NCBI GenBank assembly: GCA_963781585.1 | Contig: CAWAGQ010000004.1 | Coordinates: 736,001-800,000 of the forward strand | Length of the DNA stretch: 64,000 nt | From: an uncultured Gemmatimonadaceae bacterium | GTDB lineage: Bacteria; Gemmatimonadota; Gemmatimonadetes; Gemmatimonadales; Gemmatimonadaceae | Direction of reading: 5' to 3' | In this document: in pieces, positions 1 through 64,000 of the stretch | Numbering within the stretch: position 1 is the stretch's first letter | Layout: every line of letters starts with the position of its first letter | Notes under the pieces: generated by a model | What the model was told of the DNA's origin: nothing | The model's database searches: none | Seen by the model: the letters and a program-made list of their open reading frames with translations, nothing else | Made by a program: the position numbers and the translations under genes

Positions 1-3000
1 CACCGCTTCACGACGTTTGGGTCAGCCGCAGTAGTCGCTCTCGGTCTGGGCTGGAGTTCCGCGACCGCCCAGTCGGGCCCGTCCTCGGGACCGGTGGCGC
101 CGGAGTTCGAGCACCTGCACTTCCGGTCCATCGGTCCGGCGACCATGTCGGGCCGGATAGCGGATCTGGCGGTGTTCGAGGCCAATCCCGCGATCTTCTA
201 CGTCGGCAGCGCACACGGCGGGGTCTGGAAGACGACAAGCAAGGGTGCCCTGTTCACGCCGCTGATGCAGGATCAGGGACTCCTCTCGATCGGTGACGTC
301 ACCGTCTCGCAGCAGGATCCCGATCTGGTGTGGGTTGGTACCGGCGAATCGAACAATCGCCAGAGTACCTCCTGGGGCGACGGCGTCTTCAAGTCGACCG
401 ATGGCGGGAAATCGTTCCAGTTCATGGGACTGGGCAACTCCAAGCACGTGGGCCGCATCGTTATCGACCCCGGCAACAACGACGTCGTGCTGGTGGCCGC
501 CACCGGACCGCTGTTTGGTCCTGGCGGCGATCGCGGCGTCTACAAGACCGTGGATGGCGGCAAGACCTGGAAACAGGTACTCAAGGTCGACGACGAGACC
601 GGGGCGAACGATCTGGTGATGGCCACGACCGATCCCCGGATCCTCTTTGCCTCGACATACCAGCGACGCCGGACCGCGTGCTGCATGAACGGCGGCGGAC
701 CCGGGAGCGGCATCTGGAAGTCCACGGACGGCGGCGACACGTGGCGCCGGGTGAGCGGTGGCGGACTTCCCGGTGAGTCGCTGGGGCGCATCGCGGTCGA
801 TGTGTATCGGAAGAACGCGAACATCGTGTACGCGTCGATCGAGGGACCCGGGACAGGGGGACGCGGCTTCGGCGGCGGCGGGGCCGCGCCGGAACCCGAC
901 ACGGCGGCGGGGCGCGGCGGTCAGGCTGGTGGTCGAGGGGGGCGCGGTGGCGGCGGCGGAGCCGATCAGGGCGTCACGGGGCTCTATCGCTCCGACGACG
1001 GCGGACAGAACTGGCACAAGGTGAGCAGCAACAATCCGCGGCCGATGTATTTCAGCCAGGTTCGCATCGATCCGAACAATCCGGACCGCGTCTACATGGG
1101 CGGCGTCGGCCTGCAGATGACCATCGACGGCGGGCAGACCTTTGCAACCGACGCGGCGCTGGTCGCCCACGATGACATCCACGCGATCTGGATCGATCCG
1201 GGTAACTCGAATCACCTCCTGATCGGCAATGACGGCGGCGTGTACGAATCCTTCGACATGAGCAAGACGTGGACGTTCATGCCGAACCTGCCGGTAGGGC
1301 TCTTCTACCACGTCAGCTACGATATGGAGATGCCCTACAACGTCTGCGGCGGCATGCAGGACAACTACGACTGGTGCGGACCGAGCGCGTCGCGGCACGG
1401 CAACGGCATCATGAACTACGACTGGTTCCAGGTGCAGGGTGGTGACGGTTTCGTGGCACTGCCCGACCAGCGCGACTCGCGGTTCGTCTACACCGAGTCG
1501 CAGGATGGGAACATGATTCGTCGCAACAAGATCACCGGCGAATCGAAGAGCATCCGGCCGAACGCGAACAACGTCACGCCGCCTCCGGCCGAGGGCGAGA
1601 CGTTCCGGTTCCATTGGGACACGCCGATGATCCTCTCGCCGAACGATCCCGGCATTCTGCTGGTCGCGGCCAATCGCGTCTTCCGATCGACCGACCACGG
1701 CGACTCGTGGACGGTCATCAGTCCCGACCTCACGACCAACGCCGACCGCGACACGATCGTGACCATGGGGCTCAAAGGGAGCGACATCAGGATTTCGCGC
1801 GACGACGGCATCTCGCAATGGCCGACGATCGTCGCACTGGCGGAGTCGCCGCGGCAGCCGGGCGTTTACTACACCGGCACGGACGACGGCGTGGTGAGTA
1901 TTTCGCGCGACGGAGGAAAGAGCTGGCAGAACATCACCACGCGGCTTTCCGGATTCCCGGCCGGCGCATTTGTCTCCGAGGTGGTTCCGTCGCGTTTCGA
2001 CGCCGGCACGGTGTACATCACCGTCGACAACCACCGGCTGAATGACTTCGAAACCCATATGTGGGTGAGCAACGACTTCGGTGCAACGTTCCGCTCGCTC
2101 AACGGCGACCTCCGCGGTCAGGTGGTCAAGACGCTGACGGAAGACCAGCGCAATCCGGACGTGCTCTACATTGGTACCGAGACGGGAATCTTCCTGTCGC
2201 TCGATCGCGGAAAGACGTGGCGCCGGCTAAAGGCCAACCTGCCCACTGTGCGGGTCGACGAGATCACCCTGCATCCGCGCGACAACGCGATGATCGTCGC
2301 GACCCATGGTCGGGCCCTCTGGATCCTCGATCATCTCGAGCCGATTCAGGAGTACACCGCGGTCGCCTCGGCGGGCGGAGACGCCAGACTGTTCTCGGTG
2401 CCGAACGCCCTCGAGTGGAAGGCGAAGGACGATCGCAACGACGAATTCTGGGGCCACAACTACTTCATCGGCGAGAATCCGCCCACCGACGCCGTCATCG
2501 AGTTCGATCTCAAGCGTCCCGTCAACAACCTTTCGGTCAGGGTGACGGACGGGTCGGGGCGCACGGTCCGCGACATCACGGCGCCGGCGAATCGGCGGCA
2601 GGCCGGCATTCAGGCCGTCTGCTGGGATCTGCGCGTGGAGCCGATCGAGACGCCTAACGCTGGAGGGGGCGGTGGGCGGGGCGGTGCCGGACGTGGTGGG
2701 GGTGGAGGCGGCGGTGGCGGGCGCGGTGGCGCTCAGGCCGACATCCCGGGCGTACCAACGCCTCTTCCGACTCCCGGGTATCTGCCGTCCGATCCCTGCG
2801 CCCCCGAAGGCGGTGCGGGCGGTCGTGGTGGCGGTTTCGGTGGCTTCGGTGGGGGAGGCGGCGCGGGTCCGCACGTGCTGCCAGGAACGTACACGGTCGC
2901 GCTCATGGTCGACGGGAAACAGGTCGACAGCAAGTCCATGAAGGTGGTGATGGACCCGGCCGTACAACTCTCCGACGCGCAGCGTCGGCGCTACAACGAG

Positions 3001-3471
3001 ATCGTGAGCGATCTGCACGAGATGCAGCGGCGCGCGACCGAGGCGGCCACGGCGCTGAACACGATGTACCCGCAGATGACTGCCATCGCCACGAAGATCA
3101 AGGACATGAACGACGTTTCCGCCGGAGACAAGGAGCAGTTCGCGGCCTTCAACAAGGACTTCGACGGGATCCGCGACAAGTTTGGCGTACCCATGGGTGG
3201 AGCGGGCGGGCGTGGTGGCGGTCGCGGCGGTGGACGCGGAGCGCCGATCGATCCGCAGAACGTTCTGGCGCGGGTCGCGGCGCTGAAGGGTCAGATGCTG
3301 GGCATGTGGGAAATGCCGAGCGAGGCCCTGGTACGGCAGTACTCCGAGCTGAAGGGAGCGCTACCGAAGTCTGTGGCAGACGCCAACGCGTTTCTCGCCC
3401 GCGCCCTGAACATGAGTGCGATGCTCAAGCGGTATTCGCTGACGCTCACCGTTCCGGCCAGCCCAAAGTGA
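1..3471 (+). CDS. Secreted VPS10/sortilin-like (BNR/Asp-box repeat) glycosyl hydrolase-like beta-propeller protein, 5'-truncated by the window edge
   Basis: Frame 1 is open from base 1 (HRFTTFGSAAVVALGLGWSSATAQ, signal-peptide-like), so the start lies upstream. Many Asp-box motifs (KSTDGGKSF, KTVDGGKTW, RSDDGGQNW, SRDGGKSW, SLDRGKTW) and the FRSIGPATMSGRIAD N-terminus. Stop TGA at 3469-3471. Confidence 0.85.
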   Translation, partial: HRFTTFGSAAVVALGLGWSSATAQSGPSSGPVAPEFEHLHFRSIGPATMSGRIADLAVFEANPAIFYVGSAHGGVWKTTSKGALFTPLMQDQGLLSIGDVTVSQQDPDLVWVGTGESNNRQSTSWGDGVFKSTDGGKSFQFMGLGNSKHVGRIVIDPGNNDVVLVAATGPLFGPGGDRGVYKTVDGGKTWKQVLKVDDETGANDLVMATTDPRILFASTYQRRRTACCMNGGGPGSGIWKSTDGGDTWRRVSGGGLPGESLGRIAVDVYRKNANIVYASIEGPGTGGRGFGGGGAAPEPDTAAGRGGQAGGRGGRGGGGGADQGVTGLYRSDDGGQNWHKVSSNNPRPMYFSQVRIDPNNPDRVYMGGVGLQMTIDGGQTFATDAALVAHDDIHAIWIDPGNSNHLLIGNDGGVYESFDMSKTWTFMPNLPVGLFYHVSYDMEMPYNVCGGMQDNYDWCGPSASRHGNGIMNYDWFQVQGGDGFVALPDQRDSRFVYTESQDGNMIRRNKITGESKSIRPNANNVTPPPAEGETFRFHWDTPMILSPNDPGILLVAANRVFRSTDHGDSWTVISPDLTTNADRDTIVTMGLKGSDIRISRDDGISQWPTIVALAESPRQPGVYYTGTDDGVVSISRDGGKSWQNITTRLSGFPAGAFVSEVVPSRFDAGTVYITVDNHRLNDFETHMWVSNDFGATFRSLNGDLRGQVVKTLTEDQRNPDVLYIGTETGIFLSLDRGKTWRRLKANLPTVRVDEITLHPRDNAMIVATHGRALWILDHLEPIQEYTAVASAGGDARLFSVPNALEWKAKDDRNDEFWGHNYFIGENPPTDAVIEFDLKRPVNNLSVRVTDGSGRTVRDITAPANRRQAGIQAVCWDLRVEPIETPNAGGGGGRGGAGRGGGGGGGGGRGGAQADIPGVPTPLPTPGYLPSDPCAPEGGAGGRGGGFGGFGGGGGAGPHVLPGTYTVALMVDGKQVDSKSMKVVMDPAVQLSDAQRRRYNEIVSDLHEMQRRATEAATALNTMYPQMTAIATKIKDMNDVSAGDKEQFAAFNKDFDGIRDKFGVPMGGAGGRGGGRGGGRGAPIDPQNVLARVAALKGQMLGMWEMPSEALVRQYSELKGALPKSVADANAFLARALNMSAMLKRYSLTLTVPASPK

Positions 3472-3744
3472 GCCCGTGCGCGAACGAACGCCGCCGCGCC
3501 GCGGACGAGCCGCGGCGCCCTGGGTCGCGGACCGATGAGTAGCGGGCTCGGTCCCTAGCACGTCCGCCGAAAACCGGCAGGTAGAGGGGAGACCGATATT
3601 GAGATCGCGTCTCCCCTCTGCCGTTGTCCGTCCCTATTCTCCAGCGGACCGGGCACGCACACCCCTGGCTCGCCCCCCACGCCGCGGCCCCATCCCACAC
3701 CTCGAGGTCACTCGTGCACTTCCCTGCCCCCACGGAGCGCCGTC

Positions 3745-4500
3745 GTGGCTGACCGCGACCCCGTTATCGACGTTGCCGGTCTCACGAAGACCTACGGTGA
3801 CATCACGGCGGTCCAGTCGCTTTCCTTCAGCGTGGCGGCGGGTGAGGTCCTTGGCCTCGTGGGACCCAACGGGGCCGGAAAGACCACCACACTCCGGTCG
3901 CTGTGCGGCATCGTCAATCCCACGCAGGGGACGATCCGGATCGCGGGCCACGATCTGCGCACTGACGCGCCCAGGGCGAAGGGTCAGCTGGCCTTCATTC
4001 CGGACGAGCCGCAGCTCTTCGACTACCTCACCGTTGAGGAACACCTGCGCTTCATCGGCCGGTTGTATGGCGTTGCCGAGACGCCCAGCCGCGCGCCGAT
4101 TCTGCTCGAGGAGCTGGAGCTGGTGGACAAGCGAAAGTCGTTTCCATCAGAACTTTCGCGCGGCATGCGCCAGAAGCTCGCGATCGCCTGCGGTCTGCTG
4201 CACGCGCCCGCGGCGCTGATCTTCGACGAGCCGCTTACCGGCCTGGACCCTGCCGGAATGAAGCGAATGCGTGCCACCATCGCGATGCGCGCGCGCGAGG
4301 GGGCGGCCGTGATTCTGAGTTCGCATCTGCTCCAGCTGGTGCAGGAGCTCTGCACCACGCTGCTCATTCTGCGGCGAGGCAAGTGCGTTGCGTACGGCCC
4401 CCTCGAGAGCATTGTTGCGGAGCAGCCGGATCTCGCGGGACGGAGCCTGGAGGACATCTTCCTGACGCTCACGGGCGACGCCACCGGCACGACGCGATGA
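3745..4500 (+). CDS. ABC transporter ATP-binding protein (ABC-2/exporter type)
   Basis: Walker A GPNGAGKTT, signature variant LSRGMRQK, Walker B LIFDEP, H-loop SSH. Confidence 0.95.
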   Translation: MADRDPVIDVAGLTKTYGDITAVQSLSFSVAAGEVLGLVGPNGAGKTTTLRSLCGIVNPTQGTIRIAGHDLRTDAPRAKGQLAFIPDEPQLFDYLTVEEHLRFIGRLYGVAETPSRAPILLEELELVDKRKSFPSELSRGMRQKLAIACGLLHAPAALIFDEPLTGLDPAGMKRMRATIAMRAREGAAVILSSHLLQLVQELCTTLLILRRGKCVAYGPLESIVAEQPDLAGRSLEDIFLTLTGDATGTTR

Positions 4501-6233
4501 GAGACGCCCTCGCCTACCTGATTGGACAATCCCTGCGGAACCGGCTCGCGCGCCAGCTGAGCCGCGTGCGCAGCCCGCGATACGCCATCGCCATGCTGGT
4601 CGGGGTGGCGTACTTCTGGTTCGCCTTTGTCCATCCCTATTCCTCGAGCACCACAACCAGCTCTCCCGGCGCGCCGGTGACCGGCGGGGTCAGCACCGCG
4701 CTCACGAGCTTTCTCGGCGTGTCCCTCGCAATCACCATGATCGTGTGGTGGCTGCGCGGGGGAGTGTCGGGCGCGCTGGCCTTTCAACCGGCGGAAGTGC
4801 AGATGCTCTTTCCGGCGCCGCTCTCCAGGCGCGAGCTGATCGGCTATCGGGTGGTGCGTTCGCAGGTGCTCATTCTCTTCAATGCGCTGATCTGGACGGT
4901 CCTCATGAGGCGGTGGGGGCTGCACCTGGCCGCTCCTCTGCGCTATGCCACTGCGTGGGCGTTCTTCTCCGTGCTCAGTCTGCACCGCCTGGGCGCGGCG
5001 CTGGTGCAGACGCCGCCCGTACGCGGGGGACGCAGAATCGCACTGACCGTGGCGAAAGGCCTCGCGTGGGGCGCCGCACTGGCGCTCGTCGCGGGCGTGG
5101 TGCCAGTCGTGCGAAGGATTGGAGAACTCGGTATGGCGGAGAGCGTGCGAGCTCTCGGGCAGGCGTTGACCGCCGGTCCGGCGGGAGCGGCGCTCTGGCC
5201 CTTCCGGCTCGTTCTCGCCCCGCTAACAGCCACCAGCATGTCGGCGTGGGTAACGTCGTTCGCTGTCGTGGGCCTGATCATTCTGCTGCACGTCGCGTGG
5301 GTGCTGGGCCTGAGGGTGGAGTTCGAGGAGGCGGCCGCGGTCGCGTCAGAGGAACTCGCCAAGCGTCTGGCGGCGTTCCGGGAACGGCGAGCCGGTGGCT
5401 CGGCGATGAGCCGACCGCGAAAGGTGAAGCGGGACTGGCTTCCGCTCGCGCCGATCGGACCTGCCCCGGTGGCGATTGCCTGGAAGAACACCCTGGCGCT
5501 GGTGCGCACGGGGGGTATCCGATCGGTGATCATGATCGGCGCCCTGGCGGTGCTCGGGACGGTCGTGTCGTCCGGACTGTCCCACGAGAATCCGGAGAGT
5601 CGGATTCTCGCGGCTGGACAGCTTCCTCTGGCGGTGGTGCTCGCGATTTCGATCTTCATGGGCCCCCGCATGCTGCGCAACGATCTCCGTCAGGACCTGC
5701 CGAGTCTCTCGCTCCTGAAGACGTATCCGCTCGGGGGCATGCAGATGGTCCTGGCCGAGATGGTGTCGCCGACGTTCGTGCTCACCCTGTTCCAGGTGGT
5801 GCTGATCGTGGCCGGTGGCTTGACGCTTCCCAGTGAGATGCGGGCGGTGGTCGGCAACACGCGACTGGTGGTCGGGATCGTGACGATTCCGCTGCTCCTG
5901 GCGACACTCAACGCGATGAACATCACGATCCAGAACGGCGGCGCCGTGCTGTTCCCGGGGTGGACGCGGCTTGGCCCCGATTCCGGCGGTGTCGAAGCGA
6001 TCGGCCAGAATCTCCTCTTTACCGTCGGATCGGTGCTGGTCCTCGTGCTGTCCCTGATTCTGCCCGCGATCTGGGGCGGGCTGGCGTTTCTGGTCACCCG
6101 GCCGTTCTTCGGCACCTTCGCGTTGGCGGTGGGGGCGGTAGCCTTTGCAGCCGCCATGATCGCCGAAGTGGGGTTCATGGTGGTGAGGCTCGGCCGCACG
6201 TTCGAGAAGATGGAGCTGAGCGCGCTGGTTTAG
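4497..6233 (+). CDS. Putative ABC exporter permease (multi-pass membrane protein)
   Basis: ATG at 4497 overlaps the ATPase stop (ATGA). More than 10 hydrophobic segments. LAFQPAEVQMLFPAPLSRRELIGY motif resembles putative ABC exporter membrane domains. Confidence 0.8.
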   Translation: MRDALAYLIGQSLRNRLARQLSRVRSPRYAIAMLVGVAYFWFAFVHPYSSSTTTSSPGAPVTGGVSTALTSFLGVSLAITMIVWWLRGGVSGALAFQPAEVQMLFPAPLSRRELIGYRVVRSQVLILFNALIWTVLMRRWGLHLAAPLRYATAWAFFSVLSLHRLGAALVQTPPVRGGRRIALTVAKGLAWGAALALVAGVVPVVRRIGELGMAESVRALGQALTAGPAGAALWPFRLVLAPLTATSMSAWVTSFAVVGLIILLHVAWVLGLRVEFEEAAAVASEELAKRLAAFRERRAGGSAMSRPRKVKRDWLPLAPIGPAPVAIAWKNTLALVRTGGIRSVIMIGALAVLGTVVSSGLSHENPESRILAAGQLPLAVVLAISIFMGPRMLRNDLRQDLPSLSLLKTYPLGGMQMVLAEMVSPTFVLTLFQVVLIVAGGLTLPSEMRAVVGNTRLVVGIVTIPLLLATLNAMNITIQNGGAVLFPGWTRLGPDSGGVEAIGQNLLFTVGSVLVLVLSLILPAIWGGLAFLVTRPFFGTFALAVGAVAFAAAMIAEVGFMVVRLGRTFEKMELSALV

Positions 6234-6310
6234 GTGTCCCGGAGATCCGAAGGAGTTGTGGGCGGCCTCTGGGTTCAAGCTTTGCGGCGGCCATTTCCGC
6301 CCCATACTCG

Positions 6311-6787
6311 TTAGGTGCCGGATGTGCGGGGGGCGGGCAGCGGGTCGGCGGCGTCGAGCGTGGCCCGAACGGAGGCTGCCCATCGGCGCACCCGGTCGAT
6401 GTGGCCCTGCGCGCCCGCGGACTCGCTCGCCGGTGGCAGCGCGTCCGCCGCGGTCAGCGGCCATGTCGTCGGCCACCACGCCGGCGGAACGGCGTTCTTC
6501 TCGCGCACGCGTGCCGGCCCCTCGAACCGGCGGCGCGCCTCCCGCAACAGCTCCTTCGGCGTGGCGACGCCGTCCATGGATTGGGCGAGCATCTGGCGCC
6601 ACATGGCAAGCGCGGCGCCCACGTAGCCCTCCGGATGCTGCAGCGAATAGCACGCCACCGTGAGATGATGCACCGCGCCAAAGGCCGGCGGAAACGCCAG
6701 CTCGATGGCCAGGAGTGCATCGAAACGTGTCCGGCACGTGTCGCCGTCGGAGATGCCGGCACCGCACTGCGCACATGCGTCAGTCAT
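6311..6787 (-). CDS. DUF5946-like hypothetical protein with N-terminal CxxC
   Basis: CAQCGA start, C...FDALLA.E, HHLTVACYSLQHP motif; co-oriented and 1 nt from the upstream gene. Confidence 0.65.
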   Translation of the reverse strand: MTDACAQCGAGISDGDTCRTRFDALLAIELAFPPAFGAVHHLTVACYSLQHPEGYVGAALAMWRQMLAQSMDGVATPKELLREARRRFEGPARVREKNAVPPAWWPTTWPLTAADALPPASESAGAQGHIDRVRRWAASVRATLDAADPLPAPRTSGT

Positions 6788-6788
6788 G

Positions 6789-8009
6789 TCAACCGAGCAG
6801 CGCCCGCGTCAGGTATGCGATCGCGATCCCGGCGTAATTGCCGAACGCATTCCCCAGCATCCCGACCGCGACACCGGGAAGGATCAGATCCGGCCGCTTG
6901 CGCGCTCCCGAGAGCGCCATTGCAGTGGCGGCTCCGCCGACGTTCGCCTGGGACGCCACCGCCAGAAGGTCGCCGTTCATCCTGAGTGCGAAGCCGATGC
7001 CGAAGATGATGACGCCGTGAATGGCGACCGTTCCAGCAGCGAAGTAGAAGATCGCGGGGCCGACATCGACGATGTGCGAGATCACCGACTTGGCGCCGTT
7101 GCTCGCGAGGAACAACAGGAGCAGGAAGTTTCCCATCACGACGCTGCCCGAGAGTTTCCGGATGACCGGCAGCTGGGCGACCACCAGCACCAGCGTGGTC
7201 AGCCAGATGATCTTCGGCACGCCCGGCAGGAGCGACGCCAGCATGTCGGAGAGCCACATGATGCCCAGCGTCAGGCTCGACAATCCGGCGAAGTCTCTGA
7301 GCGTCAGTGGAACGCCGCTGCTCTGGAGTTGCGCATCCAGACCGATGGCAGCGACTCCGACCTCTCCGGTGGCGACCAACGGCGGCGTAGCTGGCTGCGC
7401 GCCATCCGGTGCGCCGGGCGCCCGGGCTGCGGGCCCGGGGGTCGCAGTTTGCGGTATCGGGGTGTTTGGTTGGCGGCCGCGCGCGACGAGTTCGGGAATC
7501 ACCAGGCAGGCAACCAGCCAGATGGCGGTGACGATCACGTCGGCTGCAATGCCGGCGGTGAAGAGATCGCTCCGCGTCTGCAACTGCTGACCTACCGCCG
7601 CGAAGTTCATTCCGCCGCCGATGTACGTGGCTGCGAACTGGCCCGAGAGCTTCCATGCGTCACTGCCGATGGAGGCGCTGACCACCCGCGCCATGATCAC
7701 GGCGCCGAGACCGGAGCCCACGGCGCCGATCGCGAACGCCGCCAGCATCGGCGCGCCGGCATCGCGGATCGAACCCAGGTTCACGCTGAGGAGAATGAGA
7801 ACGATGCCGGCGATCACCGCCTGCCCCAGCAGGAAGTCGTAGACCGGTGACTCGCCGGGAATCAGACCGAGATTGGAGAGTGTGAGCGCGAGGAGGATGG
7901 CCGTTGCCGCCGCGCCGATCTTCCTGAATGGTCGCAGGTGATCTTCCAGCCAGAGTGCCGCGAGGACCACCGCGGCGAGCACGAACAGGATCAGAACCGG
8001 GTTCGTCAC
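6789..8009 (-). CDS. DUF819 family membrane protein
   Basis: Multi-pass membrane protein with ATYIGGGMNFAAV and VASQANVGGAATAMALS...GNAFGNYAG motifs. Confidence 0.8.
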   Translation of the reverse strand: MTNPVLILFVLAAVVLAALWLEDHLRPFRKIGAAATAILLALTLSNLGLIPGESPVYDFLLGQAVIAGIVLILLSVNLGSIRDAGAPMLAAFAIGAVGSGLGAVIMARVVSASIGSDAWKLSGQFAATYIGGGMNFAAVGQQLQTRSDLFTAGIAADVIVTAIWLVACLVIPELVARGRQPNTPIPQTATPGPAARAPGAPDGAQPATPPLVATGEVGVAAIGLDAQLQSSGVPLTLRDFAGLSSLTLGIMWLSDMLASLLPGVPKIIWLTTLVLVVAQLPVIRKLSGSVVMGNFLLLLFLASNGAKSVISHIVDVGPAIFYFAAGTVAIHGVIIFGIGFALRMNGDLLAVASQANVGGAATAMALSGARKRPDLILPGVAVGMLGNAFGNYAGIAIAYLTRALLG

Positions 8010-8100
8010 GTGTGTGCGCGCTGCGCGGCGCGGCGATCAGGAGCGAAGCGAGTTCCTGCCTCGCCAGGGCTGGTTTGGGGCAGCACTGGCGTCAGCATGA

Positions 8101-9138
8101 CTAGAACCCGAGGCTCGTGTCGAGCCGGTTCAGGAGGGGCTGTGCGTCGAGGAAGAGGCGCAGATTCCGGCAAAAGAGATCCGTGATGCGGGCGTTCTCC
8201 CGGTCGGAGGTACTGGCCGAGTGCGGACTGACGATGACGTTCTCCATTTGCCAGAGGGGACTCGACGGCGGCAGCGGTTCCTCCTGAAAGACATCCAGTC
8301 CGGCGCCGAGCAGGCGGCCGGAACGAAGGGCTTCGATGAGGGCGTTCTCGTCCACCAGCGCGCCCCGTCCGATGTTGATGAAGACCGCCCCCTCAGGAAG
8401 GAGCGCCAGTTCGGGCGCCCCGATCATGCGCTCCGTCTCCGGAGTGTGCGGCGCAATCAGCACCAGGTTCCGGGCCTCCGCCAGCACGCGATGCAGGTCG
8501 GCGGGGCCAAACAGCCCGTCGAGTTGCAGGTCGGCTGGTGCCATTGTCGATGGCGAGCGCTTCACGCCAAGCACGCGCATGCCGAACGCCTTGCCGATCC
8601 GCGCCACTTCCGATCCGACGTGTCCGACGCCAACGATGACGAGGGTTTGTCCGCGCAGATCCGTGCCCGCGAAGCGCTCCCAATGTCTCCGCCGCTGGTC
8701 GCGCAGGGTCATGAGGAGCTTCTTGTGGAAGGCGCACATCACCATGAAGCAGAACTCGGCAAGCGGCTGCGCGTGCACGCCGCTCGCTGTGGTGAACACC
8801 GTGCGCGGCATGGATGCGGCGTAGCCCATCCGTCGTACGTATTCACCGATGCCGGCGCTGGTGGCCTGGATCCACACCACGTTGGGCGCCAACACGGCGA
8901 GATCGGGGGCGTTGGCGCGATCGAAGTCGAGGAGGATGTCGGCGCGGGCGAGCAGTCGTCGCCATTCGGACTCCTGCTCCGGGGTGCGCACGAACGGTGC
9001 TCCGTGGTGGTCGGCGGGATATCGCGGCGGTGCCAGCAGGTCGGGGACGTACACTACGTCGAGTCGCGCATCGACCCGGCGTATCTGTTCCACCAGGTCG
9101 GGCTCGAAGTAGCTGGCGATGAGGAGGGTCGTGGTCAT
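8101..9138 (-). CDS. D-isomer-specific 2-hydroxyacid dehydrogenase
   Basis: Rossmann GVGHVG, INIGRG, LDVFQEEPLP, SPHSAS catalytic motifs. Confidence 0.92.
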   Translation of the reverse strand: MTTTLLIASYFEPDLVEQIRRVDARLDVVYVPDLLAPPRYPADHHGAPFVRTPEQESEWRRLLARADILLDFDRANAPDLAVLAPNVVWIQATSAGIGEYVRRMGYAASMPRTVFTTASGVHAQPLAEFCFMVMCAFHKKLLMTLRDQRRRHWERFAGTDLRGQTLVIVGVGHVGSEVARIGKAFGMRVLGVKRSPSTMAPADLQLDGLFGPADLHRVLAEARNLVLIAPHTPETERMIGAPELALLPEGAVFINIGRGALVDENALIEALRSGRLLGAGLDVFQEEPLPPSSPLWQMENVIVSPHSASTSDRENARITDLFCRNLRLFLDAQPLLNRLDTSLGF

Positions 9139-9152
9139 CTCGTCGAACGGGC

Positions 9153-11792
9153 CTACCGCGCCATTCTGGTTTTCAGCTCCTCCACCCAGTTGAGGACCAC
9201 CACGATCGGGAGCGCGTCCGGGCGCTCTACCGGCTTCACCATGAGGAACCGATTGCCGTCCGGGGAAACATCATATCGATGCACGTCAATCGTGGTCGCG
9301 TGGTCGTACGGTCCGCGAAAGAGCACAACCGGCGCGGAGAAGCTCCCCGCCGCCGGATCTGCGGCCACGGACATCATGGCATCCCCGTGCCGGAACACGA
9401 TCTCCCGGCCCCCCCGCGAAAATCGTGGCTCGGTGCCGCCGGCGATGGATACCTGAATCCGGGCCCCTGATCCGTCGGTCGCACGAACGAAGACCTCCTC
9501 GCGGCCGCGGGCCTCCGCCGCAAACGCCACCCAGCGACCGTCGGGCGAGAGCGCCGGTTGGTTACCGCTTGCCGTGGAATCCAGCTGCCACGGTGGCCGG
9601 CGGCCATCGAGCGGCGCCAGCATGATCCGATTATCGCGGCGCACCGTTTCGACATACACCATGAGACCGGCGGCTGGCGAGATGCTCGTCGGGTTCTTGT
9701 CGTAGGGGCTCTCGACCACCGCGCGTGGAGGCACGCTGTTGTCGGCACGAACGGAGTAGATGTCGTAGGCGCGCGCCTCCCACGAACAGAGCACGCTCCG
9801 ACCGTCCGGCGCCCATACCGCGCTGAACACCGCGCCGGGGTGTCCTTCCACCGTGGTGAGGATCCCCCGTCCGACCTCGAAGAATCCCAGCGTCGGATAG
9901 GCCTCGCGAATCGTGACCGCGATCCACCTGCCGTCGGGCGACAGCCGCGGTTCCGAATACTTCCCTGGAGTTGGCAGAGCGTCCCGCTCCCGTCCATCGC
10001 GATCCACCCAGAGCACCCGCGCCTGAGTTGCCCAGGCCGTCGCGCTGACGTAGGCCAGCGTACCGTCAGGGGCGACGGCGTAGGCCGCCTGTCCCAGCGT
10101 CGGATTCCAGAACACGTCTTCCAGCACGGGCACCGCGTCACCGGAGGTGGTGAGTGTGCCGGGGTCGAATGCGATCGCGAACACGGTCCCGTCGCGAACG
10201 AAGAGCAGGTGGCCGCCCGGCGCGTACCGTCCGTTGACCGCATTCTCCTGCACGACCGTACGCGCGCCGGAGCGAAGGTCGATCGTCTCGATCCGCGAGC
10301 GTCCGATGGGAATCGCGTAGTTCGTGAACAGGGCGACCTGGCCCCCGGGCAGGGGCTGCGGCCGCCAGTGCGCCCACTCGCCGCGCGCGACGTCCAGCGA
10401 GGTCAGCGACCGCGACTGCCCGCCTGACGACGCAATGCTGGAGAGGCCGAAGTCACTCGCGCGCGTGTAGACAATGGACCCGTCGGGCATCCAGGCCCCG
10501 CCATCGAGGGCATCCTCGCTGAGGGTCACGCTCGGGCCGCCGCGCGACGGTACCTTGAGCAGCACGTGATCCCGGTTGAACGAGAGCCACTCGCCGTCGG
10601 TCGAGAAGGTCGCAAGCCGGCCCCCGTCGGTGCCGGCGATGCGGACCACGTCGCTCGACGCCAGATTCCGTACCAGCACGCCCTGCTGGTCGGGGCCGAT
10701 TTCGCCGCTGAGCGCGATGCGCCGACCGTCGGGAGACAGGTCGAGGTAGATCGAGCTGCCGCCCGGCTGCCCCATCGCGAGGGCGAAACGCGTCACGTCA
10801 CGGCGCGCGTTTCCGCCGGCGCGGCTCTTCAAGGTCCAACCGGCCACGAGACCAATCGCCAGCAGCACCAATCCGGCGACGGGCCACTGCCACGAGCGAA
10901 GCGCGCGCCGCCCGCCAAGCGGCGGACGCGACCGATCACGCGGGGCCGGAGTCGTGGTCGCTCCGGAAATGGCGCCCGCGAATTCCGCCGCGGAGTGGAA
11001 TCGGTCGGCGGGGAGCTTCTCGAGGGCGGTGAGCACGGCGTCCTCGACGTATGCCGGAATGCGCTCACGCCGCGCCGCCAGCGGCGCCGGCTTCTCCGTC
11101 ATCACCTTGGCCACGATGGCCTGCGCCGTGGGACCGGTGAACGGCGGCTCCCCGAGCAGCATCTCGTACAGCATCGCGCCGAGGGCGTACACGTCGGTGC
11201 GCGCGTCGAGGTCCCGCTCGCCCATGGCCTGCTCGGGGCTCATGTAGGTGGGCGTGCCCAGCGACAGCCCGGTCTCGGTCATCCGGCTGGCGCCATCGGA
11301 CCGGCTCACCGCCAGGGCGATACCGAAATCGGCGACCAGCGCCGCGCCGTCGTGCAGCAGGATGTTCTCGGGCTTGATGTCGCGATGAATCACGCCGTGC
11401 CGATGCGCGTAATCGAGCGCCGAGGCGATTTCGGTGGCGATACGCACGGCGTCGGATATAGGGAGCTGCTTCTCCCGTGTGAGTCGGTCGCGAAGCGATT
11501 CGCCTTCCACGTACGGCATCACGTAGTAGACGGTGCCGTTCACCTCGCCCGAGTCGTGAAGCGGGAGAATGTGCGGATGCTGGAGGTTCGCCGTCGTCTT
11601 GATCTCGGCGAGGAATCGCTCTGCCCCGATGACCGCGGCCAGCTCCGGGCGCAGCACCTTGATGGCGACCTGGCGGTCGTGCTTTAGGTCATGCGCGAGG
11701 TAGACCGTGGCCATGCCGCCCGCGCCGAGCTCGCGCTCGATCCGGTAGCTGTCCGAGAGGCTCCGGCGCAGCGCGTCGGCGGTGGTGGTCAC
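9153..11792 (-). CDS. Hanks-type Ser/Thr protein kinase with TM helix and C-terminal TolB/PD40-like beta-propeller
   Basis: LGAGGMATVY, VAIKVL, HRDIKPEN, DFGIA, GTPTYMSPE; TM segment; repeated LSPDGRW motifs. GTG start at 11792 chosen because a promoter lies just upstream. Confidence 0.92.
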   Translation of the reverse strand: MTTTADALRRSLSDSYRIERELGAGGMATVYLAHDLKHDRQVAIKVLRPELAAVIGAERFLAEIKTTANLQHPHILPLHDSGEVNGTVYYVMPYVEGESLRDRLTREKQLPISDAVRIATEIASALDYAHRHGVIHRDIKPENILLHDGAALVADFGIALAVSRSDGASRMTETGLSLGTPTYMSPEQAMGERDLDARTDVYALGAMLYEMLLGEPPFTGPTAQAIVAKVMTEKPAPLAARRERIPAYVEDAVLTALEKLPADRFHSAAEFAGAISGATTTPAPRDRSRPPLGGRRALRSWQWPVAGLVLLAIGLVAGWTLKSRAGGNARRDVTRFALAMGQPGGSSIYLDLSPDGRRIALSGEIGPDQQGVLVRNLASSDVVRIAGTDGGRLATFSTDGEWLSFNRDHVLLKVPSRGGPSVTLSEDALDGGAWMPDGSIVYTRASDFGLSSIASSGGQSRSLTSLDVARGEWAHWRPQPLPGGQVALFTNYAIPIGRSRIETIDLRSGARTVVQENAVNGRYAPGGHLLFVRDGTVFAIAFDPGTLTTSGDAVPVLEDVFWNPTLGQAAYAVAPDGTLAYVSATAWATQARVLWVDRDGRERDALPTPGKYSEPRLSPDGRWIAVTIREAYPTLGFFEVGRGILTTVEGHPGAVFSAVWAPDGRSVLCSWEARAYDIYSVRADNSVPPRAVVESPYDKNPTSISPAAGLMVYVETVRRDNRIMLAPLDGRRPPWQLDSTASGNQPALSPDGRWVAFAAEARGREEVFVRATDGSGARIQVSIAGGTEPRFSRGGREIVFRHGDAMMSVAADPAAGSFSAPVVLFRGPYDHATTIDVHRYDVSPDGNRFLMVKPVERPDALPIVVVLNWVEELKTRMAR

Positions 11793-11829
11793 GAGAGAGG
11801 GGCGATGCGAGGGACCATCAGGAGAGGCA

Positions 11830-11858
11830 AACGTACGCGCGAGCCCCACCGCCTTCAA
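11830..11858 (-). promoter_or_regulatory. Sigma70-like promoter for the Ser/Thr kinase
   Basis: TTGAAG-N17-TACGTT on the minus strand, about 38 nt upstream of the GTG. Confidence 0.5.
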
Positions 11859-11970
11859 CGCCCGAGAGGCCGGAGGAGAGCCGCCTTCCCATGATGCGCG
11901 ACGTCGGTACGTTATGGAGTGCATCCCCTTCCCGTTCGTGATACACCTCCGGTCCCGCCTCCAGGCCGCC

Positions 11971-13971
11971 ATGCGCACTGTCTCGTTAGGCGCGTTCATG
12001 ACCCTCATCGCCGCGACGGCGGGCCGGTCGCAATCGGTGCGTCTCCACGTTGACCGGCGCGAGCCCGTGCTCGGCAGCCGCGCGTTCGGCGCCGCGGGAG
12101 CCTACGAGAAGCTGATCGGGACGGTGGAGTTCCAGTTCGACCCGGGACTTCCCGCCAATGCGATGATCGTCGATCTGCCGCTGGCCCCGCGCAACGCGGA
12201 TGGCCGGGTGGTGGTTACCGCCGACTTCTATCTCCTCAAGCCCGTCGATCCGGAGAACGGCAACGGACGGCTCTTCTACGAGGTCGGGAATCGTGGCGGC
12301 AAGGGCATGCTGGTCACGTTTCAGAAAGCGACGGGCTCGACCGATCCGTCCACCGAGGCGCAGTTCGGGGACGCGTGGCTCATGGAGCGGGGGTTCTCGC
12401 TGCTCTGGATGGGGTGGCAGTGGGACGTGCCTGACGGGCGCATGCGGATGGAGATGCCGATCGCGACCGAGGATGGCCGCCAGATCACCGGACTGGTACG
12501 CGGGAACTTCATTCCCGATATCCGTGCGGACACCGAGTCGCTGGCCGATCGCGGGCACAAGGGATATCCGGTGCTCGATCCGCGGAGCCCCGATAACGTG
12601 ATGACCGTGCGTGCGAACCGGACGGATTCGCCGCAGGTGGTGCCACATGAGAAGTGGCGATTCGTCGGCGATTGGAGCGTGAGCCTCGACGGCGGATTCG
12701 AGCCGGGGATGATCTACGATGTCGTCTACCGGGCCCGAGATCCGCGTGTTGTGGGCGTTGGACTTGCCGGCACGCGAGACATCATCAGCTTCTTCAAGTA
12801 CGAGAAGGGGCCTGCGAATCCGTTGCCCACGATTCGCTACGCGCTCGCCTGGGGAGGATCGCAGAGCGGTCGATTCCTCCGCCACTTTCTCTACCAGGGT
12901 TTCAACGCCGACGCGCAGGGGCGGCGGGTCTTCGACGGCGTGATCGACGAGCGCGGCGGTGCCGGCCGCGGGTCGTTCAATCATCGCTTCGCGCAGGCGT
13001 CGCGCGACGCGCTGGAGCATTACAACATTCTTTTCCCCGTGGACATGTTCCCGTTCACGGATGGCCTCGAGACCGACCCGCTCACCGGCGAGACCGACGG
13101 CTTGCTGGCGCGAGCCGACCGGAGCGGCACAGCGCCCAAGGTCTTCCACATCCTCTCGGGCTCGGAGTACTGGAATCGCGCCGGGTCCCTGCTGCACACG
13201 GACGTGACGGGCGCGCGGGACGTCGCTGTACCGGCGAATGTCCGTCTGTACTTCATCTCGTCGGCGCCGCACATCATCGGTCCCCGTCCGCCCACCTCGC
13301 ACCGGTCCGGCACACTGGTCGGGCAGGCCGCGCTCAATCCGCTCGATCCCCGTCCGGTGGTGCGCAGCCTGTTCGACGCCATGGACCGCTGGGTCACCGA
13401 CGACATCGACCCGCCGGCGAGCCGCTATCCGCAGATTGCCGATGGCACGCTGGTGCCTCGCCAACGCGGTGGATGGCCCGCGATACCCGGATATCGCTTT
13501 CCGCCACCGCAACTCATCACGTATCGGCTCGACTTCGGCCCCAACTGGTCGCGCGGCATCGTCGACAACGAGCCACCGAAGATCGGCGCCCCATTCGCGG
13601 TCCTCGTGCCGGCCGTAGATGCCGACGGCAACGACCGCGCAGGCGTTCGTATTCCGGAACTCGCCGTCCCGCTCGGCACGTTCTTCGGCTGGAACTACCG
13701 GGACGCCAGTATCGGGGCTCCGGAACACCTGGCGGGTGAGATCGGCTCGTACATCCCGTTCGCCCGCACACGCGTCGAGCGCCACCGCAATGGCGATCCG
13801 CGTCTCTCGATCGAGGAGCGCTACCCGAACAAGGACGACTACATGGCGAGGATCGAGAAGGCGGCGAGGGACCTTGTGACCCACGGCTATCTGTTGGCGC
13901 GAGACGTGCCCGATGTGGTGGCGCGGGCCGCGGTGCTCTGGGACTGGGCGATCAGCCCGTCGCCTCGATGA
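11971..13971 (+). CDS. Secreted alpha/beta hydrolase domain-containing protein
   Basis: Signal-peptide-like N-terminus (MRTVSLGAFMTLIAATAGRSQ); YEVGNRGGK, GWQWD, nucleophile-elbow-like WGGSQSGRFLR, C-terminal DPRLSIEERY. Confidence 0.8.
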   Translation: MRTVSLGAFMTLIAATAGRSQSVRLHVDRREPVLGSRAFGAAGAYEKLIGTVEFQFDPGLPANAMIVDLPLAPRNADGRVVVTADFYLLKPVDPENGNGRLFYEVGNRGGKGMLVTFQKATGSTDPSTEAQFGDAWLMERGFSLLWMGWQWDVPDGRMRMEMPIATEDGRQITGLVRGNFIPDIRADTESLADRGHKGYPVLDPRSPDNVMTVRANRTDSPQVVPHEKWRFVGDWSVSLDGGFEPGMIYDVVYRARDPRVVGVGLAGTRDIISFFKYEKGPANPLPTIRYALAWGGSQSGRFLRHFLYQGFNADAQGRRVFDGVIDERGGAGRGSFNHRFAQASRDALEHYNILFPVDMFPFTDGLETDPLTGETDGLLARADRSGTAPKVFHILSGSEYWNRAGSLLHTDVTGARDVAVPANVRLYFISSAPHIIGPRPPTSHRSGTLVGQAALNPLDPRPVVRSLFDAMDRWVTDDIDPPASRYPQIADGTLVPRQRGGWPAIPGYRFPPPQLITYRLDFGPNWSRGIVDNEPPKIGAPFAVLVPAVDADGNDRAGVRIPELAVPLGTFFGWNYRDASIGAPEHLAGEIGSYIPFARTRVERHRNGDPRLSIEERYPNKDDYMARIEKAARDLVTHGYLLARDVPDVVARAAVLWDWAISPSPR

Positions 13972-14072
13972 TCAGGGCGCGCGCCGTGACTCGCGCGCAG
14001 CAAAGTCCACATCGACCGGGCCGATCTGGTCTGGCTGATCGGCAGGGCTTCACCACTCTCCCCAAACGGCCA

Positions 14073-14095
14073 ACGGCGCCCGATCTGGGCGCCGT
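14073..14095. terminator. GC-rich hairpin between the hydrolase gene and the convergent tmRNA 3' end
   Basis: ACGGCGCCC-gatct-GGGCGCCGT perfect 9-bp stem; U-tract is weak. Confidence 0.5.
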
Positions 14096-14117
14096 CGGCG
14101 CGTGCAATTCCTGCGAG

Positions 14118-14474
14118 TGGAGGCGCGGGGAGTTGAACCCCGGTCCGAGACTGGATCTACCACAGCGTCTACGTGCGTAGCTCTCCATTCATTGTCTTCA
14201 GGAACTGGCCGGTGAGCCGCCGATTCCCGAACGAGCCCTCTTGATTTTCGCGAGACGCCGGAAGGCGCGACGCCCCGCTATCCCGATATTGCGATACCCG
14301 CGAAGCCGCCTCGGGCGGGCTTCCTCGAGGGCAGGTGCGTGAACGCGTTAAGCGTTACGCAGCCAGGGCCAAGTTGTTGTTGGCAGTTGTGATTTTCCCG
14401 AGAGTTTTACCAGGGCTCAGGACCTGGGCACGCAGCCACGGCTTCACCGACCCCGTCGAAGCCAGGTCGCCCCC
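14118..14474 (-). ncRNA. ssrA: tmRNA; tag peptide (A)ANNNLALAA*
   Basis: 5' GGGGGCGACCTGGCTTCGAC; 3' T-arm CGGGGTTCAACTCCCCG followed by CGCCTCCA (Ala acceptor stem with G:U); tag ORF GCC AAC AAC AAC TTG GCC CTG GCT GCG TAA at 14384-14355; terminal CCA not encoded. Confidence 0.97.
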
Positions 14475-14490
14475 GTAATGCTGTTCCAGC

Positions 14491-14519
14491 AACCTAGCGA
14501 GGCTGGGCACCACGGTCAA
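14491..14519 (-). promoter_or_regulatory. Sigma70-like promoter of ssrA
   Basis: TTGACC-N17-TAGGTT, 16 nt upstream of the mature tmRNA 5' end. Confidence 0.7.
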
Positions 14520-14761
14520 CGAGCACGAAGCTCGAAGTCACTTGAGGTGCGTCAGTCAAATCGTCCCGCCGCAATGTGTTCTATCCCAGCCCCTTGCTGC
14601 GCCCATCGCTTCACACGCAGGTCGGTTTGCACCGGCTCCGACCCCCGGTCGCCGCCTTCTGGTCTCTCAGCGCCGAGCTCCGGCCGCTGATCGTCTCCCG
14701 AATCACTGTACGGCGCTTCAGAAGTCTCCCGACCGCCCAATCGTCCCCACAGCTGACAATC

Positions 14762-15523
14762 TCAGCGCTTCACCGTGCCGCGCGTGATGCGCGCTGCCGC
14801 CATCGCCGCGCCGAATCCGTTGTCAATGTTCACCACTGTCACCCCCGACGCGCACGACGTGAGCATGGTGAAGAGCGCACTGAGTCCGCCCAGCGAGGCG
14901 CCGTAGCCAACGCTCGTCGGGACCGCGATCACCGGACAGCCGACGAGCCCTCCCACCACGGAAGGCAGCGCGCCATCCATGCCGGCCACCACGATGATGA
15001 CGGCGGCAGACGAGAGCTCTTCGCCATGGGCGAGAAGGCGATGCAGGCCGGCGACCCCCACGTCCTTGAGACGCTGCACCTGGTCGCCCATCGCGAATGC
15101 GGTCTCGGCGGCCTCCTCCGCCACGGGCTCGTCGCTCGTGCCGGCAGTGACGATCAGGATTCTCCCTTCGCCAGGCGGCGGACTCGCTTCGCCGGGAAGA
15201 GAAACGATGCGTCCCACGACGTTCACTCGTGCATCGGGGAAGCGGGCCACGAGCGCGTCGCGCGTTTCCGCGCCCGCCCGCGTGACGAGGAAGCCTCCGC
15301 CGCGCGCCGCGGTCCGCTCGGCGATCGCCACGGTCTGGTGCGGCGTCTTGCCTTCTCCAAAGACCACCTCCGGATATCCGTGCCGGAGCGCGCGATGGTG
15401 GTCAATCGTGGCGAAGTCGATCGACTCGAACGGCTCGAACGATAGCTGCCGCAGGGCCTCTTCGGCCGGCATGGTCCCCTCAGCGACCTGGCGCAACAGC
15501 GTCAGGACGCGATCCCGCCTCAC
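14762..15523 (-). CDS. larB: Nickel-pincer cofactor biosynthesis protein LarB (AIR-carboxylase-like)
   Basis: [77 protein letters not shown]. Confidence 0.92.
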
Positions 15524-16554
15524 GCGACGGCCGCCCCGGCCTCGGCTTCGGGACGCTGGCCGGGCTCGGCGTCGTTGAACGTGTCCCGGATGGCGAGATA
15601 GTCCTCGAAGATCCCCTCGATCTCGCCCAGCGACTCGATCGCGTGAAGGCGCCGGCGCAGGTCGGCGGACCCCGGGAGCCCCTTCACGTACCAGCCGAGG
15701 TGCTTGCGGAACTCGATGGCCGCGCCGCGACGGTCCGGTTCATAGGCGTCCGCCATGCGGGCGTGCCGGAGCGCAATGGCGAAGCGATCTTCGACCGGCG
15801 GCGCGGCGGGTGCCGGCCGGCCCGCCAGCAGTGCCCGCGTCTGATCGAAGATCCACGGTTGACCGAACGATCCGCGCGCCACCATGATGCCGTCGCACCG
15901 CGTCAGGCGCTGGAGGCGTACGGCGTCCTCGGCGGTCCTGATGTCGCCATTGCCGATGACCGGAATCGACAGCGTGTTCTTTACCGCCGCGATCTCCTCC
16001 CAGGCCGCCGCGCCGGTGTACATCTGCGTGCGGGTGCGCGGGTGCAGCGCGAGCGCGCGCGCGCCGGCGTCCTGACAGCGAAGCCCGATCGCGACCGGGT
16101 CGCGCTGCTCCTCGTTCCAGCCGCTGCGGATCTTGACTGTGACGGGGAGATGCGTTCCCGCGATAACCGCCCGGATCACCCGTTCGACAAGATCGAGATC
16201 CTTCAGGCACCCGGAGCCGCCATTGCGCCGCACCACTTTCTTCACCGGACACCCGAAGTTGATGTCGATGAACTCCGGCTCAAACACGTCGGTGACCAGT
16301 TCCGCGGCCTCACGCATCGCATCCGGCTCGGACCCGAAGATCTGGACGCCGATGGGTCGTTCGTCGGCGCCGAATCGCAGCTTCTCGATGGTGGCCGGAT
16401 TCTCGCGCCGGATTCCCTCGGCGGACAGGAATTCCGTAACGACAACGTCTGCGCCGAATGCGCGACAGAGGCGCCGGAAGGGGGATTCCGAGACTCCAGC
16501 CATCGGAGCGAGATAGAGCGGCACGTCGTGCGCGACGGCAAACGGCCAAGGCAT
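15520..16554 (-). CDS. dusB: tRNA dihydrouridine synthase DusB
   Basis: LAPMAGVS, QIFGS, DINFGCPVKKV, VTVKIRSGW, HPRT, GNGDI, FRKHLGWY. Confidence 0.95.
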   Translation of the reverse strand: MPWPFAVAHDVPLYLAPMAGVSESPFRRLCRAFGADVVVTEFLSAEGIRRENPATIEKLRFGADERPIGVQIFGSEPDAMREAAELVTDVFEPEFIDINFGCPVKKVVRRNGGSGCLKDLDLVERVIRAVIAGTHLPVTVKIRSGWNEEQRDPVAIGLRCQDAGARALALHPRTRTQMYTGAAAWEEIAAVKNTLSIPVIGNGDIRTAEDAVRLQRLTRCDGIMVARGSFGQPWIFDQTRALLAGRPAPAAPPVEDRFAIALRHARMADAYEPDRRGAAIEFRKHLGWYVKGLPGSADLRRRLHAIESLGEIEGIFEDYLAIRDTFNDAEPGQRPEAEAGAAVA

Positions 16555-16561
16555 GGTCGGG

Positions 16562-16590
16562 AAGCTAACGGAGCGCGGAAAACGCTGCAA
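16562..16590 (-). promoter_or_regulatory. Promoter of dusB (probably leaderless transcript)
   Basis: TTGCAG-N17-TAGCTT followed by only 7 nt before the ATG at 16554. Confidence 0.6.
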
Positions 16591-16599
16591 CGCGAAGGT

Positions 16600-16629
16600 T
16601 TGACACGACTTGGGGCGATGCGGTATGTT
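16600..16629 (+). promoter_or_regulatory. Sigma70-like promoter of the PTS IIA gene
   Basis: TTGACA-N18-TATGTT, divergent from the dusB promoter. Confidence 0.6.
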
Positions 16630-16692
16630 GCGCCGCCGAGTGGCGAGAGACCGCCGCGGCCGTTCTGTTCGCCATCGATTCGCTCCCCCGAC

Positions 16693-16720
16693 CTCTGGAC
16701 TCCGGGCTCCGGACTCCCGA
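16693..16720 (+). repeat. Four degenerate tandem heptamers in the PTS IIA leader
   Basis: CTCTGGA CTCCGGG CTCCGGA CTCCCGA. Confidence 0.55.
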
Positions 16721-16731
16721 CGCCCCTCCCC

Positions 16732-17184
16732 ATGGAACTTCGCGAGTTCTTCACGGAAGACGCCATCAAGCTCGAGCTCGAGGGGACGTCGAAGGACGAT
16801 GTCCTCCGGGAGCTGATCGGCCTGCTCAAGCTTGACGAGAAGAACGAAGCGACGCTCTTCAAGATGCTGAAACGGCGGGAGAACCTCGGCTCGACGGGCA
16901 TCGGGCGTAGCATTGCCATCCCGCACTGTCGATCGTTGGTGGTGACCCGGCTACGCGTTGCGTTCGGCAGAAAACCGAACGGCGTGGACTTCAAGGCGAT
17001 CGACGAGAAGCCGGTGAAGTTCTTTTTCCTGATCGTCGCCCCGCCGCTCGAGGTCTCGAACCAGTATCTCCCCGTGCTGGGGAAAATCGCCCAGTTCAGC
17101 AAGGAGCCCGACGTTCCCGAGCGCCTGCTTCAGCTCAGCGAGCCGGGGCAGTTTCTGAAGCTGCTGGAAGAAAAGGGCGTGTAA
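16732..17184 (+). CDS. Stand-alone PTS EIIA (PtsN/Fru-Ntr type)
   Basis: RENLGSTGIGRSIAIPHCR phospho-His motif, GVDFKAIDEKPVKFFFLIVAP. Confidence 0.9.
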   Translation: MELREFFTEDAIKLELEGTSKDDVLRELIGLLKLDEKNEATLFKMLKRRENLGSTGIGRSIAIPHCRSLVVTRLRVAFGRKPNGVDFKAIDEKPVKFFFLIVAPPLEVSNQYLPVLGKIAQFSKEPDVPERLLQLSEPGQFLKLLEEKGV

Positions 17185-17299
17185 CGGCGTACGCGCCGGG
17201 CAGGTGCGCGAAGACCTGCGTTGGAGAGTCGCGTCTGTCGCGACCGGGCGACGCGATATCCTTCGATGAGTCGAGCGTCTTGCGACTGGGCCGCGACCC

Positions 17300-18859
17300 C
17301 TACTCCCACTCGATCGTGGCCGGCGGCTTCGAGCTCACGTCGTAGACTACGCGGTTCACCCCCTTCACCTCGTTGATGATGCGGCTCGAGATGCGCGCCA
17401 GCACCTCGTGCGGAAAGGGGAACCAGTCGGCCGTCATGCCGTCGGTGCTGGTGACCGCGCGCAACGCCACCACGTTGTCATAGGTGCGGTAATCTCCCAT
17501 CACGCCCACCGAGCGCACCGGCAGCAGAACCGCGAACGCCTGCCAGATCTCGTCGTACAGCGAGACGCCCCGGATCTCCTCGAGGTAGATCGCGTCCGCC
17601 TGGCGCAGCACGTCCAGCTTCTCGCGCGTCACGTCGCCAAGGATGCGGATGCCGAGGCCGGGCCCGGGGAATGGATGCCGACCTACCATCTCGTCCGGCA
17701 GGCCGAGCTCACGCCCCACGTTGCGCACTTCGTCCTTGAAGAGCTCGCGCAACGGTTCGATCAGCGTGAATTTCATTCCTGGCTTGAGGCCGCCCACGTT
17801 GTGATGCGTCTTGATCGTCACCGATGGCCCGCCGCGCGGCGAGAAGCTTTCGATCACGTCCGGATACAGCGTGCCCTGCACGAGGAAATCCACGTCGTCG
17901 CCCACGTCCCGGGACGCCTCCTCGAAGACGTCGATGAACGTGTGGCCGATGATGGTCCGCTTGCGCTCCGGCTCCTCGACGCCGGCGAGCGCTGACAGAA
18001 AACGCTCCTCGGCATCGATGGTGCGCAGATCGATGCCGAGGTTGGCGCGAAACGTCCGCTCCACCTGCTCGCGTTCGTGGAGCCGGAGGAGGCCGGTGTC
18101 GACGAAGATGCAGGTGAGCCGGTCGCCCACGGCGCGGTGCACGAGCGCGGCGGCCACCGACGAATCGACCCCGCCGGACAGGCCACATATGACGCGACGG
18201 TCGCCTACCCTGGTCCCGACCTTCTCGCACTCCTCCGCAATGAACGCCCCCGGCGTCCACGTGGGGCGCGCGCGGCAGACGGCGAACAGAAAATTGGAAA
18301 TGACGTCCTTCCCCCGCAGTGAATGGGCGACCTCGGGATGGAACTGCACGCCGAAGATCGGCCGCGTCTCGTGGCGATAGGCCGCGAAGTGACTGTTGTC
18401 GCTTCGGGCGCTTGCGAGGTAGCCGTCGGGCAGCCGGTCCACGAGGTCGCCGTGGCTCATCCAGACCTGGGTCAGCTCGTGGGGTGCAAATCCGGCGAAA
18501 AGCCCATCCGGACGCGTGATCTCGAGTTGCGCACGCCCATACTCGCGTTGATGTGCCGGCGCGATGTGCCCGCCCTCGAGCTGCGCGATCAGGTTCATGC
18601 CGTAACAGATGCCCAGCACCGGGGCCACGTCGAGAATCCCGCGGTCGGCGCCGGGCGCGCCTTCGTCGTATACCGAGTTCGGGCCCCCGCTCAGTATGAT
18701 GCCGGTTGGATGCCACGACCTGATCCAGTCGAGCGTGACCGAGGGCGGATGGATTTCCGAGTACACGCGGGCCTCGCGCACGCGCCGCGCAATGAGCTGG
18801 GTGTACTGGGAACCGTAGTCGATGATCAGGATCCGGCTTGCGTCGGTCGGATCGATCAC
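17300..18859 (-). CDS. guaA: GMP synthase (glutamine-hydrolysing)
   Basis: [53 protein letters not shown]-terminus. Confidence 0.98.
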
Positions 18860-19362
18860 GGATTCCCTCCCCCGGGGAGCGTGAAGAACTCCACGCGCTT
18901 GCTGTCCAGGTCGAGTACCGCGGCCGATGGGGCGCCGTGCAACCAGCCGCACGCTTCACCCGGGTTCACCACCAGGGTATCGCCCCGCGTCTTCATCTCG
19001 GTGCGATGCGTGGAGCCGTGCACCACGATGGCGTGATTGCCGATCGACGCCTCGCGCACGTCGCCCAGATCGTGCACCAGCAGAATGTGCTCGCCGCCGA
19101 CCTCGATGCTGTGGGGCGATTCGAAGAGCTCGATGCCGAAGCCCGACGCGGCCGTCGAGATCAGCCCCTCGTGGTCGCCGTCGTTGCGTCCGAAGACGCC
19201 GGCCATTGCGACGTTATGCTCCAGAAACGGACGGAGCGCGAACGGCGCGCAATAATCTCCGGCGTGCAGAACGAAGCTGGCGCCCCGCGCGATCATCTCG
19301 CGCAGCAGCGAGTCGATGGCGGGAAGCCGGTCGTGCGAATCGGCCATCAGCCCTACGATCAT
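18856..19362 (-). CDS. YfcE/MJ0936-family metallophosphoesterase
   Basis: ADSHD, HAGD, GRNDG, VHD, HGSTH, NPGE motifs; overlaps both neighbours by 4 nt. Confidence 0.88.
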
Positions 19363-20645
19363 CCGCCCATCCTCCATTCGAGGACGTCGCGCTCGAGCCG
19401 CACGAGGTCGTCGTAGTCTTCGCGGTCTGTCGTGACGGCGAACCGGTCGCCTTCCACCAGCACCTCGACCGCCCGCGGCCGCGCGTTGTAGTTGGACGCC
19501 ATGGCGTAGCCGTATGCGCCGGCCGTGTGCACGGCCAGCACATCGCCAGTCTGGACGTCGCTCATCTCGCGGTCGAGGGCCAGAAAGTCGCCGCTCTCGC
19601 ACACCGGCCCCACGACGTCCAGGCGGACGAGACCCGTTCGCGCGACCAGCGGCTCGATCCGGTGATAGGCCTGGTAGTGCGACGGGCGCAGCAACTCCGT
19701 CATCCCCGCGTCGGTGACCGCGATCTCGCGTCCACCGCTGCGCTTGCGGTAGAGGACGCGGGTGAGGAGGATGCCGGCGCCAGCCACGAGAAAACGACCG
19801 GGTTCCACGAGAATCGCCAGTTCGGTCGCGTGGGCCGCCGACCGCACGATGCGCCCGAACTCGGCGAGGTCGGGCGGCAGTTCCGCCTCATACGGCACGG
19901 CAAGGCCACCGCCGATGTCCAGATATCGCAGCGACTCCACGCCCAGCGCGCGTGTGGCCGAACAGAGCTCCAGCATTCGCGACAACCCGTGCTCGTACGC
20001 CTCCAGCCGCGAGAGCTGGGATCCCACGTGCATGTCCAGGCCAAGCAGCCGGATGTGACGCAGTTCCTGCGAGAGGCGCGTTGCGGCCGCGGCCTCATCC
20101 CACGGGATCCCGAACTTGCGTCCCCGCTCTCCCGTCGTGGTGTAGCTGTGAAAACTCCCCACGGTGATCTCGGGGTTGATCCGCAGGGCCACCGGCGCCG
20201 TGACGCCACGTTGCGCCGCCATGCGGTCGAGCAGTCGAAGCTCATCCGCCGACTCGACGTTGAAGAGCAGGATCCCCGCGTCGAGCGCCTCGCCAAGCTC
20301 GCGCGGCGACTTGCCCACTCCGCCGAAAATGATGTCCGCTGGTGAGAATCCGGCCCGGAGCGCACGAAAGAGCTCGCCTCCCGAAACCACGTCGGCGCCC
20401 GAGCCGAGCGATCGGAGAAGCGCCAGCAGCGCGCGATTGCCGTTGGCTTTGAGCGAGTAGTGCACCCGGTGGGGCACCCCCGCCAGCGCCTCGCTCAAAC
20501 GGGCATACTGCTCCCGGATGCTCGCCGAAGAGTAAACGTACGCCGGGGTGCCGACGGCGTCCGCCACCGCGGCGAGCGACACGCCCTCACAGGAGAGCGT
20601 GCCGCTGTGGCGCTCCAGACCGCCGGTCAATACGCTTTCGCCCAC
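19359..20645 (-). CDS. lysA: Diaminopimelate decarboxylase
   Basis: GTPAYVYS, YSLKAN (PLP lysine), HVGSQ, EPGR, GPVCESGD, GAYGYAMASNYNARPR; start approximate. Confidence 0.95.
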   Translation of the reverse strand: MGESVLTGGLERHSGTLSCEGVSLAAVADAVGTPAYVYSSASIREQYARLSEALAGVPHRVHYSLKANGNRALLALLRSLGSGADVVSGGELFRALRAGFSPADIIFGGVGKSPRELGEALDAGILLFNVESADELRLLDRMAAQRGVTAPVALRINPEITVGSFHSYTTTGERGRKFGIPWDEAAAATRLSQELRHIRLLGLDMHVGSQLSRLEAYEHGLSRMLELCSATRALGVESLRYLDIGGGLAVPYEAELPPDLAEFGRIVRSAAHATELAILVEPGRFLVAGAGILLTRVLYRKRSGGREIAVTDAGMTELLRPSHYQAYHRIEPLVARTGLVRLDVVGPVCESGDFLALDREMSDVQTGDVLAVHTAGAYGYAMASNYNARPRAVEVLVEGDRFAVTTDREDYDDLVRLERDVLEWRMGG

Positions 20646-22096
20646 ACGACCTCGAATTGTGCCGGCCGACCGGTGTAGAGGCACGTCTTCGGCGCCTCAC
20701 GCGACCGGAAGTCCTCGTCCGGAATGACGCGAATGGTGGCTTTCGTTTCTTCCTTCACCTTGGCCTCCACCTCCGGGTCGCCGCACCAGCCGGCGTAGAC
20801 GAAGGCACCGTCGCCGTCCATGATCTCGCGGAAGCGGTCATAGGTGATGGGCTCGCGAACGGTGTTGGCGTCCGCGCGCGCGCGGGCGGCTGCCAGCATG
20901 TCGTGCTGGATCTGCTCCAGCAGTCCGGTGACGTCGCCGGCGACGGCAGACAAGCCGATCGACATCTTGTCGCGCGTGTCGCGGCGAGCTGCCATGCACG
21001 ATCCCTTGTCCAGGTCGCGGGGGCCGATCTCCAGCCTCAGCGGCACCCCACGGAGCTCCCACTCATAGTACTTGGCGCCGGGCTTTACTCCATCGCGGCC
21101 GTCGATCCACACGCGGATCCGGTCATCGCCGCGGCCGCCCCAGTTGGTCAGGTCGCTCCGAACCCGATCGGCCACTTCCATGAGGCGTGCCCGTTCGGCG
21201 TCGCTCTTCCAGATGGGAACGATCACGACCTCGATCGGCGCCAGACGCGGCGGCATCCGCATGCCGTTGTCGTCACCGTGCGTCATCACCAGTCCGCCCA
21301 CCAGACGTGTGGAGACGCCCCAACTGGTGTTCCAGGCATGCTCGATGCTCCCGCTCTCGCTCTGGAACTTGAGGTCGAATGCCCTGGAGAAGTTCTGACC
21401 GAGATCGTGCGAGGTGCCGGCCTGGAGGGCCTTGTTGTCCTGCATGATGGCTTCACACGCATAGGTGCGCAGCGCACCGGCGAAGCGTTCGGAATCGGTC
21501 TTGAGCCCGGTCACCACCGGCATGGCCATCCACTGCTCCATGAACTCGCGATACAGGTCGAGGATCAGGCGAGCTTCCGCTTCCGCCTCGGCATGGGTGG
21601 CGTGCGCCGTGTGTCCCTCCTGCCAGAGGAACTCCAGCGTACGCAGGAACAGCCGGGTGCGCATTTCCCAGCGCACCACATTGGCCCACTGGTTGATCAG
21701 GATGGGGAGGTCGCGGTAGCTCTGCACCCACTTGGCGTACATCGCATAGATGATCGTCTCGGACGTCGGGCGGATGACGAGCGGCTCGGCGAGCTTCTGG
21801 CCGCCGCCGTGCGTCACCACGGCGGCCTCGGGCGCGAATCCCTCGACGTGCTCGGCCTCCTTGTGCAGGAAGCTCTCGGGGATCAACAGAGGGAAATAGG
21901 CGTTCTGGTGCCCGGTGGCCTTGAACATGGCGTCGAGCGCGCGCTGCATCCGTTCCCAGATGCCGTACCCGTTAGGCCGGATGACCATGCAGCCGCGGAC
22001 CGGAGAGTAGTCCGCCAGTTCGGCGCGGAGCACCACTTCGTTGTACCAGGCGGCGAAGTCGGCTGCGCGGGTGGTGAGTTTCCTATCGTCTGACAT
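20627..22096 (-). CDS. proS: Proline--tRNA ligase (archaeal/eukaryote-like type)
   Basis: HVEGFAPE, RPTSET, NQWANVVRWE, FLRTLEFLWQEGHT, QAGTSHDLGQNF, C-terminal AKAY. Confidence 0.97.
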   Translation of the reverse strand: MSDDRKLTTRAADFAAWYNEVVLRAELADYSPVRGCMVIRPNGYGIWERMQRALDAMFKATGHQNAYFPLLIPESFLHKEAEHVEGFAPEAAVVTHGGGQKLAEPLVIRPTSETIIYAMYAKWVQSYRDLPILINQWANVVRWEMRTRLFLRTLEFLWQEGHTAHATHAEAEAEARLILDLYREFMEQWMAMPVVTGLKTDSERFAGALRTYACEAIMQDNKALQAGTSHDLGQNFSRAFDLKFQSESGSIEHAWNTSWGVSTRLVGGLVMTHGDDNGMRMPPRLAPIEVVIVPIWKSDAERARLMEVADRVRSDLTNWGGRGDDRIRVWIDGRDGVKPGAKYYEWELRGVPLRLEIGPRDLDKGSCMAARRDTRDKMSIGLSAVAGDVTGLLEQIQHDMLAAARARADANTVREPITYDRFREIMDGDGAFVYAGWCGDPEVEAKVKEETKATIRVIPDEDFRSREAPKTCLYTGRPAQFEVVWAKAY

Positions 22097-22240
22097 GGGA
22101 GATTGGGAGATGGGAGGAAGTCGGTGTGTGGCTCGGCATCCGTCCCGGATCCGGAGAACCGCATGCGTCTCGATCCGCGCGACTCCACGCCTCGCGCGCG
22201 ATGGCTCCAGCACCCGGGTGGTACGATGGGTGCGCGAGCG

Positions 22241-23545
22241 TCACGGTCGATCTGCCGTCGATCCGGCCATCTCCTGCCATGTTCGCAGAACCACCTCCAG
22301 CGTCGTTGTCTGCTGGCTTCCATCAGTGAGAGACTTCACGACCACGTCACCGGCACTGCTGCCGGCGATCAGGACGCGCGGCACCGCCCGCTGCGACGCC
22401 GCCTTCATCTGCCGCGAGAGCGTCTGCTCCCGCAACGAGTACTCCACCGCGGCCCCCGCCCGACGCAGTTGCGCCGCCATCGACACGACAACCGGCATCT
22501 GATCCGGCGCGTTGTACGCGATCCAGAAATCGGGACTCCGTTCCGGCGCCTGCGCCAGCCCGCGTGCTCGCAGCAGCTCCGAGAGGACCACGTCGCCCAT
22601 GCCGAACCCCAATGCGGGAAGATCGACCCCTCCCAGGTCCTGCAACAGGGTGTCGTACCGTCCGCCGCCGCAGATCGCGCGAAACTCGCCCTTGCGATCG
22701 AACAGTTCGAAGACGATGCCGGTGTAGTACGCGAGCCCGCGCACGATGGTGAGGTCGAACTGCACCCAGTCCTGGAGCCCGTGTGCTGCGAGCAGCGCGA
22801 AGTAGCGGTCGAGCCGGCTCAGCGCGGCCGCGGCCTCATCGTCGGAAGCCAGTTCGTCTACGAGCGCCGCGCGGTCCGACCGCGCGGCCGCGTCGAGAAT
22901 ACCGGCGGCGGTGGCAGCCGACAGCCCGGCCTTCACCAGCCGGCCCACCAGCACGTCGAGAGGGTCGCGCTGCACCTTGTCGATCGCGGCAAAGGCCGCC
23001 GGCACGCTCTCGTCAGGCACGCCCCGCCGGCGGAGGAGCGCGGTCAGCAGCCGGCGATCGGAAACGCGAGCCACCACGTCGTCGGGCGTGAGCCCGCACC
23101 CGCGCATGATCTCGATGGCCACCGCCAGCAGCTCGGCGTCCGCCGCGACGTCCGTCTCTCCCACGATGTCCACGTTGAGCTGAAAGTGCTCGCGCAGACG
23201 GCCGCGTTGCTGCCGCTCGTACCGGAACAGCTGGGGAATGGAGAACCAGCGGACGGGTTTCCGGAGCGCATTGGCGCGGGCCGACACCATGCGCGCGAAA
23301 GTCGGTGTCATCTCTGGGCGCAGGGCAACCTCGCGGCCGCCCTTGTCTGTGAAATTGTAGAGCTGCCCTACGATCTCGTCTCCGCTCTTCCTGGTGTAGA
23401 GCTCCAGCGGTTCGAGCGGAGGGCCGTCGTACTCCACGAAGGCGAAGCGCCTGGCAACATCACGCCACACGCCGAACAGATGGTCTCGTTCGGCGAGGTC
23501 GGAAGGGAAAAAATCGCGAAATCCGGGGAGCGCTCCCGCTGACAT
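22241..23545 (-). CDS. hisS: Histidine--tRNA ligase
   Basis: LRPEMTP, FRYERQQRGRLREHFQ, RGLAYYTG, GGGRYD, GFGMG. Confidence 0.97.
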   Translation of the reverse strand: MSAGALPGFRDFFPSDLAERDHLFGVWRDVARRFAFVEYDGPPLEPLELYTRKSGDEIVGQLYNFTDKGGREVALRPEMTPTFARMVSARANALRKPVRWFSIPQLFRYERQQRGRLREHFQLNVDIVGETDVAADAELLAVAIEIMRGCGLTPDDVVARVSDRRLLTALLRRRGVPDESVPAAFAAIDKVQRDPLDVLVGRLVKAGLSAATAAGILDAAARSDRAALVDELASDDEAAAALSRLDRYFALLAAHGLQDWVQFDLTIVRGLAYYTGIVFELFDRKGEFRAICGGGRYDTLLQDLGGVDLPALGFGMGDVVLSELLRARGLAQAPERSPDFWIAYNAPDQMPVVVSMAAQLRRAGAAVEYSLREQTLSRQMKAASQRAVPRVLIAGSSAGDVVVKSLTDGSQQTTTLEVVLRTWQEMAGSTADRP

Positions 23546-23550
23546 GTTGA

Positions 23551-23580
23551 AAGCTAGCGAGCCAGCGGATCGACCTGCAA
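23551..23580 (-). promoter_or_regulatory. Internal promoter for hisS overlapping the folC 3' end
   Basis: TTGCAG-N18-TAGCTT; the TAG is also the folC stop; 5 nt to the hisS ATG. Confidence 0.45.
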
Positions 23581-24843
23581 GCGAGCCATCGCATCACCCA
23601 CGGTGTGAAAGGATCCGGTCACGAGCACGGTCTGGCCGAGGCGCGGAGCGAGGGCAAGGGCGCTGTCGAAGTCTTCGTCGACCACCGTCGCCCACCCCTG
23701 CCCGCGGGCGAACGCGCCGGCATCGGCCGCCGACCACGCCCGGCTGGCTGGCGCCGAAGGCGCGTTCGTGACAAGGAAGACGTCGACCGCCGGCGCCAGC
23801 GCAGACATGAGGCCTCGCCAATCCTTGTCGGCCAGCACGGTCAGCAGAACCACCATTGGCCGACGGACGCGCACCGCGTCCAGCGTGGCGGCGAGTACGG
23901 TCGCCCCATCGGGGTTGTGGGCCACGTCGAAGATGAATGAGTCGTGCCGGTGGAAACGACCGGGCAGCCGCACGGCGGGGAGCGCCTCGCGAAACTCCGC
24001 CGGTCCCCCGTAGAATGGCGCTCCTGACAGTTGCAGCATGAGCAGAGCGAGCGCGGTATTCGAGGCCTGATGCGCACCGATCAGGGGCGTGTGAAAGGCG
24101 GCGGGAGCGCCGTCCACGGCAAGGGTGAAGCGGGTGCCATCGTCGCCGACCGCGATGTCGCGGGGGGCGAGGTCACGCCACACGCTCGCGACCGGGCGCG
24201 CGCCGGCGCGCCCGGCGAGGTCGCTCAGCAGGCGGGCCACCGCCGGGTCGCGCTCGCCCACCGCCGCCGGGATGCCAGCCTTGAAGATCCCGGCCTTTTC
24301 GGCGGCGATCTCGTCCCGGCTGTTCCCCAGGTACTCCACATGATCGATGCCGATCGACGTCACGCCGGCCACCACGGGCCTAACGACGTTGGTCGAGTCG
24401 AGGCGCCCGCCGAGGCCGGTCTCGATGACCGCCGCGTCCACGCCGGCCCCGGCGAACGCGGCGAACGCCATCGCCGTGGTGGCCTCGAAGAAGGTGGCGC
24501 CGATCCGTTCCACCTCCGGTGTCCATCGGTCGATGAACTCCGTCACGTAGTCTTCGCTCACCGGCCGGCCGTCGATCACGAAGCGCTCGCGGAAATCGAC
24601 CAGATGCGGCGAAGTGTACTTGCCGACGTGGAGGCCACGGTGGCGCAGCGCCTCCTCCAGGGTGGCGCAGACGCTCCCCTTCCCGTTGGTTCCGGCTACG
24701 TGGAACGAGCGGAGTCGCCGGTGCGGATCGCCGAGGACCGCCAGCAGCTGCTCGGTGCGCTCCAGGCCGAAACGGTTGCCGCCGGTGGTGCGCGCGAACA
24801 GCGACGCCAGGGCGTCGCGGTAGGCGCTCAGGCGTTGGTCCAG
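23554..24843 (-). CDS. folC: Bifunctional folylpolyglutamate/dihydrofolate synthase (probable CTG start)
   Basis: HVAGTNGKGS, YTSPHL, ETGLGGRLDSTN, DVAHNPDG, TGSFHTVG; no ATG/GTG/TTG seen near the N-terminus. Confidence 0.92.
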   Translation of the reverse strand: MDQRLSAYRDALASLFARTTGGNRFGLERTEQLLAVLGDPHRRLRSFHVAGTNGKGSVCATLEEALRHRGLHVGKYTSPHLVDFRERFVIDGRPVSEDYVTEFIDRWTPEVERIGATFFEATTAMAFAAFAGAGVDAAVIETGLGGRLDSTNVVRPVVAGVTSIGIDHVEYLGNSRDEIAAEKAGIFKAGIPAAVGERDPAVARLLSDLAGRAGARPVASVWRDLAPRDIAVGDDGTRFTLAVDGAPAAFHTPLIGAHQASNTALALLMLQLSGAPFYGGPAEFREALPAVRLPGRFHRHDSFIFDVAHNPDGATVLAATLDAVRVRRPMVVLLTVLADKDWRGLMSALAPAVDVFLVTNAPSAPASRAWSAADAGAFARGQGWATVVDEDFDSALALAPRLGQTVLVTGSFHTVGDAMARLQVDPLAR

Positions 24844-25691
24844 CCGGCGACCGCCGGCTTGCCGCTCATGTGGCGCAACAGCCGCCCCACGGTCTGCTTG
24901 AGGTCCCGGCGGTGCACCACCGCGTCGAGCATGCCATGGTCCACCAGGAACTCGGCGGTCTGGAATCCCTCGGGGAGGTCCTGGCCTAACGTCTGCTTGA
25001 TCACCCGCGGCCCCGCGAATCCGATCACCGCGCCCGGCTCGGCGAGCACCGCGTCGCCCAGCATGGCATAGCTCGCGCTCACGCCGCCGGTGGTAGGGTT
25101 GGTGAGAATCGAAACGTAGGGGATGCGCCGCTCGGCCAGCTGGGAGAGGAGCGCGCTGACCTTGGCCATCTGCATCAGCGAAAGCACCCCTTCCTGCATG
25201 CGCGCTCCGCCTGACGCCGAGACGATCACCAGCGGGTGCTTGCGCTCGAGGGAGCGCTGGCCCAGGCGCGATATCTTCTCGCCGACCACCGACCCCATCG
25301 AACCGCCCATGAACGCGAAATCCATGACCCCGAGATTCACCGGCATTTCGCCCAGGGTCCCGGCGACGGTGAGAATGGCGTCGTACTCGCCCGCCGACGT
25401 ACGCGCTCGCTTGAGGCGCGCCGGGTAGTCTGGGAACCCGAGCGGATCGATGGACCGGATTTCGGCCTCGGTCTCCGTCCACCCCTTGTCGTCCATGAGC
25501 AGACGCACGTAGTCCGTCCCGCGCAGCCGCCTGTGGAAATCACACTCCGGGCAGACGTTGAGGTTGCGCTCGAACTTCTCGCGGATATCCGTGTGCCCGC
25601 AGGCCTCGCATTTCTCCCACACGTCGGGCGGGATCTCGAGGCGTTCGGTGCGCGGTCGGCGGGGTTTCTTCTCCTTGCGGAACCAAGCCAT
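24828..25691 (-). CDS. accD: Acetyl-CoA carboxylase carboxyltransferase beta subunit
   Basis: Zn finger WEKCEAC...VCPEC, FMGGSMGSVVGEK, SGGARMQEG, PTTGGVSAS, GFQTAEFL. Confidence 0.97.
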   Translation of the reverse strand: MAWFRKEKKPRRPRTERLEIPPDVWEKCEACGHTDIREKFERNLNVCPECDFHRRLRGTDYVRLLMDDKGWTETEAEIRSIDPLGFPDYPARLKRARTSAGEYDAILTVAGTLGEMPVNLGVMDFAFMGGSMGSVVGEKISRLGQRSLERKHPLVIVSASGGARMQEGVLSLMQMAKVSALLSQLAERRIPYVSILTNPTTGGVSASYAMLGDAVLAEPGAVIGFAGPRVIKQTLGQDLPEGFQTAEFLVDHGMLDAVVHRRDLKQTVGRLLRHMSGKPAVAGWTNA

Positions 25692-25716
25692 ATGCAGGGA
25701 TTATGGGCGGCGACAA

Positions 25717-25803
25717 GGCCATAGGCCATAGGCCAAGCGGCGCAGGCCATGGGTCAAAGGCCATGGGCCAGGTCAAAGGCCAGAGGTCAAAGGCCAGAGG
25801 CCC
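25717..25803. repeat. Degenerate tandem heptamer tract (GGCCATA/GGCCATG/GGTCAAA/GGCCAGA)
   Basis: About 11-12 units in two blocks fill the rodA-accD intergenic gap. Confidence 0.8.
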
Positions 25804-25827
25804 TCCCTCCCCGATCGTCCTTCCGCC

Positions 25828-27084
25828 CTACAGCTCGATCGGCATCTCCCCGGCCTTGCCCCGCCCCTCGCTGGAAATACGGACCAGGATGCCGACCGCG
25901 ATCCAGCACGCGAGCAGAAACGATCCGCCGTAGCTGAAGAACGGCAGCGGGATGCCGGTGATGGGCATCAGATGGTTCGTCATGCCGATGTTGACGAAGA
26001 CGTGCACGAACCAGCTCGCGGCGAGGCCGAAGGCGAGCAGGCTGCTGAACGAATCGTTGGCCCTGGTCGCCACCCGGATCACGCGCAGAAACAGGAACAG
26101 AAACAGCGTCAGCGCCACGGCCACGCCGATGAAGCCCAGCTCTTCGCCCACCACCGCGAAGATGAAATCGGTGTGCTGTTCCGGCAGGAACGCCAGCCGC
26201 TTCTGCGTGCCCGCGGTGAAGCCCTTGCCTAACCAGCCGCCCGATCCAATGGCGATCTTCGACTGGATGATGTGATAGCCCGACTGGCGCGGATCGCGGC
26301 CGGGGTCGAGAAACACCAGCAGCCGGTTCTGCTGGTAGGCATCGAGGCGCTCCCACAGCAGCGGCGCCGCCACGCCCATCACCACGTTGGCGATCACCAG
26401 CGCCACGCCCTCCACCATGTACGGCTTGTACATCAGCACGATCGCCACGAAGATCAGGAACCACGCCCCCCACAACTTCGTGCTGAACGCCAGCACCAGG
26501 CTGATGGCGGGCGATGCCGCCAGCAGCAGCAACGGCGCCGAGACTCCCGCCCAGAACAGCATCGCAAAAAAGATCCCGAGGAACACCATGCCGGTGCCCA
26601 GGTCCGGCTGCATCATCACCAGCACCCACGGGACGGCCACGACCAGGGCCGGCTTCACCAGGTCCACCAGGGATTTCGGCGCCTCGCGGCGCGACGCCAG
26701 CACCTTGGCCAGCATCAGCGCCACCGTGAGCTTGGCGAGCTCCGAGGGCTGGCCCAGGCGTACGTGGCCGATCGTGATCCAGCCCTTGACGCCCGCCGCG
26801 GTGCCGGCTCCGCTGCCGATCACCAGGGTGACCGCCAGCAGCGCCACGCCTAACAAGTAGGCCGGCAGGGCCGCCCACTCGAAGAACCGCACCGACGCCC
26901 GCGTGCAGACCCAGGCCGCCGACAGGGCGATCGCGAACCAGATCAGCTGGCGCTTCCACGCGCCCGCCACCGCGGCGATCGAGACATCGGTCTGCCCCGC
27001 GCTGTACACCACCGCGATGCCGTATCCCGTGAGCAGCAGGGCGATGATGACCAGCGGATAGTCGGCAACAGCTTTCCGGATCAC
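25828..27084 (-). CDS. rodA: Rod shape-determining protein RodA (SEDS family)
   Basis: QPSELAK, QPDLGT, QSKIAIGSGG, LPEQHTDFIFAVVGEELG, ITGIPLPFFSYGGS. Confidence 0.96.
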   Translation of the reverse strand: MIRKAVADYPLVIIALLLTGYGIAVVYSAGQTDVSIAAVAGAWKRQLIWFAIALSAAWVCTRASVRFFEWAALPAYLLGVALLAVTLVIGSGAGTAAGVKGWITIGHVRLGQPSELAKLTVALMLAKVLASRREAPKSLVDLVKPALVVAVPWVLVMMQPDLGTGMVFLGIFFAMLFWAGVSAPLLLLAASPAISLVLAFSTKLWGAWFLIFVAIVLMYKPYMVEGVALVIANVVMGVAAPLLWERLDAYQQNRLLVFLDPGRDPRQSGYHIIQSKIAIGSGGWLGKGFTAGTQKRLAFLPEQHTDFIFAVVGEELGFIGVAVALTLFLFLFLRVIRVATRANDSFSSLLAFGLAASWFVHVFVNIGMTNHLMPITGIPLPFFSYGGSFLLACWIAVGILVRISSEGRGKAGEMPIEL

Positions 27085-28850
27085 TCGCCCTCCACCCTCG
27101 GCGGTTCGATGGTCGGCCTCTTCAGATAGTGCTCGATGATCTTCGACGCCACCCGCGCCGCCAGGTAGCCGTGTTCTCCACCCACCAGCAGGACGCCCAC
27201 CACGATCTGCGGGTCCTCGCTGGGCGCGAATCCGACGAACCAGGCGTCGGTGTTCCTGGGACCATTCTGCGCCGACCCCGTCTTGCCGGCGATCACCACT
27301 CCCTGCACCTGGGCGCTCGCCGCGGTGCCGCGGGAGGAGATTACGTTCGCCATCGCCGCGCGCAGCCCGTCCAGTTGCGCCGGCGTCAGGTCGAAGATCT
27401 TGGGGCGCTCGACCGTCTGACGGGCGATGCTCGGCGTCGCCGCATGGCCATCGGTGGCCAGCGCTGTATAGAACCGCGCCATGTTGATCAGGGTCTGCGA
27501 ATTCTCGCCCTGTCCAATCGCCAGGTTGAGCGTCACGGCGTTGGTCCAACCGTTGGGCCCGTATCGGCGGTCGAAGTAGCTCACCGCGTCGGGCCAGCGC
27601 GGCTTGGTCTCGACGGGCAGATCGATGCCGCTCACGTCTCCAAACCGGAGCTGCACGCCGCCCGCCACCATCTTTGCGAGCGTCAGCCGCAGACCAAGCT
27701 GGTAGAAGTACACGTCGCACGACTTGGTGATCGCCTCGGACATCGTGAGGAAGCCGTGTCCCTTCGGATCCCAGCAATGGAAATACCGGCCGCCGAAGTA
27801 ATATCCGCCGGTGCACGGCTGCGGCATCCGGTCGTCGAGGGTCGCCACGCCGTCCTCGAGGGCCATGACCGCAGTGGCCAGCTTGAACGTGGAGCCGGGC
27901 GGATACAGTCCCTGAGTCGCCTTGTTGAACAGCGGCTTCCTCGGATCGTTGATCAGGCTCGCGTAGTAGTCCTTCGGGATGCCGCCCACGAATCGGTTCG
28001 GATCGAACCCCGGGGCACTGACCATCGCCAGCACCTCGCCGGTCTTGGGCTCGAGCGCTACGGCGGCGCCACGCAGCGAGTCGCCAAAATACGCGGCGGT
28101 GAACCGCTGGAGGTCGAGATCGATGTGCGTGTCGAGGGGCGGTCCCGGAACCGGCGGCAGGTCCGGGCGCGCCCCCGCTTCGGTCACCACCCGGCCCCGC
28201 GCATCCACCTCGACGAAGCGCGACCCCTCTCGTCCCCGCAGCCGCGATTCGTACTCACGCTCGAGCCCGGCCTTGCCGATCTCCTGGCCCGGCTTGTAGC
28301 CGGCGTATGCGCTCTCGTTGAGCTCCGCTTCGCTGATCTCGCCCGTGTACCCTACCAGCGCCGATACGGCCGCTGCGTCCGGGTAGTACCGCTTGGGCGA
28401 GGCCTGGATGATGAGGCTCGGAAACTCGGTGCGGTGTTCCTCCAGCACCGACACCTGCTCGAACGAAGCGTCGGGGAGCACAACGACCGGCCGCGCCGGG
28501 TCGCGACGGTAGCGTCGCACCACCGATTCGATCTCATCCTCGCCGAGCGGCACTACGCTCGTCAGGAGACGCAGCATCAGACGGAGCGAGTCGGGGCCGC
28601 TGCTGAGAATCGAAACCGAGTATCCCGGTATGTTCTCGGCAATCGTCAGGCGGTGCCGATCGTAGATGACACCTCGCGGCGCCGGGAGCGGTACCTCGCG
28701 CAGCCGGTTGGTCTCCGACTGCAGCGCGTACTGGCTGTACTCGAGGATTTGCGTGCGAAAGAACGCGGCGCCGAGCACCAGCAGGGCCAACCCGACTGCC
28801 GCACTCGCCACGCGGCCGCGCCGCTGGACTTCGTTCGGATGGAAGCTCAC
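27081..28850 (-). CDS. mrdA: Penicillin-binding protein 2
   Basis: APRGVIYDR, YPPGSTFK (SxxK), SCDVYFY, GKTGSAQ. Confidence 0.96.
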   Translation of the reverse strand: MSFHPNEVQRRGRVASAAVGLALLVLGAAFFRTQILEYSQYALQSETNRLREVPLPAPRGVIYDRHRLTIAENIPGYSVSILSSGPDSLRLMLRLLTSVVPLGEDEIESVVRRYRRDPARPVVVLPDASFEQVSVLEEHRTEFPSLIIQASPKRYYPDAAAVSALVGYTGEISEAELNESAYAGYKPGQEIGKAGLEREYESRLRGREGSRFVEVDARGRVVTEAGARPDLPPVPGPPLDTHIDLDLQRFTAAYFGDSLRGAAVALEPKTGEVLAMVSAPGFDPNRFVGGIPKDYYASLINDPRKPLFNKATQGLYPPGSTFKLATAVMALEDGVATLDDRMPQPCTGGYYFGGRYFHCWDPKGHGFLTMSEAITKSCDVYFYQLGLRLTLAKMVAGGVQLRFGDVSGIDLPVETKPRWPDAVSYFDRRYGPNGWTNAVTLNLAIGQGENSQTLINMARFYTALATDGHAATPSIARQTVERPKIFDLTPAQLDGLRAAMANVISSRGTAASAQVQGVVIAGKTGSAQNGPRNTDAWFVGFAPSEDPQIVVGVLLVGGEHGYLAARVASKIIEHYLKRPTIEPPRVEGE

Positions 28851-29335
28851 GACCTCTTCGGCTGCATCGTGGTCCGGAATGCCAGAATGACGATCACCCC
28901 GGTGACGGCAGTGAGCGCCGCCGCCAGCGGAGACCAGAGCAGGAGCTGCGTCGCCGTGTCGCGGAAACTCGTGTTCCGCTCAGCCAGCACGTACACCACA
29001 TCATACGCCCACTTGCCAACAAAGAAATAGAAGGCGTGGAGCACCACGTTGTCGGCAAAGAACACGGCCTTGAGCCACGATGCGCCGAACCCGATGACGG
29101 TCATCGCCAGCGCGCCCGCGCCCAGCGACGTCGGCGTCAGGGAATCGGCGATGAGCCCGGTGGCAAACCCCAGGATCGCGGCCGCCCCCGGTCGCAGCCG
29201 GACCGCCATCAGGAGCACGGCGATCACGAGGAAGTCCATCGACACTTTCCATCCCAGGAGAGGCCGCACCGTGTAGTGAAGTGCAACCAGCACCGCGAAC
29301 GCGATCACCGCGCGGAGCGTCACCTGCCACCTCAT
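28847..29335 (-). CDS. mreD: Rod shape-determining protein MreD
   Basis: Small multi-pass membrane protein (GFATGLIADSL) between mreC and mrdA. Confidence 0.85.
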   Translation of the reverse strand: MRWQVTLRAVIAFAVLVALHYTVRPLLGWKVSMDFLVIAVLLMAVRLRPGAAAILGFATGLIADSLTPTSLGAGALAMTVIGFGASWLKAVFFADNVVLHAFYFFVGKWAYDVVYVLAERNTSFRDTATQLLLWSPLAAALTAVTGVIVILAFRTTMQPKRS

Positions 29336-30324
29336 CGCGGCGATCGCTCCGGAGGCGCCGGCGGGATGGAGTCGGGGCGCGGTGTGCTGCGGCGAACCGA
29401 ATCGCGCCGGATGGAGTCACGCTGGGCGTCCAGTCGCGCCAGCGAATCCCCGGCTGCCGCGATGCGGCGCTGCGCCGAGTCGACGCTCTCGGCCGAGGGC
29501 CACAGCGGAGTCAGGTCGCCAACCACCCGCCCGGGCAGGAGCACCATGACGTTGGTCACGTCGGGGGGCTCCACTACCGGCCGGATGAGGTAGGTGCGCG
29601 CCCATCCCTCGCTGGTGGTGATTTCGCTGATGACGGATCCGATCGGGATGCCGCGCGGGAAGACGCCTCCCAACCCGGAGCTGCGAATCAGCGTGCCCGG
29701 TTTGAGCGCCTGCCGGAAGGCCACGCCCCGCAATTCGAGCAGGAAGCGCTCGGGGTCATCGCCGTTGTGGGGGGTGATGATGCCGAAGGCCGTGCCATTC
29801 GCCGCCATGGCGCTCACCCGGAATTCGGGATGGGTCCAGAGGATGACGAGACTGGTGTGCGGATCGACGGCGGAGACGAGGCCCACCAGACCGGCCGGCG
29901 CAACAACCGGTGCGCGCTCGACCACGCCGGCGGTGGCACCGGCGGTCACGACGATGGAGTTCTCGTCGGCGAGGGTGCGCACATGCAGCGCTTCGGCCGG
30001 CACGAACCCCCAGCGCAGCTTGCTCCCCAGGCCGATCAGCCGCCGGAGCCGGTCATTCTCCTGCTCCAGTTCCGCCAGTTCGGCGTTATGCAGCGCCAGA
30101 CTGTCGAGACGGGCGGCGATGGACTCCCGTTCGGCCAGGGCGCTGCGGGCGCGCTCGGCCTGCTGCTGCAATCGGATCAGCGGCGCGACCGCGGTGCGTC
30201 GTAGAGCCGAGGCGACATCGCCGCGAATTCGCGTTGGGAGAACCGTGCAGAGCAGGGCCAGGCCCACACACGCCGCGAGTGCCGCGGTGTCTGCGCGCGT
30301 GCCCGAGCGGACGGCGCGTGCCAC
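29332..30324 (-). CDS. mreC: Rod shape-determining protein MreC
   Basis: Coiled coil LEQENDRLRRL, GLVGLV, SSGLGGVFPRGIPIG. Confidence 0.92.
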   Translation of the reverse strand: MARAVRSGTRADTAALAACVGLALLCTVLPTRIRGDVASALRRTAVAPLIRLQQQAERARSALAERESIAARLDSLALHNAELAELEQENDRLRRLIGLGSKLRWGFVPAEALHVRTLADENSIVVTAGATAGVVERAPVVAPAGLVGLVSAVDPHTSLVILWTHPEFRVSAMAANGTAFGIITPHNGDDPERFLLELRGVAFRQALKPGTLIRSSGLGGVFPRGIPIGSVISEITTSEGWARTYLIRPVVEPPDVTNVMVLLPGRVVGDLTPLWPSAESVDSAQRRIAAAGDSLARLDAQRDSIRRDSVRRSTPRPDSIPPAPPERSPR

Positions 30325-30334
30325 TTCAGCGACC

Positions 30335-31372
30335 TCAGGTGCTCAACACCGACCAGTACTTCTCCTCGTCGTCGAGGATGCGCCCCGTTCCCCGCACTAC
30401 GCAGGTCAGGGGGTCCTCGTCGACATGGATAGGGAGTCCCGTTTCCTGGTGCAGCACGACGTCGAGTCCACGAATCAGCGCACCGCCTCCGGTCATGACG
30501 ATGCCGCGGTCGACGATATCGCTCGCGAGCTCGGGCGGCGTGATTTCCAGCGCGCGGCGCACCGCGTCGACGATCTGCTGGATGGGCTCCTGAATGGCCT
30601 CGCGGATCTCGGTGGAGTGGACGCGGACCGTCTTGGGGATGCCGGAGACGAGGTCGCGTCCCTTCACTTCCGTCTCCCGCTCGTCGCCGACCGGGGCCGC
30701 CGAACCGATGGAGATCTTGATCAGCTCGGCGGTCGGCTCGCCAATGAGCAGGTTGTAGTTCTTGCGCATGAACTGCACGATGGCGGTATCGAGCTCGTCG
30801 CCGCCAGTGCGGATCGAGGTATCGCTGACGATTCCGGAGAGGGCAATGACGGCGATCTCGGTGGTGCCGCCTCCGATATCGATCACCATGTTGCCGGTGG
30901 GCGTTTCGATGGGGAGGCCCACGCCGATCGCCGCCGCCATCGGTTCGGCGACCATGAACACTTCCTTGGCACCGGCGCCTAACGCGGAGTCACGCACCGC
31001 GCGCTTCTCCACTTCGGTGATGCCCGAGGGCACGCACACGATCACCCGCGGCTTGATCTTGAACATCCGGTTGCGGATGATGAGCTCGAGAAAGTAGCGC
31101 AACATCTTCTCGGTCACGTCGAAGTCGGCGATCACGCCGTCCTTCATCGGGCGCACCGCGATGATGCCGTCGGGGGTGCGTCCGAGCATGCGCTTGGCTT
31201 CGAGTCCCACGCCCTTCACCCGCTTGGTGTCGCGATCGATGGCGACCACCGAGGGCTCGTTGAGGACGATTCCTTCGCCCTTGACGAATATCAGCGTGTT
31301 GGCGGTGCCGAGGTCGACGGCAATCGCGTTGGCGGGGAAGAAGGTCCCCGGTTTGAAGAAGGGCCAGCGCAT
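30335..31372 (-). CDS. mreB: Actin-like rod shape protein MreB
   Basis: [38 protein letters not shown]. Confidence 0.98.
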
Positions 31373-31436
31373 CGATGGAGTGCTCAACGTGCCGCGGCGC
31401 GTCGGTCGACGAGGTGGGGGGGCAGGAACGCGAGGT

Positions 31437-31465
31437 AAGCTAGTGAGGTGGAGCGAGCTGTGCAA
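31437..31465 (-). promoter_or_regulatory. Sigma70-like promoter of the mre operon
   Basis: TTGCAC-N17-TAGCTT about 65 nt upstream of the mreB ATG. Confidence 0.6.
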
Positions 31466-31988
31466 GACATTGCGTTTTCACAACCTAGACGCTTCGTCTG
31501 ACGTACTGCTGGAAGTCGGGCGGCGGCTTCCAGCGGTCGTTATGAATCATCCGTGTCCGGCTACCCGCCGCCGCAACGTCGTCGCGCACCGACCGCGCGC
31601 CTCATCGGTCCATCGCGTCCACCAGTGGCGCCACGATCCGTCACTCCCGCTGTCGCCGGGCCCGCCTCAGGCCGTCCGCACGCGACGGGGGCCGCATGTA
31701 GGACGCGCGACAGGCGCCAGCGCCACAGCGAGACCGAGGTCCCCACCCGGATGAGTGCGCTCGTTAGGCGCACAACCGGTCTCCGCCGGATCGCGCCGCG
31801 GGCTCGGCTGTGCCGGTCACCGTCGTGGTCGCTGCGATGCGCCGCGCGAAGTGACTTGGGTCGCAGCATGAGACCACGGCGAGGCACATCGTGTCCTCCG
31901 CACGATTCGGCCCTGGGTGGGCAGTTCCGTTGTCGGTGCGGCGCGGTAGCGGGCCGGGTGCTGCGTCCGCGATCACTCGAGGAGGTTC

Positions 31989-32429
31989 ATGATGAGATAT
32001 ACAGGCCGCATTCTGCTGTCCGCGGGGTCGCTCGCCCTGTTGGCAGCCGTTGCCGGGGCGCAGCCGCCGGTGCGAACGGAATCGCCGGGCCAGGTCGTGA
32101 TGATGCCGACCTATGCGACGCTGGTGGCGTCGGTCAACGCCGCTGGTGAGGCGGTGACGAAGATCGACAACCTCGCCGGGCTCACCGCCGACCAGGTCCG
32201 CCTGGTCGATGCCCACGAACTCGTTTCCGACGCGAATCAGAGCGAGTTCGACGCCGCAGTGGAAAAGAACGCGGCCTCGCTGACCGCCCTGCGGACGTCA
32301 CTGCAGAAGAACGACATCATCGCCAAGGCGATTGCCGAGCATCCGGGGAAACCGGCGATCGACGATGTCGTGGCAGCTGATGTTGGTCCGGACAACGAGT
32401 TGACGATCTACTTCCGCAAGAAGGGCTGA
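31989..32429 (+). CDS. Hypothetical secreted protein (146 aa)
   Basis: GGAGG RBS at 31981; signal peptide ending AGA-Q; typical GC3 codon bias. Confidence 0.8.
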   Translation: MMRYTGRILLSAGSLALLAAVAGAQPPVRTESPGQVVMMPTYATLVASVNAAGEAVTKIDNLAGLTADQVRLVDAHELVSDANQSEFDAAVEKNAASLTALRTSLQKNDIIAKAIAEHPGKPAIDDVVAADVGPDNELTIYFRKKG

Positions 32430-32459
32430 GGCGCGGAAACCATTCGCCCGTCCGCCGCA

Positions 32460-32485
32460 CGCGACGCCGGGATCCCGGCGTCGCG
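32460..32485. terminator. 26-bp perfect palindrome between convergent genes (possible bidirectional terminator)
   Basis: CGCGACGCCGGGATCCCGGCGTCGCG equals its own reverse complement. Confidence 0.55.
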
Positions 32486-32499
32486 CGCGGCGTCGCGAG

Positions 32500-33012
32500 T
32501 CACCCGGTGCTGCCAAAGCCCCCCGCGCCGCGCGCGGTCTCCTCGAGCCTGGCCGCCTCCATCAGGACCGGCGCCTCGTACCGCGCAAACACCAGCTGGG
32601 CAATCCGGTCGCCGCGCCGAATCGTGACCGGCCCGGCGCCCGCGTGAAGCAGAATGATCTTCAGTTCGCCGCGATAGTCGGAGTCGATCGTTCCTGGTGC
32701 GTTCGGCAGCGTGATGCCGTGCTTCAGAGCGAGTCCGGAGCGTGGTCGCACCTGCATCTCGATTCCGGGCGGAATGGCGAACGCGAGTCCCGTGGCCACC
32801 GCCCGCAGCTCCCCGGGCTGCAGCACGAAGTCCGGCTCGGCCGAGGCGACGTCGTAGCCGGCCGCCCCCGGTGTCTGCCGCGCCGGCAGCGGGAGATCGC
32901 GATTGTGCGCCAGTCGCCTCACGGCCACGGAGAGGGAATCCAACTGAACGGGCCGGTCGATTCCCCGCTCGTGTGCGCCGATCTGGCTCAACGAGGCGCC
33001 GTGGTCGGTCAT
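32500..33012 (-). CDS. dut: dUTP diphosphatase
   Basis: [40 protein letters not shown]; start uncertain. Confidence 0.95.
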
Positions 33013-33020
33013 CCGTGTCC

Positions 33021-34136
33021 CTACCGGAGCAGTTCGGCCGGATCGTGGCACGGCAGGCCGAAAGCCTCTGCCACGCCCGGATAGGTCACCTTCCCTGCGG
33101 CGATGTTGAGTCCCTTGAGCAGCGCGGCATTGGACGCGAGCGCCTTCTTCCATCCCTTGGTTGCCAACTGCACCGCGTACGGGTACGTCGCGTTGGTCAG
33201 CGCCAGCGTGGACGTGCGCGGCACCCCGCCGGGCATGTTGGCGACTCCATAATGGATCACGCCGTCCACCACGTAGGTGGGATTCTCGTGCGTCGTGGCG
33301 TGGATCGTCTCCACGCATCCCCCCTGGTCGATGGCGACATCCACGATCACGGCTCCGGCCTTCATCCGTTTGAGGTCCTCGCGGCGTACGAGCTTGGGCG
33401 CCTTGGCTCCGGGAATCAGTACGCCGCCAATAACGAGATCAGCCGTCTCGATGGCGTCGAGGATGTTGTGCCGGTTGGAGTAGATGAGCTGCACGTTCCC
33501 AGGCATCACGTCGGACAGGTAGCGCAGCCGCTCGAGCGACAGATCGAGGATGAGAACCCGGGCTCCCATCCCCGCCGCCATCTTCGCGGCGTTCGTGCCG
33601 ACCACCCCGCCACCAAGCACCACCACCTTGGCCGGTGGCACACCGGGCACGCCGCCCAGCAGCAGCCCGCGGCCACCGTACAGCTTCTCGAGGTACTTTG
33701 CTCCTTCCTGCACCGCCATCCGGCCTGCCACTTCCGACATCGGAGTGAGCAGCGGCAGCTCCCGCGTCGGCAGCTCCACCGTCTCGTACGCAATGCACAC
33801 CGCACCGCTGTCCATATGGGCACGCGTCAGGCGCTCGTCGGCCGCGAAATGGAAGTAGGTGAAGATGACCTGCCCCGATCGCATGCGCTTCCATTCCGGC
33901 TCGATCGGCTCCTTGACTTTCATGATCATGTCGGCGCTCGCCCATACCGCATCGGCATCGGAGGCGATACTGGCGCCGGCCGCCACATACTGCTCGTCTT
34001 CGAATCCACTCCCGACCCCGGCACCCGCTTCGATGAGGATTCGATGTCCGGCGGCCGACAGGTCTTCGGCCGCGGCCGGAACGAGGGCGACCCGGTTCTC
34101 GTTCGTCTTGATCTCTTTTGGCACCCCGATGAGCAT
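33021..34136 (-). CDS. ald: Alanine dehydrogenase
   Basis: [42 protein letters not shown]. Confidence 0.97.
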
Positions 34137-34160
34137 GGTCGTTGATGAGGCAAAGGGTGG

Positions 34161-35432
34161 TCAGGTCGCGTCGTTCGCGCGGCCGAGTGTCACGATGGTC
34201 TGCTGCGAGGGCTGAAAGAACGCGGCACACAACTCGGCGACGTCGTCCGGCGTGATCTGGTCGATCCGCGCCAGAATGGCGTCCAGCGGTTGAAACGGTT
34301 CGCCGTACAACTCGGTCGCCGCCACACGAAACATGCGTGACGCCGACGATTCGAGCGAGAGCGTGAGCTGACCCTTCAGCTGGTTCTTTCCCGCTTCGAT
34401 TTCCGCCTCCGGCAAGCCGTCGCGCGACACGGTTTCCAGTTCGCCCAGAATCTCGTCGAGGGCGCGTGTGGCGGTGTCAGGGGACGTCCCGACATAGATG
34501 CCGTGAATTCCCGAGTCCAGGTGATAGGACTGAAAGGTGTAGACCGAATACGCCAGCCCCAGCTCCTCGCGCACGCGCTGGAACAATCGCGAACTCATGC
34601 CCCCGCCGAGCATCAGGCTCGCCAGCGTCACGGCGTAGCGCCGTGGGTCGCCGTAGCGCACGGTGGGCGCCCCGAGGACGATGTGCGTTTGCGCCCCCTC
34701 GCGTTCGATGTGACGGCGTGACGGGGCCGCGGTCACCGGAGGTGGGACCGCGGGGACCGGTTCGCCGCCCGGCGACCGCTCCATCCAGCCGGTGTCGCGC
34801 AGCACGTCGAGGAGCGCATCGTGGTCCACGCAGCCGGCGGCGGAGATCACAATGTGCTGCGGCTGATAGGCAGCCTGCTGCAGCGCGCTGAGTTCCGCGA
34901 TGCTCATCCCCGAGACGGACTCCCGGGTTCCCAGGATCGTGTACCCGTACGGATGATCGCCCCAGAGGGCGGCGTTGTGCAGTTCGAACACCAGGTCGTC
35001 AGGCATGTCATCGACCATGGCGATTTCCTCCAGCACCACGCGGCGTTCGAGCCGCAGGTCTTCCTCGCGGAGCAGTGGCCGGAAGATCAGATCGCAGAGT
35101 ACGTCGGCCGCCTGGGAGAGGTGCTCGTCCAGCACCCGCGCCTGAAACGACGTGTGCTCACGCGCCGTGAAGGCGTCCAGCGAGCCACCGAGGCTCTCGA
35201 GCGAGAGCGCGATCTCCCGCGCGCTGCGGCGCGCGGTGCCCTTGAACACCATGTGCTCGAGGAGGTGAGACACCCCCATCTGCTGGCGCGTCTCGTGCGC
35301 CGAGGCGCGCCGGATCCACGCCCCCAGCGCAACCGACCGCACACCGGGCATGTTCTCGGTGACGACGGTCAGTCCATTCTCGAGGCCCGTTCGGCGGTAT
35401 TCGCTGACCGCGCCCGAGGCCGTGGTGCTCAC
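34161..35432 (-). CDS. M16 (pitrilysin) family zinc peptidase
   Basis: HLLEHMVFKGT (HxxEH), LGGGMSSRLFQRVREELGLAYSV; directly downstream of pnp. Confidence 0.93.
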   Translation of the reverse strand: MSTTASGAVSEYRRTGLENGLTVVTENMPGVRSVALGAWIRRASAHETRQQMGVSHLLEHMVFKGTARRSAREIALSLESLGGSLDAFTAREHTSFQARVLDEHLSQAADVLCDLIFRPLLREEDLRLERRVVLEEIAMVDDMPDDLVFELHNAALWGDHPYGYTILGTRESVSGMSIAELSALQQAAYQPQHIVISAAGCVDHDALLDVLRDTGWMERSPGGEPVPAVPPPVTAAPSRRHIEREGAQTHIVLGAPTVRYGDPRRYAVTLASLMLGGGMSSRLFQRVREELGLAYSVYTFQSYHLDSGIHGIYVGTSPDTATRALDEILGELETVSRDGLPEAEIEAGKNQLKGQLTLSLESSASRMFRVAATELYGEPFQPLDAILARIDQITPDDVAELCAAFFQPSQQTIVTLGRANDAT

Positions 35433-37693
35433 GCCTCCCGGCCCCGCCCTCCGCCGCGGCCGCCACGCCGCGGCCGGCGGCTTCCGCGATCGCCTCCCCG
35501 GCTCCCCTCGCCGCTCCCGCCGCCGCCATGGCCTTCGGCACTGGCGCCGGCCGGCTCGGGTTCGCCCTCACCTTCACCCTCGGGCGCGCCGTTCGTGGCC
35601 GTCCCTTCCGGCTTTGGCTGCAGCGCTTTCATCGACAGGCGCAGGCGTCCGCGCTCGTCGCGCTCGATCAGCTTCACCTTGACGCGATCGCCCTTCTTGA
35701 CCACGTCCTCGGTGCGCTCGGTGCGTCCGTGGCGCATCTCGGAAATGTGCAGCAGCCCTTCGGTGCCCGGGAGAATCTCGATGAACGCGCCGAACGCCGT
35801 GGTGCTCTTGACCGTCCCTTCGTAGGTCTCTCCCACCACCGGGTCCTGGGTGATGGCCTGCACCATCTGCTTCGCTCGTTCCATGCTCTCGCCCCCGACC
35901 GCGGCAATGGTGACCACGCCGGAGTCGTCGACCGTGATCTCGGCGCCGGTCTCGTCCTGAATGCCGCGGATCGTCTTCCCCTTCGGCCCAATGAGATCGC
36001 CGATCTTCTCGGGATTGATGGTGATGGTGACGATGCGGGGCGCATACGGTGAGAGATCCGGGCGGGGCGCCGGAAGCGCCTCACGCATCTTGCCCAGGAT
36101 GTGGAGTCGTCCCTCGAGCGCCTGGGCCAGCGCTTCCTTCATGATCTGGAGATCGAGTCCTTCGATCTTGATGTCCATCTGGATCGACGTGATGCCGCGT
36201 TCGGTTCCCGCCACCTTGAAGTCCATGTCGCCCAGATGGTCTTCGGTGCCGAGAATGTCCGTCAGCACCACGTAGCGGTCCCCTTCCTTGATCAGTCCCA
36301 TGGCGACGCCCGCCACCGCGGCGCGGATCGGGACGCCGGCATCGAACAGGGCCAGCGATCCTCCGCAGACCGACGCCATCGACGACGACCCGTTGGATTC
36401 GAGCACGTCGGACACGATGCGAATGGTATACGGAAACTCCTCGTACGGCGGCAGGATGCCCTGGAGCGCGCGCTCGGCGAGGTTGCCGTGGCCGATCTCG
36501 CGCCGGCTCGTGCCACGCATCGGCCGCACTTCGCCCGTGGAAAACGGCGGGAAGTTGTAGTGCAGCATGAAGGACTTCGTGACTTCCCCCAGATCGTCGA
36601 TCGTATCGAGTCGCTGCACGTCCTCTGCCGTCCCCAGCGTGCAGGCCACCAGCGCCTGCGTCTGACCGCGGGTGAACAGGGCGGACCCATGGGCCCTCGG
36701 CAACACCGGCGCGTCGATGGTAATGGGACGCACCTCCTGCGGTTTGCGACCGTCTACCCGGAGACCGGTATCGAGCACCTGCGCCCGGAGCGCGCCGTAC
36801 TCCAGGTTGCCGAGCAGCTCACCCACGTGCGGAGCCCATTCGGGGTGCTCGGCAACGAGCGCGTCGGACACCTGCGCCTTCACCGCTTCCACAGCCTGGA
36901 TTCGGGTGTGCTTTTCCTTCTGATTGATCGCCTCGACAATGCGCTGTTGCGCATCGCGGGTCACCCGTTCGGTCAGGTCCTGGGGCGGCTCGGAGCGGCT
37001 CCAGGTCATCTTCTGGACCGGGTCCAGACGACCGAGGAGTTCGCGCTCGACCTCGATCAGCTCCCGGATCCCGCGGTGCCCGAGCGCCAGCGCTTCGAGC
37101 ATGTCGGCCTCGTTGACTTCCAGGGCCCCGCCTTCCACCATGACGATGGAGTCGGCTGAGCCGGCGACCACGATTTCCAGGTCACTGTACTGCAGCTGCT
37201 GGAAGGTCGGATTCAGCACCCACTTGCCCTGCACCCGTCCCACGCGCACCCCGGCAATGGGTCCCAGGAAGGGAATCCGCGACGCGTTGAGGGCGCACGA
37301 CGCCGCCACCAGGCCGAGCACATCGGCGTCGTTCTCCTGATCCGCGGAGACGACGTAGACGAAGACCTGCACCTCGTTGCGGAATCCTTCGGGGAAGAGC
37401 GGTCGGATGGAGCGATCGATGATCCGGGCGGAGATGATCTCCGCGTCGTGGGGCCGCCCCTCTCGCTTGATGAAGCCGCCGGGGATCTTGCCGGCGGCAT
37501 AGGTCCGCTCCCGGTACTCGACCAGGAGCGGGAAGAACGGCAGGGCGCTCTCGCGGTCACTGACGGTGACGGCGGCGATGACCATGGTGTCGCCGAACTG
37601 TACGACCGCGCTGCCGGCGGCCTGCTTCGCCATCCGGCCCGATTCGAGTACGAAGCGCCGGCTGGCGAAGTTCCTTTCCACGCGCTGCATCAT
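35429..37693 (-). CDS. pnp: Polyribonucleotide nucleotidyltransferase
   Basis: AGKIPGGFIKREG, FTRGQTQ, RREIGHG, ESNGSSSMAS, GDMDFKVAG, KH and S1 domains. Confidence 0.98.
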   Translation of the reverse strand: MMQRVERNFASRRFVLESGRMAKQAAGSAVVQFGDTMVIAAVTVSDRESALPFFPLLVEYRERTYAAGKIPGGFIKREGRPHDAEIISARIIDRSIRPLFPEGFRNEVQVFVYVVSADQENDADVLGLVAASCALNASRIPFLGPIAGVRVGRVQGKWVLNPTFQQLQYSDLEIVVAGSADSIVMVEGGALEVNEADMLEALALGHRGIRELIEVERELLGRLDPVQKMTWSRSEPPQDLTERVTRDAQQRIVEAINQKEKHTRIQAVEAVKAQVSDALVAEHPEWAPHVGELLGNLEYGALRAQVLDTGLRVDGRKPQEVRPITIDAPVLPRAHGSALFTRGQTQALVACTLGTAEDVQRLDTIDDLGEVTKSFMLHYNFPPFSTGEVRPMRGTSRREIGHGNLAERALQGILPPYEEFPYTIRIVSDVLESNGSSSMASVCGGSLALFDAGVPIRAAVAGVAMGLIKEGDRYVVLTDILGTEDHLGDMDFKVAGTERGITSIQMDIKIEGLDLQIMKEALAQALEGRLHILGKMREALPAPRPDLSPYAPRIVTITINPEKIGDLIGPKGKTIRGIQDETGAEITVDDSGVVTIAAVGGESMERAKQMVQAITQDPVVGETYEGTVKSTTAFGAFIEILPGTEGLLHISEMRHGRTERTEDVVKKGDRVKVKLIERDERGRLRLSMKALQPKPEGTATNGAPEGEGEGEPEPAGASAEGHGGGGSGEGSRGGDRGSRRPRRGGRGGGRGREA

Positions 37694-37762
37694 GTCTGTC
37701 AGACCTCTCGATACGCTGCGGGCGGCGACGTGAGGTCGCCGGAGCGTAGATGGGGCATCGTC

Positions 37763-37800
37763 AAACACAAAACGCGCGGGCTCAAGGGCGTGCCCGCGCG
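37763..37800 (-). terminator. Intrinsic terminator after rpsO
   Basis: Minus strand CGCGCGGGC-loop-GCCCGCGCG followed by TTTTGTGTTT. Confidence 0.8.
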
Positions 37801-37821
37801 GTCAGTGATGGACGATGCGAG

Positions 37822-38082
37822 TTAGTGGCGCAGGCCGAGATCACTGATGATCTGGCGGTACCGCTGGACGTCGGTGCGCTTCAGATACTCGAGGAGTCGC
37901 CGACGTTGGCCGACCATCTTGAGGAGTCCACGGCGGCTGTGGAAGTCCTTCACGTGCGCCTTGAAGTGATCCGTGAGGTAATTGATGCGTTCCGTGAGGA
38001 GCGCGATCTGCACCTGCGCCGACCCGGTATCCGCCTCGTGCATCCGGTGCCTGGCGATCGTCGGTGCCTTTTCAAAACCCAT
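37822..38082 (-). CDS. rpsO: 30S ribosomal protein S15
   Basis: [39 protein letters not shown]. Confidence 0.98.
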
Positions 38083-38140
38083 GATGTATATTCCCCGCGC
38101 GATCTCTGTCGCGCATGCGCTAAGTCCTTTGGAGCAAAGC

Positions 38141-38169
38141 AATTTACTGGCCGACCCCACCCCTGTAAA
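38141..38169 (-). promoter_or_regulatory. Sigma70-like promoter of rpsO-pnp
   Basis: TTTACA-N17-TAAATT. Confidence 0.6.
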
Positions 38170-38181
38170 GGCGTTACCGGA

Positions 38182-39813
38182 GTGCCTGAACGCTACCTCG
38201 GCCAATCGTTCGGCAAGTACCAGATCGAGAGCCTGATCGGGTCTGGCGGCTTCGCCTGGGTCTTCAAGGGGTATGACCCGGAGCTCGAAATCCCGGTCGC
38301 CATCAAGGTGCTGAAGCCGCAGTTCGCCGGCGATCCCATCCTGGTTGATCGATTCCGGCGCGAGGCATCGACGGCCGCCAAGCTCCGGCACCCGAACATC
38401 ATCAAGATCTACGCGGTGGGCCGGGAGCGGGACGCCGTGTATTTCGTGATGGACTACCTGCCCACGGGGCTCGCCGACAAGCTCGAGGCGACCAGCACCC
38501 TGCCCGAGGATTACGTGGTGCGGGTCGGGATCGATGTGGCGCGGGCACTCGGGTTCGCCCACCGCGAAGGGGTGATTCACCGGGACATCAAGGTGGACAA
38601 CATCCTGTTCGACGCCCACGGCAACGCGGTGGTCGCCGATTTCGGCATCGCCCGCGCGGTGAGCGGCTATACCCAGCACACCGGCACCAACATGGTGGTG
38701 GGGACGCCGCAGTACTTCGCGCCGGAGCAGGCCCGGGCCAAGCCGCTCGATGGCCGGGCGGACATCTACTCGTTAGGCGTCACGTTGTACCGGGCGGCTA
38801 CTGGCCGCCTCCCGTTCGAGGGCGATGACTGGTACGAAATCGCCCGGCAGCACGTGGAGGACCCCCCTCCCCATCCACGCACCATCGTCCCGGATCTGTC
38901 ACCCGAGTTCGAACGCGTGGTGCTGTGGTGCCTTGGCAAGCAGCCTGATGACCGCCCGGCAACCGGCGATGCGCTGGCCGAAGCATTGGAGGCGCTCCGG
39001 GCGGTCCATCGCGACCCGACCCTCGCGCGGACCCTCTCGGTCCCGCTCTCGCTGACTCCCACGCTCGTCGCACCCGTCCCGGCCGTGGCGGTGAGGACCA
39101 GGCCGAAGCGTGGTGTCAACTCCACCACCGTGGCGCTCGCGATCTTTGCGGTGCTCATGGGCGGGGCGTTCATGGCGCCCCGGGTCTACCACTGGATGGC
39201 GACAGGGAGAGGCGCGGGGAGTACCGTGGACACGAGTCTGTTGCAGGCCCCCGTGGTCGTCTCCGATACCGGCGCGCCGGATTCACAGAAGACGGCGGTA
39301 CCCACCGGGCCCGTCGCCCGCGATACGACCGCGTCGCTGGTGCTGACGTCGTATCCGGACGCGACCCTCAGGTTCAACGGCGATACCGTGGGCAGCGGGG
39401 GCACCTGGCGCACCGATACGCAGCGCCCCGGCACCTACGTTGCCGTGGCGACCGTGCCGTCCGCCGCGCCGTGTCCCAGTGCGCGCGACACCGCGGTGGT
39501 GAACCTGCGGGCCGGGGCACCGCCCGTGAAGGTGACGCTCCACCCGCACAGTTGCGGCACCTTGCAGCTCATGGCGCTGGTGCGGAACGCCAACACGAAC
39601 ACCAGCGTCGAGTACGTGCTCACCTCCCTCGATGGGAAGCGGTTCACCGGCCCGGTGACCGTGGGGACGCGACAGGAGATCGTGCTGCCGCCGGGCCAGT
39701 ACCAGCTCGACGTCACGAAGCCGGTCTGCGCGTCCTACCACGAAGCGTCGGTGACAATCAGCTCCAACACCGTGACCAACCTGCCGACGTTCACCATCGA
39801 CTGCGGCGGTTGA
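38182..39813 (+). CDS. Hanks-type Ser/Thr kinase with TM helix and extracellular PEGA-like beta-sandwich region
   Basis: [40 protein letters not shown] segment [14 protein letters not shown]; Thr-rich C-terminus with four Cys. Confidence 0.9.
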
Positions 39814-39907
39814 CGTCGCGGCGGCGCGCTCGCGGTGCCCGACCGCACCGCGGCGATCGAGGCGGATCATTTACCAACGATCTGCAGGGTGTCGGAAGTG
39901 GCGGCCG

Positions 39908-40288
39908 CTATGGTCGTACCACGGCGCCTAACGCGAATCCGACGGCCAGGCCGCCCCAGAAGTAGAGCCGCTTGAACCAGGGGCGCCGGGGCTCCTCGAG
40001 GATGACCCACTGGTCGGTGGTCAGGCGGGTGGTCTGGCCGATGATCAGTGCCGTGGCGACGCCCCGGTCGACGGAGATCACGCGGAGCCGTGCCACGAGC
40101 GCGTCGCGGTGCAACGGGTCCACGGCAAGGCCGGTGAGGTCGCGGTGCACCCAGCCTTCGGTGCCCACGGTGAAGGTGACCGTGGTGTCGCCCACCTGCG
40201 AAATCTCGAACCGGACGCCCTTGACCTGTGCCCCGAGCGTTGCGCCAGACCCGGCGAGCAGTGCCACCGCGAGCAGGAATTGGCGCAT
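39908..40288 (-). CDS. Hypothetical exported protein with C-terminal membrane anchor
   Basis: Signal peptide MRQFLLAVALLAGSGATLGA-Q, beta-rich core, C-terminal RRPWFKRLYFWGGLAVGFALGAVV. Confidence 0.75.
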   Translation of the reverse strand: MRQFLLAVALLAGSGATLGAQVKGVRFEISQVGDTTVTFTVGTEGWVHRDLTGLAVDPLHRDALVARLRVISVDRGVATALIIGQTTRLTTDQWVILEEPRRPWFKRLYFWGGLAVGFALGAVVRP

Positions 40289-40444
40289 CGAACGGAGGGG
40301 TTGAAGGCGTACGACGAGGCCGCGTCGGCGGAACGGTCTGCAGGTGGGGGAACGCGTCCAGGTGACAGGGTCAGGGCCGATGGGCCGCGCCGGCCGGCCG
40401 CACCGGTCGCCAGGCCGTGCGCGAAGGGCCGCGCGGGCGATCGA

Positions 40445-41712
40445 TCAGCCGAACAGCTTCACCAGCCCCTTGAGATCATTGAGCATCACGAGCGCGAACA
40501 GCAGCGCGATCGCGACCAGACCGGCCCGAAGAATATACTCGCGCGTGCGAGCGCTGAAGGCACTGCCCTTGATCGCTTCGGCCAGGTTCAGGAGGATCTG
40601 GCCCCCGTCGAGGATCGGGATAGGGAGAAGGTTGAGGATGGCCACGTTGATGCTGAGGAATGCAATGAGCGACAGCAGAGTCTCGAGGCCCGAACGGGCC
40701 GCCTCGACCGACGACCGCGCGATCTGGATCGGGCCGCCCAGCTGGGTGACCGAAACCTGCCCCGACACCAGCCCGACGATCACCTGAACGACACTCCCCC
40801 CCATCGCCACCGTGGCGTGCCAGCCGGCGGCGACCGACGACGCCGGCGTTAGGCGTTCGCTCAGTACCCTGGTGGTCGAGTAGGCGCCGATCTTCGGCAC
40901 CTGCACCGGGCGCCCGGTCACCAGGTTGGTGTCGGGCGCCAGCTGCGGCACCATGTGCAGCGTCACGCGCTCACCACGGCGCATCACGTCCAGCTCGAGG
41001 ACCTTCCCCTGCGACTGCGCGATCTGGGCGGTCACGTCCGACCACCGGCTTCACCGGCAGTCCGTTGACCGCCACGATGCTGTCGGCCGCCATCATGCCG
41101 GCGCGATCGGCCGGGAGTCCGGCCAGCACCGAATCCACCACCGGCGGGCGATATGGTCGACCGTACGCCGCAAAGAGTCCCACCGACACCACCAGCGTGA
41201 GCACCGCGTTCATCGTGACGCCGGCAAACAGAATGATCAGACGCGCCCACAACGGCCTTCGATTCGAACCACCGGTTGGGCGGAACCGGCCGCGGCCCGA
41301 ACGGCACCATGGCGTTGGGGTCCCAGTCCGCACGGGCGCTTCGCTCCCCGGACGCCCTGGGCAGCGCTCGGCCTGGGTCGCGCCGGAGTCCCTGTCTGCG
41401 GACGCCGTCGGGCAGCGCGGTGTAGTCGAGCGCTTCACCCGGGCGGGGCGCCCCCACCTTCACCTCACTCCCGCCTTCGAGAAACGCCATCGCCTCGTCT
41501 TCGCGCGAGGCCATGCGCACGTAGCCGCCGATCGGGAGCCAGCCGATGAGGTACTCGGTCTCGCCGTGGCGCCGCTTCCAGAGCGCGCGACCAAAGCCGA
41601 TGGAGAACCGCGGGGCGTAGACACCCAGCAGCTTGGCGGCCATGAAGTGCCCGAGCTCGTGCACCAGCACCACGAGGCCGAAGACGAGAACCGGCGCGAA
41701 CCAGCTCAGCAT
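40445..41712 (-). CDS. rseP: RIP metalloprotease RseP (split by apparent single-base insertions)
   Basis: HELGH, PIGGYVRM, PDZ segment and NLLPIPILDGG fall in three frames; shifts near 41255 and 41045. Confidence 0.88.
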
Positions 41713-42841
41713 GCGACGTGCTCCAGCACGTGTTGCCGGGCTGCCCGGTCGGCGGCCAGGAGTTCGTCGCGCGTGCGTCCCGGCATCGCGCCCAGAGCGC
41801 TCAGCGCCGATTCAATGACGCGGGGGATGTCCATGAATGCGAGCCTCCCTTCGAGAAAGAGCGCGACCGCCTGTTCGTTGGAGGCATTATACACGGCGGG
41901 CGCCGCGCCCCCGGTCCGGCCGGCTTCGATGCCGAGACGCAGCGCCGGAAAGTCCGCGAGACGGACCGTCTCGAACGTCAGTGGGGACGTGCCGACCGGA
42001 TCGAACCGCTGTACACCGCTGTCCGGGATTCGCTCCGGGTGCGTGAGGGCGTACAGCACCGGCAGCTCCATCGACGGCATGCCGAGCTGCGCCAGCACGC
42101 TCCCGTCCACGAATTCCACGAACGAGTGCACGAGGCTCTGCGGATGCACGACCACCTCGATCGCGTCATACGCAAGCCCGAACAGGAAGTGGGCCTCGAT
42201 GACCTCGAGCGCCTTGTTGGCGAGGGTCGCGCTGTCGACGGTGATCTTGCGCCCCATGCGCCAGGTGGGATGGCGCAGCGCCTCCTCTCGCGTGGCGTTG
42301 GCGAGCTGTTCGCGCGTCCAGCCGCGAAACGGGCCACCGGAGGCCGTGAGGATCAGCCGCCGGACCTCGTTGCGCGGGCGGCGGCCCAGGCACTGCAGAA
42401 TGGCGGAGTGCTCGCTGTCCACGGGGACGATCTCGCCCCCGTGACGTTGCGGCCGCGGCGGTGGCGATCTCGCCTGCGACGACCAGCGTCTCCTTGTTTG
42501 CGAGCGCGACGCGCTTCCCCGCCTCCAGCGCGGCCAGCGTGGCGTCCAGTCCCGCTGAGCCCACGACGGCGTTCAGCACGATCGCCGCGTCCGGAAGGGT
42601 CGCGGCTTCGACCAGGCATCCCGGACCACTGTGCCATCCGGTCGGCGAGAGACGCCCTCCGTTCACCAGGCCTGCATAACGAGCGCAGGTCGTCGCGCGC
42701 CTGCTCGGCGAGCAGCTCGGCGTTCGAGTAGGCCGTCAGCGCCGCGATGTGAAAGCGGTCCGTGTGGCGCGCGACCACGCGGAGCGCCGTGGTGCCGATG
42801 GACCCGGTCGATCCCAGGACCGCCACGCCGCGCGTGGTCAT
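41706..42841 (-). CDS. dxr: 1-deoxy-D-xylulose-5-phosphate reductoisomerase (apparent frameshifts)
   Basis: [44 protein letters not shown] across three frames; shifts near 42690 and 42445. Confidence 0.9.
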
Positions 42842-43698
42842 CGCAGCGCGGGCAGGAGGAATCGCCCGAGGACGAGGTAGGCCACCGGAAAGACGAAGAA
42901 CAGGCTGTCGAGTCGGTCGAGCATGCCCCCGTGTCCCGGAAGAAGGTTGGAGCTGTCCTTGACCCCGGCTTCGCGCTTGAAGAGCGATTCGGCCAGGTCG
43001 CCCGCCTGCGCCGCGATCGCGACGACCAGCCCGAACACCGCCGCCGTCCAGGGCGTGAGCGCCAGTTGGGCGGCCGGCCGCAACACACCGGAGTTGTACG
43101 CGATGCCCACGCCCATGGCAACGATCAATCCGGCGACGGCACCCGCCACGGTCTTGCCGGGGCTCACCGATGGGCATGAGTTTGCGCCGCCCGATCCACC
43201 GCCCCACGAAGAACCCCGCGGTGTCGGTCCCCCAGGTGATGACGAGCGGGTACATCACCAGCGCGCTGCCCGCCGCGGCGCCGACGGCCCAAGGATGATG
43301 GCGCAGCGAATACGCGAACGACAGCGTCCCGCCGCAGTACAGCGCGCCGAACACGGTGACGGCGATCGATTCCAGCGGGCGCTCGTCGGGTCGCCGGCCC
43401 CAGACCGCCAGCCCGGCCAGGGCAACGAGGAGAACGGCCAGAGTGGCGAACGGGCGTCCGATGACGCCCAGCCGCGCCAGGTGCGTGCCGACGCGGCAGC
43501 GCCGCCGCCATGGTCGATGCCGATGCCTGCCAGCGGTCGCACGTCCCGCATCGATGCCAGTTGATACAGCTCGTGCGCGGCCACGGCGGCCAGCGCGCCC
43601 AGGAATAGCGCCAGGGCGAGCTCGCCGGCGTAGAGGAAGAGGAAGGCGAGCGGGATTCCAACCACCGCGACAATGACGCGGCGCGCCAGATTGCTCAT
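42838..43698 (-). CDS. cdsA: Phosphatidate cytidylyltransferase (apparent frameshifts)
   Basis: [47 protein letters not shown]; shifts near 43515, 43492, 43172. Confidence 0.9.
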
Positions 43699-43710
43699 GC
43701 GTCAAGCCAC

Positions 43711-44455
43711 TCAGACACTGACGCGTCCGAAGCGACGTTCGCGGCGCTGGAAGTCCCGGATGGCCTCGAACAGGTCGGCGCGGGTGAAATCGGGCCAGAG
43801 TACGGGCGAGATGTAGATCTCGGCGTAGGCGAGCTGCCAGAGCAGGAAGTTCGAGATCCGGCTCTCGCCCGATGTGCGGATGAGCAGATCGGGATCGGGA
43901 ACGCCGGCGGTGTACAGGTGCGCTTCCAGATCGGCGGCGCTCGATCCCGTCCGGATCGAGCGTCCCGTCGCGGGCATCGCGCGCCAGCAGCCGCACTGCG
44001 CGCACCAACTCGTCGCGCGCGCCATACGACACGAACAGGTTGAGCACCAGCTGATGGTTCGCGGCGGTGCGACCGACGACCTCCTTCACCGCCGACGCGG
44101 CCGACGGTGAGAGCCGGGTCAGGTCGCCGAGCACGCGCACCTGCACTCCGCGTGCCTCGAGCTCATCGGCCTCGCGCGCCACATACTCCTCCAGCAGCGA
44201 CATCAGCGCGTTCACTTCACTGGCCGGACGCTCCCAGTTCTCGCGCGAGAACGCAAACAGCGAGAGGTAGCCGAGTCCGGCTTCGGCCGCACCCTCGACG
44301 ACCTCTCGCACCGCGTTCATGCCGGAGCGGTGGCCGAACGTGCGCGGCAACAGGCGCTCGCGCGCCCACCGGCCGTTGCCGTCCATGATGATGGCGACGT
44401 GTCGCGGGACGGCGTCGCTCGCACGAATCTGCGCCAGGAGCTCGTCGGTCGACAT
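43711..44455 (-). CDS. uppS: Isoprenyl transferase / undecaprenyl diphosphate synthase (apparent frameshift)
   Basis: [24 protein letters not shown], then [21 protein letters not shown] in another frame; shift near 43942. Confidence 0.92.
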
Positions 44456-44480
44456 CGCCCGCACCGGATTCGGCGTCGTC

Positions 44481-45035
44481 TCAGACTTCCATGATTTCTT
44501 GCTCTTTCGCCTTCAGCATCGCGTCGAGCCTGGCGATGTACTCGTCGTGCAACTTCTGCAGGTCCTTCTCGGCGTGCTTGACGTCGTCTTCCGAGACGCC
44601 CTCGAGCTTCTTCAGCCGCTCGCGACTGTCGGTCCGCCAGTGGCGCACCGAGATGCGTCCTTCCTCCGTGAGCTTGTGGACGACCTTGACCAGTTCGCGC
44701 CGCCGCTCCTCGTTCATGGCCGGGAGCGGAACCCGAATGATCCCGGCCTGAGCCGACGGTTCGAGGCCAAGCTCCGAATCGCGAATGGCCTTCTCGATGA
44801 CCTTGATCTGGCCCTTGTCGTACGGCGTGACGATGAGCAGCCGGGGCTCGGGGGCGGCGATGCTGGCCACCTGGTTCAGGATCATCTGGGTTCCGTAGAT
44901 CTCCACCCGGATGGTATCGAGCATGTTCGGCGTCGCCTTGCCGCTGCGGATCGATGTGAACTCGTGCTTTGCGCCCTCGAGCGCCTTGTCCATGTGCGCC
45001 CGCGCATCCTTGAGAATCTGCTGGATTGTGCTCAT
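44481..45035 (-). CDS. frr: Ribosome recycling factor
   Basis: [33 protein letters not shown]. Confidence 0.97.
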
Positions 45036-45758
45036 GAGCGAACGATGGTCCCCACGCGCTCGCCGCGAACGGCCGCCGCGACAGCGCCCTTTCGGTGGAT
45101 GTTGAGTACGATCAGCGGGAGCTGGTTCTCCTTGCACAGCGTCACCGCCGTCTGATCCATCACGCCCAGTTCCTCGAGCATGACGTCGCGGTAACTGATG
45201 ACCTCGTAGAGCTTGGCGTTCGGGTCCTTCTTGGGATCGGCCGAATACACGCCGTCCACGCTGGTGGCCTTGATGATCACGTCGGCCTTGATCTGGATCG
45301 CGCGCAGCGCCGCGGCGGTATCGGTGGAAAAGTACGGATTGCCCGTGCCGCCGGCAAAAATGACCATGCGGCCCTTCTCGAAATGGCGCAACGCGCGCCG
45401 GCGGATATAGGGCTCGGCGAGTTCTTCCATACGGATGGCGGTCATGACACGGGTATCGAGCCCCCGCTTCTCCAGCGCGTCCTGCAGCGCGAGCGCGTTG
45501 ATCACCGTCCCCAGCATCCCCATGTAGTCGGCGGCGACGCGATCCATGCCGAGCTTCGCCAGCAGGGTGCCACGAACGATGTTGCCACCGCCGATGACCA
45601 TCCCGACGCCGACCCCCAGGTCGTAGACGCTCTTGATTTCGTCGCAGAACTGCTCGATGCGATCGAAATCGAAGCCCACGCCCTTCTCGCCGGCGAGCGC
45701 CTCGCCGGAGATCTTCAGCAGAATGCGCTGGTAGGCGACCTGGGGCGGAGCTGGTCAC
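45032..45758 (-). CDS. pyrH: UMP kinase (extra C near 45743 separates the GTG start from the body)
   Basis: [52 protein letters not shown] at 45758 overlaps the tsf stop but is one base out of frame. Confidence 0.93.
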
Positions 45759-46642
45759 TCCTCGCCCATCCGGAAGCGCACGAAGCGACGGATCGCCAGC
45801 GCTGCCCCAGCGGCCTTGCTGCGCTCGTCGAGGAGCTGCTGGATCGTCTTCGAGTCGTCGCGCACCCAGGGCTGCTCGAGGAGCGTCACCTCGGCGAAGA
45901 ACTTGCGCAGCTGCCCTTCGACGATCCGCTCGATGATCGCCTCGGGCTTCCCCTCCGCGCGGGCCTTCTCCTCGAAGATGCGCTGTTCGCGCTCGACCAG
46001 CTCGGGGGGAATCTCCCCGCGCCGCACCGCCTGCGGGGCGGTGGGTGAGCCCGCGACATGGAGCGCCACCTCGTTGGCCAGCTCGGTGGCAGTCGCACCG
46101 CGCGGTCCGATCACGTCGACCAGGACGGCCACCCGTCCATTGTGATGCAGATAGCTGCCAATGGTGCCGTCGGTGGCAAACCGGGCGTAGCGGCGCAGCA
46201 CGACGCGCTCGCCGGTCCTGGCCGACGCCTCCGTGACCACATCCTGGACCGTCTTGCCGGGGTCGCGATGGTACGGTCGTCCCGGGAGATCGCCCTCGGC
46301 GCTGTTCGTCACCACGGAATTCACCGATGCGTCGTTCAGCAATTGCTCGGCGAGCGATTGCGCGAGATCGCCGAAATCGGTCGTGCGCGCCACGAAGTCC
46401 GTCTCGGAGTTGATCTCCAGGAGGACACCGGTCTTCCGGTCATCCGTCACGATGCTCGCGAGGCGGCCTTCAGAGGCCGCGCGTCCGGCACGCTTCTCCG
46501 CCTTGGCGATGCCCTTCTTGCGCAGGTTCTCCACCGCCTTGTCCATGTCGCCGGCGGTTTCAATGAGTGCGGACTTGCAGTCCATCATGCCGGCGCCGGT
46601 GCGCTGGCGCAGCTCCTGGACCTCTCTTGCGGTCACTGACAT
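45755..46642 (-). CDS. tsf: Elongation factor Ts
   Basis: LRQRTGAGMMDCK, EINSETDFVAR, RRFVRFRMGE. Confidence 0.98.
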   Translation of the reverse strand: MSVTAREVQELRQRTGAGMMDCKSALIETAGDMDKAVENLRKKGIAKAEKRAGRAASEGRLASIVTDDRKTGVLLEINSETDFVARTTDFGDLAQSLAEQLLNDASVNSVVTNSAEGDLPGRPYHRDPGKTVQDVVTEASARTGERVVLRRYARFATDGTIGSYLHHNGRVAVLVDVIGPRGATATELANEVALHVAGSPTAPQAVRRGEIPPELVEREQRIFEEKARAEGKPEAIIERIVEGQLRKFFAEVTLLEQPWVRDDSKTIQQLLDERSKAAGAALAIRRFVRFRMGEE

Positions 46643-46741
46643 TTCGATTCCCGTTGGTGTGCAAACGCCGCCAGCATGAAAACCGGCGGCGCGCGTTTCG
46701 TGAAGCGGCTGCGGACCGATCGGCCGCCGCCGTAGCGCGAA

Positions 46742-47670
46742 TCACTCCGCCGATGTTTCGCCGCCCTCTCCCGCCATCGCCCTCCCCCTCCCCCCTCACC
46801 GCCTTCGACCGATTCCCCGCCTTCTCCTCCGGTCTTGAGGCGGGCGGCGATGGCCTCGGGCTTGGCCCGGCGCCGACGCGGCCGACGGCGTCGCTTCCGC
46901 TCCTCCTCGCCCGGAGCGGCGGTCTCGAGACCGCGATCGGAGCTGTAGGTGCTCTCCTCGCCCTCTTCCTCCACCGCGCGCACCGGCGCCTCGCGCCGCG
47001 CCTCCAGAATGGACTCCGCGATAAAGCGGGTGATCAGCTCGACCGACCGGATCGCATCGTCATTGCCGGCGATCGGGACCGTGATGAGGTCCGGGTCGGC
47101 GTTGGTGTCGACGATTCCGGCAATGGGGATGCCGAGCTTGTTCGCCTCGCTGACCGCGATCCGCTCCTTCTTCGAGTCGATCACGAACAGCAGTCCCGGC
47201 AGGCGCCCCATGTTCTTGATGCCCTCCAGGTACTTCGACAGCTTGTCGCGCTGCCGCGAGAGGAGGAGCTGTTCCTTCTTGGTGTAGTTCTCGAACTCGC
47301 CACCGGCTTCGGTGCCGGCTTCGAGGTCCTTGAGCCGCCGGATCTGCTTCTTGATCGTCTGAAAGTTGGTCAGCAGGCCGCCCAGCCAGCGCTCGGTGAC
47401 GAACAGCGATCCGCTGCGCTCCGCCTCGCCGCGCACGATCGCCGCCACTTGCCGCTTGGTGCAGACGAACAGGATGTTGTCGCCGCGGACGATGACCTCG
47501 CGCACCAGCTTCTGCGCCGCCTCGATCTGCTTCAGCGTCTTCTGCAGATCGATGATATGAATGCCGTTGCGCTCGGCGAAGATGAAGCGGCGCATCTTCG
47601 GGTTCCAGCGACGTGTCTGGTGGCCGAAGTGAACGCCGGCTTCGAGAAGCTGTTCGAGAGTGGGCTGCAT
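46742..47670 (-). CDS. rpsB: 30S ribosomal protein S2 (true stop probably TGA at 46744-46742)
   Basis: LLEAGVHFGH, RWLGGLLTN, GNDDAIRS; removing two Gs from G-runs near 46770-46795 restores a GEGEGDGGEGGETSAE* tail. Confidence 0.95.
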
Positions 47671-47700
47671 GGACCGATGAAGTGTGGAGGGTTGGGATCG

Positions 47701-47770
47701 TCCGCGCCCGTCATCGCTCTCGTCAACCGACGAACCGTCGGCACCCTCGAGAGCTCCGGACGCGTGAGTG
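47701..47770 (-). ncRNA. Probable S2 autoregulatory leader (t44-like cis element)
   Basis: Nested stems CGCGTCCG/CGGGCGCG, GCTCTCG/CGAGAGC, GCCGACG/CGTCGGT with internal GGGTGC, just upstream of rpsB. Confidence 0.6.
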
Positions 47771-47844
47771 ATGGATTGTCTCGGGAGTCCGGTGGCTCCG
47801 GGAGGCGACCGCCCCCGAGGAGCACCCGCGACTCGCGATCGTCG

Positions 47845-48243
47845 CTACCGCTTGCTGAACTGGAATCGCTTCCTGGCTCCCGGGCGCCCCGGCTTCTTCC
47901 GCTCCACGGTCCGGGCATCGCGGGTGAGGAGGCCGAGGTCGCGCAGCTTGCGCCGATGAACCTCGTCGACAAGCACCAGCGCCCGGGCTGCCGCCAGCCG
48001 CAGCGCGCCCGCCTGTCCGGCCTGTCCCCCGCCCTCCACCCGCGCTTTCACGTCAAACCGTCCGAGCGTGTCGGTGGCGGTGAACGGCTGCTGGATCGCC
48101 GAAACGAGCGCCGGCCGCGGGAAGTAGTCGCCTAACGTGCGACCGTTGATGTCCCACTTGCCCGAACCGGGACGGAGGTACAGACGGCAGACCGACTCCT
48201 TGCGCCGTCCCACGGCGTGAATGGGGGTACTCTCAGGCATCAC
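47845..48243 (-). CDS. rpsI: 30S ribosomal protein S9
   Basis: [36 protein letters not shown]. Confidence 0.98.
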
Positions 48244-48689
48244 GAGTCACTCGGTGCGCCGAAGCTCAGCGCAGTGGGTTTCTGGGCCGCGTGCGGATGG
48301 TCCGCGCCGGCATACACGCGCAACTTCCGTCGCAGCACCTGCCGCGCGAGCGTGGACTTGGGCAGCATGCCGTGCACCGCCTTTTCGATCACCCGCTCGG
48401 GGTGCCGCGCGATCTCCACACTGAACGGGATGAAGCGCTCGTGGCCCATGTAGCCCGTATGCCGGAAGTAGCGCTTCTGCTCGCTCTTGCGACCGGTAAC
48501 GCGGACCTTGGATGCGTTGATCACGATGACGTTGTCACCGGTATCCATGTGCGGCGTGAAGATCGGCTTGTGCTTGCCCCGGAGGATCTTTGCGATTTCC
48601 GAAGCCAGCCGGCCGAGCACCATGCCATCGGCGTCGACGACGAACCACTTCTGGTCGATATCCGCCGGCGTGGCGGAAAACGTTTTCAT
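48240..48689 (-). CDS. rplM: 50S ribosomal protein L13
   Basis: [42 protein letters not shown]. Confidence 0.98.
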
Positions 48690-48761
48690 GGCAGCGGGAA
48701 GGAGCGAGCAAACGACGGTGACGGGCGCACGTATCTCGCCCGCCTTTTTTGACAGAACTTC

Positions 48762-48790
48762 AACATAGACAGAGGCTTACGGGGAGTCAA
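48762..48790 (-). promoter_or_regulatory. Sigma70-like promoter of rplM-rpsI
   Basis: TTGACT-N17-TATGTT. Confidence 0.7.
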
Positions 48791-48857
48791 CTGCGCTCGC
48801 GCCGCCTTTCTCCCACACGCACGCGAAAGCGCACCCTGCAACCCGCATCGCTGCCCT

Positions 48858-49358
48858 CTACTCGATTTCCAGCAGCACCGTCCCCTTCTCCACCGCCACA
48901 CCCGCCTGCGCGTGGACGCGAGTAACGGTTCCGGCGCCCGTGGCGCGCAATTCGTTCTCCATCTTCATCGCCTCCATCACAACCAGAGCCCGCCCCACCT
49001 CCACGGCGTCGCCCGGCTGCACCTCGACTCGTACGATGAGGCCTGGCATCGGGGCAATCAGTCGCAGCGGCCCGGTCCGGTGCCGCCGGTTCGCGTCCAT
49101 ATCGCGCAACCGCTGCGTGTGCTCGTCGGTGGCCTGCGCCACGAGCCGGTGATCGTCGGTGGTGACCGTGTAGTCCCCTCGACCCCCGCCGTGCTCCACA
49201 GCCACCAGATGCCGCGCGGTTCCAACGGCCACTTCAACCATCGGTGTGCCAGCGATCGGGGCGAGGTGCGCGAGGATCGGCTCGCCGTCCACCAGGATCG
49301 CGTCATCGCTGATCTCCACCGAGAAGGTGTCGCCTTCCACGTCCACGACGTACTTCAC
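48858..49358 (-). CDS. Biotin carboxyl carrier protein (BT-like N-terminal region plus biotinyl domain)
   Basis: APMPGLIV, VMEAMKMENE biotinylation motif. Confidence 0.93.
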   Translation of the reverse strand: MKYVVDVEGDTFSVEISDDAILVDGEPILAHLAPIAGTPMVEVAVGTARHLVAVEHGGGRGDYTVTTDDHRLVAQATDEHTQRLRDMDANRRHRTGPLRLIAPMPGLIVRVEVQPGDAVEVGRALVVMEAMKMENELRATGAGTVTRVHAQAGVAVEKGTVLLEIE

Positions 49359-50581
49359 GGCGACGGTCTGAGTTCGACCAGTGTCTCGACGTGCGCCGTC
49401 TGGGGAAACATGTCCCAGGCCTCCACGAACGTGACGCGATACGCCGGCAGCCGGGCCACGTCTCGCGCGAGCGTTGCCGGATCGCAGCTCACGTAGATCA
49501 GTGTCGCGGGGCGAGGTCCCTGCTCCAGCAGTCGCGTGACCCGCGAGTCGACCCCGGTACGCGGCGGATTCAGGATCACGACGTCGGTCGGCAGCAACTC
49601 GCCCAGAACATCCTCGACGCTCGCCTCGCGCACCGACATCCCCGGACCCGCATGCGCGCGCGCGAAAGCGGCAGCCTCGGCATCACGTTCGACGGCCGTG
49701 ACCGCCACGCCGCGCTCCGCCAGCATTGTGCTCGTGGCGCCGTTGCCGGCGTACGCATCGACGGCGGTGGCCGGGTGCGCGGACGTGACGCGCTGGACGA
49801 TGGCCTCCCGCAGGAGGTCCGCAAGGCGCCGATTCACCTGCTCGAAGGCCGCCGCTGGCAGCCGATCGACGCGACGGTCCACGACCACCCGCGGGGGGGC
49901 GCGATCGGGGGTCCATCGAATGAACTGCAGAGAGGGACAGGCAGCGGCAAAGTCGCGCGCGTTGTCCCAGCGACGACCGCCGTCCAGCAGGAGCGACAGT
50001 GCATCGCCGGTCCGCCGGATGGTCCCACGGAGGGATCCCGCCTGCGGGAGGAGCCCGCTGGCGGCGCGCACGTCGCGCCACGCCCCGACCACCGCCGGGT
50101 CGGTGATGGGACATTCATGGAGCAGGAAGATCGCGGCCGGATTGTCGTACTGATGGAGGCCGATCATCCACGCGGCGCCGTCGTACCGCATGGTGAGAGC
50201 GAGGCGTGAGCGGTACTCCCACTGCAGCGGGCTGGCCACGATCCCGGGCAGTTCGACCGGACGTCGCGCGATACGGACCAGCGCATCCCGGACGATGCGC
50301 CGTTTGACTTCGAGTTGCGCCGGGTAGTCGAGATGCTGGAGCTGGCACCCGCCGCAGCGGTCGCGGAGGTAGTGGTGGCACCGGGGGGCGACCCGTGCCG
50401 CGCCCTCCCGCACCAAGCGGACCACTTCACCGCGGCCGAAGCGGCCGTGGGGCGCGATGCGCACGTCGGCCACGTCGCCGGGCGCGGTGCGAGGGATGAA
50501 GACCGCCATGCCCTCCGCGCGCGCCACACCGTCGCCCCCTGCCGCGATCGACTCCACGGTTACCTGCTCCAGCGCCGCCAT
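49355..50581 (-). CDS. RlmD/TrmA-family RNA (uracil-5)-methyltransferase with TRAM domain
   Basis: GGDGVAR, C...CGGCQLQH, FEQVN, DAYAGNG, NPPRTG, YVSCDPATLARD, DMFPQTAHVE. Confidence 0.92.
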   Translation of the reverse strand: MAALEQVTVESIAAGGDGVARAEGMAVFIPRTAPGDVADVRIAPHGRFGRGEVVRLVREGAARVAPRCHHYLRDRCGGCQLQHLDYPAQLEVKRRIVRDALVRIARRPVELPGIVASPLQWEYRSRLALTMRYDGAAWMIGLHQYDNPAAIFLLHECPITDPAVVGAWRDVRAASGLLPQAGSLRGTIRRTGDALSLLLDGGRRWDNARDFAAACPSLQFIRWTPDRAPPRVVVDRRVDRLPAAAFEQVNRRLADLLREAIVQRVTSAHPATAVDAYAGNGATSTMLAERGVAVTAVERDAEAAAFARAHAGPGMSVREASVEDVLGELLPTDVVILNPPRTGVDSRVTRLLEQGPRPATLIYVSCDPATLARDVARLPAYRVTFVEAWDMFPQTAHVETLVELRPSP

Positions 50582-50584
50582 TGC

Positions 50585-52084
50585 CTAACGAAGTGCCTCG
50601 CGCCGCGCCGCCTCGCGCCAGGCATCGGCGGCCGGCGCTTCGGCCGGCGCGGCGCCGTTGCCGGTTCCGCGATCGGCGTGCGCGAGAAGTGCCGCTGTCA
50701 GGGCCGCGAGGCGCTTCTCGGCAGTCGGGGCGCCGCCGTCGGCAAAGTCCGGCAGCCGTCGCTCCAGCCACTGGCTGTCGAACGCCCCGCTGCGAAACTC
50801 CGGCGCCTCGAGCACCCGGAGATGAAACTCGCGCGAGCTCTCCACGCCCACGATGCGCAGTTCGCGCAGGGCCCGCTGCATCCGGCGGATCGCCTGATCG
50901 CGGGTGGACGCCCAGGCAATGAGCTTGCCGAGCAGAGAGTCGTAGTGCAGACCGACATGTGTCCCGGTCTCGATCGCGCCATCCCATCGCACCCCCGGCC
51001 CCGCCGGCAGGCGCAGGTACTCGATCTGCCCGGTGGACGGGAGAAATCCGGACCGCGGGTCTTCGGCGGTGATGCGGCATTCGATCGCGCATCCGCGCGG
51101 CTCGAGGGTCGCCGGCAGCGTCACCCGCGCACCCTCGGCAATGCGAATCTGCCATTGCACGAGATCGATGCCGGTCACCATTTCCGTCACCGGATGTTCC
51201 ACCTGGAGACGGGTGTTCATTTCCAGGAAGTAGAACTGGCCCTGCCGGTCGAGCAGGAACTCGCAGGTGCCGGCGTTGACGTAGCCCGCGGCGCGCGCGG
51301 CGGCGACCGCCGTCTCTCCCATCCGGCGCCGGAGCACCGGAGTGACCGCGACGCTCGGCGCCTCCTCCAGCATCTTCTGGTGGCGCCGCTGGAGCGAGCA
51401 CTCGCGTTCACCCAGCGACACCACGCCGCCGTGCCGGTCGGCCAGTATCTGGATCTCCACGTGACGCGGGCCATCCAGGTACTTCTCGACATAGACCGCG
51501 TCGTCGCCGAACGCGTTGCGCGCCTCGCGTCGCGCGGCATCGAGGGCCGGTGGGAGATCGGCGGCTCGTTCGACGAGGCGCATCCCCTTCCCGCCGCCAC
51601 CGGCGGCCGCTTTCAGCAGAACGGGGTAGCCGAAGCGCTCGGCGGCGGACGTCGCGTCGTCGGCGTCACGCACGTTGTGCGTGGTTCCCGGTACCAGCGG
51701 AACGCCGGCCCGTCGGGCGAGCAGTCTCGCAGTCGTCTTGTCGCCCAGGCTGGCGATGGCCTCGGGAGGAGGACCGATCCAGACGATACCGCTGTCCCGC
51801 ACCTGCCGCGCAAAGGCCGCACGCTCCGACAGAAAGCCGTATCCGGGATGAATGGCGTCGGCCTTCGCGGCAAGGGCCGCTTCCACGATCCGATCGCCAC
51901 GAAGGTAGCTCTCGCTCGAAGGCGCCGGCCCGATGTGGACGGCTTCGTCGGCTGCCCGGACATGAGGTGCGGCTGCGTCGGCATCCGAGTATACCGCCAC
52001 CGAGGCGATCCCGAGCTCCCGGCAGGCGCGAATCACCCGCACCGCGATCTCTCCCCGGTTGGCGACCAGGATCTTCCTGAACAT
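50585..52084 (-). CDS. Biotin carboxylase subunit of an acyl-CoA (acetyl/propionyl) carboxylase
   Basis: KILVANRGEIA, HPGYGFLSE, GGGGKGMR, ERECSLQRRHQK, EMNTRLQVEHPVTE. Confidence 0.95.
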   Translation of the reverse strand: MFRKILVANRGEIAVRVIRACRELGIASVAVYSDADAAAPHVRAADEAVHIGPAPSSESYLRGDRIVEAALAAKADAIHPGYGFLSERAAFARQVRDSGIVWIGPPPEAIASLGDKTTARLLARRAGVPLVPGTTHNVRDADDATSAAERFGYPVLLKAAAGGGGKGMRLVERAADLPPALDAARREARNAFGDDAVYVEKYLDGPRHVEIQILADRHGGVVSLGERECSLQRRHQKMLEEAPSVAVTPVLRRRMGETAVAAARAAGYVNAGTCEFLLDRQGQFYFLEMNTRLQVEHPVTEMVTGIDLVQWQIRIAEGARVTLPATLEPRGCAIECRITAEDPRSGFLPSTGQIEYLRLPAGPGVRWDGAIETGTHVGLHYDSLLGKLIAWASTRDQAIRRMQRALRELRIVGVESSREFHLRVLEAPEFRSGAFDSQWLERRLPDFADGGAPTAEKRLAALTAALLAHADRGTGNGAAPAEAPAADAWREAARREALR

Positions 52085-52109
52085 TCAGACCGTCGGCGCC
52101 GGCGCGACG

Positions 52110-53660
52110 CTAGAGAGGGATGTTGCCATGCTTCTTGGGCGGATTCCGGTCGCGCTTGCCCTGCAGCATCTCGAGCGCGTCGATGAGACGGGGCCGCGTG
52201 TCACGCGGGTCGATGATGTCGTCCACGTAGCCGCGTGACGCGGCAACGTACGGATTCGCGAACTTGTCCGTGTACTCCGTGACCCGCTCGTCGGTGGCCG
52301 CCTGCGGATCCGCGCTGTCGGCGAGCTCCTTGCGGAAGAGAATCTCCACCGCACCCTTCGGTCCCATCACCGCGATCTCCGCCGAGGGCCAGGCCACATT
52401 GTAGTCCCCCCGGATGTGCTTGGAGCTCATCACGTCGTACGCGCCACCATAGGCCTTGCGGGTGATCACGGTCAGCTTCGGAACCGTGGCCTCGCAGTAG
52501 GCGAACAACAGTTTGGCGCCCTGGCGGATGATGCCGCCGTGTTCCTGCGCCACGCCGGGGAGGAACCCCGGTACATCCTCGAACGTCACCAGCGGAATGT
52601 TGAAGGCGTCGCAGAACCGTACGAAGCGGGCGCCCTTGACCGAGGCGTTGATGTCGAGCACGCCGGCCAGCACTGCCGGCTGATTGGCGATGATCCCGAC
52701 GCTGTGTCCGCCGAGATGGGCGAACCCGCAGATGATGTTGCCGGCGAACTCGCGGTGAATCTCGAAGAACGCACCGTCGTCCACCACCGCCCGGATCACG
52801 TTGTGCATGTCGTACGGCTTGCTGGGATGGTCGGGCACGATGTCGAGCAGTGCGTCATCCCGCCGCGTGCGGGGATCGGTGCCGGGGCCGCGCGGCGGAT
52901 CCCCCAGGTTGTTGGACGGGAGGTAGCGCAGCAGCGCGCGGATCTGCTGCAGGCAGTCCGCCTCCGAGTCGCAGGCCACGTGGGCCACCCCCGACGTGGC
53001 GGCGTGGGTGTCCGCGCCTCCGAGTTGTTCCATCGTGACGTCTTCGTGGGTCACGGTCTTCACCACGTTCGGCCCGGTCACGAACATGTACGAGGTGCCG
53101 CGGACCATGAACACGAAATCGGTGATGGCCGGGGAATAGACCGCGCCGCCGGCGCACGGGCCGAGAATCGCGGAGATCTGGGGTACCACCCCCGACGCCA
53201 GCGTGTTGCGGAGGAAGATGTCGGCATAGCCGCCTAACGAGACGACGCCCTCCTGGATACGCGCTCCACCGGAGTCGTTCAACCCGATCACCGGGGCGCC
53301 CGACCGCACCGCCAGATCCATGACCTTGCAGATCTTCTCCGCGAAGGCCTCGGACAGCGAACCGCCGAAGACGGTGAAGTCCTGGGAGAACGCGAACACC
53401 AGCCGTCCGTCGATGCGCCCATGCCCGGTCACCACCCCGTCGCCATAGTACTTCTGGTCGGCGAGACCGAAGTCGGTGCTGCGATGGGTCACGAACCGGT
53501 CGAGCTCGACGAACGACCCGTCATCGAGCAGGAGATCGAGCCGCTCCCGCGCCGAGAGCTTGCCCTTGCCGTGCTGCGCCGCGACGCGTTCGGGGCCGCC
53601 TCCCTGCTCCGATTCCTCACGCCGCTGTCGCAGCAGATCGAGCTTCTCGCGCATGGTCAT
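52110..53660 (-). CDS. pccB: Acyl-CoA (propionyl/methylmalonyl-CoA-type) carboxylase carboxyltransferase beta subunit
   Basis: [51 protein letters not shown]. Confidence 0.9.
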
Positions 53661-53772
53661 GGCGCGGAAAGGTATCCCGCGCCGGGAACCTTCTCCAGCC
53701 GCGCGCCCGGTGGCGTGCCGCTTGCGGGAGACTCGTAATGCGGCGTAGCTTCCGCCGCGAGCCCACCATCGC

Positions 53773-56406
53773 ATGACCGCCGTCTCCTCTCACGAATCGG
53801 GCTCGCCCGCGAGCCGCCTGTTGTCCCCGCTGCGCCTGCGCTTGCTGGGGCTCGTGGCCGTGGCCTCCTTTCCCACCGCGCTGCTGATTGCGCGCCTGGC
53901 GGTCGATGAACGACACGCCAATCTCGTGGGCGCGCGCGAGTCGGCGCTCCGCCTGCTCGATTCGGCCCTGGTGGAGCAGCAGAATCTCCTCCGCGAAGGC
54001 AGGCAGGTCATCCGGTCACTGGCCATGCTGCCCCAGGTGGCGAACGGAAGCCCTGACATGTGTTCGCGTACGCTGACCGTGCTGTTCGCCGCGTTCCCGA
54101 ACTACGAGGCCGCATCCCGCGTCACGCCCGGTCTGCGCGTGGATTGCAGCGCCGTGCCGTTCGCCCGGGGCCTGGCGGACGTGAGCGGGGTGCCGTCGCT
54201 CCAGCTGGCGGAGCGGACGCACCAGGCCGTATTCGGGTTCTATCGCGTGGGGAGCGCATCGCAGCCCCTCGCCACCATTGTCGAGCCGGTGCGCGACTCG
54301 GTGGGCGCACTCCGCTTCTATCTCGCGCTCGAGGTGGAGGTGCCGTGGCTCCCACGCCTGGTCGCAACCCTCGCCACGACTCCGGGGGCGACGGTCACGC
54401 TGTTCGATACCCAGGGCTTCGTCTACGCGCGCATCCCAGACGCAGAGCACTACGCCGGCCGCGCCATGCCGCTCACTCCGACGTTCGCGCAGATGGCCGG
54501 CAACCGCCGCGGGTTCGTGGAAGGGGCCGACCTCCGCAGCGACCGCCGACTGTACGTCTTCCGTCAGCTCCCGGCGGCCAACGAATCGCCGGTGCTGTTG
54601 TCGATCGGACTCCCGTTCGGGGCCGTGTACGGCGATGCCGATCGCAACCTCCGCCGTAATCTGCTGGTAGCCGCATTCACGCTGGTGCTGGCCATGATGA
54701 TGGCGTGGATCGCCGCCGATCTGTTCGTGATCCGGGACGTGCACGCGTTGCTCGGTGCGACGCATCGGATTGCCAGCGGCGACCTCTCGGCGCGGGTCCC
54801 GTCGCGCACGGGCGGCGGGGAGTTGCACAATCTCGCCGACACCTTCAACCACATGGCCGAGCGGCTCGAGGAGCGCCGGCGGGAGTTTCTCGCCCTCGGG
54901 GACGCCTCACCCGACGCCATCGTGCGCCTCGACCGCGACCTGCGGATCGACTGGGCCAACGCCGCGCTCCTCCGCCGGCTGGGGGTGGCGCTCGAGACGC
55001 TCGTGGGCACGCGACTGGACGACGTGCCGGTGGAGACGTCGGCAAAGCCGCTCATCATCCAGCAGGTGCGGGACGTGCTGTCCAGTGGAGAGCGCCGCGA
55101 GGTAGAGCTGCAGGGGAGCGCCAACGGCCGGGATGGCTGGATCGACCTCCGCTTCGTGCCCGAGCGCGACGGATCCGGAACGGTGACCCATGTGATGCTG
55201 ATTGCCCGCGACGTCACCGCGCGCAAACACCTCGAGACGCACCTGGCGCAGGCCGAGCGCCTGGACAGTATCGGCAAGCTGGCGGGGAGCATCTCCCACG
55301 ACTTCAACAATCTCCTCACCGCAATCATCGGCAACACCGAGATCGCGATGCGCGCGCTGGAGCCCGACCACCCGGTGCGGGGCGATCTGACGCAGATACT
55401 GGACGTGGCGCGCCGGGCGTCCGCCTTGACGCGGCAACTGCTGTCGTTCGCGCGGCGGCAGCCCACCGCGCCACGCGTGATCGAGGTGAAGTCGTTCATC
55501 GAGGAGACGGCCACGCTGCTGCGGCGCCTGCTGGGAGAGAACATTACGCTGCGGCTGGAGCTGGATGCGGAGGCGCCGCGGGTCCGCTTCGACCCGACGC
55601 ACCTGGAGCAGGTGCTGGTCAACCTGGTGACGAATGGGAGGGACGCGATGCCGAAAGGCGGGGTCCTCACCATCGCCACCTCACGCGTGCGGGTGGGCGA
55701 AGACGCCACGCGTGCCACCGACGCACCTCCGCCGGGCGAGTATCTCCTGCTCCGGGTTTCCGACAACGGCGTCGGCATGTCGCCGGCGACACGCGAACGG
55801 ATCTTCGAGCCCTTCTTCAGCACCAAGCGCGATCGGGATGGTACCGGACTCGGTCTGGCCGTGACGTACGGCGTGGTGCGGCAGCACGGCGGGTACATCG
55901 AGGTGGAGAGCGTCGAGCGCGTTGGTACGACGTTCCGGATCTACTTCCCCGCGACGCGCGACAGCGCGGATTTCGCCCCGGCGCCGATCGCGCAGGGGGA
56001 GTCGCCGACCGGGGGCGAGCGGATTCTGCTGGTCGAGGATCAGGAGCCCGTGCGGTCGACGGTCGCGAAGGTTCTGCGGACGCATGGGTACACGGTGGTC
56101 GAGGCGCGCGACGGCGTGGATGCGCTCCGGCACGTGGGTTCGCCCGAAGGTCACGCGCTCGGTCTGGTGATCACCGACCTCGTGATGCCGAGGATGGGCG
56201 GCGAGGTGCTTGCCCGGGAGATTCGGCAGGCCTTGCCGGACCTTCCGGTGCTGCTGATCTCGGGATACGACGAGCGCGGGAGCGCGAGCGGGTTGCTCGA
56301 GCGCGGCGAAGCGGCGGCTCTGCTGGAGAAGCCGTTCGAGTCCCAGCCCCTTCTCAGATTGGTGCGCGACCTGCTTGATCGCGCACCGGCGCGCGCCCGC
56401 GCGTAG
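53773..56406 (+). CDS. Hybrid sensor histidine kinase (periplasmic Cache-like, HAMP, PAS, HisKA, HATPase, REC)
   Basis: Two TM segments, [14 protein letters not shown] (H-box), [30 protein letters not shown], receiver TDLVMP...EKPF. Confidence 0.93.
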
Positions 56407-56436
56407 ACGAGACGCGCTGGCACGCGCCGGCAGCCG

Positions 56437-58263
56437 TCAGGTCGCCGGTCCCTCGTCCTCGTCCTCGATCGCGAGCGGCGGTTCCTCGCCGGCGGTCTGC
56501 ACGTCCGGCAGCACGTCGCCGTCCTCGGTATGGATCTTGGGCGGGGTTTCGGGCCGCGGCGGCTGGTCCTCGGGAATGTTCACGACCGTGAGTACGATGC
56601 GCCGGTGGATCGGGTCCACCTCGACCACCCGCAGGTCGAGATTCATCCCCTCGTAGCAGACGTCGGCCGGGGAATCGATCGGCGTGTCCGACGGAATGTG
56701 GCTCAGCGGCACGAACCCCTCGATGTCGTTGCCGATGTCCACCACCACTCCCTTGTCCATGAGCCGGACCACGCGACCGCCCAGCTCGGTGCCGACCAGG
56801 TAGGTCTCGCCGATGCGCAGCCACGGATCTTCCGTCGCCTGCTTGAGGCCGAGCGAGATCCGCTTGTTGTCGCTGTCGATGTTGAGGATGATCACGTCGA
56901 CCGTGTCGCCCTTCTTCACCACTTCCGACGGGTGTTGCACGCGCTTCGTCCAGCTCATGTCGGAGATGTGAATCAGTCCGTCGATGCCCGGCTCGATTTC
57001 GACGAAGGCGCCGAAACTGGTGAGGTTGCGGACCTTTCCCGACAGCCTTGTCCCCACCGGGTACTTGAGCGGCAGCACCATCCACGGATCCTGCTCGGTC
57101 TGCTTCATCCCCAGCGAGATCTTCTCCTCGTTGGGATCGACCTTCAGGACCACCGCCTCGATCGTCTCGCCGATGGAGACGATCTTCGACGGATGCCGCA
57201 CGTTGCGCGTCCAGCTCATCTCGCTGATGTGGACCAGCCCCTCGATGCCCGGTTCGAGCTCGATGAACGCGCCGTAGTTGGTGATCGAGACGACCTTGCC
57301 GGTAACCCGCGTTCCGACCGGGTACTTCTCGATCACATCCTTCCAGGGGTACGGCTGGAGCTGCTTGAGGCCTAACGAGATGCGCTCGCGCTCCCAGTCG
57401 ATGTCGAGCACCTTGACCTCGAGCTCCTGCCCGATCTGGACCATCTCGCTGGGATGCGAGATGCGTCCCCACGACATGTCGGTGATGTGAAGCAGGCCGT
57501 CCACACCACCCAGGTCGATGAAGGCGCCGAAATCGGTGATGTTCTTCACCACGCCCATCCGCACCTGATCCTTCTGGAGCTCCTTCATCAGCTTCTCGCG
57601 CTTGCCGGCGCGTTCGGCTTCCAGGATCACGCGGCGCGACACGACGATGTTGCGGCGGCGCTTGTTGAGCTTGATGATCTTGAACTCGAACTTCTGTCCC
57701 AGCAGCTCGTCGATGTTCGGCACGCGTCGCAACGCGATCTGCGAACCGGGGAGGAACGCGTCGACCCCCATCAGGTCCACCACCACCCCGCCCTTGATCT
57801 TCTTCACCAGCGTGCCTTCGACCGGCTGGTCAGTCTCGTAGGCGATGCGGATCTTCTCCCAGACCCGCATGAAGTCGGCCTTCTTCTTCGACAGCACGAC
57901 CGACCCTTCCTGGTCCTCGAGATGCTCGAGGAGCACTTCGACTTCGTCGCCCGGCTTCAGCTCGGGCATGTCCTTGAATTCTTCCAGCGGGATCGTGCCC
58001 TCGGATTTGAATCCGATGTCCAGCACGACCATGTTGTCGCGGATCTCGAGTACCCGGGACTTGACGATCTCGCCTTCGTCGATCGAGGCGAGCGTCCCGT
58101 TGTACAACGCCATCATGCGCTCGTACTCGTCGCTCGAGTATTCGTCCTCGTCGTAGAGTTCGGGGCGCCGGTTGGCAAGCGGTCGCAACTGCCCCTTCTG
58201 CGACTGTCGCTTCTCGGGGATCGCTACGGCCGTGCCGGTTGGGGTGGTCTCGATGTCAGGCAT
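56437..58263 (-). CDS. rpsA: 30S ribosomal protein S1
   Basis: Repeated S1 domains (DIGFKSEG, AFLPGSQ, DFGAFIDLGGVDGLLHI, YGAFIELEPGIEGLVH). Confidence 0.98.
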   Translation of the reverse strand: MPDIETTPTGTAVAIPEKRQSQKGQLRPLANRRPELYDEDEYSSDEYERMMALYNGTLASIDEGEIVKSRVLEIRDNMVVLDIGFKSEGTIPLEEFKDMPELKPGDEVEVLLEHLEDQEGSVVLSKKKADFMRVWEKIRIAYETDQPVEGTLVKKIKGGVVVDLMGVDAFLPGSQIALRRVPNIDELLGQKFEFKIIKLNKRRRNIVVSRRVILEAERAGKREKLMKELQKDQVRMGVVKNITDFGAFIDLGGVDGLLHITDMSWGRISHPSEMVQIGQELEVKVLDIDWERERISLGLKQLQPYPWKDVIEKYPVGTRVTGKVVSITNYGAFIELEPGIEGLVHISEMSWTRNVRHPSKIVSIGETIEAVVLKVDPNEEKISLGMKQTEQDPWMVLPLKYPVGTRLSGKVRNLTSFGAFVEIEPGIDGLIHISDMSWTKRVQHPSEVVKKGDTVDVIILNIDSDNKRISLGLKQATEDPWLRIGETYLVGTELGGRVVRLMDKGVVVDIGNDIEGFVPLSHIPSDTPIDSPADVCYEGMNLDLRVVEVDPIHRRIVLTVVNIPEDQPPRPETPPKIHTEDGDVLPDVQTAGEEPPLAIEDEDEGPAT

Positions 58264-58407
58264 GACTGAACGCAGCTCCGGGTGCGCGGACACGTCTCTC
58301 CGCACAGAGGTAAGGGTGAATGAAGGTGTGGCGGACCTCAGCGACTGCGCCGTCTCCCGCGAGGGCAACGCGCGCGACCCGTGGACGACCGCCGGGCAGA
58401 ACCTGTC

Positions 58408-58436
58408 AAATTAGTCGCGTTGATCCTCATTCTCAA
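58408..58436 (-). promoter_or_regulatory. Internal promoter for rpsA overlapping the cmk 3' end
   Basis: TTGAGA-N17-TAATTT; the TAA is also the cmk stop. Confidence 0.55.
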
Positions 58437-59142
58437 CCGCTGAAGTGTCCGCCGGACGCTGAGTTACGGCGCGCGCCAGCGCGACGATGCGCTCCACCTG
58501 CTCCGGCTGGGTGAGGTAGGTCGTGTCCACCAGCACCGCGCCGCGCGCCTGCAGCGACTGGGTCGCATCCGTCGCGTCCCGCTGGACCAGCCGGTCGGTC
58601 TCTTCGGCGATCTCCTCGTCGCTGGGCCGGCGCTGCAGGCGCTGCGTGAGCCGGCGTCGCGCGCGTTCCCACGGATCAGCCACCAGATAGACCTTGAGAT
58701 CCGCCTGGGGAAAGACAGCGGTGCCTATATCACGGCCATCCGCCACCACGTCGTACCGCCGCGCCACCGCGCGGATCCGCTCGTTGACCCATTGGCGGAC
58801 CGGCATCATCTGCGCGACACGCGAGACGTGACGTGTCACCTCCGGCGACCGGATCTCCTCGTCGACCCGCTGTCCGCTGATCCGGGGCTCGAACGACAGC
58901 GGCGTCTCGGCCAGGGTCACCTGCTCCGCGGCGTCGAGCACGCGATCGGGGGTCCATGACCCGGCAGCAGAGTCAGTCCGCAGAATCGACGCCGTGGCCG
59001 CGCGGTAGAGCGCCCCCGAATCGACGTGCCGATAGCCGAGGATCCTGGCGACCCACTGCGCCGTGGACGACTTGCCCGACGCGGCCGGCCCGTCGATCGC
59101 GATGACCACCCGCGGATGGCGAACCTCGTCAGGCGATGACAC
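58411..59142 (-). CDS. cmk: Cytidylate kinase
   Basis: IAIDGPAASGKSS, DSGALYRA, DGRDIGTAVFP; start approximate. Confidence 0.95.
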   Translation of the reverse strand: MSSPDEVRHPRVVIAIDGPAASGKSSTAQWVARILGYRHVDSGALYRAATASILRTDSAAGSWTPDRVLDAAEQVTLAETPLSFEPRISGQRVDEEIRSPEVTRHVSRVAQMMPVRQWVNERIRAVARRYDVVADGRDIGTAVFPQADLKVYLVADPWERARRRLTQRLQRRPSDEEIAEETDRLVQRDATDATQSLQARGAVLVDTTYLTQPEQVERIVALARAVTQRPADTSAVENEDQRD

Positions 59143-60412
59143 GCGCCAGGTCCCGCCAGAAATCGGGGTACGACACGCCCACGCATTCGGGATCGTCCAC
59201 GACGATGTCGCAGTTCGCCGAGGCCCCGAGCACGCCGAAGGCCATGGCCAGGCGGTGATCGCCCCGGGTGCGCACCTGTCCGCGCAGCGGCGCACGGGTG
59301 CCCTGGATCCGCATCCCGTCAGGCAGCTCGTCGGCCTCCACGCCAATGGCGCGCAGCCCGGCGACCACCCCGCCGATCCGATCGCTCTCCTTCACGCGCA
59401 GTTCGCCGGCCCCGCGGATGACCGTCTCCCCGTCGGCGCGCGCGGCGACGCACGCCAGCACCGGCAATTCGTCGATCATCGACGCCACGCCGGCGGGGCC
59501 AATCGCGGTGGCCCGCAACGGAGCGGGGCGCACCACCAGGTCGCCGGCCGGTTCGGCCGGGTCGGGCTGCGCCGCGGTCATATCAATGGATGCGCCCATC
59601 CGGCGCAGCACCTCGAGGAATCCCGTGCGCCCGGGGTTCAGGCCGACGTTGCGCAGCACGACCTCGCCGCCGTCGGCCAGTGCGCCTAACGCGGCGAAGA
59701 ACGCCGCGGCCGAGGGATCGCCCGGGACGTCGAGCGTGAACGGTTCCAGTTCGGCTCCCGGCCGGAGCGTGATGCGTCCGGCCACCGCCGATACGTCGGC
59801 ACCGAGCGTCCGCAGGAAACGCTCGGTGTGATCGCGTGTGGGAGACGGTTCGATCACCACCACCTCGACCCCGGCGCAGAAGCCGGCCAGCAGCACCGCG
59901 CTTTTCACCTGGGCGCTGGCGGTCTCCATCCGCCACTCGATGCCACGCAGGGCGCCGCCGTGGATGGTGAGCGGAAGCCCGTCCCAGCCGGACGCGGAGT
60001 CGACCTGCGCGCCCAGCTCCGCCAGCGCCGCGGTCACCCGCCGCATCGGGCGGCGGCTCAGGCTCGCGTCGCCGGTGAAGGTGGACGCGAAGGGCTGCGC
60101 CGCCATCACGCCCATCATCAGACGCGCGGTGGTGCCGCTGTTGCCGCAGTAGAGGTCCGCGTCCGGCGCTCGGAGTCCATGACGGCCCCGGCCCGCGATC
60201 CGGAGGTCCGCGGCCAGCGCCGGAACCTCGACGCCTGACGAGCGGAGCACGCGGGCGGTCGACTCGAGATCGTCGGAGCGGAGCACGTCGCGCACCCGCG
60301 ACGTCCCGTGAGCCAGCGCTGCGAAGATCAGGCTTCGGTGCGAGATCGATTTATCCCCGGGAACGCGAACCTCCCCGCGCACCACCAGCCGGTCGGTCCC
60401 CACCGCCGTCAC
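59129..60412 (-). CDS. aroA: 3-phosphoshikimate 1-carboxyvinyltransferase (class II EPSP synthase)
   Basis: PGDKSISHR, GNSGTTAR, SAQVKSA, RDHTER, LRVKESDRI, DHRLAM. Confidence 0.97.
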   Translation of the reverse strand: MTAVGTDRLVVRGEVRVPGDKSISHRSLIFAALAHGTSRVRDVLRSDDLESTARVLRSSGVEVPALAADLRIAGRGRHGLRAPDADLYCGNSGTTARLMMGVMAAQPFASTFTGDASLSRRPMRRVTAALAELGAQVDSASGWDGLPLTIHGGALRGIEWRMETASAQVKSAVLLAGFCAGVEVVVIEPSPTRDHTERFLRTLGADVSAVAGRITLRPGAELEPFTLDVPGDPSAAAFFAALGALADGGEVVLRNVGLNPGRTGFLEVLRRMGASIDMTAAQPDPAEPAGDLVVRPAPLRATAIGPAGVASMIDELPVLACVAARADGETVIRGAGELRVKESDRIGGVVAGLRAIGVEADELPDGMRIQGTRAPLRGQVRTRGDHRLAMAFGVLGASANCDIVVDDPECVGVSYPDFWRDLARVIA

Positions 60413-61284
60413 CGCAGCCACGCTTCGAGCGCGGTGGAGAGATCGGTGCGCTCGTCGCGGTACTTCACGATGACCGGTGTTTGCAGCGACAAGCCCTGGT
60501 CGCGGCCCCATCCCGTGGCCACGGCCCGCGCCCCCGGGACGACCACCGCGCCCTCGGGAATCTCGAGCGGCCGATCATCGCCGGCCCGATACACCGCCTG
60601 ACGCGCGAGGTCGAAGACGGGGGTGCCGCGCGTGAGCACCACGCCGGCCGCGAGCACTGCGCGCTCACGCACCACCGTCCCCTCGTACACGCCGCAGTTG
60701 CCTCCAACCACCACGTCATCCTCGACCACGACCGGCACCGCATTCGCTGGTTCGAGCACCCCGCCGATCTGGGCCGCCGCGCTCACGTGCACGCGCTCGC
60801 CCACCTGGGCGCACGAGCCGATCAGCGCGTGCGAGTCGATCATCGTCCCGGCGCCCACGTGTGCGCCCACGTTCACGTACATGGGCGGCATGCAGACCAC
60901 GCCGGGGGCGAGGTATGCGCCGCGGCGGATGGTCGAGCCGCCGGGCACCACCCGCACTCCCGCCGACAGCGTCACGTCCCGCGTGGTGAAAGGGTGCTTG
61001 TCATAGAAGGCGAATACCGGGTCCGCGTCGCCGTCCGGGCGGGGCGCCGGCATCCGCACGATGTGTCCGGCCCGGAATCCGAGGAGGATCCCCTGCTTCA
61101 CCCACGCCACCGCGTGCCACCTGCCGTCCGCTGCGCGCTCGGCGGCGCGCACCTCGCCGCGCTCCAGCGCGTCGAGGAGCGCGCCGACCAGCGCGTCGAC
61201 GTCGCCGGGTAGCGGCTCCGACGAGGGCGTGGCCCACGCCGCGGCAATGCGCCCCGGAAGCGCGGACTGCGCCACCGCGCTCAT
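60409..61284 (-). CDS. dapD: 2,3,4,5-tetrahydropyridine-2,6-dicarboxylate N-succinyltransferase
   Basis: WVKQGILLGFR, RVVPGG, YVNVGA, GSCAQVG, IGGVLEP hexapeptide repeats. Confidence 0.93.
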   Translation of the reverse strand: MSAVAQSALPGRIAAAWATPSSEPLPGDVDALVGALLDALERGEVRAAERAADGRWHAVAWVKQGILLGFRAGHIVRMPAPRPDGDADPVFAFYDKHPFTTRDVTLSAGVRVVPGGSTIRRGAYLAPGVVCMPPMYVNVGAHVGAGTMIDSHALIGSCAQVGERVHVSAAAQIGGVLEPANAVPVVVEDDVVVGGNCGVYEGTVVRERAVLAAGVVLTRGTPVFDLARQAVYRAGDDRPLEIPEGAVVVPGARAVATGWGRDQGLSLQTPVIVKYRDERTDLSTALEAWLR

Positions 61285-62174
61285 TCGGTGATGGCGCCGG
61301 CGGCGACGAGGCTGGCGCGCAGCGCGGCCGAGTGCGATTCGGCCAGGGGCACCAGCGGGAGGCGGAGCACGTTCTCGATCCGGCCCATCATCGCCAGCGC
61401 GGCCTTGGCGGGAATCGGATTCGATTCCACGAACGCCGCGGCCATCCAGGGTTGCAGCCGCCGATGCATCACCCGCGCGGCGGCCAGGTCGCCGGCCGCG
61501 CAGGCGTCGGTCAGTTGGGCCATCTGGCGGGGCGCGGCGTTGGCGGTCACCGAGATCACGCCGTCGCCGCCTAACGCCATGACCGGCAGCGTGAGCGCGT
61601 CGTCGCCCGACAGCACCGCGAACCCCGGCGGACGCTCGCGGATGATCTCGGCAATCTGCCCGATCAGCCCCGACGCCTCCTTCACCCCCGCGATGCCCGC
61701 GAACTTCGACAGCTCGATCGTGGTCCGCGCTTCGATGTTGCTGCCGGTGCGGCCGGGCACGTTGTAGACGATGATCGGGAGGTCGATGGCGTCGGCGATG
61801 GCGCGGAAGTGCGCCAGGATGCCGCGCTGGGGCGGCTTGTTGTACATCGGCGAGACGTGCAGGAGATGGGTCGCGCCCACGGCCTTCATTTCCCGCGACA
61901 GCGCGATGGCCCTGGCGGTGTCGTTCGAGCCGGCACCCGCCACGATCGGCACGCGACCGGCCGCCACCTCGACCGTGATCTCGACCACGCGCCGATGCTC
62001 CGCCGGCGTCATGGTGGCCGCTTCACCAGTGGAGCCGCACGGGACCAGAAAGTGCACCCCTTCCCCGATCTGCCACTCCACGAGACGCCGCAGGGCGTCC
62101 TCGTCCACCGAACCGTTGCGCTGGAACGGCGTGACGAGGGCCGTGCCGCATCCCATCAGTTGTCGCGCGCTCAT
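61281..62174 (-). CDS. dapA: 4-hydroxy-tetrahydrodipicolinate synthase
   Basis: GSTGE, YNKP, YNVPGRT, GVKEASG, LSGDD, ESNPIPAK. Confidence 0.97.
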   Translation of the reverse strand: MSARQLMGCGTALVTPFQRNGSVDEDALRRLVEWQIGEGVHFLVPCGSTGEAATMTPAEHRRVVEITVEVAAGRVPIVAGAGSNDTARAIALSREMKAVGATHLLHVSPMYNKPPQRGILAHFRAIADAIDLPIIVYNVPGRTGSNIEARTTIELSKFAGIAGVKEASGLIGQIAEIIRERPPGFAVLSGDDALTLPVMALGGDGVISVTANAAPRQMAQLTDACAAGDLAAARVMHRRLQPWMAAAFVESNPIPAKAALAMMGRIENVLRLPLVPLAESHSAALRASLVAAGAITE

Positions 62175-62908
62175 GTCGTGGGCTCTCCTGGTGCCCGCAG
62201 TACGTCACGCATGGTGAAGATGCCGCGCCGGCCGCGCAACCACGCGGCGGCCCGCAGCGCCCCGTCGGCGAAGACACGCCGGTCGCGCGCTTCGTGGGTC
62301 AGCCGCAGTTGCTCGAACGGTGCATCGAATACGAGCTCGTGGGTCCCCGGAACGTGCCCCACCCGGACGCTGGTGATCGGAACCGCGCGACCGGTGATGC
62401 GCGCCACCACGTCGGCGAGCGCTGCCGCGGTGCCCGATGGCGCGTCCTTCTTGGTCGCGTGATGCGTCTCCACCAGATGAGTGTCCACGTCATCCGCGTC
62501 GCCGAGCAGCCGCGCGGCCGTCTCGGCTACCGCGGTGAGGACCGCGACGCCGATCGAGAAGTTGGGCGACCACAACATGGCTCCACCCAGACGTTGTACC
62601 TCCGCGATCACCACCGGAAGTTGCGCGTACCACCCCGTGGTCCCGACCACCACCGGCAGCCCCTCGCGCGCACAGGCGAGCACGTTGGCCACCGCCTCCC
62701 CGGGTTCGGTGAACTCGATGGCGACGTCGGGATGCCCGAGACGCTCGCGGGAAATCCCCGATCCGTCGGTGTTGTCGGCGACGCCAAGCATGGTGGTGAC
62801 GACGATGCCGCGCCCTTCGGCGAGGGACGCGACCGCACTCCCCATGCGGCCGTCTCCGATCAGCGCCAGCCGTAGCACGCGATCCCGATCGGGCGTCATT
62901 CCGCTCAC
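62171..62908 (-). CDS. dapB: 4-hydroxy-tetrahydrodipicolinate reductase
   Basis: GDGRMG, VGTTG, PNFSIG, ETHHATKKDAPSGTA, FADGAL. Confidence 0.96.
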   Translation of the reverse strand: MSGMTPDRDRVLRLALIGDGRMGSAVASLAEGRGIVVTTMLGVADNTDGSGISRERLGHPDVAIEFTEPGEAVANVLACAREGLPVVVGTTGWYAQLPVVIAEVQRLGGAMLWSPNFSIGVAVLTAVAETAARLLGDADDVDTHLVETHHATKKDAPSGTAAALADVVARITGRAVPITSVRVGHVPGTHELVFDAPFEQLRLTHEARDRRVFADGALRAAAWLRGRRGIFTMRDVLRAPGEPTT

Positions 62909-64000
62909 GCCTCCCCCGCCGGAAAGAAGGTCTGATGCAGCGCCCGCATTGCCGGGACCACCTGATCGCCGTCCACCAGCATCGTGAGGTTGATGCCGCT
63001 CGCGCTCAGCGAGAGCATGTGGACGCGGATGGAGCCCAGCGACGCCAGCGCGCGGGACATGGAGATACTGCTTGCGGCCAAACCGGCGCCGACCAGGGCC
63101 ACAATGCCACGGTTGCGTTCCACGGATACGTCCCCGAGGTGCGACAGATCCACCACCAGTGAGTCAAGATGGCGCGGATCGTCGACGGTGAGGCTCACGC
63201 TGATCTCGGACGTGGCCACCACGTCGACCGACGTACGATGGCGGTCGAAGATCTCGAAGATGCTGCGCAGGAATCCGTGCGCCAGCAGCATCCGGGGCGA
63301 CCGGACTCGGATTACCGTCACACCCTCCTTGCCGGCGATGGCGGTCACCGGTCTCAGCGGCGCGTCGAAGGTGATCAGCGTGCCGCGCCCCGCGGGGTTC
63401 CGGGAATTGAGGACGTACACCGGAATGCCGAGCCGCACGGCCGGCGCGATGGTGCTCGGGTGCAGGACCTTGGCGCCGAACGACGCGAGCTCGCTGGCCT
63501 CGTCGAAACGGATGCGTTCGATCAGACGCGCCCCGTCCACGATCCGGGGGTCGGCGGTGAGCATGCCGTCCACGTCGGTCCAGATCTCGATCGACTCCGC
63601 GCCTAACGCGGCGCCGAGCAGCGAGGCGCTGAAGTCGCTGCCGCCGCGCCCGAGGGTGGTCACCACCTTCTGTTCCGTGCCGCCCACGAACCCGCCGATC
63701 ACCGGCACCCGCCCCTGCGCCACCAGCGGCTGCAGAATGCGCCGCGCCGCCTCGGCGATCTTCTCGGGCCTGGGCTCCGCCTTGCCGAACTCGTCGCCCG
63801 TGATGATCACCGTGCGGGCATCAATCGGATCGGCCGGCACACCCCGTGTCCGGAACGCCGCCACCAGGAGCTCGGTCGACAGCGCTTCCCCCTTGGACGC
63901 GATCGCATCGAGGCTGCGCGGCGTCAGGTGCCCCAGCACCGACAACGCTTCGGCCAGGCTCGCCAGTTCGTCGCAGGTGGCGCGCAGTTCACCGATTACG
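62905..64000 (-). CDS. lysC: Aspartate kinase (lysine-sensitive AK-III-like), 5'-truncated
   Basis: GEALS, TTLGRGGSDFSA, WTDVDG, FGAKVLHP, two ACT domains; frame is open to the window end. Confidence 0.93.
   Translation of the reverse strand, partial: VIGELRATCDELASLAEALSVLGHLTPRSLDAIASKGEALSTELLVAAFRTRGVPADPIDARTVIITGDEFGKAEPRPEKIAEAARRILQPLVAQGRVPVIGGFVGGTEQKVVTTLGRGGSDFSASLLGAALGAESIEIWTDVDGMLTADPRIVDGARLIERIRFDEASELASFGAKVLHPSTIAPAVRLGIPVYVLNSRNPAGRGTLITFDAPLRPVTAIAGKEGVTVIRVRSPRMLLAHGFLRSIFEIFDRHRTSVDVVATSEISVSLTVDDPRHLDSLVVDLSHLGDVSVERNRGIVALVGAGLAASSISMSRALASLGSIRVHMLSLSASGINLTMLVDGDQVVPAMRALHQTFFPAGEA

Follow-up and report, generated by a model that had tools for sequence, protein, structure and literature searches.

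Over-represented words in bacterial genomes

The uptake sequences called DUS in the Neisseriaceae and USS in the Pasteurellaceae are short, non-palindromic, lineage-specific words, longer than 7-8 bp, that recur about once per kb. They lie mostly within ORFs, in permissive reading frames, show no orientation bias and few inverted pairs, exist as clade dialects surrounded by a cloud of one-off variants, and are rare in mobile DNA. Two articles give similar descriptions, one placing 35-65% of uptake sequences within ORFs and reporting that they are non-palindromic, mostly devoid of inverted pairs and free of orientation bias (PMC1939737), the other noting that DUS occur as dialects (PMC7371117). 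HIP1 (GCGATCGC) of the cyanobacteria is a palindromic octamer with non-random spacing, found nearly throughout the phylum, whose function long remained obscure. PMC5861425 describes it as 15- to 300-fold over-represented and as conserved in ORFs, where it plays no part at the level of peptide or RNA; according to PMC13756078, it is recognised by two methylases and has been proposed as an uptake or transformation signal. Chi and KOPS/AIMS are over-represented asymmetric octamers found inside genes, and matS and parS are palindromes present in few copies. Finally, the core sites of integrons follow the consensus GTTRRRY, and GCCTAAC is the R'' box of the aadB attC site, as given in PMC12901181.

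We describe here a word, CGTTAGGC, present in hundreds of copies per genome in some soil bacteria of the Gemmatimonadaceae, where it is written with codons that are otherwise unused. Apart from their greater length, it shares with DUS and USS the traits listed first; this likeness is one of sequence pattern, from which preferential uptake may be surmised. It differs from them in belonging to another phylum and being another word, in carrying information at only 7-8 positions and none in the flanks, and in showing no enrichment in non-coding DNA, which on a plasmid of Gemmatirosa kalamazoonensis makes up 14% of the sequence and holds 16% of the copies. Like HIP1, it is hyper-abundant, conserved within and between ORFs and non-randomly spaced. 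HIP1, however, is palindromic, nearly phylum-wide and has two known methylases, whereas CGTTAGGC differs from its own reverse complement and is patchy within a single family. Our literature search found no paper describing the motif and none tying the Gemmatimonadota to uptake sequences.

The word in the 64-kb window

The window, that is, the whole 64-kb stretch of DNA that was analysed, has a GC content of 0.66-0.71 and contains 17 copies of CGTTAGGC, 5 on the + strand and 12 on the - strand, and 19 of the 7-mer GTTAGGC (5 and 14, respectively). These are the copy numbers of the preliminary description, whose placing of the DNA among the Gemmatimonadota proved right and whose motif coordinates and reading frames also held on re-checking, including the position of a near-match, CGTTAGGT (6309..6316, + strand, at the edge of ORF 6314-6787), which is not scored as a copy. 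No two copies are closer than 606 bp.

Thirteen copies encode Leu-Gly as TTA-GGC, in the sense orientation. Two are on the + strand, in an alpha/beta-hydrolase gene (11914-13968; copy at 11984..11991, TCG-TTA-GGC, Ser-Leu-Gly) and a Ser/Thr kinase gene (37750-39810; 38771..38778, TCG-TTA-GGC). The others are on the - strand: in accD (24984..24991, ACG-TTA-GGC, Thr-Leu-Gly), rpsI (48130..48137, ACG-TTA-GGC) and a carboxyltransferase gene (52113-53774; 53232..53239, TCG-TTA-GGC); as GCG-TTA-GGC in mreB (30977..30984, Ala-Leu-Gly), a hypothetical ORF (39911-40288; 39926..39933), aroA (59684..59691), dapA (61569..61576) and an aspartokinase gene (63601..63608); in rpsA (57370..57377), within the invariant peptide RISLGLK; and twice in rodA (25831-27084) as the 7-mer, preceded by G at 26227..26233 (TGG-TTA-GGC) and by T at 26848..26854 (TTG-TTA-GGC). 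Two copies are antisense and read as Pro-Asn (CCT-AAC) on the opposite strand, one on the - strand (2652..2659) within a BNR/sortilin-like gene of the + strand (94-3468), the other on the + strand (21970..21977) within proS (20630-22213, - strand). The remaining four each have a context of their own: Val-Arg (GTT-AGG), in sense, in a folC-like Mur-ligase gene (23557-24579; 24378..24385, - strand); Leu-Thr (CTA-ACG), in antisense, in the C-terminal part of rseP (40847..40854, + strand); the CGT-TAG stop of a biotin carboxylase gene (50588-52084), spanned by the - strand copy at 50583..50590, a stop context also found in four related loci (L002, L003, L005 and L010); and the intergenic region between mreB and ORF 31989-32426 (31762..31769, + strand).

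None of 100 dinucleotide shuffles of the window reached either count, the expected numbers being 0.79 (maximum 4) for CGTTAGGC and 2.01 (maximum 6) for GTTAGGC. Under a third-order Markov model, no other 8-mer of the window is as strongly over-represented as CGTTAGGC (n=17, E=0.61, z=20.9). In a codon-aware null, where synonymous codons are permuted within each gene so that the protein and the exact codon counts are kept, 200 permutations gave a mean of 0.36 genic copies (sd 0.62, maximum 4), against the 15 observed. The proposed selection or drive on the DNA itself thus withstood all three kinds of null. Comparable enrichment of single-mismatch neighbours had been named as evidence against it; in the window, none of the 24 is enriched to a similar degree, the highest counts being those of CGTTCGGC (19, E 8-12.6) and CGTCAGGC (13, E 3.8-5.9). 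All 19 occurrences of TTAGGC lie inside GTTAGGC, and all 13 TTA codons of the called genes lie within the motif.

In the window, 14 of the 19 GTTAGGC copies are on the G-rich, gene-rich strand, a bias that is due to gene orientation and to the roughly 5-fold excess of Leu-Gly over Pro-Asn sites (126 vs 25). The Val-Arg and Leu-Thr frames are nearly empty in the window's clade (1/138 and 1/91 occupied), indicating that codon cost strongly shapes the pattern. The density is 0.27/kb in both the window and its clade. The 64-kb window contains no competence gene, transformation-machinery gene or gene for a sequence-specific receptor, in agreement with the earlier remark that no cognate protein is evident there.

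Distribution and dialects

Among related loci of at least 10 kb, the motif is the top de novo 7-mer in 17 of 71, as it is in the window, and takes second or third place in L005 and L080. Its density is 1.00/kb in clades B and C together and 0.81/kb in clade D, and reaches 1-2.6 per kb at the highest; 846 kb of sequence from motif-less relatives contains 5 copies, and the close relatives L001, L006, L007 and L069 lack it. The cultured strain G. kalamazoonensis carries 778 copies on a plasmid of 1,106,233 bp (E=39, z=118; 0.70/kb), with copies in every 25-kb window, and 373 of the 387 TTA codons of this replicon fall within the motif. Recurrence of the word in independently assembled genomes of the Gemmatimonadaceae, and also in a strain in culture, lends substance to the suggestion of a lineage-specific recognition system. 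On the rpsA tree, motif-bearing genomes fall in two separate clades, and the AU test rejects joining them; the phylogenetic distribution is thus patchy.

The rpsA site is instructive. The motif at RISLGLK is common to 13 of the 19 other clade I genomes, and motif-less genomes encode the same leucine by CTC or CTG. The replacement of CTC or CTG by TTA at such invariant protein sites, seen only in motif-bearing lineages, again favours a force acting on the DNA.

The clades write the word in slightly different ways. Clade D allows any base at position 1 (first C in 58% of copies, last C in 98%), and in clades B and C it is position 8 that is free to vary (in clade C, first C in 87% and last C in 66%). 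One-off variants follow the pattern of their clade, CGTTGGGC reaching 0.44/kb in clade D. Sequence logos of the MAG loci and the Gemmatirosa plasmid show no extended flank signal beyond 7-8 bp, even around intergenic copies. Hyper-abundance, lack of orientation bias and clade dialects are thus found as in DUS and USS, with the proviso that genomes of one clade, and hence the motif copies in relatives, are not independent samples.

Strand symmetry, spacing and conservation

Compatible sites, Leu-Gly in sense and Pro-Asn in antisense, are filled up to 40-48%. Sense Leu-Gly occupancy is 65/203 in clade C and 90/227 in clade D, vs 5/1375 in motif-less genomes; the corresponding figures for antisense Pro-Asn are 20/45, 28/59 and 3/290. 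Sense and antisense occupancies being similar, the motif has no transcription polarity. Nor does it have replication polarity. With replichores inferred from GC skew, the leading strand of the Gemmatirosa plasmid holds 408 of the 778 copies (52.4%, p=0.19), vs 54.4% of coding bases, far from strong leading-strand co-orientation of the Chi or KOPS kind. Leu-Gly occupancy there is 212/1480 (14%) in leading-strand genes and 161/1213 (13%) in lagging-strand genes. Intergenic copies are oriented 67:78 on this plasmid (67 of 145 along the leading strand) and 27:33 in the MAG loci.

Copies are evenly spread. The index of dispersion per 10 kb is 0.65 on the Gemmatirosa plasmid; for the densest loci, L014 and L015, none of 2000 random placements was as even, and p=0.045 for L013. 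Two copies seldom lie close together in inverted orientation (9 such pairs in 21 loci).

Retention of the codon at shared Leu-Gly sites bore out the expectation of synonymous-site conservation. In L061-L063, TTA is kept at 19/19 sites and other Leu codons at 12/33 (p=3e-6); the comparison gives 11/11 vs 3/9 for L014-L015 and, between the window and L004, 4/4 vs 4/17. The compared pairs share only 0.41-0.64 of their 4-fold degenerate sites, so that motif sites are conserved despite saturated synonymous sites, beyond their synonymous background as HIP1 sites are. A test for recombination tracts found that synonymous identity beside shared motifs is not raised (0.55-0.58 vs a background of 0.57), these genomes probably being too divergent. 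Pro-Asn residues are conserved at 17/40 motif sites vs 30/46 other sites (p ~0.05, the pairs not being independent), and some Pro-Asn sites may have been created by amino-acid change.

Relation to the integron core site

GTTAGGC conforms to the integron core-site consensus GTTRRRY (RYYYAAC in the other orientation), a match that the preliminary description overlooked. By simple arithmetic, a random 7-mer fits this consensus in either orientation with a chance of about 0.2%. Plasmid 1 of G. kalamazoonensis carries 57 attC-like repeats (810,285-856,158; median length 97 nt) adjoining an integron integrase gene (TIGR02249, 423 bits for a cut-off of 265). Taken with the base before it, the R' box reads CGTTAGGC without mismatch in 21 of the 57 repeats, the commonest core; R'' and the base after it read GCCTAACG, likewise without mismatch, in 18. 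The integron cassettes themselves avoid the word in their coding parts: on the Gemmatirosa plasmid it occupies 0 of 47 Leu-Gly sites in cassettes vs 373 of 2693 elsewhere (p=0.002).

This identity is not predicted by an uptake-tag model. One alternative is that IntI, or a related tyrosine recombinase, might read the dispersed word, using thousands of lone R boxes for docking, for titration or as secondary (attG-like) sites. In another form of the idea, a specificity for uptake or self-recognition would have arisen from the attC core, and cassettes and kin DNA would be captured together. Two articles are congenial to it, one recording integrons in the Gemmatimonadota (PMC8618304), the other describing how natural transformation supplies cassettes to the chromosomal integron of V. 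cholerae (PMC12614218). The dispersed motif, however, is far stricter than the attC R box: outside the array, the R-box variants CGTTAGAC (7 copies, E=22), CGTTAGCC (6, E=23) and CGTTATGC (1) are not enriched, whereas genomic IntI targets require just GWT, according to a preprint (bioRxiv 10.1101/2022.09.11.507474). Dispersed copies match the core consensus but are solitary; in logos and a search for inverted pairs, they showed no paired inverse core site, L box, adjacent integrase-binding box, hairpin partner or extrahelical bases. They sit in frame within essential genes, with no insertion, and insertion sites in such genes would be harmful. No integron was seen in the window or in 80 MAG loci. 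We therefore consider an integrase reading unlikely, although it is the best placed of the alternatives. The attC core may have seeded the specificity of a tag or, conversely, cassettes may have adapted to the tag.

Other explanations

Next in order, and likewise doubtful, is the possibility that one or several orphan DNA methyltransferases target the word, which would be kept by selection not for uptake but for some methylation-dependent function in repair, in replication or in the structure of the chromosome. The resemblance to HIP1 in hyper-abundance, conservation in ORFs and the lack of a role in peptide or RNA would speak for it, as would the recognition of HIP1 by two methylases; even spread and site conservation are compatible with it, and a distribution that is patchy, and may have arisen by horizontal transfer, would be in keeping with a mobile methyltransferase gene. 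The lack of palindromy of CGTTAGGC counts against it. Since HIP1 itself is now reinterpreted as an uptake-type signal, the methylation reading is only partly a rival.

That the word binds an abundant nucleoid-associated or chromosome-organising protein, with weak selection at each site, seems quite improbable. A distribution that is even, strand-symmetric and conserved, and that leaves no 25-kb window of a 1.1-Mb replicon without a copy, would be in keeping with such a protein, but selection per site would be expected to be far too weak to fill 30-48% of compatible synonymous sites against strong codon bias, and close relatives (the four loci named above) do entirely without the motif. To our knowledge, moreover, chromosome-structuring sites are few and mostly palindromic.

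Still less probable is a neutral by-product of sequence-specific repair or mutation bias, of the very-short-patch kind, turning near-cognates into CGTTAGGC and leaving the word without a function of its own. The changes are indeed purely synonymous, the flanks are free to evolve, and the near-cognates TGTTAGGC and CGTTGGGC are moderately enriched. Passing from CTC or CTG to TTA, however, takes two substitutions, by way of CTA or TTG, codons that most clades seldom use; all 7-8 positions are kept, beyond a single deamination-prone base; and the possible creation of Pro-Asn by amino-acid change would not be synonymous.

It is hardly credible that the word is a recombination hotspot of the Chi type or a polar signal akin to KOPS/AIMS, read in DNA repair or chromosome segregation: it is a non-palindromic 8-mer biased to one strand of the window, where it occurs about once in 3.8 kb, much as Chi does in E. 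coli, but that bias reflects gene orientation and site numbers, antisense occupancy equals sense occupancy, the replicon-scale strand counts of the Gemmatirosa plasmid contradict polarity, densities of 1-2.6 per kb are much above those of Chi and KOPS/AIMS, and the rarest codon is used, not common ones. Among the classes put forward in the preliminary description, DUS/USS and HIP1 fit, while the strand symmetry and great density of the motif speak against Chi, KOPS, matS and parS.

A putative self tag

The absence of polarity, the even spread, the conservation of sites, the clade dialects and the absence of the word from cassettes together exclude Chi/KOPS-like, RNA-level and artefactual readings. 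The pattern fits a self tag of the DUS/USS/HIP1 type under DNA-level drive. Our preferred reading, to which we give a probability of roughly 0.4, is that CGTTAGGC is a strand-symmetric, genome-wide 'self' tag kept by a DNA-level force, most likely through an uptake-sequence mechanism. The tag would be installed mostly by synonymous recoding, of Leu-Gly as TTA-GGC on the coding strand and of Pro-Asn as CCT-AAC, which places the word on the opposite strand, and what holds it in place would be a force exerted on the word as double-stranded DNA. In organisms presumed to be competent, a putative DNA receptor of the transformation machinery would prefer fragments bearing the word, and homologous recombination would then spread and restore motif-bearing alleles. 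This would amount to a molecular drive, with or without selection for the uptake of kin DNA, and the motif looks like the 'self' tags by which a few other bacteria recognise their own DNA.

An over-represented word in the window

The octamer CGTTAGGC occurs 17 times in the window (5 on the plus and 12 on the minus strand) and its core GTTAGGC 19 times (5 and 14); the coordinates given in the preliminary description, in which the word had been picked out by eye, were all exact. It is the top over-represented 8-mer of the window (third-order Markov, E=0.61, z=20.9). Dinucleotide-preserving shuffles gave means of 0.79 for the octamer and 2.01 for the core, and the observed counts were reached in 0 of 100. 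All 19 TTAGGC hexamers of the window lie inside GTTAGGC. Gene calls are our own and came from a simple caller based on codon likelihood, with 32 NCBIfam-confirmed genes as its training set; the gene names are backed by NCBIfam and Pfam. When synonymous codons were permuted within each gene, keeping the proteins and the exact per-gene codon counts, 200 permutations gave a mean of 0.36 copies and a maximum of 4, against 15 genic copies observed. None of the 24 single-mismatch neighbours of CGTTAGGC is comparably enriched in the window. Thus both the nulls and the enrichment of neighbours, named in the preliminary description as ways of overturning its claim, favour the finding. Occupancy along the window was not significantly uneven (3/52 versus 12/99, p=0.26).

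Leaving the motif family aside, the 8-mer in greatest excess in the window is GCAGAATG/CATTCTGC (n=10, E=1.65), which lies mostly antisense to genes (e.g. at 1653, 4365, 5279, 19080 and 63732). It is not enriched in the related loci, so that its excess is probably a local codon effect. The window also carries a tmRNA gene (14115-14474, minus strand; Rfam RF00023, 163 bits) with the tag peptide ANNNLALAA.

Distribution among relatives

Relatives were collected with the rpsA protein of the window (best 80 of 360 confirmed; 1.33 Mb). The record titles of these 80 loci read Gemmatimonadaceae, Gemmatimonadales or Gemmatimonadota/-etes, except for one 'unidentified bacterium', which is also the sole record not marked as a MAG. 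A de novo 7-mer scan of the window and of the 71 loci that reach 10 kb puts the motif first in the window and in 17 of these loci, and at rank 2-3 in loci L005 and L080. The density of CGTTAGGC is 0.27/kb in the window and motif-bearing group A taken together (217 kb), 1.00/kb in groups B and C (107 kb) and 0.81/kb in group D (98 kb); of two control groups, one (167 kb) has 2 copies and the other (679 kb) has 3. No comparable k-mer or other dialect was found in the remaining motif-less loci when the 71 were scanned. The signals seen in motif-less relatives are all weak: GTCAGGC, one mismatch from the motif, in locus L060 (n=11, E=1.3), and CGATTAGCG in locus L016 (n=5).

In the rpsA tree, which represents one protein and in which genomes inside one clade are not independent, the motif bearers fall in two places. 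Clade I, which includes the window, has 20 rows (support 99), with a density of the GTTAGG core ranging from 0.05 to 2.65/kb. Clade II has 5 rows (support 96) and is nested among motif-less genomes, including a Gemmatimonas aurantiaca MAG. An AU test rejects the union of both clades (p=1e-56), for a single gene and a grouping picked after the tree had been seen.

How genes accommodate the word

Thirteen window copies are read on the coding strand as xxG-TTA-GGC (Leu-Gly) and one as GTT-AGG (Val-Arg); on the opposite strand, two are read as CCT-AAC (Pro-Asn) and one as CTA-ACG (Leu-Thr). One copy, CGT-TAG, forms the biotin carboxylase stop, and one is intergenic. The codon TTA is otherwise unused in the called genes of the window: all 13 TTA codons are inside the motif, as are 373 of 387 on plasmid 1 of Gemmatirosa kalamazoonensis KBS708 (see below). 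In rpsA, the peptide RISLGLK is encoded with TCG-CTC-GGC or TCG-CTG-GGC in motif-less genomes and with TCG-TTA-GGC or TCG-TTA-GGN in the window and in 13 of the other 19 members of clade I. In clade II, two other rpsA sites are recoded and this one is not. Such recoding at invariant sites excludes an assembly or base-calling artefact and means that selection is not on the protein. The artefact had to be considered because of frame breaks in the window, and it is further contradicted by many independent MAGs and a finished isolate plasmid, in which the word recurs at the same synonymous sites. The breaks themselves are several coding-phase switches at 40400-44520 (minus strand), inside rseP, dxr, cdsA and uppS, all of them essential; rseP, for instance, lies in two frames split at ~41035. 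They suggest assembly indel errors or pseudogenes. The interval has only one homopolymer run of at least 6 bases.

The TAG stop of the biotin carboxylase gene falls within the motif (CGT-TAG-GC, 50583-50590). In clade A, a copy lies across a gene end, in a TTCGTTAGGC or TGCGTTAGGC context, at L002:17723, L003:14562, L005:17782 and L010:17748. The choice of stop codon thus also appears to have been recruited to spell the tag; these gene ends may be orthologous to that of the window. Two unassigned ORFs close to copies, 31989-32426 and 39911-40288, matched only hypothetical-protein clusters in the protein atlas.

Occupancy was counted over all dipeptide sites whose amino acids permit the word. 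Leu-Gly (sense) and Pro-Asn (antisense) sites are filled at 13/126 and 2/25 in the window, 45/324 and 3/58 in clade A, 21/56 and 5/15 in B, 65/203 and 20/45 in C, 90/227 and 28/59 in D, and 5/1375 and 3/290 in motif-less genomes. Less use is made of the frames that require AGG or CTA: Val-Arg sites are filled at 10/191 in C and 6/214 in D, Leu-Thr sites at 14/88 and 6/80. Since there are about five Leu-Gly sites to every Pro-Asn site and the minus strand carries most of the genes, the preference of the window copies for the coding and minus strands is an availability effect. Intergenic copies in the MAG loci are oriented 9:5, 2:6, 12:15 and 4:7 (total 27:33). A signal acting on RNA or in translation, as TTA-GGC, was rejected because antisense Pro-Asn sites are filled as heavily as sense sites and intergenic copies point both ways. 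Terminator-like inverted pairs, as in some DNA uptake sequences (DUS), were rejected as well, only 9 opposite-orientation pairs within 60 bp being found in 21 loci. Spacing is more even than random in loci L014 and L015 (0 of 2000 placements as even) and L013 (p=0.045), and not significantly so in the window and seven other loci tested.

Maintenance and dialects

Fourfold-degenerate identity between motif genomes is 0.41-0.64, near saturation. Nevertheless, TTA within the motif was retained at 19/19 sites between loci L061 and L063, against 12/33 for other Leu-Gly sites (p=3e-6). The corresponding values are 18/18 and 16/25 for L061-L066 (p=0.006), 11/11 and 3/9 for L014-L015 (p=0.002), 5/5 and 14/42 for L002-L003 (p=0.008), and 4/4 and 4/17 for the window and L004 (p=0.012). 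Several further pairs go in the same direction, below significance; in the comparison with a motif-less sister, 0/13 are retained. Synonymous identity beside shared motifs (0.55-0.58) equals the background (0.57) and gives no sign of flank hitch-hiking, which argues that the word alone is held. A longer hidden motif was rejected, since logos are flat past 8 bp, intergenic copies included.

The flanking positions vary by clade. Of the copies in D, 58% have the first C and 98% the last; elsewhere the first C is present in 85-87%, and in C the last C is present in 66%. One-off variants match the dialect: N-GTTAGGC is common in D, CGTTAGGT and CGTTAGGG in B and C. The word CGTTGGGC reaches 0.44/kb in D.

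Leu-Gly sites created by amino-acid change, judged against motif-less relatives, are not in excess (92/129 versus 153/240). Pro-Asn sites with the motif more often differ in amino acid from motif-less relatives, with the same residues at 17/40 versus 30/46 for other sites (p~0.05, the pairs not being independent), and Pro-Asn occurs 1.9-2.1 times per 1000 amino acids in the dense clades C and D (loci L011-L015 and L061-L067), 1.5 in motif-less genomes and 1.3 in the window. This frequency and these residue differences hint that the drive on the word also changes proteins.

The word on a complete replicon

A tblastn search of a plasmid collection with a window protein led, through a chance match, to the Gemmatirosa plasmid (NZ_CP007129.1). 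A 50-kb piece held 36 copies, and the whole record (1,106,233 bp) holds 778 copies of CGTTAGGC (404 plus, 374 minus; E=39, z=118), its top 8-mer. Every 25-kb segment has copies, and their number per 10 kb varies less than expected at random (index of dispersion 0.65). Replichores were inferred from the cumulative GC skew, which has its minimum near 1,023,000 and its maximum near 349,000. The leading strand carries 408 of the 778 copies (52.4%, p=0.19), against 54.4% of coding bases. Genes on the leading and lagging strands fill 212/1480 and 161/1213 of their Leu-Gly sites, and 102/310 and 93/271 of their Pro-Asn sites. Of 892 copies of the 7-mer, 145 are intergenic, where non-coding sequence makes up 14%, and 67 of these 145 run with the leading strand. 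This strand symmetry at the scale of a replicon, together with the even spread, leads us to reject polar readings of the Chi or KOPS kind.

The longest motif-free stretch outside the integron described below, 1,021,207-1,032,070 (pieces L101-L102 of the record; 10.9 kb, GC 0.74), lies at the minimum of the GC skew, presumably the replication origin. A second dispersed element (n=19; pieces L085-L088 and elsewhere, e.g. 183,379; 218,284; 231,484; 341,539) consists of a GACTCCACGTACG box, 3-4 tandem 11-bp units of the GGACTGAAG type and a hairpin. The plasmid has 120 copies of GGACTGAA (E=6.5), and CGTCAGGC is mildly raised both there (129, E=50) and in the window (13, E 4-6).

Relation to integron core sites

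The core sites of attC and attI follow the consensus 5'-GTTRRRY-3' (R') and 5'-RYYYAAC-3' (R''), and GCCTAAC is the R'' box of the aadB attC, according to PMC12901181. By our own arithmetic, a random 7-mer fits GTTRRRY in either orientation in ~0.2% of cases, so we do not put the identity of tag and core site down to chance. Gemmatimonadota are among the integron bearers (PMC8618304). Through a secondary k-mer, ATTCGTTA, an array of 57 same-strand attC-like repeats (median 97 nt, 340-3327 bp apart) was found on the Gemmatirosa plasmid at 810,285-856,158. The repeats start with an RYYYAAC-type box and end in ...GCAACGATTC-GTTAGGC. The array is adjoined by an integron integrase (ORF 856,830-857,786; TIGR02249, 423 bits versus a cut-off of 265) on the same strand as the called cassette ORFs. 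The whole integron, large and sedentary, spans 810,285-857,786 (L097:20285 to L098:17786).

In 21 of the 57 repeats, R' and the base before it spell exactly CGTTAGGC; others have GTTAGAC, GTTAGCC, GTTATGC and the like. An R'' box was recognised by pattern in 34 of the 57, and R'' plus the base after it spells GCCTAACG exactly in 18 of the 57. The coding parts of the cassettes carry the motif at 0/47 Leu-Gly sites, against 373/2693 elsewhere (p=0.002). Outside the array, CGTTAGAC occurs 7 times (E=22) and CGTTAGCC 6 times (E=23), against 721 copies of CGTTAGGC (E=33). The R-box variants used by the array are thus not enriched elsewhere on the plasmid, and no partner box was found beside the dispersed copies. 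The dispersed word, strict and without a partner box, therefore does not represent attC or attI sites. A rival reading in which an integron-linked protein reads the word draws on the core-site identity. Recognition of the tolerant IntI type fails to explain the strictness of the word; genomic IntI target sites are described as requiring GWT only (bioRxiv 10.1101/2022.09.11.507474).

Interpretation

The word is asymmetric, very dense, strand-symmetric, evenly spread and ORF-internal in permissive frames; it is also conserved, dialectal, phylogenetically patchy and missing from mobile cassettes. Such features are described in the literature as hallmarks of DUS (PMC1939737) and of the cyanobacterial octamer HIP1 (PMC5861425). 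All these hallmarks being present, we favour a DUS/USS-like self-tag that would be kept by uptake bias and homologous recombination, with a probability of roughly 0.4 on this comparative analysis. Besides an integron-linked reader, its rivals are a methylation-linked role, which would share the likeness to HIP1, a binding site for a nucleoid protein, and a bias in repair that would be neutral. HIP1 itself is now proposed as an uptake-type signal (PMC13756078). The genes of the 64-kb window include no competence, receptor or methylation gene.

A bolder and rather unlikely reading makes tag and integron one system. The attC core site of a chromosomal integron would have become a genome-wide word in some Gemmatimonadaceae, read by an uptake receptor that evolved together with attC or by a protein derived from an integrase; DNA of kin and cassettes would be preferentially imported and recombined, and the system, with its reader, would have passed horizontally between at least two clades. 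In Vibrio cholerae, natural transformation supplies the chromosomal integron with cassettes (PMC12614218).

To our knowledge, sequence-specific self tags that bias DNA exchange are established only in two proteobacterial families, with HIP1 a recent cyanobacterial candidate. In the literature library searched, the word was not found as a bacterial genomic motif. Hits to the whole 7- or 8-mer were integron work or a primer in a cancer paper; among the matches listed for 6- and 7-mers, most concerned telomeres and none a bacterial genome-wide motif. Nothing linked Gemmatimonadota with uptake sequences, wider searches brought up no relevant work, and a ComEC survey (PMC6299819) does not mention the phylum. 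The kind of feature is already known; what is new is this instance, the phylum, the use of an otherwise unused codon and the identity with an integron core site.

A third or fourth case of such a tag, in an abundant, little-studied soil phylum, would make the evolution of these signals testable. Here the relatives differ in density by degrees, from about 0.05 to 2.6 copies per kb, their dialects are clear, the tag was apparently lost in some, and it occurs in two clades that stand apart. It matters for codon usage, since TTA in these genomes serves only to spell the tag, and for MAG binning and the detection of horizontal transfer, where cassettes and islands lack it. Because KBS708 is cultured, has a complete genome and carries the motif, experiments are possible, and adding the tag to donor DNA could help transformation of Gemmatimonadota if it aids uptake. 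The one-system reading, were it true, would give the first uptake-type signal known beyond Proteobacteria and Cyanobacteria, and would for the first time link DNA-uptake specificity to integrons by a mechanism; if the identity with the core site is causal, natural transformation would be joined to cassette capture.
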